Below the pieces are notes generated by a model. The model was not told where the DNA came from. It saw only the letters and a program-made list of their open reading frames with translations, and did not search any database. A stretch of 64,000 nucleotides of DNA, from the NCBI GenBank assembly GCA_047495785.1, contig JBLDXI010000043.1, positions 62,001 through 126,000 of the forward strand. Direction: 5' to 3'. Both the position numbers and the translations under genes were made by a program. The stretch is from Lepidodermella squamata (Eukaryota > Animalia > Gastrotricha). This document shows positions 1 through 64,000 of this stretch, piece after piece (within the stretch, counting starts at the first letter, position 1; each line of letters begins with the position of its first letter).

Positions 1-1372
1 CAACAAGCGATTCATAGCATGGCGGCATTGGCCCATAGTCATACATAACACTGTTGTAGTTCGGTGACATCTCCACAGGCACCGCAACAGGCATAGGCCG
101 CTCTCCAAGGCCCCAAGCTCCCTCGCCAGTCCATCTTACAGCTTGGACTATTCCTTCCGTCTTCACCTGGTCGAAAACCACATCACCCTGGGGTCGCCTT
201 GGTATAGTCCCGATAACAACTGGGAGGTACACTTTCAGGTCGAATGATCTAGGAACAATTAGGCCGATTTCTACGTGGTAGTTCACGCAGACTAGTGGTG
301 AGGAGATTGAAGGAGCTACTGGGGGCAGTTTGAACGGAATCTTCTCCCATTCGGCGACGTTGTCGATTAGGGGCTTAAGTAGCTGAGCTGGTTTGAACGG
401 CTCCATGGGCGTCATTGGGTAATCCTTAGAAGCAACGTGCTCGGATCCTGTATGAAAGTGGAAAGGTTCTGAATTTTTGCGAATCTAGGGCCTAAATTAG
501 TCCAACCTCCTTTTTCTCGCATCACTTGGCGCTGGACTAATTTGACGTAGGGCTGAACTCCATGCCGCGAGCGGTTGATCAAAGTACCGCTTACTAGTAC
601 AATGTCCTCTGCAATACATAAACCGAGTTATTGAGAAAGTATTTCTTCGGAACCAACCTGGGCAATAAGCGGCTCTATCGGTTTGGCCTTCGATTCTCAG
701 CGGACCTTCGGTGCACAGCCCCCAGCATATCCTCTTCGCATCTTCGGCCAAAACTGGAAACTGGAATTATAGGACTTTGATTAGGGTAAAGCAGAGATCG
801 CAAATATGATTACGTCGTACTGCATCAAATTGATGTCTATGAGTTGCAGAACTTTGATGGAACTATCCGCTATTTTTATGTCTTCCTCTTCGAAGGGAGA
901 TGTTGCTTCGAGCCAATATCGAACGTAGCCATGCGGCCCCTCAAATGATGTACTGAGACTTAGGAAAGCAAAATCAACCAAGAAATCAGTAAAAGAAGGT
1001 CTTACTTCGAGGGGAGATGAAATGTGAACGGAATCAGTGAAATTCCATGCGTGATAGCTCCTTTGATCTCGGTTATTGCGAAATAAAAACTCTGAGATGC
1101 AAGTACTTACCATGAGGAATAATGACTTCTTGAGGTAGGCGCAGGAGTTCTTTGGTTTCATGATACGTTATGGTGATGGTTTCGTTAACGCCCCCGCTTT
1201 GGTTTGAGTAGGTCTCAGTCCAATAGACCCGGGACTTTCCGATTAAAGTCACGGTTATGCTCTTTAAAGGTAACTTGCCCTTGGCTATGATTTCACAGTA
1301 GCCATGAAGCAGCTCCCCGGCGTAGTAAAGCGTCTTTTCTTTGATGACAACAGATATCGAGTCCAACGACAT
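1..1372 (-). CDS. Alpha-arrestin (arrestin domain-containing, ARRDC/TXNIP-like), multi-exon, 3' end runs off the window
   Basis: Arrestin_N motifs YYAGELLHG..., 'SITVTLIGKSRVYW' and 'STSFEGPHGYVRYWLEA'; Arrestin_C-like 'EGPLRIEGQTDRAAYCPG' and 'SFDLKVYLPVVIGTIP' (~200-250); PPxY motif (PPCY) at ~12-27; GTAAG donor at 1110. Confidence 0.88.
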
Positions 1373-1959
1373 GTTTGTGATAGAAAAATGTGGGATTTTT
1401 TATATATTTTGCTGATGTCAAACTGTTGTTGTTTTTGAACGTGATTTTTGCTGACTGAAAGACATTAATCGCGATAAATCTGGCGCATCTTTCCCTTAAA
1501 TCGCGTCACGAAATAACGCACATGTCAATATTGGTCAAAAATCACGAGGGTTTCATTTTTCCTGTAATTTCGGTTTCAAAATAAATAGGTCGAAAGGCTG
1601 CTTCACTTACACAGCTCAATAACTGCCTTGAAACCGGTACAATTCCTAATGGACAAAAGATGAATTGTCCACCTGCCCATCACGTGATTCTACTTACATA
1701 CCACGCTGATGCACGCATGTAGCAAAATAAATTAACCCTGGACCCCGGATCAAATCGTGCGAAAATATCAAATGCACCATTATTCCGATTTATTTGTCAT
1801 AGATTGCCTTAATACATCGTTTATATCACCAATCACCAAATCACTGGGAACATGGAAGACTTGCAATCATTACAAGAGGTGGAATAGATTGGACTAGGTC
1901 TCTGATCACGAAAGCTCTTGAATGTAAGTTCGGTCAATTTCGAATTGCATCAGCAGAAT

Positions 1960-2769
1960 TTACTGGCGCTTGTACTTGCGGACGCTCTTAACGCCGTTAG
2001 CCTCGCACTCGGCGATCATGAGGTCACCCTCGACCCAGCGGGTGAAGTTTGAGTTGACGTCACCCTTCTGGGTCTGCAGCAGCTTGCCATCGCTGGTCAG
2101 CGTGAAGGTCGACTTGCATTTGCGGCCATCGGGCGTCTTCTCGTCGAACTCAACATCGAGGTCGAACTCGGTGGTCGAAGTGGAAACGGCGGATTCCTGC
2201 TTCATGATGATGTGGTTGCCGTTCACGGTGATGACGATGGTCGGCTTCGACGAGTCGGCGATCTTGCGGACAGCCCAGCTGACGCCAACCTCTGAAAATC
2301 AAAATCGAATTATAATCAGTAACAAGAACAAAAAGGTTTTATTTGATAGTGAACATTAATAGGGTTAGGGTTAGGGTTAGGGTTAGGGTTAGGGTTAGGA
2401 TTGGGATTAGGATAACCTTTAGGGTTAAGGCTTTAGTTAAGAGGGTATTAGAGTTAGGGTTAGGGCTAAAGCCTGGCTTAGTCTGGACTTAGTCCTAGGG
2501 TTAAGGGTTGAAGCCTGGATTCTGCTTAGGGTTAGAGTTATAATTCAAATTGCCTGTGACAGTGCTTCAAGCTTTATGAGTGTGTTCAGGATTGATTAGA
2601 TTAAGGATTAGGGCTAGGATCAAGATTAGTCAGATGTTTTTAAACCATATGGGTCTTATCATACAGTGAGGGGCTTATCATACAGTTTATAATAAAATTT
2701 CTTACCCTTCATGTAGGCATCGAAGTTCTCGGACGACTCCAATTTCCAGGTACCAGCGAACTGAGACAT
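1960..2769 (-). CDS. Fatty acid-binding protein (iLBP/FABP family) copy 1; exons 2769-2706, 2291-1960
   Basis: Spliced product [31 protein letters not shown]...EFDLDVEFDEKTPDGRKCKSTF...SVRKYKRQ. Canonical FABP N-terminal signature and phase-1 GT-AG intron. Confidence 0.95.
2360..2630 (+). repeat. Interstitial telomere-like (TTAGGG)n tract, perfect then degenerate, inside the FABP1 intron
   Basis: About 6 perfect TTAGGG units at 2360-2400, followed by degenerate variants (TTAGGA, TTAAGG, CTAGGG) to ~2630. Confidence 0.9.
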
Positions 2770-2959
2770 TTTGATTGATGCTTAACTCGGAATTAAGTTT
2801 TCTCTAAAAATAAAGAACAATTCTTAACAGTGAATTAAGCTTTGTTTTAAGCAAAAATTAGCACATAGATAGCATTTGATTGTACGTGTTTTCGTTCCAA
2901 CATTGATTGGGAGGTTTCAACACTGATTTAAAAGTCAATCACATTATTTTATGAGCTGC

Positions 2960-3399
2960 TCACGCACGCTTGTACTTGCGAGTGCATTTAACTTTCTTGC
3001 ACTCGCAGGTAACAATCAGGTAATCGCCCTCAACCCATCGCTCGAAGATGGTGTTGTACTTGCCACGCTGGTCGTGGATCATCTTCTCGCCTTCCATGTG
3101 CACAGTCGACTTGCACTCGCGGCCGTCGGGCAGCTTCTCATCGAACTCCTTGCCCAGGTCGAATTCGGTGATGGTGGTCGTGACTGAGGACTCTTGCTTG
3201 AAGATGAAATGGTCGCCATTGACGGTCACGGTCAAGGTTGGCTTGGCAGCAGCAGCGATTTTACGAGTTGCCCATCCAACTCCGACCTCTGGAATTATTT
3301 TGTGAAAATTGGAAAGAATAAAGGATTTGGCTTACCCTTCATGTAATCATCGAAATTTTCCGACGAGTCGAACTTCCAAACTCCGGCAAATTGAGCCAT
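2960..3399 (-). CDS. FABP copy 2; exons 3399-3336, 3288-2960
   Basis: [31 protein letters not shown]...EFDLGKEFDEKLPDGRECKS; 47-nt intron at the same position as in copy 1. Confidence 0.95.
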
Positions 3400-3573
3400 T
3401 TCGGTTGAAATTCAAAAATTCAAACAAAAGTCTAATAAATATAGGAAAATTTGGACTTCAAGCTGTATTATAAATGAGTGATTTTTAGAAGCTTTGGCAA
3501 ACGAATTATGCTTATAATGGCAATATTTTGTGAGAAGCATTTAAAGCACCGGTGGCAGATCCTTTTTCGGGAA

Positions 3574-4104
3574 CTAGTTCACCCTATTGAATTTTCGAAC
3601 AGACGCGACTGCGTTGGCTTCACTGAGCACAACCATTTGCCCGGTTTCGTCGATGTATCGTGTTATTACCGCGTTGACCTTTCCAATTTGAGTATGGACC
3701 ATTTTCTGACCATCGATGAGCTTGACAGTTGACTGGAAAAAATTAAGGCACAGTTTCAGCATGTATTCCATGCTTATGGGGAAAATACCTTGCATTGCCG
3801 TCCATCAGCTGTTTTTTCATCGAATTCAACATCAAGGTCGAATTCGATGGCGTGCGAACCAAGACTAGAATCATGCCGAACGATGAAATGGTTGCCGTCC
3901 GATGTCGAAATTGAGAGTATCGGCTTAGCAAGTACAGCGCCTTGTCGATTCGCCCAATTAACCCCCAATTCTGTAGTCAAGATGATTTATCGATTGCGAC
4001 AAAAAAGTCTACTAGAATTACTTACCTTTCAGAAAAGCATCAAAATTGTCAGATGTGTCTAGTTTCCACGAACCGACCAGCGGACATGTAGCATCCTGAG
4101 TCAT
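3574..4104 (-). CDS. FABP copy 3 (divergent); exons 4104-4026, 3970-3789, 3732-3574
   Basis: MTQDATCPLVGSWKLDTSDNFDAFLKELGVNWANRQ...EFDLDVEFDEKTADGRQCK|STVKLIDG...; two GT-AG introns that keep frame. Confidence 0.92.
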
Positions 4105-5779
4105 GGCGACAAGCGATCGATAAAAATGCCCTTGATTGTGTAAATAGATCAATTTTACGCATGGACACAATGACGAGTATCCTTTCTGCTGCTGAGGTAA
4201 TTTAAGCTTAGGTACTACACATCGTGTTTGGCCAGGCAGGCCTTATCTAAGCTGAAAAAACTTGTCGTGAGAAAGCACACTACGCTAGTTAGCAGCGTAT
4301 GTAGCTAATATTCGCAAAGCGGCGACTTTTTTGCCGTTATTTATTCATGCGCGTTGGTTGGTTGGTTAGCTATGGTATGTGTATGGTATGTGTATCACGA
4401 AAAAGCATTAGCACTCCGCAGCCTGAAAAAACCGACGTGGCCTAAGTTATGCCCTAATGATGGATAGTGAGGAAATAATGTCATGACAATTTTTTGAAGG
4501 AATAAAACTAGAAGTGGGTTATATGGACTTGTCTCCGAGAATGGTCGAATTATATGGGGCTTATCAAGCCATTTGTTTTTATGAACTTTGCTCTGTCGAC
4601 CGGTAGTCAGTATCTTATCAGCAGCTGCCGTTGCATTAGGCTCCTGGGAGGTCACACGTCACTGATGTCAAACATTAGCGGTATGAGGTATTGCGACTTG
4701 CGACTGCAGTGCTAATTGAGATGCACGCCAATTATGTACCAAATATGAATTTTAGGAGGAATTAATTTCGCTTAAAGGGGATTTCCATAGCACCAATAAC
4801 ATCCATCAACATATTCAGATTCTTATCGCCAAGTCACTCAGAAATAGGCTGAAAGCTGAAAATACTTCAAAATCTAAATATCCCGATTTCTGTGGAAAAG
4901 CTATATGAAAGCAAGACCAGAATCTAAACCCTTAGATATCCTTTTTACCCCAGCAAATTTCTGATGAATGTTTTGTGATAGGCAGAGTACAGAGTCGAAG
5001 TGAATAGCGTGTTCTGGAACGTTGGAGTGAGCAAAAAATTGCGAAATATTGAGATATAGCGCAATATTCTTCAATTTTAGGTAGGTAATTTTAGAAGCGA
5101 TCGTCATAATTGATGCGGAATAGAGATAGTAGAGGGTAGAGGTATGACGAGGGGTATGACTTTGACTTTGAACTTCGGAAACGAATATGATTATTCATCA
5201 AACTATACTCAAAATTAGGATTATATGCTACGATAAGGCGGAAGAATGTTTTTGAGAAAGTATGCACAGAGGATGGCGATCCTATTTGACGGTAAAATGT
5301 ATGGTCTGGCCGGTGCTGTACTCTGCAGACGGACTCGTCGGTTTTTTGTTATCAAAACGCTAGCCGGCACACCCTCTCGAACGCCGCAGCAGCCTAGATT
5401 TGTTTGTTTCGTTATCAATTTTTCGCATGTCAAAGATAACAAAATTATCGGTTTAGTCTGTGGCCGGTGCAGAGCCCTCGTGGCATTCAATTTGACAGTT
5501 GTTTTGAGGTTTAAGAACAAAACATCGTCAGTTCATACCTATCCTATATGAGTCGCAGCACAATCAGGACGAAGACAAAACGCTATAAAATGCTTAGAGA
5601 GCCATTTCATCCTTTATCCAGGTGGAAATTTTTCACCACTGCGATGGGTACCTGGATTGCTTCACTAAGCAAAATAAATGATATTGGCCATTTCTCCTCC
5701 GGCGATTGCATTTTCTGCTCTGTTGAAGAATTTTCTAAGCCGCTCTGAAAAAATGCGTCAAAAATAAATATGAAGAATT

Positions 5780-6552
5780 TTATTCCAAAATACAATATTT
5801 CTTGAAAATCTTAAGCACGAAATCATTCCTTTGTTCGACGGCGACTTGGCGAGCAGTTTTACCTTCTTTGTCACGTAGCATCGGATCGGCCCCTTTTGAC
5901 AGGAGAAAACCAACGACCTCAGCTCTGCCATTCCAAGTAGCTAACATGAGAGCTGTATTCTGACACACGGACCTAGCATCAAGATTGATTAATGGCGTTG
6001 AGATCGAGAAGCTAGAGCCAAGGTTGCATAGAATTTTCACGCATTGTGAGTGACCATTATTCGCAGCCATCATTAAAGGACTCATTCCATCCTCATCTTG
6101 CTGATTGACAAATCGTTGTAAGCAACTGATGGCTGTAGTCTTTGAGTCTCTATTTTCCTGCATTTCTTGCTGTTTCTTTCCTAATAACAGTTTCAGGACT
6201 TCATGGTTTCCAAACCAACAAGCGAAATGTAGGCAATTTGCGTTGTCTCGCCATGCTTCATTCGCGATTGTGTCACCGTGTTTTGATGAACTGTAATTAG
6301 CGTTGATCAATAGCAGGCTGGAACCGGCCAACATAATTCGCACCTGTTCGACTAAACCCTTCGCGCAAGCTTCGAAAAAAGCTTTTTCATCCTGAGTTTT
6401 TGCTTGCTTGAACAGATCGGTAGGAGTGTATGGTGGTGGCTAAAGTCAAAAATTATTTCAAGTTTTTTAAATTCCAAGGCGTGACTTACGTTCGAGTCAT
6501 CCTCTCCACGAGAGCTCATGTCACGCCTCAGTTGTTCTTCTGCCAGATTCAT
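5780..6552 (-). CDS. Kinase-less ankyrin-repeat protein 1 with N-terminal PPxY; exons 6552-6490, 6439-5780
   Basis: Ankyrin consensus (MSPLMMAANNGHSQCVKIL, TALMLATWNGRAEVVGFLLSKGAD). 50-nt phase-0 intron; exon 2 begins PPPYTPTD. Confidence 0.9.
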
Positions 6553-7248
6553 TTTAGTGTAACAATTAAATTCAGTTTGTAGTATTTTTCTATCATACAG
6601 TGGTCTTAATTGTTTCTAGAAATGGGCGATCTCTTCAATTACCATGAAGGCGTGAGATTGTAGCCATTGAATGTCGCGTATATCGTAATGAGGGTACATC
6701 TCAGCCGTGAATGACCTATTTTAGAATTTTCATTCAGAATGCTACCCCCTCACTTTTCATGAAAAATTCGCACAAAACACTTTCTCAAAATGAGCATGCA
6801 AATATGCTTTGAGGCGTGCACATTTTGAAAGCATTTGGTAACGATTATCAGCATTGACCAAGTTTTGTAATGCGCATCATTTTAGATATTTATATCTAAT
6901 ATCTATGCCAAAACAATTCGGGAATAACTTCTGCGACAGGATTAACCGCTACCTTAGAAAAAGGGTCACATATAGACCAACATACACCGCAGATATCCAT
7001 AGGGGAATTACACATTTGATCGGTAATAACTCCCTTGAAACTCCGTGTAGAAAGCAACTTTTCATCAAAAATAACCTTCGATTTATTAGAGATTGCATGA
7101 AACAACCTTAAGAAAATGAAGTGATCGTTCAGAAGCGGATAGCATGAAGTAAGCTATGCTGGGATGCAAGTTCTCAGTCCACGGCGAAGCAGAAAAGCAG
7201 GATACTAGATTATGAGTGATTGAAAGGAACTTAAAGAGGCAGGATTTA

Positions 7249-7764
7249 TTATAGAGCAGCGGCAGCAGTGGTGGGCCTCTTGTGGTTGCGAGCCTGGGCG
7301 GGTCCGGAGAAGGAGCCAGACTGCTGTTCACGCGCCTTGGCAGCGGCGGCGGTGGTTGGCCTCTTGTGGTTGCGAGCCTGGGCGGGTCCGGAGAAGGAGC
7401 CAGACTGCTGTTCACGAGCCTTGGCAGCGGCGGCGGTGGTTGGCCTCTTGTGGTTGCGAGCCTGGGCGGGTCCGGAGAAGGAGCCAGACTGCTGTTCACG
7501 AGCCTTGGCAGCGGCGGCGGTGGTGGGCCTCTTGTGGTTGCGAGCCTGGGCGGGTCCGGAGAAGGACTGCTGTTCACGAGCTTCAGCGACTTCCTCGCTG
7601 CTTTCCTTGATCAAATGGGATTCAGATCCGTGATGAGGAGGAGGGTGAGGACCATGCTTGTCCTCAGGATGTTGGCGGGCAGCCGGGCCGGAGCCAGTAC
7701 CCTGAGGGTTAGCCAGAACGACGGCGAAAAAGAGAACAGCGATCAGAGCGATACGGACGAACAT
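7249..7764 (-). CDS. Secreted repetitive precursor protein (signal peptide + 28-aa repeats each containing a KR site)
   Basis: Hydrophobic signal MFVRIALIAVLFFAVVLA, His/Pro-rich spacer, ~4 x REQQSGSFSGPAQARNHKRPTTAAAAKA. TATATAAA ~85 nt upstream; AATAAA just after the stop. Confidence 0.8.
   Translation of the reverse strand: MFVRIALIAVLFFAVVLANPQGTGSGPAARQHPEDKHGPHPPPHHGSESHLIKESSEEVAEAREQQSFSGPAQARNHKRPTTAAAAKAREQQSGSFSGPAQARNHKRPTTAAAAKAREQQSGSFSGPAQARNHKRPTTAAAAKAREQQSGSFSGPAQARNHKRPTTAAAAL
7257..7583. repeat. 84-bp coding tandem repeat, ~4 near-identical units
   Basis: TGTGGTTGCGAGCCTGGGCGGGTCCGGAGAAGG recurs with 84-nt periodicity (7281, 7365, 7449, 7533). Confidence 0.95.
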
Positions 7765-8134
7765 GTTTCAACCGATTATGCTTTGACTTGTTAGTAAATA
7801 AATTTTGCTTTGGATGATTGGTGATTGTCAACCATTTCGACACGGTTTATATACCCACAAAATGTCCACGTCCGTTCAAAAACGAATCACGCTAGTTGAC
7901 TCAGATGTCCCGCCTCCTCTTGACATGGAATTAAACCTGTTTGCTCGCTAGGCAGCTGTAGTGACTAGAGTGCGTCAAAAGATTCATTCATATGCTATTG
8001 ATTGTGGTTTGCTCACACATCCGAGCGGGCGATTTCACGTGGCAACACAACTTTTTGGCAACAGCTAGATTCCAGAAAGTTCCAAGTCCAATTTGTCTTT
8101 GGAATACTGACATACAAACTTGGCGATTTGTCAA

Positions 8135-8857
8135 TCATTCCTTTATTCCAAATTTCTTAAATACTTTCACAACAGCATCTTGCCTGAGTTCATACGCAAC
8201 TTGGCGCGCAGTTTTGCCCTCTTTGTCCCGCAACGTAGCATCAGCGCCTTTAGTCAGCAAAAACTCGACTACGTCCGTCTTGCCATTCCATGCTGCCAGC
8301 ATAAGCGCCGTATTCTTCAGAGGTGACGTCGCATCCAAATCAGCCAATGGCCGCGGATTCTCACCCTTCGCCTTTGCAACTAGAGCAACGAGACCAGCTT
8401 CGAAATCACACAGAATCTCAACGCATTTCATATGGCCGTTGTTAGCCGCTAGCATGAGAGGGCTCATCTCATTTTTGCCATCGCCATCTTGCTGATTGAC
8501 GAATCGCCGCAACCTGTCGATGGCTTCGACTTTCAAAGCGTGATTCTGCTCCAATTCCAGGTTCAATTTTCGGCCTAAGACATATTTCACGATGTCGTGT
8601 TTGCCGAACCAGCAAGCGAAATGTAGGCAATTTGCGTTGTCTCGCCATGCTTCATTCGCGATTGTATCGCCGTGTTTAGAGGCGTCGTAGTAGGTGTTGA
8701 TGAGATGAAGAGCATCGAACGTAAGACCGGCTGTTAGGAATTTAGCTTCTTCAATCAGGCCCTGACCACAGGCTTCGAAAAACACGCGTTCTTGCTCGCT
8801 TGTTGGGATGGGCAGGAACTTCTTTCTAGCTACAGCAGTTTGGTCATAGCTAGGCGG
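8135..8857 (-). CDS. Kinase-less ankyrin-repeat protein 2 (paralog of 5780-6552), main exon; first exon uncertain
   Basis: Shares HGDTIANEAWRDNANCLHFACWFG and LRDKEGKTARQVA with copy 1. The exon starts after a TTGCAG acceptor with PPSY at the homologous position. The nearest ATG (8975, MNLERICGQLNR*) hits a stop. Confidence 0.85.
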   Translation of the reverse strand, partial: PPSYDQTAVARKKFLPIPTSEQERVFFEACGQGLIEEAKFLTAGLTFDALHLINTYYDASKHGDTIANEAWRDNANCLHFACWFGKHDIVKYVLGRKLNLELEQNHALKVEAIDRLRRFVNQQDGDGKNEMSPLMLAANNGHMKCVEILCDFEAGLVALVAKAKGENPRPLADLDATSPLKNTALMLAAWNGKTDVVEFLLTKGADATLRDKEGKTARQVAYELRQDAVVKVFKKFGIKE

Positions 8858-9539
8858 CTGCAAGAGAACAAAGAATTTCAATTAAAGAAGAGTTCAAGAA
8901 TCATTCTTGTAAATGCTTCAGATCGAGGCTATCATCCTATCTATTGAGCTGGCCACAGATCCTTTCCAGATTCATTCCAGAATTAAGGAATGAATCAGAA
9001 TTTATCTGATGAGAAATTTTATTCAAAGTTTAGGGCCATAATGACGCCCCCTGTTGGCTGAATAAGAGTAAGTCGCTTTAACACCTTTGTTGTAGCTTGC
9101 GTAGCTGAGGTCATAATCAGTGATTGCTTTGAGATGATAGATGAAAGCTGAATATAACTTTTCTGCTTGAAACTTATTTTGAAGAATTATGAAGAATTTC
9201 AAATTTTTGAACCTAGCAATGCTAAATGATTACGATGAATAGCGGCGCGTTTACTACGTCTTGCATGTTTTTTCTGAAAGAGACGCATGCACTGGTTGAC
9301 AGGCGACGAATTGCGATCAATAGACAGCTATGTGAATGCTTAGTACCGGCAAGACTGAATTCATGAATAACAGAAAAAAGTTACCAAATTTTTCTAGAAG
9401 AGCAAGATCTCCATTTCGAAGGTCCCATGAACTCAAACAAGTTCCAATTGAACAAATCATTTTTGTAAAATTGGAAAATTGATTTTCTCGTGAATTATCG
9501 GTATTTTATTTTTCAGCAATTTTTCGTGAAATTGGAAAT

Positions 9540-10130
9540 TTATTCCAATATTTTGTATTTTTGAAAGACTCGCAGAACTTCAGATTTTCGCAACCCATTC
9601 GATAGTTGATAAGCCGATCGACCGTCTCGGTCTCGAATCGCAGAATCCGCGCCTTTTCCAAGCAGAAAATCGACCACGGCCGGTCTGCCAAAATTAGCCG
9701 CCCACATTAGCGCTGTCGTTCCGCTTGAGTTAACACAGTCAAGATCCGCATTAAAATCGACCAAAATCTTCAAATGCTCCAGCCGGCTGTGATAAGCAGC
9801 AAACATCAGCGGCGACATAAAATCGAACCGATCGCCATTAAATCTGTCGATAATCGATGATTTCTCGATTTTTCTAAGTAACAATTCAAGCGTGTCGGTT
9901 TTAGGCGGCCAACATGCGAAATGAAGGCATGTCGAGTTGTTCGACCACGGTGACTCAATTATCGAATCCCCATGCGATTTTTTGAGGTACCTAGATTCTA
10001 CCAAATTCCGATCCACGTCACTGAGCAACCGTTCCACTTGACTGGTTTCGCCACGTGCGACGTGTTCAAAAAATTGGCGTTCGATTTCGACTGTGGTTAA
10101 AATTTCGAAATCGCTATCAGAAGGTGGCAT
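9540..10130 (-). CDS. Kinase-less ankyrin-repeat protein 3 (divergent paralog), single exon
   Basis: FFEHVARG, YLKKSHGDSIIESPWSNNSTCLHFACW, MSPLMFAAY, TALMWAANFG; C-terminus VFQKYKILE matches copies 1 and 2. Confidence 0.87.
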   Translation of the reverse strand: MPPSDSDFEILTTVEIERQFFEHVARGETSQVERLLSDVDRNLVESRYLKKSHGDSIIESPWSNNSTCLHFACWPPKTDTLELLLRKIEKSSIIDRFNGDRFDFMSPLMFAAYHSRLEHLKILVDFNADLDCVNSSGTTALMWAANFGRPAVVDFLLGKGADSAIRDRDGRSAYQLSNGLRKSEVLRVFQKYKILE

Positions 10131-12147
10131 TGCTGTTTTTTCTATATACTTCAAGTGCGGAAAATGTGCTTGTTATAATTAAAGCGAGAAAGCAGCAGGG
10201 TGAGTGAAAAATAAATGCCGCTTTCGCCCCAGGCCTCAAGTGGCTTGACCACCACTTGTATTGTTTTTGCGTGAATGTTTTATTATTTGAATATAATAAC
10301 GATAATTTTCAGCGCAACTGATCGATCGGCGAGCGCGCATATCCGGTCACTTGAATATTCATGACCTTAATGGAGGCGGTCAAAAATGATGGCCATTTTC
10401 ATCGCATGAGTGTGTGCGCTAAAAATGCGCGCATGATGTCTCGAAGCGCGAAAATAACACACACGCAAATATTTGACGAAAAATAATTTTTCGCGCGCCA
10501 TAAAGTGTTTTGCGCTTGTTTTTCTTGAGAGCGTAAAAATACAACAAAATTATAGCGGATAATTAAATAGAAATACCTGGGCGGAAAATCATGGCTGTAT
10601 ATTTTTCGCGCTCTAGTCTGCCTTCAAGGCGTAAGATTAGCGATGGATATTGATGCAGTTGGAACTGTTGGGAACCTATAATTTGTAAATATGTTTGTAG
10701 CGGAAAGCGAATTTATAAATATTACCTAACCGCTTTCCAGGCTAATACCAAGGTGGCGCAAAGGCGAAAAAGCAATCACGCTAAAATTGTTCAATGGTAA
10801 TTTGGTTAAATTATCAAACAATCTTTCAAATATTTTGAGACTAAAAACAATGGGGGAAGTTAGCCAGCTAATATTAGCCAAATTTTAAAAAATTAAGAAA
10901 AATGTACACTTACTAAATTGAGGCTGCTCTATTTGATGATGCAAAATATGAGTTCTACAGTTTGGCAGTTTCGTATATAGTTTTTTCAGCAGTCAAATTA
11001 TCCGTGACTTGTAAGCATTGACATTTTCAACTGCGTCTCATTCACTAGGAATTCTTTAGTTTTTTCTAATTAAATTATTTTTGACCGTAATGACTTTTGA
11101 CTGAGCATCAACGTTTCAACAGAGGATTTTTGCAGAGCAATTATTTTTTTATTTGGCACTCATGTAAAGGAAATTCAAGTAATATCATTAAGTTAAACCT
11201 ACCAAGAGAAAATACCATCTTTTATCCGCGATTTAACCGAACTAAAAAAAACTATTGGAGAAAACCCGGAAAACTTCGATCGGTAATTTTTCGTATTTTA
11301 CCTGGTTGGTTTCCAGAATTTTTAATTCCGCTGACAAGTGACGATACTTGATAATGAAAGAGTTATTTCAAGTTTTGACAAATCCTTCTGGCCATGACAT
11401 GTGACTTTATCTCTTATTTCTGAGTTTCTGAAGCCTTTTCCGCGTATTTTCTTTACTTGCGTTATTAATTACGGTTGGACACGCTGTATGCGCGAACTAT
11501 TCTCCGAATTTCTGGAATTTCACGTTCAACGCTAAACGCTAAATATTCAAAATAAATCCCTACGTGGAGTGTTCGGTCATTTTTACCTTGCCCTCACAGA
11601 ACCTTGACTTCTTAGATAACTGGCGCCCTTAGCTACGTAGAAAAATTATCGATTTTGGGTTCCACGACGGTTGATATCGGGGGATCACTGATTTGTAAAG
11701 TCGATACTTGGAATCGATATCGGCTCTGCAGGCTGAAGTAAAAATCCACCGCTTACAGCGCAAAATACGCGTATTATGATGATTTATTTGTTAGGCATGA
11801 TCGCACAAAAATTTAGATTCTAGTTAATTCTAGTGACACGAAATTCAAAAACCGTATTTAAGCAAAATCAAGTCTCTAATTTAGTGCTGGAACCCCAAAT
11901 GTAGGGTGCGCACTTGGCACACCCAAATACCGCGGGCAAATCGGAATGTTGACATCTAAAGTCACACATATTCTTGATAATTTCCGGCTTTATTCGTTTT
12001 TTGTACCACATTCAGCGTGTGAAGCAGTCATTCACCTTGTGCTTATTTTTCATATATATAAATGGCATGTCACATGGAGAAAAAATTCTCATAATAATAA
12101 TATTATAATTTCCAACAAACAGCAACAAATAAGAAAATCCCGTATGT

Positions 12148-13086
12148 TTAAGAAGTAGTGCAGTAGAGTTCGGAAAATTGCAGAAAATCCCGAATCGAAT
12201 TTGGTAAATTTAACGCAGAAAGACACGCCGATAAATCACCGCAGTTGCGCGTGGCTAATCGCTGCAAAATCACCAGTCGACAAATTTCCTGCAGCTTCAA
12301 CGGGAATCGGCCCTGAAAATAGGCAACAATCGCCCGGACAGCGTTCGATTTTTGCCGATCAATCAACGGCGGTCCAGTTATCAAATAATCATCGGCCGAT
12401 TTTTGCAGAATTCGAAAATCAAATCGAGACGTCCGCATTATTGCAATCAAGATATCAGCGATTAAATTGACATTTTGCCTTGAATTAGGTAGAATTTGAG
12501 GTAAATCAGCATGCAGACACCCTGCGATAGGTATCAAGTCGTAAATCGACCAAAATCCGGGTTGAAATCGCGATTCGTCCGAATCTGGGTCAAAATCCAG
12601 CCTCGCGTTTAATTTCAAAAGTGGGACAATCGCAGTGTTAATCAATCGAGGTATCGTTTGCGAATTGGGCGCCATTATCGCCTCATTGTAATTGAGTGAG
12701 GCGAAAATTAGGCCAGCTGTCAACGGGGTCATTGTCGATTTTTCGCAACATTTTTCGTTGATCAATTTCGCGGTGAAGAATTGCCGAGAAAAATCGGCCA
12801 TAAAATCACTGAAGCGTGACTTTATCTCGTCTGAAGTCGGATTAAAAATTGCCAACCGGTTTAATTGAAACAGCGGATTTGATTCGATTTGAAAATTCGA
12901 TTTTTCAACTACGAGGTACATTAGAATTTCGATTAGTTGAAGCTGATGAGCTTGTTCTGTTGAATTCAGCAGACATTCGATAGTGAATGGCAATAAATTG
13001 GTCGGAAATGTTCGGCAGGTTTCGAGTTCGGTTTTTAATGCAGGTAAATCTCCACTGCGAATGATTAGTTTCAACCGAGGTTTCAT
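12148..13086 (-). CDS. Intronless SOCS-box protein with helical N-terminal region (ASB-like / Elongin BC adaptor candidate)
   Basis: 312-aa ORF with C-terminal PLKLQEICRLVILQRL...LSALNLPNSIRDFLQF = BC box + Cullin box; N-terminal 'IIRSGDLPALKTEL' is degenerate-ankyrin-like. Confidence 0.75.
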   Translation of the reverse strand: MKPRLKLIIRSGDLPALKTELETCRTFPTNLLPFTIECLLNSTEQAHQLQLIEILMYLVVEKSNFQIESNPLFQLNRLAIFNPTSDEIKSRFSDFMADFSRQFFTAKLINEKCCEKSTMTPLTAGLIFASLNYNEAIMAPNSQTIPRLINTAIVPLLKLNARLDFDPDSDESRFQPGFWSIYDLIPIAGCLHADLPQILPNSRQNVNLIADILIAIMRTSRFDFRILQKSADDYLITGPPLIDRQKSNAVRAIVAYFQGRFPLKLQEICRLVILQRLATRNCGDLSACLSALNLPNSIRDFLQFSELYCTTS

Positions 13087-15089
13087 TATAAAATCACTCC
13101 TATCTTAAAAAAAATCAAGAAAAGGTCAAGTCATCTTTTCTCAAAATTCAGTTATTCCAATTTTTTTGAGAAATTCGCTATCAAAATGAAAAATTGATCC
13201 ACGCGCCCCAATGAAATTCTCGAGACAGATCAAATCAAGAGTAAACAAACTGTATCAAATATGGATCAAATAACACTAAAGCGATCAACATCACTCTTAA
13301 ACATGTTGGTAAGATCAAACATTGATCAAATATGGATCAAACAGAGCTATAATATTAATCATAGAAAAATGAAAAAAAAACACGTATGATTTTGCGAAAT
13401 ATTTTTTACAAATTTCTTGCCAGATGCCAGCTGCGTATGTTAAATTTGACTTTCTCACAACTCGGAGTAGAAATGTCCCGGTCACATTTTGACATGAAAC
13501 GTAATAATGAATTTGTTTTGGCGTAACAACGAGACGTGCTTTTGTTTGTTGCGTGATATCAAACTGCGCACTGTCAAGAGGACAAAAAAGAAGGCCCATT
13601 ATTTCGCGAATTTCTCAGCAAAATTTGAACAATAGGTGTCGCAAAGCTTGAGAACGCGTATAATTATACGGGCCGGTCGCGATGCTGCAAGCCTAACGAG
13701 ATGAAAACGTAAGTTGAGTTGATGCATAGAGAAATCTTAGAAAAATTGAAGAAATTATTTGTTCAAGTGAATATTGAACAAGTTGAAGTTTCTAATTAAT
13801 TCAAATTTAAAATTATCAGAAAGGCAAAATTCGTGGAAAATAATGGAAAAATACCCGAAAAATAGCTGTCACTTATCGTAATGCACCGAAATTTTATCAT
13901 TTTTTTCGGGAAAAAACCCTGCTAATAATCAAGTGAGTGAAAATTCGGATACTTGATTACCATTTCGTGATATCAAAAAGATTATACATTATTATTTTTT
14001 TACAATGCTATAAAAGCTTACATGTATTCTTGTATGTACGTAGCCACAACATCGCACCTTTAGTGAGAGGTAAAAAATTCTCCTATATTATATTCGTAGG
14101 GCATAATAATATATCGGCACAACGCGAAGATGCCTTGTAAAGAAATTTACTATATTATTATTATAAAAATGGACCCTATTAATAAAGCAGTTTTTCTTAC
14201 CTGCGTGTTGCGGCATGTTTTACGTATAGAAATATAGTAGCTAAAATATTGGATTCACTAACGATCGCAATTTATTGAGTGGCACACGCGGGTGCAATGT
14301 TTTTTTGAGCGCGCAAGCTCTATATGATGTATCGCGTATATTATTACTAAAAAGCATACACGCAGTATAGACCTGCGGTGATGAGTACTATTGTTATATT
14401 ACTACGACGACAGGGTATATGATCGAGAGCTTCAGGCATTCAGTGTATAAAATAACATATTAATGCGAGGATTATAATGACATATAGCTTCGGGATAGAT
14501 TGTTGTCGACGAAAAAATCGATAAATCTATTGTGGACGAAGAATCAATACAGGGAGCGAGGGGAGCAAAAAAGAGCCGAAATTGAACATAAAATCGTGAG
14601 TTCGAACTAAGAGATAAAAATTTCAAAAATTGAATTGAAAAACTATAAATTCGAATTTCCAGTTTAATGATTTTTCATTTAAAGAAAAATGAAGTCCAAG
14701 TAAAATCTAAGGTTATTGGTTATTGTGAATGAATAAACGGCCTAATTCTGAAATTTCGGTCCGTGATTTTATTAAAATCGAAAATAAGAAATTTTAAACC
14801 TTCTTTTTCACAATAATGTTGACCGATACATGTTTTGCTCAAAATTTAGGGAATAGTGTATTACTTGAGATGATTCATTGCCATTGATTACCCCATCGAA
14901 TATTTCTACTCGGGTCAATAGAAAAATTAGCCACGCCGCAACTTTCATCACCGTTGCATCCAGGCAACATAACGATGATTCGCGAAATCGATCGAAGCGC
15001 CACCTCTTTCTACGTCCAAGTGCTTTTTTACGCCTTAAAACTATTTCTTATCGTTTCTCCAATAAATACTTGATGTAAAACGTCAAAAA

Positions 15090-17454
15090 ATGCGAAAGGA
15101 CGTAGATTTGATAATTTTCGCGATATTTCTTGTTGTAAGAGTTACTAGGGCCCAGGAGACAGCTTCGACTAGTCCTGAACCCATCAGTACCACGCTGGTA
15201 CCGACAACCCGTTCGGCCAGCGATACAACAACTGCGGGGCTGAGTTCTACCAACCGAATCCCGACTACAACAGCTGGCATTGTGACTACGGCAGCTCCAG
15301 TTCGCCGAACCACAACCACAGCCGCGCCAACCACAACGCGAACCTTCTACGACAAGGTGAATCTGGACCAATCCGAACTTGGAAATCAATCTGTCATATA
15401 CCAATGCTCGTTCGATCTAACAAATTGCGGATTCGAGGCTGATCAAGACGCTCAGCTACAATGGGTCCGCTTCCGAGGCCAGGCAAGCCAGGGAACAGGG
15501 TCAGACAGTGACCATACTACAACAGAGGGAGTCTACGTCATGCTGGACGCAACGAAGAACTTCCTGGCTGGAAAATCCGGTTACACCAACCAAGCTCGTT
15601 TCGTCTCACCGGAATTCGCGACGCAGGATGACTGCGCCAATTTCACGTTCTGGTACTACGCCTACGGGTTCCATTTGGGTCAGTTCAACGTTCGATGGAA
15701 AGCCCCGCCGTACAACGCGCCGAAGAACTGGACGTCGGTGCTCGACATGAGGGGCCACGACCAAACGCAGGCGTGGCGGTTTTTCAGTTTTTTGGTGACC
15801 GGCGTCAAAAGTTTCCGAGTTGCCTTCGACGCTGCGATGGGTGATGGCCCGTTTGGGAATTATGTGGTTGATGACGTGGCGGTGTTGACTGCGAGCTGTC
15901 CGACCCAACCGCCGCCGCAGCGACAGCAGGATGGGTTGTACCTTTATGGCCAGACTACGGCGCAACCACCGCCATTCGAAATGCAGACGTGGTTGATCAT
16001 TCTAATTGTTGTGCTCTGTGTGTCGGCGCTTGTCGCTGCCGGTGTTATAACTTTCATCATTATCCGGCAACGCAAGCTCAAGCGTCTCAAAGAGTGAGCC
16101 ATTTCAGATGTAATCAAAACTATTCAGATTGAAATTACCTTTAAGCTGATGCCATGAACTTTTCGGGAAGAGAACGTTTAGCTTTCGGTATTTTCGGTTA
16201 TTTTCGGGATTCGGTATTCAAAATTAGTGCGATTTTTCTGGATTATTCACTTTTCCGCTTCAGATCTTCTCGGGATTTCATCTTTTCTACCTACTATTCC
16301 TACTATTCCTACTATTCCTTAAGCTTTACTGGTATTGAATTCCCTCGAAGCGACTTTATTTAAGTTTCTCAAAAAAGGGCTTCAAACAGCATGGAGCATA
16401 GAGAAGCCCTTTCCTCTAAGATGCTGAAGAATAAAGAAAAGTAGTAACGGGGAGAAGCTACGCAAACCAGACTTTACCAGTTTCGGGATGTTCTTGGTCC
16501 TGACAGGTTTCTCTGAATTTTCGCCTGATTTACCGCGTGTAAGCATAAACAACTACAATCCACAGTAAATTCTTGTTACTCGAAGTGCCACGAAAAAAGT
16601 CCGCTATAGCAAGAGTGGATTACAAAATAAAAGTCCGATGTAAGCAAGAATGTGCTGTAGTGAAATTTGAGACATATTTTGGCGAATCTTTCGAAAAAAC
16701 GTAGAATTCCAAGCTCCTGGTGAACCCTTTCGGGGAATACGAACTCATAAAGTGTCCCCTGTCGCTCATTTTCCGTTGGTTTTTTTCGCTAATTCCAACC
16801 TTATCTCATCCTTTCTTTAGGCAAGAGGAGAAGGAAAAGGCGGAGCGTCTGAAGCAAGAAATCGCGCAATACGGCATGATCAAAGCCCGCCTGGACCGGT
16901 CAATCTCAGCCCGGGTCAATGCCATCGCCGGCCCAGGAGGCCAAGCTGATTTCGTCATGACAGACTCGCGAGCTAAAACAGCAGCCTTCGTCGACCGGCC
17001 TGTTGTCGATCGCCGATTCACTAGCGCTGTGCCTGGGAAACGGACCTTGCCGCAGGAGGGCGAGTTGATTCGATCTAGAACTACCCTGCTCGAGGAAGAT
17101 CAAGACCCAGATGAAGAACGAACGGATGCTGTTTTCAGTATTATCAAAAACTCGCATCGTAACTCGACAGATCGCGATAGGTCTGATGCAGTTTTCAGCA
17201 TTTTAGCCGATGCTGGGCCGAAACCTGCGAGCCAACCTAGGACAAAGTCAGCTGTAGCTAGGAATGTCCACCAAATCGAGGATATATCCCTTCATCCCAC
17301 TTCTGGGGCGAAACTACCACCTTTAACTTCAACTTCGCCTGTTGCGTTGAGGAAACTTGAAGACAAAAATGATAAGTCACCACGGTCTGTTCGGTTCGAC
17401 GAAACTACTAGCGGTGGCCGAAAGGGCGAAAGGATGGACTGGTTCGATGATTGA
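15090..17454 (+). CDS. Type I membrane protein: signal peptide, Thr-rich stalk, MAM domain, TM, cytoplasmic tail; exons 15090-16093, 16821-17454
   Basis: MAM motifs CSFDLTNCGF, DHTTTEGVYVMLD, ARFVSP, FWYYAYGFHLG, VVDDVAV; TM WLIILIVVLCVSALVAAGVITFIII. GA|GTGAG donor (16094) and TTTAG|G acceptor (16820) are both phase 2 and join in frame to give KRLKEQEEKEKAERL. Confidence 0.85.
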
Positions 17455-17884
17455 CAAACTAGGCTGAAACATCGTATCTTAAGTTGTTTTATTTCAATTT
17501 TCTAAATTAGAGTTTGCTGATCGTTTAGAAACCATGCCTTATATAGCTTTTAGCCGTAAGGATTATTGAACAGACGCCAATAAAGCCACGAGATCGTTAA
17601 TAGCTTCAAATCATACTCTACACTCCAAACCTAAACCCTTAAACCATAAAGCCAAAAGGAAACAATTTTTTGGAAATACCTAACAGCCCATTTTGGACTT
17701 GATATTCTTTTTCGCCACATTTCTAATAGATTATGTGTTACTCATGAGTCAAACGAGAATCAACTGATTTCCGTTAGACCATATTTCATAGATATTCAAA
17801 ATCTTGAAGGTAACAGGAAAACAAATGTTCCTGCGCCATTATAAGCCTTCATTTCTTGGAGTAGCGTTTGAATTAAAGAATCGG

Positions 17885-19441
17885 TCATTTCTGCTGTAAG
17901 CGTTCAGCTTTTTGCGCCAAGTAAAGGCTGGCTGGTTCCACATGCTGCCCGAAGCTCTCCCAACTGCGATCCGCATTGCCTCCAACAGATTCAAAAGTCG
18001 GCGCCTTTTTCTCGCCAACATGCCCGATCGCAAAGTTCCAATCCGTAGCAGGGCTGTGCAGTTGTAGAATCCCCTCTGTATTCCAGGCTACAAAGTTAAC
18101 GCCAGCCCAGCCCTGGCCAGTCCCGTAGTGCAGGCGATTTTGAATAGCGAGGGTTGTCTTCACGTTATCGTACAACCCAGCGACAGACCAACGATCGTGA
18201 GGCTCCGAGGAATCAAACTCATTTTCAGCCGTGCAGTTGTAGAAAACATTCGGACCTGTCGATCGAGCACTGTAAGCAAACGAGTGGCGATAAGAGGAGG
18301 CGTAGCAGTTCTCGAACAGAACTTGGCTAGCCCGTTCAATGTGGTAAGGATACCTACGACCCCCATCGATTATTGACACAGCATCTGTAGCAATCGCGTC
18401 AGAAATTGTGATTCGTCTCGAGTAACTCCGGACTAGGACAAAATGGTTGAAAAATCGACCCGAAATTCGTCTAGCAAAGCCATCAACCACACCATTGAAT
18501 GAAATCAGCCGTTCTGCGTGGTTTTCATCCGAAAAATACTTGGAATTCTTGTAGATTGAAGTAACAGTTTCATTGAAGTATGAAAGCCCTCCAATATCTT
18601 CGATTCCAACGTTGTTGGTCGTAGTTTCGAGCCTGTATTTCCGGATGTAGCCCCCGCCCCATTTCGGATCAATCGCCTCGACGATAGGCACGTCGATTGT
18701 CAAGAAATTATCGCTAACATCAATGATAGCCCGTTCGTGCTTCGAGTCGAAAGGCACCCAATCTACAACGGTTGATCTTCGAAATTCAGGCGCGTAGTAG
18801 CTGAGTAGGTTCATGCCAGTCTCGTTAATCCAAGCTGCGTTCTTCCAAACCCCGATAACAACCAAATCGCCGATTTTGAAGTCTGTTTTCGCGTTCGAAA
18901 TGTTGATAACTCTCGACCCTGTTTTAACGTAATCCTTTATGTCTATCACCCTGCCGTAGTAGCGATAGTTTGCGCTGGAATTACCAGCGATTATCAAATC
19001 GTAACTCGTAGGGCTCGATCCGTATAGGATTGTTTTGTCGCGTCCAGCTCCTCGCAAAACCACGCCTGAGACGTTGAGAAAGATCGGGGAATCGACGTTG
19101 AAAGTTCCAGCCTCGAGAAAAATCGCTCCCCTGAATCCATTGCTGTCTAGTGAAGTGTTTAACAGGCTATAAATTGCCGACTGGATGTTCGCTACGTCGC
19201 TTTTGTTGTTTCCAAGAGGTTTTAGGGTTAAAACCGTGTTAATGTTGGGAATCGACACGTTGCCGTGCTTGTAGCCAACGTAGGAGAAATCGACGATCCG
19301 GTCGCCTTGGTCGTTGTAAGGGCTGTAGATCAGTGTTCCATTTGCATCAAGGCTGACGTAGCGACTTTGAGGCACGGAACTGGCCATCTTTACCACAAGG
19401 AGGATTAATGGCAAAAAGCCTGTATTCATAGGCATATCCAT
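17885..19441 (-). CDS. Intronless secreted pectin-lyase-fold (right-handed beta-helix, Pectate_lyase_3-like) protein resembling bacterial polysaccharide-degrading enzymes
   Basis: 518 aa. Motifs GDRIVDFSYVGY, DVANIQSAI...GFRGAIFLEAGTF, SGVVLRGAGRDKT, HSFAY..STGPNVFYNC, GTGQGWAGVNFVAWN, PASLYLAQ; N-terminal hydrophobic stretch. Confidence 0.75.
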   Translation of the reverse strand: MDMPMNTGFLPLILLVVKMASSVPQSRYVSLDANGTLIYSPYNDQGDRIVDFSYVGYKHGNVSIPNINTVLTLKPLGNNKSDVANIQSAIYSLLNTSLDSNGFRGAIFLEAGTFNVDSPIFLNVSGVVLRGAGRDKTILYGSSPTSYDLIIAGNSSANYRYYGRVIDIKDYVKTGSRVINISNAKTDFKIGDLVVIGVWKNAAWINETGMNLLSYYAPEFRRSTVVDWVPFDSKHERAIIDVSDNFLTIDVPIVEAIDPKWGGGYIRKYRLETTTNNVGIEDIGGLSYFNETVTSIYKNSKYFSDENHAERLISFNGVVDGFARRISGRFFNHFVLVRSYSRRITISDAIATDAVSIIDGGRRYPYHIERASQVLFENCYASSYRHSFAYSARSTGPNVFYNCTAENEFDSSEPHDRWSVAGLYDNVKTTLAIQNRLHYGTGQGWAGVNFVAWNTEGILQLHSPATDWNFAIGHVGEKKAPTFESVGGNADRSWESFGQHVEPASLYLAQKAERLQQK

Positions 19442-19789
19442 ATTATTAATTCAATAATCCTTTACCAATTAGTAATGACGATCGTTTTTAATTTTCTCAT
19501 GTCGACTTTAGATTAAAAAAATGGCAGCTGTACAAACAGAAGATTTTTAATATGCGTTTTACTGCAAAATGCAATGTATTTTGCTTCATTAGTTTGGGTA
19601 TTCAATTGCTGACAATGAAAGAGAACGCATATCGCGTGGGTGAGGCGACAATTTATCTACAAAAGTTAAAACAGTGTGCGAAGTACGGGGGAGGGGTTTA
19701 TTTTACTGTGTCCCACTCAAATAAAGCATTTTCTGCTACAATGCGAATGGATTATCGCAGTAAAGCATTGGCATTGGCTTAAAAGTCTT

Positions 19790-20250
19790 TCGCCTATGAA
19801 GCTCAACGAAATTTGTTCGGAACAGTTTGGCTAGATCTTCAACGACTTTCAACGCTTTTAGCTGCTCTGTAAAGCGGTGTTTCGCCTTGATTATCTACGA
19901 GTTCAACATCAGCATTGTAAAATTCCACCAATGGCTAAATGTATTCATGGAATCCCTCCTGGGCTGCAATCATTAATGGTGTGAAGCCATCCTCGTTCCT
20001 ACACTGTTTACATCCAAATTTAACCGTTCATCCATGAGCAACTTTGCGCCCACATGCGGCGTTGCCTCGAGTATTTGAACAGCGACTGAATAAATAACCA
20101 GACACGTTCGGCAGACCTCAGCAACTTGTCTTTAGGGCCTCCTGCGGATATATTCCATCTCTAGCAGATTCCGTTGATATTGGCGTCGAATAGTCCTTTC
20201 CAACTCAGGTTTCGGATCAAAAAGAGCTAGAAAGCAGGTCGTTTGCGGTA
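19790..20250 (-). pseudogene. Decayed ankyrin-repeat gene fragment
   Basis: Minus strand reads DGFTPLMIAAQEGFHEYI*PLVEFYNADVELVDNQGETPLYRAAK with an in-frame stop; boundaries approximate. Confidence 0.7.
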
Positions 20251-20515
20251 GCTCGTAAAATTCTGTCCTTTTTAAACATTAATTGGATGAAGTTGAGGAT
20301 TAATTTGAAAAAACGGCGGCCTTCGTCAAATCTTGCAAGTAATGTGACACTAAGAGACCATGAATCACGATTCGGAGGAATAAGGAGCACTGCAGAATAT
20401 AATTTTTATTCCTTTCGTCCCATCAAAAGAACATTAGAACAAGGCATCGACAGGCGAACATTTCCTGAAATTTTATAGATTGAGCTAATCCGCAGCGATT
20501 ATGCATTGTATCCAG

Positions 20516-22509
20516 TCAAGTCGCATTATTAATTATTAACGTTTCGTTAATTGCGAGATAATAGGCAATTCTCCTTCGCTTCAGTCTCACTGCCACGATC
20601 TTTGGTGTCCGCTCTTTCAAGTTTCTTAGGTCAGATCGCGCTCCTAGCTTAACAAGGTATTTAACGATGCGATACTTGTTCCTTTCGACAGCATGATGCA
20701 GCGCCGTGTTGCCCTTGTGGTCGGCATCATCGACGTCAGCCAGCTTGAAGCCTTCCAGTTCGCACAGTAGCTTCACGCATTCCAAGTTGCCGGTAACACA
20801 GGCTGCATGCAGGGCGGTGAAATTCAAGTTGGTTTTCTGGTTAATGAGTTGCTTCAGCTTTTGAATCGCGTCTTCAAACGAATGCCCCTCCTGGGCCATC
20901 TCCAGGTGGACTTTCATCAGGATCAACAACCTCACAGCGTCAAAGTTGCTGAACGCAATACTTAGATGAAGACCCATCTCCCCTTTGTCAATTATCAACT
21001 TGTTGGGATTTTCCGGCAGTGTGCCGTGAATCGACGCGTCATAGCGAGCTTCAAGCAGCTGCAGGGCGATTTGATTTCGTAAACAAAGGTGAAGAGGCAT
21101 TAATTCGCCTAAAACGCAGCAGTGAAAGAACAACTGATAAAAATAGAAATTGCAGATCATCAGTGGGAAATTTAAATCAAAGAGCCAACCTTCTCATGCT
21201 CGGTCCTGAATTTTGTATAGCTTTCAATAGCATCCGCATCCATTGCTGTTTCAGCCTGACAGGAAAATATCAAATTTATGGCTAGTCAGAGTGCAATTAG
21301 ATAACTAATGCTAGGCTTCGAGCAAAGTCTACTCACCGCGAACGCTTTATTGATATCAGAAGCTTGGTTGTTGAGTTCGGCCTCGATGTCTCGAAAATAC
21401 TGTTGCATTATATTCAGAGCCTAGTTTTACAAATGTTTGAAGCGCTTACATTTTCTTCCCGGACTTTTTCATCTGAGATTCTTTTCTTGAGATCAGCCTG
21501 AGGTAGGGGGCCATTAAAAAATCGCAGTGAATAGGCAGCGAATTAACGTACTATCTCACGAATATCCATCATCTGACTGTTCAGCATTCCGTTTTCGCCA
21601 ATTACTTCATCAACAGCCTCGCCGTAGAAAAAGTCATCGCCCATCACCGAAACCATGTCGCTCCTCCCAGTTTGATTTCTCACTAACAATCGATTCACAA
21701 TTAATGATCTTAGGGAAGAATCATTGATTGAATCCAATCGTGGTATAGTCAACTTCCTTGGAACCAAAGCGATTCGGATGTCCGACCATGGCGTCTGAAG
21801 AAGGACCAGTTCGTAGGCGAAAATTCCGAATTTCCAGACGTCAGTTTTGTGATGGATCTTTGAATAGGCAGTGATATTCAATTCCTCTGGAGACAGGTAT
21901 GGCAGGGTTCCTACTGCCGAGTTCGAATCGACCCGGTTATTCCTACAACAAAGAAAAGACAGAATGAGGATTCAATAATTCCGTCAACTCACTCATCGAG
22001 CTGCTTTGAAAGACCGAAATCGGCTATTTTAGCATCTCTCGCTCCAGCTGTTAGTAGAATATTCTGGAAAATTCACGGATTTATACCTATTTGAAAAAAC
22101 TGAAAGAAAGCTCACCTCAGTCTTCAAATCTCGATGTGTTATTCCCACATCGTGGAGGTAGACCAGTGCAAGGCCGATTTGAGTTAACCATCGCTTTATC
22201 TCGCTCAAATCGAAATTCGACCGGGCCTTGGCTTTTTCTTGGATTGCCTCGTACATATTGCCACCTTCACAGAATTCCATGGCGATGTAGCGATGCGACC
22301 CATCTGTAAAATATTGGAAATGGTGGCAATAAGGATATAGAATTTATAGTCATCTTACGGTCCCAGGAGTCGAAAAATCTGACAATATTGGGATGACTGA
22401 GCTTGCGAAGAAAGTTAGGCTCATTCAAACACCGTCCTGCATTGCGCGAAACTAGTTTTATAACAACTGCTTTGGTACTCAATTTTGACTTTGAAGCTGC
22501 ACAGTTCAT
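20516..22509 (-). CDS. Kinase-helical linker-ankyrin gene A1 (NEK-like Ser/Thr kinase fold, multi-exon)
   Basis: AVVIKLVS..LNEPNFLRKLSHPNIVRFFDSWD | MEFCEGG..HRDLKTE | NILL..KIADFGLSK | GTLPYLSPE..KTDVWKFGIFAYEL; three short helical exons; terminal exon LFFHCC...TALHAAC...TALHHAV. Short GT-AG introns. Confidence 0.88.
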
Positions 22510-22805
22510 TTCGCCCCGGACAATCATCACCAAATAAGTCGTTGTGTTCCTTTTCTTTGAATAAAACTGGATAAGAAAAACCTAATAATGAAGCGCCAAG
22601 GAAGGAGTTTTAGTTTAGTTTTATTCGAGGTTAGAATTCTATACACGGAGGCGACAATGGCGTTATTCCAGGCTAGTTTGAGGCTAAAACCGAATTTCTC
22701 AACAGAAATCATCCCGCTTTGACCACCATGGTGACGTAGGATGCCACAAGCTTTATTTACTCGCTCCATGACAGCCTCGTCGCAGGAAACAAGTTTGGAT
22801 ACTGC

Positions 22806-25800
22806 TTAACGACGTAGTTGCCTTGGGGCTTGCGCGAGCAAAGTCACTACGTCCTGTCTATTGTTCAGTCGCGCCAAATCTAACGCATTTTGGCCCGAAC
22901 TGTTCGTTTTCTCTTCTTCAACCGCCTTCGTACTCTTGAGCATCTCGACGATCTCGCGATGGCCAGCTTGAGCAGCTAGCATGAAAGCCGTATTCCCCTC
23001 GTCGTCGGGCAAATCAATTGTAACCAACATTTTTCCATCTAATTTCAACAGAACTTCCACGCATTTCAGGTGACCGATAGTACTAGCCAGATGAAGTGCC
23101 GTTCGCCCAGCCGCGTTTTTCTTATCCGCCAAGGCTTTGGCAGCGAAGAAGCCGTCACGTCCCCGGCTGTTCTCGAATATGAATTTTGCATCGAGCAATT
23201 GTTTGACAACTGCGTGATAACCCTGTCGAGAACATACGTGGATGCACGTATCGCCCTCTGACACAGGATTCATCTGCCCCATCAACTGCGAGTTCCATTG
23301 ATAGTCGAGCAGACCTAGGCTTTGTTGTCTTGCATGCGCATACAATAGAGGAATAGCCACGCCATAATAAACATCCAGAAGGCAGGCTCCGAAAAATGAC
23401 TAGGAAATTCGATTTTAGGGGGGAAATTTGGTCTAATGAAGGCGAACCTTGTACGTTGCTCTCATCCAATCGTCCCGCTGTTTTTCCGCGGCCTTGCGTT
23501 TGCTTTGTGCTGTCTGGTGGAAATACGACAGGCAAAATTTATAATCTTGATGGCGATTTAAACGAAATTCTAGAATATTATTTCTACATCTCAGACCTGG
23601 TTAGCTCATCCGTAAAATGTTTGAAAATGCTATAAAATCTAGTTTATTAATGTGACGATTTTTTTCTATTCAGCAATATATTATTTGACCGCTGCAAAGT
23701 AAAAAGTATCTTGGCGCATTTTCTCACATTTCGAACTGTGTATGTCACATCTAAAGTGTACAATCATGTAATGTCGACAACAAAAATGGCCATTTGATGG
23801 GTACACAAAGTAAGCCTAGTCTCAAATGCCATATTGACCCAAAACGTGTAATTCGGGGCGATGAATGCGAATCTGAATTCACTTTTCTGATCAGGCGAAT
23901 CGATCGCCTAAAAGTTGATAAGCAATCGATGTTTATTGTTTATCGAAAATCGATTTGTTTGAACTTAACGTGATTGCTATATTTCTACAGTATCAAATTC
24001 GGATTCCTCACCCCGAATTACACATTCTGGTCAACATGGCACTTGACTAGACTTACTTTTTGTACCCATTAAATGTACATGTGGGTTATTGGCCATGACA
24101 TTCCAATTTCATTGGTTGAAACCGTTCGAAAAAATACCTCAGAATGACGGAGATATCGCGTTAGAAGTTTAGAGACGATTTTTTCACATTTTGAGAAAAT
24201 TTTTAAATTACTTCCTTCTGCGCACGACAAAAACTGTTTGCTCAACGTCGTTATCTCCGGATTTCTTAGCCATATTCCGTTCGAAAGAGCGAGACAAGGC
24301 GCATTTTACCCCATCATTCAATTTGAATAACAACCAAAAGTGGCGACGCGGGATATTTGTTGGCATCCTCATTTAAATTTGAATTCCAGCGCACAATTAT
24401 CGCTGACATTGATACCTGAAACTGCGAAATTCGGTATCTACGATCTACGACTCAAACTCCTTGAGGTAAATAGGTAAAGCCAGAAAGGCCTTGGCTGACC
24501 CCGGGACTCGTTTTTCTGGCTGCTGAAAATAATTAAAAAATGACTAAAGGCTCGGATAAACGGGCACACAGTTTGTCAAACATTTACTTCATACATCGAT
24601 GTTTGATGAAAATGTTTGAAATGCATTTATACGATTAAACCTGTTTGGCAAACATCGGAAAGGGTGAAAGGTCACTTCTGAGAGCTTCAAACATCAGTTT
24701 GTCAAACTTTCATTTACACTCTCAAACAATGTTTGCAAGAAAATTAGCAAAATGTATGCAAATCATCAAGAAATTAGCATAATTTATGCAAATTTATGCA
24801 AATTTATGCACATTTTGTTTAAATTATGCAAATTAGGAGAAAAATGACCTAAACGGCTAGAATGCTTTTACATTTTCGACCGCTCTGATTTGATTTTTTT
24901 CGTTGCCGCGTGACCGTAGCAATTTACGAATCAATGTGATCAGATTCCATCCATTTTTGAAGAAGCGCATGCAAGACTTCCACAGATGCCGTTCCGGCTG
25001 GCACCTTCGCAGCAGCCATAGCGCCAAATGTTTGCATGTTTGTCAAACAAAATCGCCTCCCCGAGTGATTTTGTTTGAAGTCATTTTCAACAAACTTCAC
25101 AAAAATTTTCTTTCAAACCCGTCTATTTAGACGGACAAACATGTTTGAAAGCCTTGTTGGTCTTATCAATGTTTGAACAAAAAGTTTGAACGTGTAAATG
25201 CCATGTTTCATCAAACAATGTTTGAAGTCAATGTTTGACAAACATGTTTGCCCGTTTATCCGAGCCTTAAGATGCACTTTTCACTTTGCAGTGGTCATTT
25301 GTTACAATTTTGTTTTTCAAAATTTGGATGAGCTGCAGAAACACGGTTAATTCGCAGAAAATCTGCAAAACAGCTGTTCCCAACAAACGCTAGACAATGA
25401 ATAGTTCGAACCTACAAGATGTACCTGGGCTCATTCGATACTATTTTTCAGTATTTTTAGTTTAGTATTTCTCGGCCGATTTTTTTTCGAGATTTTAGAA
25501 AGTAATTAAAATTTATCATGGGCGGATAGCGCGCTGGGTGGCATAAATTATGGCCGCTTGTCGCGCTTGTCGCGCAAATTCAGCTCGAATAAATCCACTA
25601 CAGAAAGATTGTTAGCTTCCTATCTCCTACAGTGTTGTCTATTGTTGTGTGGTTAAATGCTTGAAAATGCCTACCTCAACTTTTTCCTTCAAAGCATTGA
25701 TTTCTTCGCTTGAACGCTGATTAAGAGTTTCCAACATTCGCCTTGCTTCTTCAGCTTGAGCAGTCTGGTCAGCTAACTGTGTCCTTAAGGCATCAAGCTG

Positions 25801-28339
25801 CGAAAATGCATTACCAAAATGCATTACTGATTGTCAATTAGTATAGCGAATCTACCTCATCACGTTGCCTTCGCATTCGCTGGTGGATGTAGCTGAAGTT
25901 AGAAGTCATCGCTTGTATTTCTGGGACGTTGAAGTATTCGCATGTCATGATTTCATTCATCGTGCTACGCTCGCTTTGCTTTGTGACCAGAAGCTTGTTA
26001 ACAATCATATCGCGCAACTGCGGGTCACTGATTTGCAACGGTTGCTGATCGACGCGTCCGGATGAAAGCGGATTGAAGCTTCATAAGATAAGAGTATAGT
26101 AAAACTTTTATTGCCGTTGGAAAATGATCTCACTTTTCTTGGTTTAAGATGCCAGTCAACTCATCGGCGACCACATTTATGCGCCAGGGTAGCTCAAGGG
26201 TAGCTATTTCAACAGCGATTATGCCATATGACCAGCAATCGACGCGTGGATCTATTCTTGAGCCAGGTGCCAGGCGGAACCTTTCCGGGGCCATGTAACA
26301 GTACGTGCCAACCAGCCAGTTTTCGGAGGAACGGCACTGCGACCTTTTAAAAAAGAGCATTACATTTCAGTATTTGGCGCATGAAGTTAGGTCAACTAGG
26401 TCTCATGGGAAAAACTTTTTTACCCGACCAATGTTTCTTCCGAGAACCACAAATGTAACTAAAACCTGCCGACGTTCTTTTTCAAAATTTCAAGAAATTA
26501 TAGTATTAAAGAGACTACTCGGATCGCCACAAATCTTTCAACATGAAATTCTTTCGGTTCAGGGGCTAAAAAGGGTGCATAAAAGGGGCATGTCTCTACG
26601 AAAAAATTGATCTCAGGATAATCGAGTAAAGCGATATTTTCATGTCGGATTACCCGGTCCTTTATAGGTCCGTTTAGACTCCCTCGCGCATCATTTTCCA
26701 AGAAATCTATTCCATTAGGTATTAGGTAATTCGTTTCAAATGGATCCTGGGCCAGTCTGCCCTGGCTAATTTGCTCCTGCAGACTTTGAAATGGATTGAT
26801 ATTTTGTTACTTTTGTATGCGGTATGGCATCTTTTGCTGTTGAGCTCTCAACTTTGGGACACATGCTCGTAATAAATAAATGAATAAATAAAAAGAAATT
26901 ATTTCGAAATGGCGCCCAGGCACTACATACGATCCTAGGTTACCAGCTATCAACAGAAATAACAGTCGTATTTCACGTCGCATGCTGAGGAGTGAGACTG
27001 ATATCGGAAGAACAGTGATCATCGGCTGGCGAATCAGCAGAGTGAAAGCCGGTCTCTTCGGAAAATCGGGCAGAAGCTCCCGCCGCCCCTCCTCGGGATG
27101 TTGCTATTTTCCAAGTCAGCTTTTTCAAACAAAAATCTCGCTTTCAATTCCTAATTGGATCGTACTAATAATGCTCAAAACTACGGCAACGCTTCGCTAG
27201 GTTTTCAGAAACGCTAATTTTTCAAACCTAATTTTAAGTAATAATAGTTTTATTTTTCCTCTTCAGGACTGAGCGCCGTGTACCGTTTCCGGTTTTGAAG
27301 AGAGCGAAGGCATGCGAAGAATTATCATCACCTCCCCCCTCCCCATAGAATTCATAATTTTCAATCGAGTTGACAAGCATGTGCCATTCCTCTTTTTCGA
27401 AAGAAACCGATTCCGCTAGTTGGACGTCGAGAATAATTTTGATCTCGAAATCCTTTTCGCCGGGATTTTTTCTATTTTCTCGTTTCTTAGTGGTTTTCTT
27501 TTTCCGGCGAATTTCCTTAGTAAGACCTACTTTAATTATGCTTCTTTGCATTCCGTTGATGCATCTGGTTCGAGGTCTACCTCTGGGTGCAAACCACCCA
27601 AGCGGAGGTTGGACTATTGAAAATTAAATTAAAATAAATCTTCCTATAATTTATTTAGTGGGGCCCGTAAATCGATGATAAATGCAGATAAATGCAGAGG
27701 GGTTGCGATTATTGGGGAGCCCTGTAGGTATCGCTAGTAATTTGAATAGGCTTACGTTTCTCTCAGCTGGGCAAGGCCGAAATCCGCGACTTTCAAGCTG
27801 CGTTTGTCGGTTGTGATGAGAATGTTTTCGGGCTTCAAATCCGAATGAGTGATGCCCATGTCGTGGATGTAGGCGATAGCGTAGCCCATCTCAGCTAGCC
27901 AACGCTTTCGCAAGTTCGGTTCGAGTTGCTCGTGGTTGTTCGCAATGCGTCTGTTAAGCTCACTCCTCAAATCGCCTCCGCCACAATACTCGAGGTCCAT
28001 GATCCAGAAGTCACCATCTATAAAAGATTGAATAAATAGCTCTAACAATTGTGCCCAGTTCTCACCTTGAAAAGCATTGTAAATCCTGACGATATTAGGA
28101 TGGCTTAACATACGGAGCGACTGTGATTCCCGCAGCAAAGATTTCTCCAGGGCGGTGAATTCCACCCATGTAAGTCGCAGCCTCTTGATAGCAACCGGAT
28201 GCTTCGCCTCAGCCCGGAAAACTCCATCATTCTGACCGCCACCTATGAATTTCCCCACGAATTCATACTCAATTACATTCCCTGCCTGTCTGTTGGTAAT
28301 TGGCGAAGGCAATGGCACATTCCGTTGATCTTGCTCCAT
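22806..28339 (-). CDS. Kinase-coiled coil-ankyrin gene B1 (non-RD kinase, multi-exon, TE-expanded introns)
   Basis: IGGGQNDGVF..VAIKRL..RESQSL..HPNIV | LEYCGGG..HSDLKPENIL..VADFGLA | GTYCYMAPE..DCWSYG | ..LDALRTQLADQTAQAEEARR.. | ankyrin exon (GDTCIHVC, RTALHLASTIGH, TAFMLAAQAGH). Confidence 0.88.
23792..24075. mobile_element. Palindromic MITE-like insertion in a B1 intron
   Basis: ~85-bp imperfect inverted repeats: ATGGGTACACAAAGTAAGCCTAGT...GTGTAATTCGGGG (23798-23858) vs CCCCGAATTACAC...ACTAGACTTACTTTTTGTACCCAT (24011-24069); absent from the paralogous B2 intron. Confidence 0.7.
24548..25267. mobile_element. Non-autonomous PIF/Harbinger-type (Tourist-like) MITE, 720 bp
   Basis: TIR AGGCTCGGATAAACGGGCA / TGCCCGTTTATCCGAGCCT; TAA target-site duplication (24545-47, 25268-70); many subterminal TGTTTG/CAAACA repeats. 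Confidence 0.85.
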
Positions 28340-28535
28340 CTCAAGCAAAAAGTTAATAAAGGCTAGATATCACCAAAAACCAGACTATTCGGCATTCCCT
28401 AGAAAAAATGCATCTTATCAGTTGAGGAAACGCTTTTATGTAAAATTATGAATGACGAAATTATTACCATTAATCTTCAATCTCAAAATATTCAATACCA
28501 CAGCTTATTAGCATACTTAAAAAGAATACCAGTCC

Positions 28536-28571
28536 CATAGAGAATAGAGTTAGGTAACTCTATTCTCTATG
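28536..28571. repeat. Short perfect hairpin CATAGAGAATAGAGTT...AACTCTATTCTCTATG
   Basis: Perfect inverted repeat of at least 16 bp with a tiny loop; a related CATAGAGAA...TTCTCTATG palindrome lies at 42666-42702. Confidence 0.8.
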
Positions 28572-28938
28572 ACCAGTCCATTGTGAGCGTCGCCGTAAAA
28601 GACTAAGCTGCCATTTTCCAGCGAAGTAATCCGGAAATAGCCACCCTCGAATAATTGCATCTTTTTTGGGACCATTATCGGAGTTTCGGAAAAAATAGTA
28701 GCCATGGCTATTAGTTGAGGAAATACGGTGAGGACGATTTCTTAAAGAACACTGGATGAAAAGTTGAAAAAATGAGATTAAAATAGCATTCACAATCAGG
28801 CTTGGAAGAAAGCAGTGAAATAAGCAATGACTAAGCGCCGTGAACACGTTATTCTCCTTATTACTAAATTAATAATATTTAATTTTACGCGTTCACATCA
28901 AGCATAAAAAAATAAAAGGCATCTGAGTAGTGTACCTA

Positions 28939-28964
28939 TAGTAGTAGTAGTAGTAGTAGTAGTA
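28939..28964. repeat. (TAG)n microsatellite
   Basis: About 8 TAG units. Confidence 0.85.
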
Positions 28965-29629
28965 ATACATACTTTTATGTGTGCCGAAATGATTCATCAA
29001 GAGTTCTTGCTTTCTAGTCGCGTAACCAGTTTTTCACTAGGCAAGAACTGAATTTACCTCCGATGACGTTGTTCTTCAATTCTTCTGCTGCAATTGGCTC
29101 TGCGGAATTTTTCAGAAATGAAAAAAAAACAATTTGTTTTGCGAATTCTCTCTATCCCACTGTATCAAATTAGCCCGGTGAAGAATATATTCCGATTTAG
29201 CGATTTTTTTTCTGGGCTCGGTAAATTAATATTTTCTTGAATATGGCTGAACAAAGCAACGCGGTTAGAGAAATTCAATGTTTTACGGCTGAAAATAATC
29301 GTAGAATCGAAATGCATGTGTAATTGGACAAATTTGATATTGTCGGATAGAGGAAATTATCACCATGGATAAACTTATTTGTTTCAAAATATTCAAAAAA
29401 TTTCCGGAACAGCCAGCCGCAGAAGAATGGTAATTTTGCCAAAATAACGCCAAAATATAGCGAATTTTTGCGAATTTTACAAAATTGTCCACGACAGAAT
29501 CCAAAGTGTGCTTCTTAACATTAGATAGACGGTCACTTTTAGTATTCATGCGCAGAAATGAATTTTTTTTGAAAAAGATACCTGTTGATTTTTGAAAATA
29601 ATCAGATTTATAAGAAATATACTTCAACT

Positions 29630-30047
29630 TGCATCTAATTTACTTCTTTCCACATCTAATATATTTTTATCTGCATCTAACGCATTTTTTAAAATACCTT
29701 TCGACTTCCAACTCAGGATATTACCCGATTTGAAAATAATTCGGTGCCAATAGATCGGTAATGATGAGATGCAGCTATGGACCGCAAATAATTGACAAAT
29801 GTCCGAAAAATTAAGCCAACAATCACAATCAAAAATTAATTTTCTTCGTGATTTTCCAAAGTAAACTTGAAATGTGCAGTGATTGGGAGGTCGCTATCAG
29901 GTCAAGGAGACATCACGTGAGCGACGCTCAAATATTGGCCCCAATATTAGATTCCTTATTTATGCAGGAAGGATAATGCTGAAAAAAGTACCGTTAGATA
30001 CAGAAAAAAGATATTAGATGCCAAAAAGAGTAAATTAGATGAAAATT
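29630..30047. repeat. Imperfect inverted repeat pair (probable MITE remnant)
   Basis: GCATCTAATTTAC...CATCTAATAT...GCATCTAACG (29631-29681) mirrored by CGTTAGATAC...ATATTAGATG...GTAAATTAGATG (29992-30041). Confidence 0.55.
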
Positions 30048-33000
30048 AACGTATGGTCCATTTATAATTGCCGGATAAAAAGTGGTCGCGTGCGGCACTC
30101 TTTTCTAATTCAGCTCTAATAATTTCACTAAAATTGAAAAATTGTTAGTTCCGTATATGTTACCGCGTTGTCTATGCATATTATTATAGATAAAAGATAG
30201 GAAGAGTGAGCATTTTTCTTAAGCATTTTTCTTAGCTGTCGATACGAGATTTAAAAGCAACACACTTGTTGACAAATCAGTCAGCAAAAAAATCCACTCC
30301 ATCGCTACGCTATCCCGTTCATTTTTTGCTGCCTTGTTTAGCAACATCTTCACTCGATTTTTACGCTATCTTGTTGAGATCGTGCACTCGTGCACTTTTT
30401 GCAGCCCGTATTAACATGATCACTCCATTCATGGATACTATTAAAAATCATAATCTATGCACTTGAAGCCATGATTCATTTGGCGATTTTTTGCAAAATG
30501 TTCGAATTTTTCTACCGGCCGAAAATTTGAATTGCATGGATGCTGGATCTTCGTGCCCTATTCTTCCACGTCGAAATTAAAAGGACAAATCTTGTTGCGG
30601 TACGTGCGCGATTTTTAAATTAAATTATGAAATTGATGGGATTTTTTATTTCAATTTTTCATGCTATTTTCATACATCAAACAGTGGCTCAGGGTGGTGG
30701 GCATGCCGAAAAAAATAGATTGTCGAAAAACCGTCAATAAACTGGCGAAAATATTGAAAAATGTGAATAAGTTGTAGAAAAATAGTACAATGGTTGATAA
30801 ATAATTTTTTAATTTATCTTAACCCGAATTAGTCATCGAATAGTAAAAAAACTGTTAAAAAAGCAGAAAATTAATTCCATAATAATATAATGTAAACATT
30901 ATTAAAAAGGGGACGTCTCATAATCACTCGAGCATAATAGTTAAACTTCCTACTGGGCGCTGTTTCTAAACGTAGCTGCAACGAATCAGGCTTGCGCCGT
31001 GTTAGCGCGCGCGCACACTATAACTAATAAGCCATCCCGCGTGCGCGCTTATTCTGAGAAGACCAGGATGAAGGCGCATCCTCCACCCCCTCCCAGGCGC
31101 CGTTATGTCCTAACCCACCCATGGACGGGGTCATGCCGAGACCATAACTCGAAGAAACCCATGGTCTCACCATAACTTTTATGGCCAAGTCTTCCGCTCG
31201 CCTTTCAAATTCCTTCGATCTGATCGCGCCCGTCAGACAATCTTGGATTTCATAGCTATACCAATAACATATCAATATATCAATAACACAAATGCTGGCA
31301 TTTCAGTTTATTGATAGAAAATCAGTCAAAGGTGTCAGTCATTGGGACTAGACGTGCTAAGTGTCAGTTGAAGACGTTCAGCGAACTTCGGCTGGAATTT
31401 CGGCATTGATTATCGTGGTCATCCCATTACAGTCTCTCCTCCGTTTTCATCGCTCGAGGGCGTCGAGTAGAAACAAGCAGAGCTTATAACGAAGCAATTA
31501 CGGTCCCCAATTTTGATGGCGCGTTTCCTATTTTCGAGCTAATTCGCGGCCGGTTTCCGATTGCATTCATTCAGAAGAGTTGTTAATTCTAAACGCATTT
31601 TCAAATGTATCGCTCCTTGAGAGAATGTCGGCTGATATCCAGTTTGCCTTACTCACGGCCAAGTCATACGGTGTCTCTCCTTTCAAATTCCTTAGGTCAG
31701 ACCGCGCCCCGCGCTTAACCAGGTACTCGACGATGCGATGGCTGCTCCATGCGGCAGCATGATGCAGCGCCGTATCGCCCTCGTGGTCGGCTTCATCGAT
31801 GTCAGCCAGCCTAAAGCCTTCCAGTTCGCATAACAGCTTCACGCATTCTAAGCTATTGGCAGTGCAAGCTGCTTGCAAAGCAGTGAAATCGAACTTGGTT
31901 TTTCTGTTTACACAGCTTCGCAGCCGCTGCATCGCCTCTTCAAATGAATGTCCGCCCTGAGTCATCTCGAGGTGGACTTTCAGCAAGATCAGCAACCTCA
32001 CAGCATCGAAGTTGTTGAATGCAATACTTAGATGAAGAGGGGTCTGTCCTTCATCAATTATCAAGTTGTTAGGATTTTCCGGCAGTGTGTCGTGAATCGA
32101 CGCGTCATAGCCAGCTGCGATTAGCTGCAGGGCGATTGGACTTTGTAGACAGAGGTTGAGCGAGATTATTTCACCAGAAGCGCAGCAATGAAAGAACAAC
32201 TGATGGGGAGTGTGATGTGTGATCAAGTAAAAAGTAGAATTCAAGAGCAAACTTTCTCGTGCTCGGTCTTGAATTTCGTATAGGTTTCGATAGCATCCGA
32301 CTCCATCGCTGCTTCATCCTGATAAACAAATGAAGAAAATTGAATACTCATTTGATTCATATTGAATTGATGAAATACTCACCAAAACCTCTTTATTTAA
32401 ATCAGCAGCTTGGCTGTTAAATTCAGCCTCGATAGCATTTTCGTCCAGCGAATACTGTTGCGTTATATTGAGAGCTTGTATTTACACATTTTTGAAGCGC
32501 TTACCTTTTCTTGCAAGTTTTTTTCATCTGAGATTCTCTTCTTAAGATCAGCCTGAAAAGAGGTTAACGAGTATATAATGAAAAATCTTTTTGATTAACG
32601 AATGCACATACTATCTTTCTAATGTCCAACATCTGGTTGTTAAGCATGCCATTTCTGCCAATAACTTCATCAACAGCCTCGCCGGAGAAAAAGTCATCGC
32701 CTATCACCGAAACCATGTCGCTTCTCACAGCTTGGTCTCTCACCAATAATCGATTCACAATTAACGATCTCAGGGGCGGATTATTGATTGAATCCAATCG
32801 TGGTATAGTCAAATTTCTTGGAACCAAAGCAATTCGAATATCCGCCCATGGCGTCTGAAGAAGCACCAGTTCGTAAGCAACGATTCCGAATTTCCAGACG
32901 TCAGTTTTGTGATGACTTTTTGAATAGGCAGTGATATTCAATTCCTCTGGGGACAGGTATGGCAGGGTTCCTACTGCCGAGTTAGAATCGACCCGGCCCA

Positions 33001-34159
33001 GGAGAATTAGGGCTTTTTTAATCGGCCAAGATCAGCCAAGATCAACAAAGACTATTATCTTTTATGATCTTGGTAAGTCTTGGAAAGATTCTTGTAGACG
33101 CTTTTTAAGCCAATCTAAGTAAATCTTGGAAGATATTAAACGAACTTGGAAGAAATACCTGAAAGCCGAGATATTTAGTTCTATAAAACAATCCGACGTT
33201 TTTCAACAATGTAGCTCACTTGAAAACGTTCTTAACGCCGCAAATTTGATTGCGTCCTGAAAACGCCCAAAAACGTTCAAGTCCTAAAAACCTGCAGCAA
33301 GTTATAATTAAATATAAATGTTTAGCATTCAATTTATTTTGAAAAATATTTATCAGTAACATTATTTTAATAATTATATATAAATAAATAAATTGCAAGT
33401 ATGAATGAATTTTTTGAAATTCGAAATTCCAACGGTCCACGTTGCGGTTTGCGGTGGCCTCCCTAATTCTCAACTCATACTCACTTCTGGTAACACGTAG
33501 CACTAGTTTTCCCGTAGCGATACATATCTCGCGTTATACATCATGTCGAAACTCGCTCTTAGAGCTCCATTAAAACCATCGTTATCATTCATTACTTCTC
33601 AATTTTAGGTGAAATAGTTAGAACTAATAGGCTTGGTAGCGCAGCGCAGCCGACGTCTACCTCCGCTGTCTATAACCGTAGCGGCCGTCCAGCTGCTCCT
33701 AACTCGAATACGCAGGAACATGCGGCGACCAGCGGCGATGGTGCAAACTCGTTACCTCCGACAAGTCCAGCAGACTCATCTTCAAGTAATTACCAACAAG
33801 GTTTGCTTTTCTTCTACCCACGAGCGTGTTATTATACTACGTTATGTTTAGATTCTCTCCAAGCCAGTCAAAATTCTCCTCCACTGCTAGCTCATGATTC
33901 TTTCCTTGGCCAACAAGGTCGGTGGCACTGTTTTAATTTCGCTTATTTCTCATCTGCTCGTATTATTAATAGAACCAAGCGACATTGCATCTCTTCCAGA
34001 CATTGATAACCACGGCATAATCAATGATGGTGATGGGGGTGTTGACTATGACCATGCTGAAAGGGCTCCCAGTAACTCGTTCGATGCCGATGATCATCTC
34101 ATTGACCTTGGTATTTACTTTGTAAATGTCTTGTGTTGTTTATACATCGTAACTTTAGG

Positions 34160-36333
34160 AAATGGATCGGCTAATTTTGCTGAAGATCTGGACGCCATCC
34201 ATTTTGACATGGTTGAGTTTTTTGCAGAGCACCTATCACTGCTGACTGGCATGTCAACGGGGTGCAGAATTTTTCAGTCTTACTGTCGAAATTTCGGCGT
34301 TGATTCTGGATTTGTGAGCGATTTGCGCAAGATTCTGCGACGTGATGGCATCATCGTACCTGACTGTGCCGAGGAAGCTCGTCGAATCGGCCGTTTGCTA
34401 AATTCGGAAGTGTTAACTCACTGCATCGAATGCAGCTGCGCAGCTGATGGTGACATTTGTCGAAATGGCGATTGCTGCTATCGGGGCGAAGATCACGCGA
34501 ACAATTCGAAGAAAATTCGGATTGTTTACTGTCACGTCTCCCATCAATTGGGCATGGTCATTCGTCGAAATCGTCATCTTTTCGACGAAAAAGATCAATC
34601 AATCTCAATCAATCTCAACACAGATGGGGCACCTCTGGCGCGTAAGAATCGCCTGGCAGTTTGGCCTGTTCTTGCCACAATCAATGCAATTCCTACGCCG
34701 GCCCGCTTCAAGAAGCGTAACATGCTATTGCTCGGATTTTGGTCTGCAGTGAGAAAGCCGAAGGACGAGGTTGAATGGCGATTCTACCTGGAGCCAATCT
34801 TGAAGGCGATTCGGTCTACCTATGTTTTGCGAATCGAAGAAGAGGTCACGGTCACTGTTAGGATGAACATCAATGTTATAATTGGCGATCTTCCTGCATT
34901 GGCCGCGATTCTCAATTTCATTGCACACAACGGGCACTGGGGCTGCTTATTCTGCTATCAAAAAGGCGAGAAACTTACCGAGGCTGAGCTGAAAAAGGTA
35001 CTAGTTCGCAAGTATCTTGCTGTGCCAGCCGAGCAAAGGACAGCGGAGTCGTTTGCGGAAGATCGGCGGTTACGCCGCCATGGATGCAAAGGAGATTGCT
35101 GTTTCGACGATGATGAGGATGTTGTTCTTCCAAATCAAGTCGGCATTGATTACGTTCATCAATCTATCGAGGTTAGTTTTTTCGCCTATTTCTTTATTAA
35201 TTTCTTAATAATTTTAATTCCAGGGTGTTTACAAAAATTTCATCGTCCGCTGGCTTCCTCCAAACCCTATGTTAGGACTCGAAAGCCGCACCGTACTCGA
35301 AGATTCCATTGCTAGAATGCAACTGCCCGTTTGTATGGAGTCTCTGCGTCTGCCCCTGTTGAGTCATTTCGACAGTTCGTATCGTGCGAAGCATACGAAG
35401 GTGCTAGTTCTTATCCTCGGTCCGCCCGCTTTGTACCGACTACTCTCTGACGCAGTCTACTTCCATTACATCAGCTACACTCTCGCCATTCGACTGTTGC
35501 TGAGTCCAGCACTGCCTGATACTTTCGAAGAGCGCGGCGAATACGCCGATCTTGCCTATCGCCTCTTACGACTGTACCAGAGAGAGCTAGGGAGTCTTTA
35601 CGGCCGAGACAGCGAAGTCCAAAATCCTCACCTCGCCATGCACTTACCGGATCGCGCGCAGCTATTTGGTCGACTCTCGGAATTTTCCACTTTCACATTT
35701 GAAGGAATGATCGCCCATTTGAAAAAGTGCTATCATGGGACACGCTATCAAATCGAGCAAATGGCCCGCTTTGCCGGGTTGAAAATGTTGCTTGAAGAAA
35801 AGCCTCTTCCTTCGAATTCAAAGCTGTCGACAGCTAAAATTCCTCGCGAGATCCGCAAGCTGCTCGAAAACAACCCGGGCGGCGAATTCTATTCAAAAAT
35901 AACTTTCAAATCGAACGTAATTTCCGCCCGTCTTCGATCGCGTGGTGCGAAACCGAAGTTACCCCGGTCCTACGCCCTCCGAGCTCACAATCGGCGCATA
36001 TACGACGTCCATTGCTTCTATCAAGAAGCAAACGGCGGGTCTTTATTGGCTATCGTGCGGGAGATCCCAATAATTGTTGAAGACTATTTGTTTTCAATCG
36101 TTCGCGCCGCTGCATTGTCTCCTTGGGCTTCGGAGCTGGTGAAGCAGCTGTACAGCTGTTGCTGCGATGACATCATGAGATCTGAAACTCAAAAATTCAG
36201 CTCAGTTGACTCGAATATTCAAACTCCTTTCGTATGCTTGAACATCGGTGCTGTGATCTGCCCGGTCGCCATCATTAACACGAAGAATTCCTCCATTGCT
36301 GTTGACATCGAGCTGGACGACGAAATTTTCTAG
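34160..36333 (+). CDS. EnSpm/CACTA-type transposase (core exons ~34160-35171, 35224-36333; additional 5' exons uncertain)
   Basis: INLNTDGAPL..VWPVLATIN..RFKKRNMLLLGFW..KP; IGDLPALAAILNFIAHNGHWGCLFC; IDYVHQSIE|GVYK (in-frame splice); HLAMHL..FGRL..STFTFEG..LKK..HGT. Confidence 0.88.
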
Positions 36334-37129
36334 CCTGGTTTGTTTAAAAATATCTGAATTTCCTTTTTCCACGTCGAAATATGTGCCAAAAAATTTCGCC
36401 ACGAGCGCTAATTAAAATTTCAACAAGCCCCGCGCTGAAGTTAACGCATTTCATCGTTTTTGTTTTATTTTTTGAGGCGGAGAAAAATCCTTAAATAGCT
36501 GTGAAAAATCCCTCGTATGTTTCACGGTTTTAATCGCAAAAAATCATATTCAATTCCAATAAATTTGTTCTTAACAAGTGAAATTTCCCGAAATTTTTGA
36601 AAAATTCGAAAAATTCTTTGCGTTTTTGCTGTCTTTTATATTTTACGTTTTCGAACCGACTTAACGCCTTACCCATGGCTGCTATAAGGGATTCTGCTTT
36701 TTTTAGCCGCTGGTCTACCGTCGAAAAAATACGATGATTAATTTTGCATTATAATATTGTTATAATGCATGATATCTTGGAAAATGGCCTCGATTATATT
36801 TTTATCATTTTTTTCAGGTTGTCGGCCGATTGTAACAGGACGTTCGAAAATACAATTGATTAACATTCATCTGATTTTCTCTTATCTGGTGGCGCAATAA
36901 AGATATAACTTTTTATTATGTTTTGTTTTTAATTAAACCGCGCGCGCTATTCACCTGAGTAGTTTTTCGCGCGCGCGCGCGCACTCTGCAGGGGCGCCGC
37001 CTATAATAACAGCTGTTGGACTCTCTTGTTCACGCTTTGTGACTTCACGCACGGTTCGGCTCGCAATGTCCGCGGTTTCTTTTCCGTAGTTTGCGCAGTT
37101 TTCTTAAAGGTATATCTATGCGCGCGATC

Positions 37130-37176
37130 TATTTTTGCGCGCCAAATCGCTGATTGGCCCGCCTAACGTATAAGAA
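37130..37176 (+). promoter_or_regulatory. Putative promoter of the transposon ORF2: E2F-like site, CCAAT box, TATA-like box
   Basis: GCGCGCCAAA (37137-46), ATTGG (37153-57) and TATAAGAA (37169-76), 70-110 nt upstream of ATG 37248; motif match only. Confidence 0.45.
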
Positions 37177-37247
37177 GGAGTATGTTGGTAAGTTTAAATC
37201 ATTCTTGCTCTCAGCTCGAATTTATTTCTCTGACATTGCTGATCATA

Positions 37248-38866
37248 ATGAAACATTTTCTCATTTTGTGGACCAAAGATCGCACGCTCAGCATTATGCG
37301 GTCTGGTGACAACATGTTGCGAGGCTTTACAGCTGACCAACTGGTTGTAGGCGGGCGTCTTCGCATCAACTGGCGAGACGCCGGCAACTTGTACGACGCC
37401 GAAATCGCCGCCATCGGCTCCGAGGCCGAAATTCAAGTCGCGCACGACGCCATCCTTCGCATGAACGCACAGCCGCCGACCAAGTCGAAGAAAGCGAAGC
37501 GCTCCGTGGTCATCAGCAGCGACACTGAGGACGACGATGTGCCTCTGCGACCATCTCGTTCTCCGTCTCCATCGCCGTCTCCATCTCCTTCACCTACACC
37601 GTCGAAGTCGGTTCCGGCCGACCTTGTTCGGATGCCGCCTCCGAAGCCCATGCAGCTGGGCCGAAAAGCAGCCACGTCGTCTCAGCAAGTCCGCCAGTCC
37701 ACCAGTCAGCCAGTCCGCCAGCTCTCGAGCGAGCCGCCGCGTCCGCGGTCTCAGCACGCCTCAGCTACGCCGACGTCGTCACCTGCCTCTTTTCGCCAGC
37801 TATTGAGCGAGCCGCTTCAACACGCGTCAACTACGCCGTCGTCGTCGTCGTCTGCACGCCCGCCATCATCATCCACTATCGAAGAGACGCCATCGTCGCG
37901 CCCTGCTTCTACGCCAGCCGACAGCGGGTCGACTTCATCAGATGGCCGCGACTCAAGAGTAGGTCATTTTATTTGTTATTCGGCTTATTTTCTTTCGGTT
38001 TTCGACTGCGAAAAAATCTTTCAAAAATTGAATAATTGCTTTTCCGTAGCTGAATTTTGTTAAAAATTATTGAGCTTTGCTTATTCCAAAATTGAATTTT
38101 AAGGTGTTTTTTTGTTGGAATTCGTTGACTTTTTTAGTCAAATAATTTCAAACATTACGTTTAAAAATAATTGAATTCAAAATCCTCATTCTCAACTGTA
38201 AACCCTTTGCTCATTCTAAAATTTAATGTTTTAAGGTGGTTTTTTCGATGAAATTCTTTGACTTTTTTCTCTGTTATTATAGCTCGAGACACTGATGGTC
38301 GAGCTGCGCCGGTTCCTTCGAGCCCAGCAAGGCGCTGCGAATTCGAACAACAACACCGGGCGCTTCATCTATGGCGATGTGGATCTTGCCATGCTTGGCG
38401 GCGTGCTGCACGGCCACACGAAGTGGGCCATCGAGGCGGCGATAGTAATTTTCGGAGCCGATGCCCTCGTCAGTTCGATAATCGAGCCGAGAAGTACCCG
38501 CAGCCCGCGTCAGCCGATCACCGAGCGTACCCATGGTGACCAGTTGCGTTTGCTTAAGAGTACGTGATTTAATTGATCTAGTTTTTCGTTGCTCAACCAT
38601 CGTTCTAATCATTTTTTTTATCTCATTAACTGTTTCTTTTTCTGTTTTTAGAAGCTCTCTACGGTCTATTCGGGGCCGACAACGCGGCCTTGAAGTGGGC
38701 CCAGGTTCGGGACGCGGTAAACCAATGGGGCAACGACGAGGCCTCCCGGCGTGCTGGCCGCAAAGGCCGTCGCAGCAGTCAGCCGTCAACGTCTGACCTC
38801 GGCGCTCGAATTCGCGACATCGAAGAAGAAGAAGACAAGGAAAACAACGGCAGCAACGGCAACTGA
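37248..38866 (+). CDS. Transposon accessory protein with probable C-terminal BEN domain; exons 37248-37958, 38283-38559, 38652-38866
   Basis: All splices are in frame. N-terminal beta domain (RLRINWRDAGNLYDAEIAAIG), S/P-rich linker, then KWAIEAAIVIFGADALVSSII...LRLLKKALY...LKWAQVRDAVNQW, which resembles BEN helices. Confidence 0.72.
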
Positions 38867-41073
38867 GTTATATATTTTTTGTGTTAATTTGCGCTCAAAG
38901 CATAATTCAGGGTTCTAAATCTGGTTCAAAATTTCATAAAACCGTTTTTAGCTTATTCGTCACATTCGAGCATTGCTAGGGTTTTTTTGGGGCTTAGGAA
39001 TTTCCTCAAATCATAATTTTAGCTTCATCAAATTCGATCCTGTCTGGTGTTTAGGGTGTTCAATAGGTTCTAAAATCGTAATTTTTTCGTAATTTCGATT
39101 CAAATTAGATTGATTTGTTCTCGGTTTGTTTCTAGCTTTGGTGGACGAAAGGGGGTACAAAATTTTTCAAAATCCAATAGTTCGTGGTATTTTTAACTTC
39201 ATCCGATTCCAAATCCTGTCTTGGTTTTTACATCTCACCATTATAGCTGGTGCTGAAAATTCTAGGAGCTAGTTTGCAGTGTTTGCCTAATTATTTTTTA
39301 GTTTTTTCTGGTTTTTAGTTTAAATATGCTTCCAAATATTTTAATATTGATTCGAAAATCATTTGTTCTCAACTCTTCAAATTATATTATTGTGCTGTCT
39401 ACTCGCGCAATAAATGTGTTTGTCTGCCCTGAAAATTTTCTATAATTATGTTATGCCTGTTATCTTGCCTTTTTATATCTATTGCGTAATATGCTTTATA
39501 GCTCTCGGCTTGTTTGTCTGTTATACCTTCTGTCTTGTCCTTTTCTATATGTGTTTTTTAATATGCTTCATATGCTTTTGTACTTCGGTTCCTGCGTGAT
39601 TTTGTATTTACGATATAAAATATTATAGTCGATTTGTCGTCATTTCCTGTGGCAAATAAAAGCGCAGTTGTCAGCTATGAATTCGCTTGTTTCATCGAAC
39701 GGTTTTATTGCAGCAATAAGGTCCCAGTTATAAAGAACAAAGACGTAGATAAAAGCAGCTGAGAAACTCATCCAAGATATTAATTTAGACGGCGAACATA
39801 AGTTAAGACCAACCAAGATCAGCCAAGATCATTGAAGGCGACCTAAGCTAAGATCTTCTAAGATTTTGCAAGATCGTGCAGGAACTTAGCTGATCTTGCT
39901 TGATCATTAAAGATAATTGCTGATCATCGCAGCTGCAGCGAAGAATCTTGCTAAGACCAATTCTCCTGGGGGTTATTCCTACGACAAAGAAAAGACAGAA
40001 TGAGGATTCGGTAATTCCATCAACTCACTCATCGAGCTGCTTTGAAAGGCCGAAATCGGCTATTTTAGCATCTCTCGCTCCAGCTGTTAGTAGAATATTC
40101 TGGAAAATTCACGGATTTATATTTAAAATAAACTAAAAGAAAGAATCACCTCTGTCTTCAAATCTCGATGCGTTATTCCCATATCGTGGAGGTAGACCAG
40201 TGCAAGGCCGATTTGAGTTAACCATCGCTTTATCTCGCTGAAATCGAAATTCGACTGGGTCTTGACTTTTTCTTGGATTGCCTCGTACATATTGCCACAT
40301 TCACAGAATTCAATGGCGATATAGCGATGCAGCTCATCTGTAAAATATTGGAAATGGTGGCTATAAGGATATAGAATTTATAGTCATCTTACGGTCCCAG
40401 GAGTCGAAAAATCTGACAATATTGGGATGACTGAGTTTGCGAAGAAAGTTAGGCTCATTCAAACACCGTCCCGCACTCCGCGAAACTCGTTTTATGACAA
40501 CTGCCTCTGTATTAAGTTTTGGCCCGTACGTTGGACAGTTCATTTCACCTCAGACAATTATCACCGGAAATAAGTTGTTTTGATCCCGTTCTTTGTAAAC
40601 AAAACCGATGATAAGGAAACGTTCTAATAAAGCGATAAGAAAATGAATTACAGTCGAGATTTGAAGTATCTTTGAATGTGAATCTAATGCCAGAGATTAC
40701 GTCATATTATGCCACCTACCACCTACTTTGTCTCTGGTTACAGTGAATCAATCATTTCCAGCTTTGGTTTGGTCTAGGTCTGGAAAATGAATCGATATGA
40801 TTGAAATTTTCGTCGAGCAAGGCTCCAAAACACTTAAGCCCACTTAACACCGATTTCAAGCGAGAAAATGTCTCGCCACTCGTCGGATAATCATCGAACC
40901 ACATAAGTTGAAACTATAAACTGAGTTTGATTCCGGAGCGAAATTGTATGAATTCAACCTGCTTGTTTTCAGATGACTCTCAATTATCGTTAAAATAACA
41001 ATGATCCGAAAACCAAATTCAGTAATATGCATAATTACAGACAATTTTACTGAAGACTTAGTTTTTATAATAT

Positions 41074-43601
41074 TCAACGACGTAGCTGCCTTGGGGCTTG
41101 CGCGAGCAGAGTCACTACGTCAGTTCTGTTATTCATTCGCGCCAAATCTAACGCAGTTTGGTCCGAATTGTTCTTTTTCTCGACTTCAACCGCGCCCGTA
41201 TTCTTGAGCAGCTCGACGATCTCGCGATGGCCAGCTTGCGCTGCTAGCATGAAAGCCGTATTCCCCTCGTTGTCGGGCAAATCGATTGTAACCAACCACT
41301 TTCCATCTAGTTTCAACAGAGCGTTCACGCATTTCAGGTGACCGTTAGTACTGGCTTCGTGTAGCGCTGTTCTTCCCGCCGCGTTTTTCCTATCCGCCAA
41401 GGCTTTGACAGAGAAAAAGCCGTCACGTTCCCGGCTGTTCTCAAATCTGAATTTTGCATCGAGCAATTTCTTGACAACAGCGTGATAACCTTGTCGACAA
41501 CACGCGTGGATGCACGTATCGCCCTCTGACACACGATTCATCTGGCCCATCAACTGCGAGTTCCATTGATAGTCGAGCAGACCTAGGCTTTGCTGTCTTG
41601 CATGCGTATACCATAGAGTAATAGCCACGCCAGAATCAACACCCAGAAGGCAGGCTTCGAAAAATGACTAGGAAATTCGATTTTAGGGGGAAAATTTGGT
41701 CTAAGAATGTAGTCGAACCTTGTACGTTGCTCTCATCCATTCGTCTCGCTGTTTTTCAGCAGCCTTGCGTTTACTTTTTGCTGTCTATTGGAAATACGAC
41801 ATAAGACGCGGGCGGAATTTTTCTAATCCTAATTTACGATATCATCTCTGACCTTTAAATGGTCATAGATCACGTTATACAAAAACATAGCTCTCCTAAT
41901 TTTGCAGCGTTGCGATTTTGAAAATTTTGAAATGCTTACCTCAACCTTTTCTTTCAAGGCATTGATTTCTTCGCTTGAACGCAGATTAAGAGCTTCCAAC
42001 TTCCGCCTTGCTTCTTCAGCTCGAGCAGTTTGGTCTGCCAACTGTGTCCTTAAGGCATCAAGCTGAAAAAACCCCAAAATGCATTATTGAGTTTCAATTA
42101 TAGTATAGCGAATCTACCTCATCACGTTGTCTTCGCATTCGCTGGTGGATGTAGCTGAAGTTAGAAGTCATCGCTTGTATTTCTGGGACATTGAAGTATT
42201 CGCATGCCATAATTTCATTCATCGTGCTACGCTCGCTTTGCTTTGTGACCAGAAGCTTGTTAACAATCATATCGCGCAACTGCGGGTCACTGATTTGCAA
42301 CGGTTGCTGATCGACGCGTCCGGATGAAAGCGGATTGAAGCTTCATAAGATAAGAGTATAGTAAAACTTTTATTGCCGTTGGAAAATGATCTCACTTTTC
42401 TTGGTTTAAGATGCCAGTCAACTCATCGGCGACCACATTTATGCGCCAGGGTAGCTCAAGGGTAGCTATTTCAACAGCGATTATGCCATATGACCAGCAA
42501 TCGACGCGTGGATCTATTCTTGAGCCAGGTGCCAGGCGGAACCTTTCCGGGGCCATGTAACAGTACGTGCCAACCAGCCAGTTTTCGGAGGAACGGCACT
42601 GCGAGCTTATGAAAAATACCATGTCTCATTTATTTTTCCCTCAGATGAAATCATTAAGTTTCGAACATAGAGAACGAACATAGAGAACCATCGTTCTCTA
42701 TGGTTTCGAATATCTAGGTGAGGCTGGTGTTGAGGTGATTCTGTCTACTGTATCGTCAATGGGTCAGCTTTTTTGACATATATTTGACATATATTTTGGA
42801 TCCATGCATGATCTATTGAGTTCTAGATCCTAGATCCACTATTATTTCCGTGTTTTGGACTTTAGAAAGTACCGCTATTCACCGTAACAATGTTAGCCGT
42901 GATCGCCGAAAAATTTTAGGATTCGAAATTGGAATTGAAAAATCCGGTCATTCCCGGTTATTCCGATTATTCCCCCAAAAAAGGTATCAGTTAGTTTTTG
43001 GCTTACGCTTCTCTCAGCTTGGCAAGGCCGAAATCGGCAACTTTCAAGCTGCGTTTGTCGGTTGTGATGAGAATGTTCTCAGGCTTCAAATCGGAATGAG
43101 TGATACCCATGTCGTGGATGTAGGCCATAGCGTAGCCCAGTTCAGCTTGCCAACGCTTTCGTAACGTCGGTTCGAGCTGTTCGTGGTCATTCTCAATGCG
43201 TCTGTTAAGTTCACTCCTCAACTCGCCTCCGCCACAATACTCGAGGTCCATGATCCAGAAGTCGGCATCTATGAAATATTGAATATTGAAGCTTCGAAGT
43301 TTTAAACATACTGTGCCATGTCCTCACCTTGAAAAGCATTGTAAATCCTGACGATATTAGGATGGCTTAACATACGGAGCGACTGTGATTCCCGCAGCAA
43401 AGATTTCTCCAGGGCGGTGAATTCTGCACAGGTAAGTCGCAGCCTCTTGATAGCAACCGGATGCTTCGCCTCAGCCCGGAAAACTCCATCATTCTGACCG
43501 CCACCTATGAATTTCCCCACGAATTCATACTCAATTACATTCCCTGCCTGTCTGTTGGTAATTGGCGAAGGCAAGGGCACATTCTGTTGATCTTGCTCCA
43601 T
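41074..43601 (-). CDS. Kinase-coiled coil-ankyrin gene B2 (duplicate of B1, compact introns)
   Basis: Same exon series as B1 (MEQDQQNVPL..., HSDLKPEN, GTYCYMAPE, coiled-coil exon, ankyrin exon ending AQAPRQLRR). Confidence 0.88.
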
Positions 43602-44479
43602 CTCAGACGAAAAACTGACTGAAAAGCAAACATCACTTTAACCTTTTGTATGCCAGATTATTAGGCATTTCCTAGAAAAAATGATCTTATCATTTGATGC
43701 AACGATAACAAAATGCCGCAATTATTACTGTTAGTATAAAATCTGTATTAATACCACCAACCACAGCTTATCAGTTCTTGAGCATTGTGGACGTCGCCAG
43801 AAAATAATTGGCCAGCCCATACAGAGTTACTCGCAATGAATGATAAAATATCATTTCCTTGGTAAGTTATCTGGAACTTGACCTTATTTCACCTGAAGTG
43901 ATCCAAGATGATCGTGATAATGATCCCAGGAGAAACTTGGATAATATAATAGAAGCTTATTCCATGCATTACTGTGTTGTTGGAAAAATGAGAAATTTAA
44001 GAGGTGGTCACGAACAGGCGTAGAAGAAAGCAGTGAAAAAAGCAATGATTCAGCGTCGTGAAAACGTTTTTCCCGTTATTTTATTAACACTATTGCATTA
44101 CGTGGTCACAAACACACTTTTTTATTAGTAACAGAGGAGATTTTTGGTGGAAACAAAAAAACTAGGCACAAGCGGGAACCCTTGTCGGTTCGGGTCCAAA
44201 ATTTCAGATTTCAGACACGTGGACAACTCTGCCCTGGGCTCTATGCTTTACCACTGCGGGTGATGTTAAAATACGATATCACAAGCCAGGGTTGATAGTA
44301 GAAAGTAAAACAATTAACGAAAAATTCCATTTTTCTTGAGAACAATTCAAGCAGAACTCGACGCTGCTAAGCCACGGAAAGCAAGCGGATTGTTGAAAAA
44401 TGTGTTTGCGCTATGAGCAATGAAGTGACTGTTTGTGCACACCCATTTGCAAACATATTTCAGTATTTATTCACTTAGA

Positions 44480-46539
44480 TTAACTGACGCGGTTTACAAT
44501 ATCGGGTTCATTTTTGGCACCCCTTTGTATCAACAAATCGATCATTTTTGGGATTTTTCCTCTAATAGCCAAAGCCAACGGCGTCAAACCAGCGTTATTT
44601 TTGCCATTCACTTTAGCGCCCTTCAAAACGAGATACTTCGCGATTTCGTATCTGTCAGTGTTGATGGCGTTATTGAGTGCCGTATCGCCCTCATCGTCCC
44701 GCGCATCGAGATCGACGCCTTCGAAGTCACAGAGAAGTTTCACGCATTCGAAACTGCCATTAGAACAGGCGGCTTGAAGGGGAGTATTGCCACTGAAATT
44801 GCCTTTGTTTAAAAGCAGCCTCAACGACGCGTCATCAATTTCGAAGGTTAATTTCATCATCAAAAGTAGTAGCTCGAGCATTCGGTGTTGCTTGAAGGCA
44901 CAGCACACTCTGAAACATGTTGCTCCATCGCTGTCCGAGACTTCGACCAGCGAATATGGCAACGGCCCGTGTACCTCCATTCGATGGACAACGCTCAGCA
45001 ATTTCAGAGCAACATTAGGCTGTAAGCATGCTATTGCAGATAATTCGTCGCCAAGGGCACAGGAAAATAGGAAGGTCTAAATATAAGGAAGTTTTATCTT
45101 TCCTGTCCCCATAACATTGCGATTCACGCCTCACCCTCTCCATTTCAATTCTAGCTACATTTTGTTCAGATTCGAGATTCGTCAACAGCAGATGCTCACT
45201 CTGCGTTGGATTGAAAGGAAAGGTAAGAGAAAAGCCGAATTTATGGCAATGAACTTCTCACTTCAAGTTCCTTCGGAAGATTTTCCACCTCCAAGTCGTG
45301 AAGCTGCTCAGCTTCCATGTGTTGCCTCTGAATCTGAATATTACACAGGAGCCTTTAAAATTGAACGATTTTAACACAGATGTGCCAATTAAACAAAGGC
45401 ACTAAAGAACTAAGATTTACACTTATTCATGGAAAATCACCTCTTCCAGGTGTTGTATCTCTTCTCGCAGTTCGTTTCTCAAACCAGCCTGATTTAACGC
45501 GAACAGTTACAGAAACTAATTTAGGGAAATGAGGCCACTCACCAAAGCCCTGATATCATCCATCTGTTGTCTCAGATAGGGACTGTCATTCAAAACTTCC
45601 TCGAGGATGGATCCAGCGAAATAATTATCGCTCATCGCTGATACCATATCTGACCTGTCTTTTTGCAATCTAACCACAAGCTTGTCGACAATGAGCCGGC
45701 GCAACTGCTCATCCTCAATCTCATTGATGCGCGGAATCGTAAGTTGCTTGCTGTATAAATGCGAACGTATTTTATGTTCAAGTGTTCCGTAAACTGATCC
45801 TTGATCCACCGCCAGCCATGGAATTTCTAAAATAACCAGTTCGTAAGCAATAATGCCAAATTTCCAAACATCAGTTTTAGGATCGTCCAATTTCCCTCTA
45901 ACGACGCCGTGCTCTTCTGGTGAAAAATAACGCGGAGTACCAACTAGGGATTTCGAAGAAGCCACGCTATTTCTAGAAACCTAATTGCTTTGAGAGATTT
46001 TGGAGAATGTTCATCAACGAACCCGCCAGTTTGTTTGGAGAAGCCGAAATCCGCAAGTTTGGCATCGCGATTGTTGTTTTTCAGCAGAATGTTCTACATT
46101 GCCAAGTTGAAAAAACAAAAATAAACACGATTGGGCAAACGAATTACATCAGGCTTCAAATCGCGATGGACGATTTCCAAATCGTGGAGGTAAGCCAGCG
46201 CGAGACCGATCTGCGTGAGCCATCGTTTGATCTGGTCATAACTGAAGGCCGTGCCTTGAAATTTATGGCTCATTATAGCCCGGAACAAATCTCTGCCTTC
46301 GCAAAACTCGAGTGCAATGTATCGATAATTCGGACCTATTAAGCAAACAAAGAGATATTTTTTGCTCCTGCTGGCCTGATATCGAACTACTTACAGTCCC
46401 AGGAGTCGATGAAGGCGACTATGTTCGGGTGGCTCAGCATTCGAAGCAGATTCGGCTCGTTGAGTATTCGCTGCGATGAGTTGTTGGTCGCTCGAAGTGA
46501 CACTCGTTTTATTACGACCTCCTGCGTAAGGCTATCCAT
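44480..46539 (-). CDS. Kinase-ankyrin gene C1 (A-related kinase, distinct ankyrin module)
   Basis: EVVIKRVS..LNEPNLLRMLSHPNIVAFIDSWD | HRDLKPD | ADFGFSK | GTPRYFSPE..KTDVWKFGIIAYEL; short linker exons; ankyrin exon (GNTPLQAAC, GDTALNNAI, GLTPLALAIRG). Start codon uncertain. Confidence 0.82.
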
Positions 46540-47474
46540 GTCCAAGATTACTACCAAAGCCGGCTATCTCAAACAATCGATCCTTGATAACTTGTTTAGG
46601 TGCATGCTTGAGAAGCCTAAGGCCATCAAGTTTACAACTGCTCATGCATTATCCCGTGAATGAGCACGAAACATTGTCTTACTTGATATCGTTGTTATTA
46701 GATAAGAAAAAATGAATGAATGAATGCTACATAAAAACTACAACCATAAGGCGAGAGTAAACACAGCTCGAAAAATTGAAGCTCGGCGTTACCACTTTCT
46801 CCGATTTGCTCTCATTTTTGGTTCACAAAAACAATAAGCCATAGCACACTTTTTGGAAACCTGAAAAGCAATGGTCGGATATTTTTGTTTCAATTTTTGA
46901 GAAGGCCTATTTTAGAGATTTGAGCAATAAATACCTATTTCAATGTGTAAAATTGTTTGAAAGTCGCAGTAAATTTGACATGCCGCAGAACGGGGACCAG
47001 GTACCAGAGCTGAAAAACCTGCAGGATTTCCTAATAACCCATCATTTCTAAACCAAGGTTTCTTAGTTTGAATAATGCCAATTGGAACTTGGAATTAGGA
47101 CTAATAGAGACTCTATTAGTCACAAGTTACAGGCCGCGATACTCGATACTCATGGAGAGGCGATATGGGAGCCTGGAATTAGCCGAAAAAAAATTGCATC
47201 GCTATATATTTGCCATATTTTTTATCCCATTGAAGGTATATTTACACAAGGCGAGATTTTTCTCAAGATGATGTGACAAATAAATGAAATATTTCAATAG
47301 CAGGAAATGAAAAACCAAGCCTTGATCGATTCTTTAAGATTCAATCCATATCTAATTCAACCACAAAAAACACAGATAATTTTAAAATATAATGTATACT
47401 CACTGTGTCGCAAAGCAACATAATTATTACTGAATTAGGCAGTCCACATTTTTAATAAATGTTTATCTCTCCAG

Positions 47475-48417
47475 ACATTTCCGGGCCGGAAGTAACCCGG
47501 AAGTAAGTTTGAGAAGTAACCCGGTTATTTCGGTTTAACCGGCGGTTAACCGCGGGTTCCGCTATGTTTAAGATGGAATCGATCATTCATCATAATTAAT
47601 AACCGATAATCGATAATCGATACTCGATAATCCGTTGCTCAGACAAAGAAACAAACGGTCCCAGCGTCTTCAGCATGAAATTCTACCCCGGACTACAAAT
47701 TTTTAGCATTGTTGGACAATTAGAACTCGAGATATCGTAAAATCAGTGTTACTTCCGATCCCAATTAAGCTAGCGGAAAACTTTCTTTGTACTTAATTTT
47801 TCAAAGAAGAACGGCAAAACCGCTTCCTTTCATGTCGAAATCCCCCTTAGAAATCCGCGAGGGGTGAATTTGGTACGAGGACTCGGAATCTTTTTTCAGA
47901 ATTTTTATAGCTATCATGGTTATCGAGATAATTAGGGGTCATAAATTAATTTATTGCTTTATTGCCGGGATGCTCTGAATTTTATTTTTGTCTCAAATAC
48001 CTTTTGTGATACATCGTCTAGACCAGAATTTCACGAGGAATCGAATGGCAGTTCTGCTCTGGCGATCATTGGTAAAAAGGAATTAACGTTTAAATTGATG
48101 CAAAAATCCAATTTTTCAAAAAAATATTCTTACCTTTTTCTGCCCACATGGTCACCTCTGTTAACTAAATCTTAGCTTAATACTTAATAGTGACAGCATT
48201 GAATAATGTAGCTGTAACACATATAGTGAAACCTTGGAATATCTACGATGAAAAACACAAATTACTACTGGTCCAGCTATGTATAGCCAAAACGCGAACC
48301 GGCGGTTAACCGGCGGTTTTTGAGGCTGGAAAAAAGTGGAACGGGGCGGTTTCGGTTCGAAAAAACCGGGTTCAACCCGGTTAGAACCGGCGGTTTTTTG
48401 GAACCGGAACATCTCTA
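47475..48417. mobile_element. Probable non-autonomous DNA transposon remnant (hAT-like end)
   Basis: Right end GGAACCGGAACATCTCTA (TAGAGATG-type terminus) with clustered AACCGGCGGTT/AACCCGG repeats at both ends; left TIR and TSD not resolved. Confidence 0.45.
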
Positions 48418-48554
48418 TTTCCGGCAATCAAAACGTGTAAAATAGGAATTCGTATATTTTCTTTTATTCTATTTTATAATATATTTATAATATTATAATA
48501 TTTAATATAATATTTATTTTATAATATTTAATATAATATTTATTTTATAATATG

Positions 48555-49124
48555 CAAGCCAGAATCAACACCCAGTAGGCAGGCCTCGAAGAATGACTGA
48601 ACATGTTTAGGGTTAAAATCTACCTCTTGACGCTGTCTTCGCATTTGCTGGTGTACGTAGTTGAAATTAGCAGTCATCGCCTGTATTTCAAGGACATTGA
48701 AGTATTCACACTTCATTATGTCGTTCATCCTGCTTCGCTGGTATTGATTTTTAACCACAACCTTGTTAACAATCATATCACGCAAATGATCGTCATCGAT
48801 CTGCAACGGCTGCTGGCCGACACGTCCGGACGAGAGTGGATTGAAGCTTTATAAGATAAGTGTAGAACACAAACTCTATTTTCATTAACAATAAAAAATG
48901 TTACTTCTCTCGGTTGATGATCTCGGTTGAAATCAGCGATTACTAGATTTATAGGCCATGGCTGCTCCAGAGTTGCCATTTCAATGGCGATTATGCCTAA
49001 TGGCCAGCAATCGACGCGTGGGTCAATTCTCGAGCCCACTCTATCAGGTGCATCGGCGAACTGCTCCGGAGCCATGTAATAATCGGTTCCCAACAGCCAG
49101 TTATCAGAAGAACGGCACTGTGAT
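48555..49124 (-). pseudogene. Truncated B-type kinase-ankyrin remnant (B3)
   Basis: C-lobe exons (GTDYYMAPE..RVDCWPLG; MQIDDDHLRDMIVNK) are present. The N-lobe and coiled-coil exons are missing, and the ankyrin exon breaks off after SFFEACLLGVDSG at an AT-rich tandem tract (48450-48552). Confidence 0.8.
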
Positions 49125-49424
49125 CTTAATAAAAAATTCTGTTTCAACGTCAACGTTCAACTTCTTTGACTTGGATCACTTCGTAAAATGCGAAAAAACC
49201 CAAAGTTCACATTATATTTTTCTTATATTTCCTAACCCTGACTCTGACTAAACCTGACTATTTAGATACTTGGCCCGAGTCCGTTTAGACGTCTTTCACT
49301 GCAATCTAAACTAAAGCCAAGCGTCAGGAATTAAATATCAATGATCTCAGCTTGTTGGACCTTTCGGAATTCGACTTCGATCAAACTATCCGATAGGTTT
49401 TGAATTGCTATAATTGATCATTTA

Positions 49425-50328
49425 GCCTATCTACTGGCAGTACATTGAAGAAGTTCAATTATTTATTTGATCATATATTTGGGAAGTGTTATCACGTCTG
49501 ACGGCAGGTGTAAGGTGTAAGGCTGGTGTATAAGGACTCGTTAAGAAAAACGCAACATTGGCGCTATGCGGAAATATATTTTTGGCAATCGATCTGTCCC
49601 GACTAAAGAAAAAGTGAAATGCTTAAAGGGGGTTGTGGATGCGACTGAATCATGAATGGCAGCGAAAGTTTGACGTTAACTTCTGAGGATGCTAGGCGGC
49701 TCGGCGTAGGTTATATGCGTCATTTGCGTAAAATATGCGGCGTAACACTTAGGGACAGAGTTCGCAATGGGGTCATTAGAAATATGTGGGGTTAAGAACA
49801 ATTTACATTTAAACTTGCTAGGCAGCAACTTTGCTGGTTAGGGTACGTCGCTCGCATCGACCCCGGAAGACTGGCAAGCCAGATGCGGTACTGGCAACCG
49901 CCAGATAATACTTGGATGATACCTCGAGGGCGACCAAAATTAAGGTGGATTGATTGCATCAAAAAACATCTGAACGAAGTAGGGATTACAAATTTTGAGG
50001 GGGCCGACGCCCTGGCCCAGGATAGAACTACTTGGAGACAAAAATTCATAGTTATTTTGGTGAAATTGGATTAAGGATGAAGGGTGAGTTTATTAAGGTT
50101 GACGATCAGGATAGGTAGCTTGCTACCGGTCCTCCTCCGACGCTCGGTTCGCTTGGCGTGTACAGAATTTACATCACACCCAGCGAATTGAATACACCGG
50201 AGTGCATTTTTTTCCTTCTTATTTTTTCTTTGTCTCTGTACTTTTACTCAATTGTTATTGTTATGTTATTGTTGATCAATTAATGAAGGAAAAAAGATGG
50301 AATGCAGAAAATGCTATGCTATGCTATG
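49425..50328 (+). mobile_element. 5'-truncated, decayed RTE-type non-LTR retrotransposon
   Basis: YLGSVITSDGRC, LRKICGVTLRDRVRN, LCWLGYVAR, PRGRPKLRWIDCI, AQDRTTWR (RTE ORF C-terminus) with stops and frameshifts; (ATGCT)3 possible tail at 50311-50328. Confidence 0.8.
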
Positions 50329-50399
50329 ATCATCTAGGCAGAATTCAGAAATAAGGACTCGTTAAGAATTAAATATAAAAAATTCATAACACAAATTAC

Positions 50400-51492
50400 C
50401 TCCTCTAGCGAATGTAGCGTTTCATTTAGTTCGTTCCTCAGATGATTCTGATAGTTTATAAAAATTGAAGAAAACGATATTGAGCAGAAGTATTTCTTAT
50501 CAAATTTCTAATTTCACGCATCTGTTCTGCGAGATAGGAGCTTTCATCCAACGCGTCATCCACAACAGGGCCCGTGTAGTAGGTATCACTCATGACTGAT
50601 ATCATGTCAGACCTATCCTTCTGCAGACTGACCACAAGTTTCCCGACAATCAACCTGCGCAACTGCTCGTCTTCGATCTCGTCAATGCGCGGAATAGTTA
50701 GTTGCTCGCTGTAGAGGTGCGAACGTATGCGGTGCTCAGGCGTCCCAGAGTTATCCCCAACCGCCAGCCATGGAATTTCTAGAATAAGCAGTTCGTAAGC
50801 AATAATGCCGAACTTCCAGACGTCTGTCCTGGGATCGTCTAGTTTCCCTCTAACGATGCCATGCTCTTCAGGCGAGAAATAGCGCGGGGTCCCAACAAGG
50901 GTATTAGAAGGAACCCCGTTGGTTCTGGAAAAGGAATCCCTTGAATGAATTTCGTTAATGGTCATCAACAAACCCTGTAGTAGGTCTTGAAAAGCCGAAA
51001 TCGGCAATTTTAGTATCGCGACTGTTGTTTTTCAGCGAAATGTTCTAAGTACATTTGGCAAGAAATTAGAACAAAAATAGGATTGGGCAATCAAGTTATT
51101 ACATCCGGCTTCAAATCGCGATGGACGATTTCCAAATCGTGAAGGTAAGCCAGCGCGAGGCCGATCTGCGTGAGCCATCGTTTGATCTGGTCATAACTGA
51201 AACGCGTGCCTTCGATCTTCTGGTCAAATATAGCTCGTAGCAAATCTCCGTCTTCGCATAACTCGAGCGCAATGTATCGATAATTTGGACCTGGCATGAA
51301 GTAAAATTATAGATTCCTGCCGAGCTGAGTCGAGCTACACTTACAGTCCCAAGAGTCGATGAAAGCGACAATGTTCGGGTGGCTCAGCATTCGAAGCAGA
51401 TTTGGCTCGTTGAGTATTCGCTTCGATGAGTTATCAGTCGCTTGGAGTGACACTCTTTTTATTACCACTTTCTGCGTAAAGCGATCTTTCAT
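50400..51492 (-). pseudogene. Kinase gene C2 (paralog of C1) with no downstream ankyrin exon of its own
   Basis: KVVIKRVS..LNEPN..DSWD | ALELCEDG..HRDLKPD | ADFGFSR..GTPRYFSPE..RTDVWKFG | NHLRNELNETLHSLEE, followed by the LINE. It may be a truncated but expressed gene. Confidence 0.7.
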
Positions 51493-53129
51493 CGTCGCAG
51501 GCCTAAATCTTGATTTGCCGAGACTAAAAATGCAGGTAAGTTCCGCAATAACTGTTGTCACAATTAGTATGTATCACTCGGTTAGACACATAGCTGTCTT
51601 TTCGGGTAATAATTTGCTATCATTTTGGTTTGAGATAAGGAAAAATACTTTATCATGCTCGTGAAATTAAAAGTATTTGTGAAACAAATAAGCAGTTTCT
51701 TTTCCTTCAAGGGTTTGCCATTTAGTGACCTCGTCCCTCCGTCATTTCATAAACATGAAACCAATATAAACTGTGAAAAATTGAGCGAAAAAGTGATTTA
51801 AAAAAAAGACGTGATACAGCTATTCGGTAAGCCGTTTCGATCTCACTTTAACATTTCCAAATACGCAGTCACTGAGCTCTCTTTCTTGGTGGAATGGTAC
51901 CACTAAGAATGGCCTGGAATGCCTTTTCCATCGTAATTTACATTGGCTTCATGTAGAGAAAGGAATTTCCTTTCCTATATTTGCACAAGGCACGTTTTCT
52001 CTTACGGTATGTCAAATAAAGAGAAATATTGTAACATCAGGAAATGAAAAATCATGTGTTGATTGAAGGCCGAATTTCCGGCAATTGAGACATGCGCAAA
52101 GGATAAGTGTTCGTACGTTTTCTTTAGGCCAGGTCACACCTCGTTAAAACCGCGTTAGTTTAAAGACATTTATCTTTCGCAATTCATATTACTTTGAGGT
52201 GCTTGCCGGCCTATTTTCGGGCTGAAGAGACGTCACTTGACTTTTCAATCTGCTCCTTCAAGTGAGTATTTTTAATTTCTTGTTTCTTGTTACGATTGAT
52301 AACCACGTGAAAAGAAAGCGGCTCCATTAGCCTCGAAAAAATTGGTTTTTTTCTTGTCGTGCCATTGATACAAGAATATTGCGCGCAAAAAACACGTGCC
52401 CAACAACCGAAGCTCATTGACGGCATGTTTACCAAATTGAGCCTACGCAACGAAGCCGAAATAATTGCAGAAAATAGCATCGCTAAAAAACAAGAACTTG
52501 GCATTGAAAACGACCATCATTTGGCTTCGTTTTTTACGACTTATTCAATAGACTCTTGGAGGGGGTAATAGCCCGCCTTTCAAGTTAATTTTATCGGTTG
52601 CCTGTCAATAGCTGTTTTGTTCCAAGACCCACCCCACCAATATACCCTACCATCGAAATTATTAGTCGTCCCACTGTATTATTGACTTGGACCTTGATCC
52701 TTATTTCAATAAACCGTGTTCCTAGTTGTTCGCATCATAAAAATTTGTTTGCGATCCAGGATGTTTCCAGCTTTCAAGCTCAACCTTATCCTTTCTTCAT
52801 CGCTACAACAGAAACGAATTGCCCAGTCTCTTTAACATTTACCGAAGGCTATTTATCAAAAAATTACCGATTCGATAGAAGGATTTGATGTAGGAAAGTA
52901 CTCGTTTAGGCTCGTAAAGAAGGAGGAATCCTCAATATTGGGAATCTAATGTTTTAGCCTCAACTTCATTGCTGAAACCCCAAATTAAAAATTTGAAATA
53001 TCATATCAAGCTCTATATTTTTCAAACTTCATCTTGTCTTAGTCAACAAATCACTGTTGCTATTCTTGATCGAACTCTCGGTGCGAAACTCCCGTGATTC
53101 GTTGTATAAATCACTAGCTCAATCTAAAA

Positions 53130-53756
53130 ATGAGTGAGGTAAGTTTGGACCTTTCCCGAATCTACTATAAACTGGAATTTCTTTAGTCCCCAGCTCAACC
53201 TCCATCGGAATCTCAGCCGCAGCAGCAGCAGCAAACCCCACAGAAGACTCCATTAGCTCCGCAGTCAAGCAATCAAGTCGGCGTCACCCTGGACTTCACA
53301 ATCGTCTCGGGAACGGACGAAATCGAAATCGACTTCACGCCGATTCTACAAGACGACAACGTCAGCCGGGCCATTTTATTCCTAATCCACCAGAACGGGT
53401 CGAAATTCTTCAAAATCGGAACATCCCTCGGCGAGATAAAGGAGAAATTCTCGTGCTACCAAACGCATAATGCAACGCTTATCCGAATTAAGCGGCTTGT
53501 CCTCTTCAAAAAGGTGACGAGCGACACGAAGCTGCAGCGTCGCAATTCGTTCGTGCACCAGACTGATATCTGCGACGTTGTTCTACAGGACAAGCGGGCG
53601 AAGCGTAATCGCCCGTTGAAGGGCGAGGCGCTACACGAGTGGTTTTCGTGGGACGGCGAGGCAAAGGCGTTGATGGAGATTTTTGATGCGCAGGCCAAGA
53701 CGTTGCGTAATGTTTACCAGATTTTGCCGAATGTCACGCTGAAGCAGGTCAAGTGA
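53130..53756 (+). CDS. T5orf172/MUG113-like (GIY-YIG superfamily) domain protein; exons 53130-53138, 53187-53756
   Basis: MSE|SPAQPP..QQQQQ..AILFLIHQNGSKFFKIGTS..IKEKFSCYQTHN..GEALHEWF; 48-nt phase-0 GT-AG intron; TATAAA at 53105; AATAAA at ~53925. Confidence 0.65.
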
Positions 53757-56700
53757 TGAAGCATTATTGGTCGATTGGACGGGCAGATTTTGGTCTGCTG
53801 CGACGTTGATACCTCAATTGTAGGCGGAGAGAGAGACAACCCGGTTTTAGGACCCTAATGATACATCCCATACTATGCGCTTCTATTGTTTTTGTAATGT
53901 CATCCCTATGCTGTACTGTGAAAGAAATAAAATCGTATTGACTGTTTTCAAGTGAAAAGTGGCATATGGCGAGTTTGTATAATTTCCCAGAAAATCTCAG
54001 AAGGGAATTTATGGATTCCATGATGTTCCTAATTAATGTTTCTTCTAGGTTTCAAATGGGTCTTCCTTTCAACGGAACACGGTGAGCGTACACAAATATG
54101 CCGTAGTAGAACCAGATTTGCCTGTTAGCGGAACCAAGTGACTCTCAGCATCGGGTAAGGTTCTGCGAAAAGCAAATTTGGTTCCGCTACTGTAAATTTT
54201 GAACCGCTAAAAGATACTAAGATTGTTACATTTCAGACCTCTAGGATTCTCGATGCTCCCTGACTCCTGAAAGACGGGAAGACTTTTCGTTGAATTGGAG
54301 ACGCTTGATCGATTCCGATGATAATCCTGAATGCTTTCCTGAATGCGTCTCCATTCAGTGGCCGATGCAAAAGGGCTTTATGCTTGATTAGTGCTCAAGT
54401 TCCATCTAGCTAGGCTCCGCAGTTTTTGCCCTAGTTTTAGCCCAGACAAACATTGTTGCATCTATAAAAGACAAACATTTGTGCATCTAGGGACACAACA
54501 TTGTCCACGTATATACCCACACATTAATTCGCCTAAATAAATCGATTCCCATAAGATTTCCATTTTCCAATGCCACTTTATTGCCCGCCCCAGTTTTATG
54601 ACTTGGAGGCGTTAAACACCGATTGCGATCGTGGAGTGATTCACCCGCCTTATCGCCCCCAGCAAAGCGCACTCGAGCGAAACATAGACGTGCGAAGAAA
54701 TTTCCTAAAATATGACCATCAAGTTAAGGGCTAGGGTACGTTTTTCGTCCTAAAATACTGGAGACGATCGGCCTCAGTTGTTTTCCGTCACCAAGATTGT
54801 TTGTTGTCTCAATTTGCGTGCATTTTCATTCGATATGAGATTAACCTCAATGTGGACATCTTTTTCGCGAAGATCACGCCATTTTCATCCAATCTATATG
54901 AACTCAGTGAGCCCTCATGATCTTGAACCTGAAAAGCTTTCTTATTCTTGAAAGCCGCTCGAAAATAGCACTCAGGTGTGACTTAGGATGACGTCACGTG
55001 ACCTTATTTTCATATTATTGTATTTTCTCCCTATTCTTAATTTACAAAAATATTTCTTCGAGTTTTTCATTATGAAAATTAATGAAAAATTTCACAAAAT
55101 TTCAGAAATTCAAACATTCAGTACAACCATTGTTTTCCGGAAAAATCATCACTCATCACTCATCAGCTATGCGCTTAGCTTCTCTAAGTGATCAAGTGCA
55201 GTGAATCACAAGTGCGTTGAATTTTTTCACTCCGCGGCAATCTCATATGATCGATTAGTACCGAATTTCAAGTCGCCCATCTCGCCATAGCAGAGGCCAT
55301 CGCGTTAATGCAAAAATCGATAATTACCCAAGTCCACTTTTTACTCGCCGGCAGACAGTATATATTATTTTTTCGACTCATCTCGCAGAGTAGGCGAGAA
55401 AAAATTCCAATTTTTTTATTAAAAAAAAATAACTTTAATCGCTGAGCGAATTCGCACCGCACCACCCCAGGCCAGCGTAATTTACATTTTTCATCAATTT
55501 TTTTTTCTTACGTTGGCGTTGCAAATAAACAATTATTTAGGCGCATATACCAATTTCGCAGTGAGGCCGCGATCGCAAATTTCCGCCCATTCTTCGCTTG
55601 CACTTTATGCCACGTGGATTAGTACGACATGTTTAATCCCCTTTTTTGCATCGAAAAAGTTGTGAATCGGTCGGAAATTGGTTTTTTCGGCTTCGTTCGC
55701 ACCGCGGCCAGATTATTTTGTCTTAAATCGTAACGGCGGCTGCTAATCCTAAGTAAACCCCCATTTCCTATATACCGCGCCTAAGATTATGCTGAAATTG
55801 AATAAACAAGGCCATTTTTTGCAATTTGGTATAGAAAAATAGCCGACAAAGGTAATCACTTTTTTGATCTTGGACACGATTCAAAAACGGATAAAATTTG
55901 ATCATTCATTTTCGGGATTTTTTTCTGATCATGATTTCTAGGATTTTTCCCCTTTCTACGGAGTAGGAAAATTGATTTAAAATTTTAAAATTTTATATTT
56001 TCGAATTCAAAATTCATGTGGACCCTCCTCCTTGAATTTTTTCAAATAATTACCTTCATTTACCCTCGATTTACGATTTTTTCTAAAAATGCTTTGAATC
56101 GAAGTCCCGCCACGATGTCTAGTTTTTCTATGTATTGGGAAAATTCCTGAAAATCTGAAATTCTATTTAGTGCTCAATTAAACGGTTCCGCTTCCGGTCC
56201 GGTTTTTCCCGTCAAAACGTGATAAATTTTTAATATGTTAATATTTTCTGAGCATAACAGCAATTCCTGATTATAATATTGAATAATCGGTCAAAATTCC
56301 CTATCCCTTATTTTGGACATTTTGCCACTGGTAAAAAGTCACGTTTAGCCCTGTTTGCCTTTAAGAATTAAGCTGACAGTATCTCAAAACTTGAGACTTT
56401 AAACTTCGCAAAGAAAAGTTCTTTGCGTAGGCAAAACGAGCACGTTTCGCGCAGGCGCTCACTCGTGCGCAAAATGCGACGCTAATATTATACGGCTCGC
56501 ACGTCATATTATAATCGCGCAATCCGCCTTATATTATACGCACTGCGATTTGCACTGCCGCCGACTGACTGACCGATGGCCATCGCAACAGCCGGAAATG
56601 GCCGGCTCCGGCAAATCGCATCCGGGCGTCGTTCCATTCACTGAGTAATCAGTCGATTTTTTTTTGATATAAGCGCGGCTAGTAATTTTTTTCTATTTCA

Positions 56701-59700
56701 TCCCCCGTATAAGCATATATTTGCTTGACAAAACAAACGTTTTTGCTACCCACGCGGCTAATAATAAATCGAGTATGATTGCTGATAGCTGAATAATTAC
56801 ACTGAACTGGTCTAATTTTACTGCGAATACAGGGCGTGTAAATAATCGGAAAAAATGCCGGCTGCTATAATTGGCCACATTAACACCACGCCTAATCATT
56901 GAAGTGTGAAATTTTCAAAATTTCAATTTCACAAATTTGAACTCCTTATCATATTTTTCAAAAAATTTGTATAAACAAGTAGCTCAAAATAAATTCTTCA
57001 ACAATTTAATTATCCCCTCCTGAGCCTAATAAAGTGGGCCATTCATTGTAGGCGGAAACTAGGTTTCCATTCAATTATATTGACCACAAAAAATGCGAGA
57101 TGGCCGATTTTACACACTTGCGCCGCCGCGTAATCTTGAAAAGCAGCGCTCGAAAAAGTTAATTTTCTCCTCTGCCTTCATCAAATCCGCCCGATTTGTT
57201 CGTTGTCTGTCTGTCACCCATTGTTATCGTTATCATGCAGGCAGTCATTACAAGCGATGATCCAATTGAAAACACCGCCCGCGCTGCGACGCGGCAAAAA
57301 GACAACTCGCGTTTTTTTATTGCATTTCCTCGCGGGATTATATGTAAATAAATAAAACGCGGATAAATATGATAATAATAACAAGCAACAAAGCCTTATA
57401 ATAATTTAGTGTCTGAAACGATTATAGGCCGGCTTATATGTATATAGCATCACGTAAAGCTTGTATTGAAAATTTAAAAATGTCCATTTACGCTATATAT
57501 TTTATCCGATTTTAGGTCATCCTTGTATGGACAATTATCGAATATTCTCATATTTATCCTAATTTTGCGTAGTTTTTTCAAATTTATCCTTATTGTTATA
57601 CTTTCAGCCTATCCTGATTTCCTGCTATTTTTTAAATTTTTTCAAATTGTTCCTGATTTTTATATAATTTTGAAAAATTCTCAGAAATTAAGTTTCTATC
57701 ATTTTTTCGAATTCTCAAGTTCAAGTAAATTTTTTAGTTATTTTCGTCATTTTTTTGGCTGTTTTTATTGACTATCCAGGTTAAATAATTCCGAAAAATC
57801 TCATAAAACAGATGTTATAGCGAGATTCTTGACGTAAGTAGGTATATTATTATATTATTTAGCCACTCGTGCCTAGTTAATTTTCGCCGAGTGTAGCCGG
57901 CTTTGCTAGAGAGCCGGCAAACACTCTCGCGGCGTGTTTACCCGAGTCTCAATTTCGTTCTAATTAGGCTCATTACACATTTGTTTCGCGGCAAAAGTAC
58001 ATTATTCGCTATCACAACCGCCGCCGGGTTTGTTTTCGATATCATAGCGACGAACATGAAAATTTTTCGAAAAGCCCCGCCCGGCCAGCCTAATCTTCGC
58101 CATCGATAGCCGTGACGTGTGTTTTTAGGCTTTCACGATTGATGGCCGGCTGTTTTATCGAGTGCGATTTTATTTATTATAATATTTTCAATCAGCACCT
58201 GTATAGCAGTAGTAGGCATTATTATTTTTGAGCCTCGCGCGCGCAGGTAATATTTGATTTCATTTTCACGCGCACGCGCGCAATCGGGTAAACACGCCAC
58301 TTGTTATAATATTGCGAGCGTGAAAATATTATCAACCTCGGCCTTTATCGACACACGGGGATAATCCTTCAATATAGCCGGCTAAAAATATTTTTTTTTT
58401 CAATTTTCAAAATTTTATTTTATTTTCAATTAAAAATCAGAATTTTTTTCGCCGTTACACTTTTTCATTTTATTTCAATTTTTCTATCGCTGAAAAAATT
58501 GTCAGGGTTCGCCGGATGGCGTGCTTTTTTCGCTGAGGCTTTGACGCCGTTCGGACACGGTCGGCTGGCTGCGCGCTTCGAATTTCGCGCACGTATTGTT
58601 TTGCGAAATGCGTGTTCGCGCTACGCCAGGAAATGCGCATCGCTCCATAGTGCGGAAGAAAGTATGTAGGAAATTGAAAACTCGCAGTCCATTAGTACTC
58701 AAGCAGTAACAATCTTGTTGAAAAAAAATTGAAATAATATGCTCCCCACTCAACGTTGAGTATGAAATGTATTCCTAGTTTCGGATAGTGGAAAATTTCG
58801 AACAACCTCGGTCACTCAACATTTCGTCATAAAATTAACCTTGACATTTTTACATTTTTGATATTTTCTTAAATGAACAATCTAAAAAAATATTTTAAAA
58901 TTTTTTAAAATTTTTGGGATTTTTAAAAATTTATTATTAAATTTAGTTTACATTTGATTTGATTAATTTTGACATTGGCTTGTCCGCGAAATAAGCGTGT
59001 CGCAATTTTGAGTGACAGGCGATCAGTCAGATTCGCCATCGATTTGTTTATTGTCCACTCTCGCGTGTCAATATTCGCTTAAATATTACCCGGCTACGCT
59101 TGGCTGGCCGCGCCGCGAAGGCGAGGCGCATTTTATAGGCATTTTATTCACATCTTTCCCACTTCACTAGTCACCAAGACGCAGCGAAATCACTGAACCG
59201 TGAAAAAGTCGTTGTACTCGAATTTTCCTCGGAATTTTTTTCCTCAGGTGTTTTTTTCACTGGGTTCATGCACTCTCGTTTTTTCGTCGCAGCTCTCACG
59301 CTATTCGTCCATTAGTTAATGCCGTCCCTTTTTTTCTGGCTTTCCGCGACAGGCCATTAGCGAAAAATCTCGATACCCGGCCAACCGTGATGAACTCGAA
59401 AATGAAATTATGCGATAATTATTCGAAAGCCGTGTAATTAAGATCTTGACCCGAAAATTCCTCCCATAAAAATCCTTTATTTGGCTTATTTTCAAAAATA
59501 TTTTTCATATATCAAGAATTTTCCTAACAATTCTGGGATTTTTCAATTTTCGATATTTAGGCCCAATTTATTGTAAATATTCGAATTGTAAATTTTCCAA
59601 TTTGTCCTGTTTATTACCCTAAACCTCTGCTTATTTTTTGGCAATATAAATATCGCGTAGTTCGATCTGCGTTAAAGCCTTCATTCATATCGATAATGAT

Positions 59701-60268
59701 TAAGTAGTCATTACGTTGATGTTAATTAAGCTGAGATGCGGCTAATTTGCACACGTGAATCGCGCGCGGCGTAAGGTGATACAAAAAACGCGAGGGCGTG
59801 ACGTAGTTAACGCTAGTACTACCTACTACCTGTGACAGCTATCTCACGCCCTAGCGCTTCTTAATTCAGAGTCCAACCGCCACGTCTTATTACGCCGTGT
59901 TCAAAATTGAAATGACAGAAAGACAACCCGCTGGCTATAGATCCTGGGCACGATGTCACCACGTTTTAAATGAAATTTTCTAAATTTTCTGATTCACGCA
60001 TTTTAGGGGTTGATTAAACCTGGGGAATACTTCTAAAAATTAACACGCTGTTCCAAAAATTACCATAATATACCTGTGAATCACTCTTTCAGACCTGTAT
60101 AAAAGTTCTTTTCTTTTCAAAATTCTTTTTCAAAAATCCTTCGATTTTTTATAGAATTTTTCTTTAATTGTGTGATTTTAAAATTTAAAATGTTGAAAGA
60201 CTTGTGTAAATTGTGTTAATTAAAAAAACATTTTCATGTTTTATAGGAATTTTTTAATATACTTCAAG

Positions 60269-62452
60269 ATGGCATTCTGTATGGGGCAGTGCGTTAAGCT
60301 GTACGGAAAGTGCGAAGAGTGCGTAATGAAGCGCATCGGCAAGTACAACAAAGACCCATCCGGGCGGAAATCAGGCGGCCCAGGCGATCAAATGGTTGTT
60401 ATCACGCACCAACCGATCGGCAACCGGCCTCGTCTCATCTCAGACCACGACCTTCACGCCTCAGACTCGCCCGGCGCCCCAACAGCCACCCTCAGACAGC
60501 AGCACCACGACCGGGAGAGCAGGCAGAAAATGTCATCGAACGCCCCGGATTATAGCAGATATCGGAAATCAGCTCTGGCGGCGTCGCTGAGGCGGAAGAA
60601 TCGGGCTCAGGGCGAAGCGGCGGACGACTCGGGCGATGAGGATGACGTGTGTAGTCCGATGTTGGCTACGAAACAAGAACAAGTCCAGCCGACCATGTCG
60701 AACGCGTCCGGAACCAGCAGCGGCGTGCAAATTCCAGCGAAACAACAACGAACTTCGGCTACATCCCAAAATTCAGATGGTAAATTTCAAATTTTCTTCA
60801 TTTTTTAATGCATCTTTCCAATTTTATAAAAAATAAAAAAGTTAATTTTTTGAAAAATTAGGAAAAATTGTAGAAATTGAAAAAAATTGGAAAATTCAGG
60901 AAAATACTAAAAATTCAATCGCTTCAACTCTTGAATTCTAGAAAAAAATTAGGAAATCATTAATAATTTTTCGATTTTCGAATATGTTCCAAGAGATCTG
61001 GACATTTTCAAAATTTAAATTCGAATTTATTTTCCTTAATAATCTCCTATTTTTGCTTCCTCACGATTTTGTGAATTTCTCAAAAAAATTCACAAATTTT
61101 TAGGAATTTCTTAGCAAAATCCTTGCAAAGAACTGTCCGTAAACATCCGTCCCATTTTACATTGTTCCGAGAGAAAAAAATCAAGTGCACTCTATTTACG
61201 AGTCAATTTTTCCACTTAACGCTTCGATTTGTGGTCACTCAACTAGGGCTTTCATCGATTTTCAGTAAATCAAGTCCATTACAACTAGAAAAAAACAAGC
61301 TGGGAAATATAAATTCAGTGCTTTTCACACTGCAAAATTTAGCACATTTCGCCCGAAAAAATGCGCTTGTCGCTGACTTGTTTCGATTTTTTTGAATCTC
61401 TAGTCTCCGCAACGGGCCAGTCGCCTGCCCGCGGCCGCAGCGCGTCGACGTCATCGCGGGACGACGTCGCAGCAGCCGGGTTGAAACCCATCGCCCAGAG
61501 CGGCAGTTCAAACGACTTCACAACGTTCGACAACCCGAGCGGCGGCGACTTTGACTATTGCCAATCGCTGCGATTCGCCATGCTGTACCAGCCAGGCAAT
61601 TCTCGCCTCCAAGTCACCGTTAAATCCTTCTGCATCCTACCGCCGCATCTAACAGCTGGCTGTTACGTTGTAGTCACCCTATTAGGAAATGACGATAAGC
61701 TCATCTCCACGCATAAAACTACGATTAAGCAGAAGACGAAGATCCCGGAGTGGGAGGAGACGTTCGTCCTAGACTCAGTGCCTCGGCCTAACGTTGAGGG
61801 CGAGACAATGGTTAGGCTGGACGTCGTCGCCTTCGACCAATTCAGCCGCGAGACGTGCATCGGCCGGCTTAAGGTGGACGTTGCCTGCTTGAAAGACTGC
61901 GTTAGCCAGGAGTTTTTCCGGACAATCGACGAGGAGAAGCAGCAATCGCTGGATCCGCAGCTCATCGAATCTTCCCTACTCGTCGGGCTGTTCTACCACC
62001 ATACGATGCATACCCTAGTTTTGGACATGATTAAAGCGAAGGATCTAGCGACTGTTGCGTCGCAACTGACGCAGATGAGCGCACCCGCTGGGCAGCCGCA
62101 GAACACCCTGAAGCACGTGACGTACTTCGTAAGGGCGCGGATCTATGAATCGAACGCCCTGATCAAGGAGAAACGGACCTCTGAGCGGAAGGTGACTGAG
62201 GAGGTCCTGAATGAGTCGCTGACCTTCAATCTAGAACGGCGGAATATTCGGAATATAACCGCGGAGTTTACGCTGTTTGTAAAGACTAGGAAGGAGGAGC
62301 GGCAGTTGGGGTGGTTCAGCCTGGGCGCGACTTCGAGCGGCCAGACGGAGAAGGAGCATTGGGCTAACATGTTGAGGTCCCACGCGTCGCCGGTCGTGCA
62401 GTGGCTTCACTTTAAACAACCCGCGTCTCCGAACTCACCAATGCTTGAATAA
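60269..62452 (+). CDS. Synaptotagmin-14/16-like tandem C2-domain protein; exons 60269-60779, 61404-62452
   Basis: C2A (LRFAMLY..HKTTIK..PEWEETF..FDQFSRETCIG) and C2B ending LGWFSLGATSSGQTEKEHWANM..VVQW, resembling the SYT14/SYT16 C-terminus; phase-1 splice in frame; Cys-rich N-terminus and no TM seen. Confidence 0.82.
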
Positions 62453-63467
62453 TTCTTTTTTAGAAAAATCACTCACCCGTGACGGGAATTCGCATCCAGT
62501 CAACCGTGACCGGAACCAGGGTCAGTCAACCGTGACGGGCTTCGGATACCTTTATAAATAGCGATTTTAAAATCCATATAGAGTAAAAATTGTCTGATAT
62601 TGTTTCGTCCCTTGATGGCTGAAAATGTCCTAACTTTTCCGAAGATTTTCTGAAAATCAACTTGATATTTGATGTTGGCAACTTGATTATCGTCTTTTTT
62701 CTCTCTCTATCCGATGATGTGATACAAGTTGTTTATTCTTACTAGTGGATTATTATTTACAATGTGACAGATTACATAATATAGCGTATCTCGATCCTTC
62801 TTTTTTTATGATTAATGAACACATCGAATGTGAGTAGTCATCGGTCACAGCGTTTTTCTTCACTGAATTTTTGAAGACAATTATCTCCGGATCCTAATTT
62901 TTGTTAAATTTGGAAATGACTCTTGAAATTCGAGGAATTATTGCGAATTTTGTAAATATTTATAAATTGTATCCGGGAATTTATTGAAAATTCGACAGAA
63001 TAAATTTTTGATTTTATATACATCTCGAGCGCATTTGATTTTATCCTATGATTGAGGCTGAAAAACTATGCCTACTGGAGAAGCGTTTCTGTATGTTTGG
63101 ACAATAGTGAAACACTTGTTAAGTACAGTTTCAGGGTCGATTTTTTAGCATGGATTTTCCTGTTCCCTTGATAAAAATTGGGGAGGATCACTTGTCCTTG
63201 CACTCTTCAGCTGCGTATCACCGAGTTTTCAGCAGCAGCGCCTTTTTCAACGGGGATTTCATCTGCTCTCAGAAAAAGGATTTTACCATGAGTAAAAGGC
63301 GATTTCAAAAATTCTTTTACAGTGCAAAGAAAGTCCGTAAAAAAGTGAAAGTAGAGATGCTGAATGGAATGGCCTTTTGAGAATTTTTGTAGCCATCATA
63401 GTTTCCAAATTACGATTTGCAGCCACTCAGTCAAGTAGCAAGCAATCGGTCCCTGGTTTCAAGAGAG

Positions 63468-63545
63468 TAGATGGCATAGTGGTGAGATTGGCTGGTTAAG
63501 GAGTGGGAGAACGGTGGTTTAAATATCACTTGCCACAACCTCCAC
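63468..63545 (+). other. Possible tRNA-derived SINE head / degenerate tRNA-like sequence
   Basis: A-box-like TGGCATAGTGG (63473-83) and degenerate B-box-like GGTTTAAATATC (~63516); no intact cloverleaf. Confidence 0.3.
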
Positions 63546-64000
63546 AAATTTTATTTTGGCTGAATTTAATTTCCCTTGAATTGAGGCATTTCCGAACATG
63601 AGCCGGGGTTGTTTTCGGGGGTTATCTCAGGTCAAGATTAACCACGCCCACATGTAAACGCTTCTTATCTCCGGCTCCGAACAGCACAGAGCACTGAGCT
63701 ATTATTTGAAATCGCCCCCAAAGAGCTGTTAGCTGTTACCGACACAGTCAGTTTTGGCTTTGTCTCTATGTCGTCTAAAAGATAAAAGCTCATATAATCA
63801 TAACATAAATATGTCTCTTATGATTCCTCTTAAAATGCGTGGCTGTAGCCGCGTGGGGCGCCTTATCTAGAAACTACCCTCGCTTATCTTGCACAGCTTA
63901 TTGCATAGCATCCATCAAAATAACACTGAAAATGACCCACTCGATAAGATAATGCTTGGGAATACGACTGCTAGTTTCGAATGCCTGAGTTGAGTTTATA

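Follow-up and report, generated by a model that had tools for sequence, protein, structure and literature searches.

Kinase and ankyrin genes in the array

The window analysed here is a 64,000-nucleotide stretch of contig JBLDXI010000043.1 of the gastrotrich Lepidodermella squamata. By tblastn, Pfam and a six-frame HMM scan, we found ten related genes or remnants on its minus strand within about 46 kb (5.8–51.5 kb), holding eight ankyrin (ANK) modules, all homologous, together with seven kinase units, which matches the at least ten same-strand members or remnants in 46 kb counted in a preliminary description. These are four apparently intact fusion genes (A1, B1, B2 and C1) with the order kinase, coiled-coil linker, ANK, three kinase-less genes (K1, K2 and K3) and three decayed copies (A2, C2 and D). 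The ANK modules were located by the same three methods, and the further evidence for each feature is given in parentheses:

5780..6552, minus strand: K1, kinase-less ANK gene; ANK module 6439-5780 (sequence reading, Pfam ANK, tblastn)
8135..9114, minus strand: K2, kinase-less ANK gene; ANK module 8857-8135 (sequence, cDNA of run X1, AF2 model)
9540..10130, minus strand: K3, kinase-less ANK gene; ANK module 10130-9540 (sequence, Pfam, X1 cDNA)
20516..22769, minus strand: A1, kinase, coiled-coil linker and ANK; ANK exon and module 21133-20516 (ORF pieces, A1/A2 DNA alignment, cDNA)
22806..28339, minus strand: B1, kinase, coiled coil and ANK; ANK exon and module 23399-22806 (ORF pieces, Pfam, tblastn, comparison with B2)
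31567..40642, minus strand: A2, disrupted A1 duplicate with a kinase unit; ANK exon and module 32199-31567 (self-blastn, junction sequences, alignment)
32997..39970, plus strand: DNA transposon in the kinase C-lobe exon of A2 (mapped ends, junctions, Pfam)
41074..43630, minus strand: B2, B1 duplicate; ANK exon and module 41667-41074 (tblastn, comparison with B1)
44480..46640, minus strand: C1, kinase, linker and ANK; ANK exon and module 45076-44480 (sequence, PDB searches)
48617..49153, minus strand: D, isolated B-like kinase C-lobe fragment; kinase unit 49153-48617 (tblastn, self-blastn)
50337..51492, minus strand: C2, decayed C1 copy; kinase unit 51468-50459 (self-blastn, comparison with C1)

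Pfam detected ANK in all eight modules and Pkinase in both kinase exons scanned (B1 and C1). Membership of the ASB (ankyrin repeat and SOCS box) family was rejected, Pfam showing only ANK families in the K, A, B and C modules; a SOCS-box ORF nearby (12148-13086) scored -1.6 bits against the module HMM, which is no match. The host genome is compact, with introns of about 50-80 nt, and the array is a tandem gene family that looks lineage-specific.

Structure of the fusion genes and class of their kinases

In A1, the kinase exons run from about 22581 to 21552 (VVIK, HRDLKTE/NILL, DFG, GTLPYLSPE) and are followed by micro-exons at 21497-21450, 21399-21337 and 21255-21190; a first exon at about 22769 is putative only. 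In the alignment of A1 and A2 DNA, the exons are in phase 0 and conserved, with a single in-frame indel of 9 nt, and the introns (50-81 nt) are less conserved and contain most of the indels. The C1 gene has kinase exons from about 46640 to 45543 (VVIK, HRDLKPD/NILL, DFG, GTPRYFSPE) and micro-exons at 45488-45441, 45333-45262 and 45200-45135; three phase-0 micro-exons code for the linker of both type A and type C. The B1 N-lobe (28339-27755, with a 51-nt in-frame intron) belongs to a non-RD kinase (HSDLKPEN) with DFG present, and is followed by the C-lobe (about 26366-25841, GTYCYMAPE) and a coiled-coil exon (about 25833-25702); two intron insertions, 23530-25665 and 26360-27749, are specific to B1. 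Its duplicate B2 has short introns and apparently intact exons (N-lobe 43630-43006 with a 62-nt intron, C-lobe 42625-42100, coiled-coil exon about 42083-41960). The fusion linker is charged, its coiled-coil look being judged by eye.

Since the in-frame micro-exons are conserved, the kinase and ANK exons of the fusion genes are apparently spliced together; no fusion-gene splice junction was seen in the cDNA reads. A1, B1, B2 and C1 retain the catalytic Lys, HRD or HSD, and DFG. The glycine-rich loops are atypical (A1 reads VRGEMNCAA), so that activity may be weak or absent in some of the kinases.

The kinases had been described as NEK-like, which held weakly for types A and C and failed for type B. 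Against PDB, the HRD exon of C1 had NEK1 as its top match (47.4 bits; next CDPK, 38.0), and that of A1 also matched NEK1 (38.2 bits), tied with Wee1 (38.0), while the C1 C-lobe matched CTR1 (30.3 bits) and then NEK2 (29.0). For B1, the PDB matches were PERK, Aurora C and PLK4 (N-lobe) and OSR1 and SPAK (C-lobe), and the best among 5.8 billion proteins were generic kinases with 34-37% identity; type B fits no recognisable kinase class. The NEK layout (N-terminal kinase then coiled coil; GTPxYxSPE) is present in types C and A only, with charged heptad-like micro-exons after the kinase. Close relatives of the family were not found in large protein databases with queries that were shorter than the full-length fusions.

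Kinase-less genes and the PPxY motif

The K genes have no kinase and begin with a short 5' exon of their own; the intron that interrupts the N-cap helix of A, B and C is absent from them. K1 comprises exon 1 (6552-6490, MNLAEEQLRRDMSSRGEDDSN, donor GTAAGT), a 50-nt intron and exon 2 (6439-5780), which begins PPPYTP, giving a protein of about 240 aa. K2 comprises a putative exon 1 (9114-9085, MTSATQATTK), a putative intron (9084-8858, 227 nt) and exon 2 (8857-8135), which follows the acceptor ttgttctcttgcag and begins PPSYDQ (about 250 aa). K3 has its ATG at 10130 and a single coding exon (196 aa).

A lack of transcription of the copies had been named as grounds for refuting the preliminary description. 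Several copies are transcribed. We observed X1 cDNA over 8362-8943 and 9141-9337 of K2 and over 9535-10125 of K3, and 31% of the sampled words of 20500-22800 (A1) were also present in X1; K1 had trace cover only (depth 1.27, one bin). A mate joint in K2 (8859-9203) was about 240 nt wider than the other six, and from this mate spacing we infer the exact splice junction of exon 1. A loose end in run X1 matches a SMART cDNA primer.

We also considered that the K exons might belong to an upstream kinase gene as alternative 3' exons, or be pseudo-exons from partial duplication. The ANK exons of K1 and K2 do begin at splice acceptors, K1 is almost without cDNA cover, and a decayed copy of the K1 exon 1 start (ATGAATCTGG...) sits upstream in K2. 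However, K1 and K3 each have an ATG of their own, which in K1 is on an exon with a GTAAGT donor that lies 50 nt upstream; cDNA covers K3 and the upstream exon region of K2, the K ORFs are open, and upstream the first kinase is reached only after more than 10 kb, past four other ORFs on both strands, so we regard this explanation as very unlikely.

Kinase-less ankyrins had been placed behind a PPxY motif. This is correct for K1 (PPPY) and K2 (PPSY), in which the motif forms the first residues of exon 2, but not for K3, which has PPSD there (N-terminus MPPSDSDF, with Asp in place of the tyrosine). PPxY occurs 10 times per 77,513 six-frame residues as background. In the AF2 model of K2 (pLDDT 90), in which residues 87-104 form a long helix and 109-120 an insert helix, residues 1-12 with the PPxY tail are predicted to be disordered (pLDDT below 50). 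Thus the accessible PPxY of NEDD4-family WW ligands is present in K1 and K2 and absent in K3, and from this four-residue motif in two of the three K genes we infer that binding to NEDD4 may occur. Known PY adaptors or substrates of NEDD4-family ligases (such as NDFIP and ARRDC proteins) resemble K1 and K2 in the motif and, for K2, in the predicted-disordered tail, but they have other folds, and the array genes carry a single motif that K3 lacks.

Relationship of the ankyrin modules

The ANK solenoid consists of six helix pairs and is C-terminal in the fusions. All eight modules align collinearly with a fixed module length, and have three features in common: the N-cap E-x-E-K/R-x-F-F-x-x-C, a second repeat that has degenerated to Y-x-x-S-x-H-G, and one additional helix inserted behind the third repeat. 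The strings quoted earlier as shared inserts are present (ALHLINTYYDASKHGDTI in K2 and ALQLLEARYDASIHGTL in A1; RKLNLELEQNHALKVEAIDRLRRFVNQ in K2 and KVHLEMTQGGHSFEEAMQRLRSCVNRK in A2). The FF motif and inserts do occur in K and A, as had been claimed, but they are common to all eight modules in varying degree and do not single out this pair. K and A modules are about 28% identical, and the alignment of the modules has 12 invariant columns with no run of adjacent surface positions, which we read as probable framework residues.

An HMM built on the first 100 residues of the fused modules gave 33.6 bits for K2 and 32.2 bits for K1 (full length), and 24.0 bits for the best single domain among 167 ankyrin-rich decoy proteins (338,514 aa). 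The reverse K-HMM gave 32.8 bits for A1 and 32.3 bits for A2, with 20.8 for the best decoy. The reciprocal margins over all decoys were 9-12 bits, with decoys chosen by summed score, so that a closer outside relative is possible. This HMM comparison, suggested in the preliminary description and run within the array and the decoys, had K and fused modules recognising each other above decoys. Moreover, the eight modules formed one clade against 14 decoy ANK segments (support 94/96). The claim of one ankyrin module, either kinase-fused or kinase-less, was thus borne out, and non-monophyly of the two kinds, which would have refuted it, was not.

It could be argued that the K genes are small ankyrin genes of the ordinary kind, not related to the kinase array near which they lie, and that the likeness is generic. 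Alignments of ankyrin repeats give 25-35% identity whatever their origin, structure searches gave generic ANK and DARPin matches only, and the K-HMM scores of C1 (18.6 bits) and B2 (15.8 bits) are inside the decoy range. However, the K-A matches extend over the full length, including the non-consensus N-terminal 100 aa, which no PDB ankyrin matched; the shared motifs coincide in position and are rare elsewhere (FF..[CV]..G seven times and Y..S.HG never in the 338,514 aa of other ankyrin proteins); and all the genes are clustered together on one strand. Together with the clade, this makes an unrelated origin quite unlikely.

A specific tie of K to the A-type module was not supported. The best ANK tree grouped A with C, a K+A clade costing 3.6 lnL (p-AU 0.09), and the K modules formed their own branch, not sister of type A; therefore the A-K resemblance is probably ancestral. 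K1-K3 thus make up an old branch of this ANK module, separate from A, B and C. K may derive from a fusion gene by kinase loss, or a K-like gene may instead have been taken up into the fusions.

Turnover and selection

The array had been described as a birth-and-death array, and the copies bear this out. The B-A gene pair is segmentally duplicated (self-blastn). In A2, the 5' part of the kinase (40642-39971) and the C-lobe (32996-32594) are separated by the transposon, and the region equivalent to the putative first exon of A1 is not conserved. The transposon, 6,974 bp long, is bounded by terminal inverted repeats (CCCAGGAGAATT) and also has CCAAGATC repeats in subterminal position; its open ORFs include a tnp2-type transposase (Pfam PF02992 and PF06869, both below gathering scores). 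D has 75% nucleotide identity to B1 and B2, and neither N-lobe nor ANK exon. C2 has 77.5% nucleotide identity to C1, has lost DFG (LKLPISAFQ) and the donor after the C-lobe exon (GT to AT), keeps a relic of micro-exon 1 and has no ANK exon. The family has therefore evolved by segmental duplication, truncation and transposon insertion, and probably by gene conversion, a likely tract of which is common to K1 and K2.

Pairwise dN/dS was 0.36-0.38 for ANK and 0.12-0.17 for the kinase, so that the ANK module evolves faster than the kinase, and no pairwise value above 1 was found in either. These values indicate purifying selection with copy turnover, without detectable diversifying selection, and do not show the "rapidly evolving" recognition proposed in the preliminary description.

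That proposal was of intracellular immune or stress surveillance, with a diversifying ANK module wired to phosphorylation, to ubiquitination through PPxY, or to a decoy role. Non-RD kinases are often linked with pattern-recognition signalling, and the HSD of the B-type kinases, the turnover in a tandem array and the higher dN/dS of ANK are in its favor. However, no dN/dS exceeds 1, Pfam found no death, TIR, CARD or NACHT domain in the gene pieces scanned, and K3 is without PPxY. Because K and A are only about 28% identical and the invariant columns form no run of adjacent surface positions, a shared ligand, and hence a decoy role across subfamilies, is unlikely. No result of the analysis linked the locus to immunity or stress. 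We consider immune surveillance an unlikely explanation of the array.

Comparison with known systems

In our literature searches, kinase-ankyrin expansions with kinase-less paralogues were described for Giardia only, where the Neks that carry TALM-ankyrin repeats have been suggested to form one family with the kinase-less Protein 21.1 proteins, and where the authors stated that the joining of Nek and ankyrin was unknown elsewhere (Manning et al. 2011, PMC3218828). As in the array, whose type A and C kinases are weakly NEK-like, ankyrin repeats and coiled coils come after a kinase (of NEK type in Giardia) at the N-terminus, the same special repeats also occur in a sister family without the kinase, and both families are expanded, with turnover. 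However, Giardia is a protist with variable TALM repeats (1-26 per protein, median 8) and most of its Neks are catalytically dead (PMC3218828), whereas the array is from an animal, with a fixed six-unit module, unique inserts and catalytic residues kept in A1, B1, B2 and C1. Membership of the TALM-ankyrins was rejected, TALM occurring one time per module in K1-K3 and being absent from A, B and C, and module length being fixed.

The vertebrate RIPK4/ANKK1 proteins also have an N-terminal Ser/Thr kinase and C-terminal ankyrin repeats. They have a RIP-family (TKL) kinase domain and about 10-11 repeats, whereas the array genes are tandem, with kinase-less paralogues and six helix pairs per module; no RIPK chain was among the matches listed in the PDB searches, and membership was rejected. 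NF-kB p105/p100 and IkB have one ankyrin module fused to an effector or free, the free form being able to regulate the fused one or compete with it. This resembles the array in logic only, since the array has no Rel-homology domain, its effector is a kinase, and no sequence relationship was found.

Interpretation

On present evidence, the array is an ordinary birth-and-death gene family and no demonstrated new system. The best explanation overall, which we consider likely, is a lineage-specific tandem kinase-ANK family with a kinase-less ANK branch; we hold its anatomy and evolution with good confidence, and its functional part is tentative and rather doubtful. In that functional part, the ANK domain of the fusions would bring the kinase to a partner or substrate, the linker would permit dimerisation as in NEK kinases, and the K proteins would act as free ANK adaptors; in K1 and K2, a NEDD4-type WW-domain ligase could bind at the disordered PPxY tail, for control of the level of these proteins or access to their cargo.

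A wider reading would place the array within a genome-wide innate repertoire of ankyrin proteins (kinase, ubiquitin-ligase, NB-ARC and secreted), with K proteins as PPxY-tagged sensors or guards read by NEDD4-type ligases. We find this highly improbable; if true, it would parallel, in an animal, the tandem-kinase and integrated-decoy immunity of plants. Under the preferred explanation of a tandem kinase-ANK family, an independent, partly NEK-like animal family with free PY-bearing paralogues would show recurring domain shuffling. With four fusions intact, three modules free and three copies decayed, the array provides a small, tractable paralogue set, suited to asking what the ANK ligand is and whether kinase loss creates a regulator.

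Composition of the kinase-ankyrin array

The window has a G+C content of about 42% and is eukaryotic, with spliceosomal introns of mostly 50-80 nt, donors of the GTAAGT or GTGAGT type and pyrimidine-rich acceptors ending in AG. The presence of a SOCS-box gene and a MAM-domain gene indicates an animal. By tblastn of exon ORFs, Pfam and a six-frame module-HMM scan of the window, we located eight ankyrin (ANK) modules and no more, every one of them on the minus strand.

ANK modules of the array
6439-5780, minus strand, K1, kinase-less
8857-8135, minus strand, K2, kinase-less
10130-9540, minus strand, K3, kinase-less
21133-20516, minus strand, A1, behind kinase exons
23399-22806, minus strand, B1, behind kinase exons
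32199-31567, minus strand, A2, behind kinase exons
41667-41074, minus strand, B2, behind kinase exons
45076-44480, minus strand, C1, behind kinase exons

The window also holds seven kinase units (A1, B1, A2, B2, C1, the decayed copy C2 and the fragment D), which together with the eight modules give a tally matching the at least 10 members or remnants counted in the preliminary description, and a weak ANK remnant at 19842-20027 was given by the six-frame scan. Spacing between the array genes is so close that co-transcription or trans-splicing is to be considered. Only 36 nt separate the stop of B1 from the first ATG in frame in the putative A1 first exon (22770-22808, minus strand), and this stretch is not conserved in the B2/A2 copy.

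One ankyrin module, fused and kinase-less

The eight modules can be aligned over their whole length. AF2 models K2 (pLDDT 90, pTM 0.87) with six helix pairs, a disordered stretch at residues 1-12, a long helix at 87-104 and an extra helix at 109-120, which is the second "insert" described earlier; PDB sequence searches with K2 matched mostly the C-terminal consensus repeats (residues 132-238). An HMM built on the N-terminal 100 aa in types A, B and C scored K2 at 33.6 and K1 at 32.2 bits over the full length, against 24.0 bits for the best single domain among the decoys (338,514 aa of ankyrin-rich proteins drawn from profile-search matches). In the reverse direction, the HMM of the K genes scored A1 at 32.8 and A2 at 32.3 bits against 20.8 for the best decoy, while C1 (18.6 bits) and B2 (15.8 bits) were within the decoy range. 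The motif FF..[CV]..G occurred seven times in the decoys and Y..S.HG not once. When 14 decoy segments were included in the tree, all modules of the array grouped in a single clade (support 94/96) with the subclades K (100/98), A+C (96/93) and B (100/100), the branching order among the three being poorly supported. The collinear alignment, the reciprocal HMMs and this clade bear out the claim that one ANK module is found both fused to a kinase and kinase-less, and the K and fused modules, whose monophyly that claim needed, are monophyletic against the decoys.

The inserts of the K genes had been described as shared with type A. The resemblance is real, but the trees do not prefer K as the specific sister of type A: the best decoy-free unrooted tree pairs K with B and A with C (88/87), and grouping K with A costs 3.56 lnL (p-AU 0.093). 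The resemblance is best read as ancestral features retained in both and partly lost by B and by C1, whose insert is shortened. The N-cap helix begins in the final residues of linker micro-exon 3, with the fusion junctions (slash) EHEK/LFF in A, EMER/TFLF in C and TYK/SFF in B; the corresponding residues of the K genes are QDEK-AFF, EQER-VFF and EIER-QFF. A phase-0 intron lies within this helix in A, B and C and is missing from the K genes. On an unrooted tree, the K genes may descend from a fusion that lost its kinase, or the fusions may have arisen by capture of a K-like gene.

Gene structure and transcription

The first exon of K1 (6552-6490, 21 codons, donor GTAAGT) is followed by a 50-nt intron and an exon 2 that opens with PPPYTP, and the K2 ANK exon is preceded by a textbook acceptor and opens with PPSYDQ. 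The PPxY motif reported before the kinase-less ANK is thus present at the start of exon 2 in K1 (PPPY) and K2 (PPSY), with PPSD instead in K3, which starts with MPPSDSDF at 10130. The nearest kinase upstream of the K genes is >10 kb off, four other ORFs on both strands intervene, and the K genes are truly kinase-less.

Two sequencing runs, X1 and X2, were mapped to the K-gene region. Since every intergenic bin was empty in X1, while the DNA run X2 covered everything at ~80x, and since a loose end of X1 at 9535 matches a SMART cDNA primer, X1 was treated as cDNA. It covers 8362-8943 and 9141-9337 on K2 and 9535-10125 on K3. Of the words sampled from the A1 gene, 31% occur in X1, so that A1 is transcribed; transcription of the copies, which had been left to be checked, holds for K2, K3 and A1. 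For K2 we predict a first exon with its ATG at 9114 (MTSATQATTK) and a 227-nt intron between 9085 and 8857, with which the X1 mate joint at 8859-9203 agrees, spanning 344 nt against 97-114 nt for the six other joints. All seven joints lie within 8504-9969 on "opposite strands", ~100 nt apart, which points to head-to-tail storage of the read pairs and not to a biological cause. X2 variant contigs over 5925-6147, at ~40% of depth and with ~6% differences, may come from divergent alleles or from a near-copy missing from the assembly.

In the A1/A2 alignment, the kinase C-lobe exon ends in ...DIREI/GTACGT and is followed by three phase-0 micro-exons and then by the ANK exon, which opens with LFFHCC...; conservation is good in the exons and lower in the introns (54, 50, 81 and 56 nt), where most of the indels lie.

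Linker micro-exons of type A (A1/A2 alignment)
Micro-exon 1, 48 nt, ADLKKRISDEKVREEN
Micro-exon 2, 63 nt, YFRDIEAELNNQASDINKAFA, with 9 extra in-frame bases in A2
Micro-exon 3, 66 nt, AETAMDADAIESYTKFRTEHEK

C1 follows the same plan (...DDIRAL/GTGAGT, then AGLRNELREEIQHLEE, IQRQHMEAEQLHDLEVENLPKELE and SEHLLLTNLESEQNVARIEMER, then TFLFSCALG...), and B2 has a coiled-coil exon and then a last linker exon ...KRKAAEKQRDEWMRATYK before SFFEAC. Because this exon structure is conserved among A1/A2, C1 and B2, we infer that the fusions would read kinase, charged linker resembling a coiled coil, ANK. A frameshift considered in the B2 N-lobe was rejected as a 62-nt intron, and the long "ORF" of B1 runs in frame through a homologous intron of 51 nt.

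Kinase class and selection

The catalytic Lys (VAIK or VVIK), HRD and DFG are retained in A1, B1, B2 and C1, with HRD as HSD in type B, a non-RD kinase; the glycine-rich loops of the array kinases are atypical. When the HRD exons were searched against PDB, NEK1 was best for C1 (clearly) and for A1 (tied with Wee1), and the C1 C-lobe matched CTR1 first and NEK2 just after. The B-type exons matched PERK, Aurora, PLK4, or OSR1 and SPAK, and the B1 N-lobe matched only generic kinases among 5.8 billion proteins (<=45% identity, 31-37% for the best-scoring). The kinases had been called NEK-like; the NEK1 and NEK2 matches weakly suggest this for types A and C, but not for type B.

Pairwise dN/dS (Nei-Gojobori)
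A1/A2, ANK, dN/dS 0.36, dS 0.62
B1/B2, ANK, dN/dS 0.38, dS 0.235
A1/A2, kinase C-lobe, dN/dS 0.17
C1/C2, kinase C-lobe, dN/dS 0.12

Constraint is weaker on the ANK module than on the kinase, and no pair is near dN/dS 1. K1 and K2 share ~53 nt (6205-6260 and 8600-8655, minus strand) identical including synonymous sites (TIANEAWRDNANCLHFAC), which suggests gene conversion; their dS is otherwise saturated.

Duplication, decay and insertions

By self-blastn, the B-A gene pair was duplicated as one block.

Duplicated segments (self-blastn)
20586-21936 vs 31652-32996, 78% identity
21935-22603 vs 39971-40642, 89% identity
22792-23530 vs 41060-41801, 88% identity
25665-26360 vs 41930-42622, 95% identity
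27749-28432 vs 43000-43704, 88% identity

The C-lobe exon of A2 is interrupted by a 6,974-bp DNA transposon (32997-39970, plus strand) bounded by terminal inverted repeats of 12 bp (CCCAGGAGAATT). It also carries subterminal CCAAGATC repeats and three long ORFs, of which one resembles a tnp2 transposase; because these ORFs are open, the element looks recently active. Upstream of the A2 kinase, the sequence differs from A1. C2 (77.5% identity to C1) has lost DFG, the ANK exon and, by GT to AT, the donor after its C-lobe exon; of its linker, a relic of micro-exon 1 is left. D is an isolated C-lobe piece with 75% identity to that of type B. The birth and death proposed for the array is thus seen in the block duplication, the A2 transposon, the decay of C2 and the fragment D. 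The B1 introns carry insertions of 2.1 kb (23530-25665) and 1.4 kb (26360-27749), both absent from B2; inverted repeats occur inside the former, which may be a non-autonomous element.

Neighbouring genes

Other genes and ORFs of the window
7249-7764, minus strand, secreted-protein gene between K1 and K2, signal peptide MFVRIALIAVLFFAVVLA, 84-nt tandem repeats at 7256-7581
12148-13086, minus strand, 312-aa ORF directly upstream of K3, C-terminal SOCS box (Pfam E 7.8e-8), N-terminal part unrecognised by Pfam
15090-16097, plus strand, single-pass membrane protein with Thr-rich stalk and MAM domain, an ordinary neighbour
17885-19441, minus strand, intronless 518-aa ORF with signal peptide
61361-62452, plus strand, 363-aa C2-domain ORF, an ordinary neighbour

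The secreted-protein gene has the top X1 cDNA depth of the stretch (up to 77), and its tandem repeats have 4-5 times the usual depth in the DNA run. The SOCS-box ORF was rejected as a third output of the ANK module, having no match to the module HMM. Look-alikes of the 518-aa ORF in the Atlas are pectate-lyase-superfamily (right-handed beta-helix) proteins, nearly all bacterial or fungal, and the ORF is a candidate for horizontal acquisition by an animal; a contig search gave no encoding contig on record.

Relatives and functional reading

No close relatives were found in protein databases with the K2 exon, the K2 N-terminus and the B1 N-lobe as queries, among matches of 0.55-1.75x the query length, a range that excludes full-length fusions (roughly 550 aa). 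The full K2 exon gave generic ANK matches only (<=44% identity, the stronger ones ~30% over about half of the query), and its N-terminal 109 aa gave no candidate in the homologue search of protein databases. The search of a representative library with an N-terminal profile of 97 positions is uninformative on kin, being swamped by giant multi-repeat ankyrin proteins: these are the 150 matches listed, aligning 8-49 times each on a single canonical repeat, and five with longer alignments were rejected as generic ANK or STAND proteins. In the ESM Atlas, the N-terminus of K2 and the C-lobe of C1 matched generic ANK and kinase clusters, and the structural matches that Foldseek gave in AFDB clusters and PDB were likewise generic, to ANK and DARPin folds (TM by query ~0.55).

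That the array genes act in immunity, serve as decoys or are linked to NEDD4, as put forward in the preliminary description, is speculation. The literature searches turned up no account of a NEK-ANK family in metazoans. The closest parallel in the literature is Giardia, with its Nek/TALM-ankyrin expansion and kinase-less Protein 21.1 relatives, whose authors described the Nek-ankyrin link as unknown in other species (PMC3218828).

Follow-up and report, generated by a model that had tools for sequence, protein, structure and literature searches.

Results

A cluster of alternating kinase-ankyrin genes

The window analysed here is a stretch of 64,000 nucleotides from the gastrotrich Lepidodermella squamata (contig JBLDXI010000043.1, positions 62,001 to 126,000), to which all coordinates refer unless a contig is named. 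It contains seven kinase-bearing units, each on the minus strand, and the plus-strand order A1-B1-A2-B2-C1-B3-C2 given in the initial annotation was confirmed. Of these units, only A1, B1, B2 and C1 are intact genes. The features are as follows.

20516..22527, minus strand: A1, intact A-type gene, 8 exons, 544 aa (GT-AG model with stop-free translation; Pfam Pkinase and Ank)
22806..28339, minus strand: B1, intact B-type gene, 7 exons, 583 aa (AG/GT boundaries, exon lengths matching B2, clean translation, Pfam)
31567..32996, minus strand: 3' part of A2, the remainder of exon 4 and exons 5-8 including the ankyrin exon (mapped from A1)
32997..39970, plus strand: DNA transposon, 6,974 bp, within A2 exon 4 (ends, repeats, target duplication, Pfam)
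39971..40561, minus strand: 5' part of A2, comprising exons 1-3 and 7 nt of exon 4 up to the insertion (conserved ATG at 40543)
41074..43601, minus strand: B2, an intact gene of the B type with 7 exons, encoding 583 aa (GT-AG model built by hand; translates cleanly)
44480..46539, minus strand: C1, a gene of the C type with 8 exons, encoding 538 aa from ATG 46539 (intron positions as in A)
47325..48420, no strand: dispersed repeats filling the gap after the B3 fragment (many genomic copies, 86-96% identity)
48555..49123, minus strand: B3, B-type relic (exons 3 and 4 plus 14 codons of the ankyrin exon)
49429..50328, no strand: ~900-bp dispersed repeat where C2 3' and B3 5' exons would be expected (dozens of copies, ~87%)
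50501..51489, minus strand: C2, reduced to kinase exons 1-4 of the C type (a trace at 50400-50447 may be exon 5)
20586..28862, minus strand: duplication block 1, B1-A1 (blastn self-comparison, colinear with block 2)
31652..44080, minus strand: duplication block 2, B2-A2 (blastn self-comparison, colinear with block 1)
25856..26343 (partner 42118-42605), minus strand: B1/B2 gene-conversion tract (per-exon and per-intron identity and dS)

Exons were mapped between copies by local alignment and extrapolation, and were entered into searches singly; joined translations were used only for frame checks, alignments, dS and trees. In A1, a kinase domain without a canonical Gly-rich loop precedes coiled-coil exons and an ankyrin exon (20516-21133). 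B1 is laid out as kinase, coiled coil and ankyrin exon (22806-23399), and two of its introns, 2 and 5, have expanded to 1.4 and 2.2 kb. This ankyrin exon and its equivalent at 41074-41667 are the last exons of the B genes and do not belong to A. From the B stop codon to the next A start the distance is 279 bp (B1 to A1) or 531 bp (B2 to A2), in agreement with the earlier estimate.

The remaining three units are broken, by the transposon and by dispersed repeats. A2 is interrupted by the transposon 7 nt into exon 4; its 3' exons are 78-89% identical to their A1 counterparts and the frame is otherwise open. The element has perfect 12-bp terminal inverted repeats (CCCAGGAGAATT), a 2-bp target duplication (GG) and an ORF (33894-35315) with weak similarity to Transposase_21. 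Three further full-length copies, ~100% identical, are present in the genome, and the element is very young. B3 is a fragment without N-lobe, catalytic exon, coiled coil or ankyrin repeats, in which exon 7 (the ankyrin exon) is reduced to its first 14 codons; the dispersed repeats next to it measure 147 bp (47325-47471) and ~910 bp (47508-48420). C2 lacks the coiled-coil and ankyrin exons and has lost its exon 4 donor. A low-stringency tblastn search for the lost B3 and C2 exons recovered only the 14 B3 codons and a doubtful C2 exon 5.

The A/C and B types are full-length paralogues

The two kinase types, A/C and B, are subtypes that are not unrelated: they align end to end, through kinase, coiled coil and ~5 ankyrin repeats. 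A/C genes have 8 exons, and A agrees with C in all seven intron positions and in the TDVWKFG motif. B genes have 7 exons, and their structure had been called different; one B intron is indeed not shared, but the other five of six match A/C in both position and phase. Against the Pkinase profile (PF00069, cut-off 31.7), the B1 exon ORF scored 98.6 bits and exon pieces of A1 and B1 scored 35-38 bits, while the last exons of B1 and A1 matched Ank_2 with E=1.8e-21 and 5.7e-24, respectively (ankyrin profiles PF12796 / PF00023).

The beta3 Lys, alphaC Glu, HxD Asp, catalytic-loop Asn and DFG Asp are kept in A1, A2, C1, C2, B1 and B2. HSD replaces HRD in the B type, A/C retaining HRD, and two B copies located elsewhere in the genome (on contigs C36 and C42, see below) have NFG where the others have DFG. 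A canonical GxGxxG loop is absent from both types. The B loop, GGGQNDG, is atypical (GxGxxxG); the A loop is at best RGEMNC, a peptide downstream of which A2 begins, and C1 and C2 have no in-frame Gly-rich loop. That all four A/C copies combine catalytic residues with the lack of a conserved Gly-rich loop is mildly unusual, alone among the protein features. Two candidate upstream exons that might have supplied the loop were rejected: the ORF at 22530-22769 ahead of A1 is not conserved in A2, and a Gly-loop-like peptide upstream of C1 lies in a different frame, with no GT-AG intron linking the two frames. For neither type can a role as active kinase or as regulator be read from the sequence.

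The closest solved structures to B were those of PERK, Aurora C, PLK4, CDK2 and Chk1 (E about 1e-13), and those to the A C-lobe were BIKE and AAK1 (1e-6), followed by NEK7 and NEK2 at 1e-4; this search pointed to no specific kinase family for A or B. When the kinase ORF of B1 was run exhaustively with phmmer against 1.84 billion representatives, nothing fell below 1e-30; the best matches were multi-kinase proteins, 30-40% identical and lacking ankyrin repeats. A word-based search with the B1 ankyrin exon, covering proteins of 108-345 aa, gave no match at E<=1e-10.

Two-gene blocks and silent divergence

In a blastn self-comparison the two B-A blocks are 78-95% identical through exons, introns and the region upstream of B, and the block of B followed by A was copied as one piece. 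Block 2 is the longer because of the transposon. Within the blocks, B1 and B2 have 100% identity in exon 3 and intron 3 and 98% in exon 4, against 79-91% in the adjacent exons and introns, which delimits the conversion tract.

Silent divergence was 0.40 (dS) and 0.32 (four-fold Jukes-Cantor, JC, distance) for A1-A2, and 0.27 and 0.19 for the unconverted exons of B1-B2 (Fisher test between the two pairs, p=0.065). The corresponding values were 0.75 and 0.55 for C1-C2, and 0.80-0.87 and 0.82 for B3 against B1/B2. The last two comparisons thus fall in the same range, 0.55-0.87 (Fisher test, C1-C2 against B3-B1, p=0.25), which is consistent with an earlier copying of C followed by B. The case for this earlier co-duplication comes from similar silent divergence over few sites (40 four-fold sites in B3). 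Non-coding DNA that could have proved it is gone, either deleted or supplanted by repeats. Across A1-A2, B1-B2 and C1-C2, dN/dS was 0.18-0.37, indicating that the copies were constrained during most of their history.

The initial annotation had proposed that the pair is the unit of duplication, even across the older A/C split. A two-gene segment as the unit of copying is supported by the colinear B-A blocks, and the matching C-B divergence would fit a second such event, but the extension to the A/C split is not supported. Four-fold sites are saturated between A and C (p=0.75-0.77), as compared with p=0.50 for B3 versus B1/B2 (Fisher test, p=0.009). Trees returned ((A1,A2),(C1,C2)) at 99-100% support and placed the B copies in a shallow clade, in which the protein tree left B3, (B1,B2) and (B36,B42), the latter being the copies on C36 and C42, as an unresolved trichotomy. 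Partner trees and ages are therefore congruent for the young events (A1/A2 with B1/B2; C1/C2 with B3/B) and fail to agree at the A/C node: since the A/C split is saturated and the B copies coalesce recently, the pair was not copied across it. A single B gene probably sat between C and A, although gene conversion among B copies, as seen in B1/B2, could make B3 look too young and so mask an old B split.

Copies elsewhere in the genome

The A/C-type C-lobe exon occurs four times in the genome, always within this cluster. The B type has two further intact copies, C36:678303-673745 and C42:343336-339535, which brings the two subtypes together to nine. Homology of these copies to the B locus stops at the B upstream region and at the B stop codon, their neighbours are unrelated (ANF_receptor-like ORFs), and no A/C-type exon lies within 17-20 kb of either, contrary to the expectation that A/C and B would be adjacent elsewhere. 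They have dN/dS of 0.34-0.52 and differ from B1/B2 by a dS of 0.38-0.50. The C57 kinases were rejected as an outgroup, being intronless, equidistant from A/C and B, and having no detectable ankyrin exon.

Discussion

The results presented above probably reflect a small, decaying tandem cluster of one lineage-specific family, in which the alternation arose as a side effect of two overlapping segmental duplications, each taking in two adjacent genes. Passive co-duplication, which the initial annotation had itself named as the alternative to a partner pair, fits the data best. The proteins of the family consist of a Ser/Thr-type kinase domain, a coiled-coil linker and ~5 ankyrin repeats, with A/C and B as old subtypes. 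The order of events that we infer would begin with an ancestral trio, C-B-A in the direction of transcription. Copying of C-B would have given C2-B3-C1-B, after which a lone B may have been copied to another contig and later duplicated within a larger segment, yielding the C36 and C42 copies. Copying of B-A would then have produced B2-A2-B1-A1. Later, patches of B1/B2 and A1/A2 were homogenised by gene conversion, and C2, B3 and A2 were broken by transposon insertion and deletion.

Once the types alternate, unequal recombination between like copies would add or remove only two-gene units, so that the alternation would maintain itself without any selection for the pair. Under random ordering of four plus three items, strict alternation has a chance of 1/35; because about two duplication events underlie it, this figure is not statistically compelling evidence of selection.

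An unlikely alternative is that B-type and A/C-type kinases act together, for instance as a coiled-coil heterodimer, and that their adjacency has been selected, the pair thereby being duplicated and retained together. Such a partnership would account for the presence of a B-type gene or relic next to each A/C-type gene in the genome, for the short B-to-A spacers, in which ~80 bp just ahead of the A start are conserved, for the coiled-coil exons and purifying selection in both types, and for a Gly-rich loop being found in B with no conserved one in A/C. Indeed, the spacers, the conserved ~80 bp and the coiled coils are compatible with co-regulation or dimerisation. Against it, the B genes on C36 and C42 are intact, constrained and solitary, and the B copies are all far younger than the A/C split. 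Furthermore, B was co-copied once with its upstream neighbour, C, and once with its downstream neighbour, A; and with A2, B3 and C2 broken (three of the seven units decayed), B1-A1 is the sole intact B-to-A pair. The idea of a required partner pair is thus not upheld, and we infer no functional need for adjacency. In its strictest form the idea is less likely again: B, a complete non-RD kinase, and the Gly-loop-less A/C would depend on each other as a coiled-coil heterodimer, the spacing reflecting co-transcription or shared regulation. If this were true, selection would be acting on the two-gene unit as a module for lineage-specific signalling or sensing.

It is very doubtful that B and the following A form one transcription unit, either an operon-like polycistron or a read-through tandem-kinase protein, even though the B1 stop and the A1 ATG, on the same strand and head to tail, are so close. 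The B and A kinase domains do not lie in one ORF; B1 and B2 both keep the stop after ...APRQLRR, and the B-type genes on C36 and C42 are stand-alone ORFs. The stretch before the A start is not conserved as coding sequence, A2 having indels, ATA for ATG and a TGA, and the spacers carry an AATAAA (B1-A1) and a 232-bp insertion (B2-A2). In addition, no publication describing spliced-leader trans-splicing in gastrotrichs turned up in a literature search.

Finally, collapsed or duplicated haplotypes or whole-genome-amplification chimeras are a highly improbable source of the pattern: the published L. squamata assembly, if it is the same one, was made from multiple-displacement-amplified DNA, a method that yields chimeric reads, but the copies differ by 5-25% in sequence, lie head to tail and are unlike in intron sizes and transposon content, whereas amplification chimeras are near-identical inverted joins and not diverged tandem paralogues. 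Artefact or polymorphism could affect single details only, for example the frameshift in C1 or whether every haplotype carries the A2 transposon.

The preferred reading, a decaying tandem cluster, places the locus among familiar systems. Tandemly arrayed families evolve by birth-and-death, unequal crossing-over and gene conversion, and the multi-gene segmental duplications, conversion patches, pseudogenes and transposon insertions seen here are of this kind. Nothing distinguishes the cluster from such families, the alternation being the product of a two-gene repeat unit. The notion of a pair draws on plant paired immune receptor genes such as RGA4/RGA5 and RRS1/RPS4, which are head to head, share a promoter, interact physically and are paired across species. 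The cluster likewise has two related neighbouring genes that might form a pair, but they are head to tail, and the B type is solitary elsewhere. Vertebrate ANKK1/RIPK4 also have a kinase followed by C-terminal ankyrin repeats, the same domain order as in the cluster genes; no sequence-level relationship to them was detected, the best structural-database matches being generic Ser/Thr kinases.

In Giardia, Nek kinase-ankyrin proteins form a large, lineage-specific expansion that turns over fast and in which many members are catalytically degenerate (Manning et al, 2011; PMC3218828). These share with the cluster an N-terminal kinase followed by ankyrin repeats, and some have coiled coils (PMC3218828). 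In contrast to them, the cluster comes from an animal and not a protist, has introns and a short, fixed array of ~5 repeats, gave no specific sign of NEK affinity for its kinases in the solved-structure search, and represents two subtypes with only nine copies.

These results caution that a striking alternating gene order can come from just two segmental duplications of neighbouring paralogues; since recombination perpetuates the alternation once formed, it is not by itself evidence of a functional pair. As a case of birth-and-death evolution in a gastrotrich genome, the locus is clean and datable, displaying two-gene duplications, an escaped single copy, conversion tracts and one copy knocked out by a very young transposon, and it adds a subfamily with kinase, coiled coil and short ankyrin array to the kinase-ankyrin repertoire of this genome.

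Seven alternating kinase genes on one strand

A motif scan and tblastn located seven kinase-bearing units in the window, all on the minus strand. The initial annotation had described an alternation of A/C and B genes, and this order is real, whether followed from the plus strand or in the direction of transcription (high to low coordinates: C2, B3, C1, B2, A2, B1, A1). Gene models were built by eye on GT-AG junctions and checked by translation in scripts; introns in the window are GT-AG and about 50 nt long.

Kinase-bearing units, in transcription order
51489..50501, minus: C2, exons 1-4, perhaps 5; truncated
49123..48555, minus: B3, exons 3, 4 and start of 7; fragment
46539..44480, minus: C1, 8 exons with A boundaries, 538 aa, intact from ATG 46539
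43601..41074, minus: B2, 7 exons, 583 aa, intact
40561..31567, minus: A2, exons as in A1, exon 4 interrupted by a transposon
28339..22806, minus: B1, 7 exons with B2 boundaries, 583 aa, intact; two introns enlarged
22527..20516, minus: A1, 8 exons, 544 aa, intact

Ankyrin exons 22806-23399 and 41074-41667 are part of B and not of A, since they splice in frame to the B coiled-coil exons and terminate in a conserved stop. A 29-nt intron (21421-21449, and the matching A2 site), unusually short for an animal, is required for open A1 and A2 frames between two coiled-coil exons. The enlarged intron 5 of B1 contains a palindromic 285-bp stretch (23791-24075) and a ~110-bp inverted-repeat pair (24544-24655 with 25169-25271), which are probably small non-autonomous transposons. 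Three tandem small genes at 5780-10154 (minus strand; ORFs 5780-6343, 8135-8881 and 9540-10154) are apparently ankyrin-only. They match the A/C ankyrin exon at about 30% identity, and no kinase exon was detected alongside. Other ORFs of the window (12148-13086, minus; 15090-16097, plus; 61361-62452, plus) are unrelated neighbours, with SOCS box, MAM and C2 domains.

A/C and B as subtypes of one family

A/C and B proteins share a layout of kinase, coiled-coil linker and about five ankyrin repeats (domains from Pfam) and align from end to end. Five of the six B introns are common to A/C.

Introns shared by A/C and B
1: after HPNIV..NAFQ / DSWD, phase 1
2: eight residues after DFG, phase 2
3: kinase-domain end, phase 0
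4: within the coiled coil, phase 0
5: before the ankyrin exon, phase 0

The different exon structure previously ascribed to B comes down to one extra intron in B and two in A/C, one of the latter after HRDLKxE. The end-to-end alignment and five shared introns indicate that A/C and B are two old subtypes within a single family, and exclude unrelated kinase types.

Every window copy with the relevant exons, six in all, retains the Lys, the Glu, the catalytic Asp and Asn, and the DFG motif. In B, HRD is replaced by HSD and the loop reads GGGQNDG; a conserved glycine-rich loop is absent from every A/C copy. For A1, MIVRGEMNC is a possible start; in A2, ATA and a TGA occupy the corresponding site, so the start must be MNC, and C1 starts ten residues ahead of the VVIK lysine. 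These residues mark out neither type as the active kinase or the regulator of the proposed pair. Directly upstream of the C1 ATG (46540-46655, minus strand), another frame encodes a kinase-N-terminus-like peptide with a glycine-rich loop (...FEIAGFGSNLG...). A GT-AG intron joining this frame to that of C1 was sought and none was found; the peptide reflects either an ancestral N-terminus that was frameshifted or a one-base assembly error. Solved-structure searches matched generic Ser/Thr kinases only, and 1.84 billion representatives, searched exhaustively, gave no match above 40% identity.

Solitary B genes elsewhere in the genome

The genome assembly (121.2 Mb, 151 contigs), in which the window is C43:62001-126000, was searched exon by exon, joined spliced proteins being confined to scripts. 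All four genomic copies of the A/C-type C-lobe exon lie inside the window. Two further complete B genes were found on other contigs.

C36:678303-673745: solitary B copy, complete
C42:343336-339535: solitary B copy, complete

Each has seven exons and an open frame, with DFG changed to NFG (Asp to Asn); the C36 copy has one additional ankyrin repeat. No A/C-type exon occurs within 17-20 kb of either, contrary to the expectation that A/C and B homologues stay adjacent elsewhere. DNA homology to the window starts in the B upstream region and stops at the B stop codon. The two loci are mutual segmental duplicates, and their neighbours are unrelated ORFs, some belonging to a repeated ANF_receptor-like family of 2-2.7 kb genes. 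dN/dS is 0.34-0.48 against B1/B2 and 0.52 between the two copies.

At least nine other contigs carry more distant relatives, kinase or ankyrin, with exons of similar size. Contig C57 (30483-43940, minus strand) has three tandem kinase genes with an intronless kinase domain, 38-51% identical to exons of both A/C and B and lacking a detected ankyrin exon.

Duplication history of the array

In a self-comparison, 20586-28862 was colinear with 31652-44080 at 78-95% identity, the match taking in the A 3' end and introns, the B last exon and introns, and some 500 bp of B upstream sequence. Since this colinearity runs through coding and non-coding DNA, B followed by A was copied as one block, which bears out the earlier proposal of a two-gene duplication unit. 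Identity within the blocks is a mosaic: B1 and B2 agree at 100% in exon 3 and intron 3 and 98% in exons 1 and 4, against 89-91% in the remaining exons and 79% in intron 1, while A1 and A2 agree at 93-99% from intron 1 to exon 3 and 62-87% in other parts. The high-identity patches are gene-conversion tracts; outside them, the B copies show a dS of 0.24-0.41 and the A copies 0.32-0.60. Four-fold sites differ at 21/126 in B and 43/167 in A (Fisher p=0.065), a result compatible with one B-A event.

Silent divergence among copies
B1/B2 vs C36/C42 copies: dS 0.38-0.50; four-fold p about 0.28
C1 vs C2: dS 0.75; four-fold p 0.39
B3 vs B1/B2: dS 0.80-0.87; four-fold p 0.50 (only 40 four-fold sites)
A vs C: dS saturated; four-fold p 0.75-0.77

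C1-C2 and B3-B do not differ in silent divergence (p=0.25). A-C four-fold divergence equals the random expectation and differs from B3-B (p=0.009). Protein trees gave ((A1,A2),(C1,C2)) with long stems (A-C about 1.1 changes per site) and a shallow B clade (B3-B1 about 0.35). Given the saturated A-C distance and the shallow B clade, every B split is younger than the A/C split, and the suggestion that the pair had duplicated across that older split is not upheld. Gene conversion could blur copy ages. In the simplest history, a single B would have lain between C and A, with duplication of C-B followed by duplication of B-A; the gene copied along with B would then have been C in one event and A in the other.

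Broken copies and repeats

The A2 frame is open except where a 6,974-bp transposon (32997-39970) follows the first 7 nt of exon 4. Perfect 12-bp inverted repeats (CCCAGGAGAATT) form the ends of this element, which has a 2-bp target duplication (GG) and three ORFs, one weakly Transposase_21/DUF1258-like. Four full-length copies exist in the genome at ~100% identity, one in the window's own contig (C43), one in contig C24 and two in contig C1 (distinct from gene unit C1). The element looks currently or very recently active and, given these near-identical copies, the break in A2 is very recent.

C2 retains kinase exons 1-4, perhaps 5, and B3 only exons 3 and 4 plus 14 ankyrin-exon codons; a single deletion across the C2 3' end and the B3 5' end would account for both truncations. 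The space between them and the stretch after B3 are occupied by three dispersed repeat families, with dozens of genomic copies at 86-96% identity.

49429-50328: dispersed repeat family, about 900 bp
47508-48420: dispersed repeat family, about 910 bp
47325-47471: dispersed repeat family, 147 bp

Meaning of the alternation

The initial annotation had read the alternation as that of a functional partner pair, with passive co-duplication as its alternative. A selected module of B and A/C may be kept as a residual case: the B-to-A spacers are short, at 279 and 531 bp, and about 80 bases ahead of the A start are conserved; coiled coils are present in A/C and B alike, and the A/C kinases are without a glycine-rich loop. 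Nevertheless, passive co-duplication within a birth-and-death cluster is better supported by the evidence than a functional pair under selection. Like copies recombining unequally change an alternating array only in two-gene steps, and the order is thereby perpetuated.
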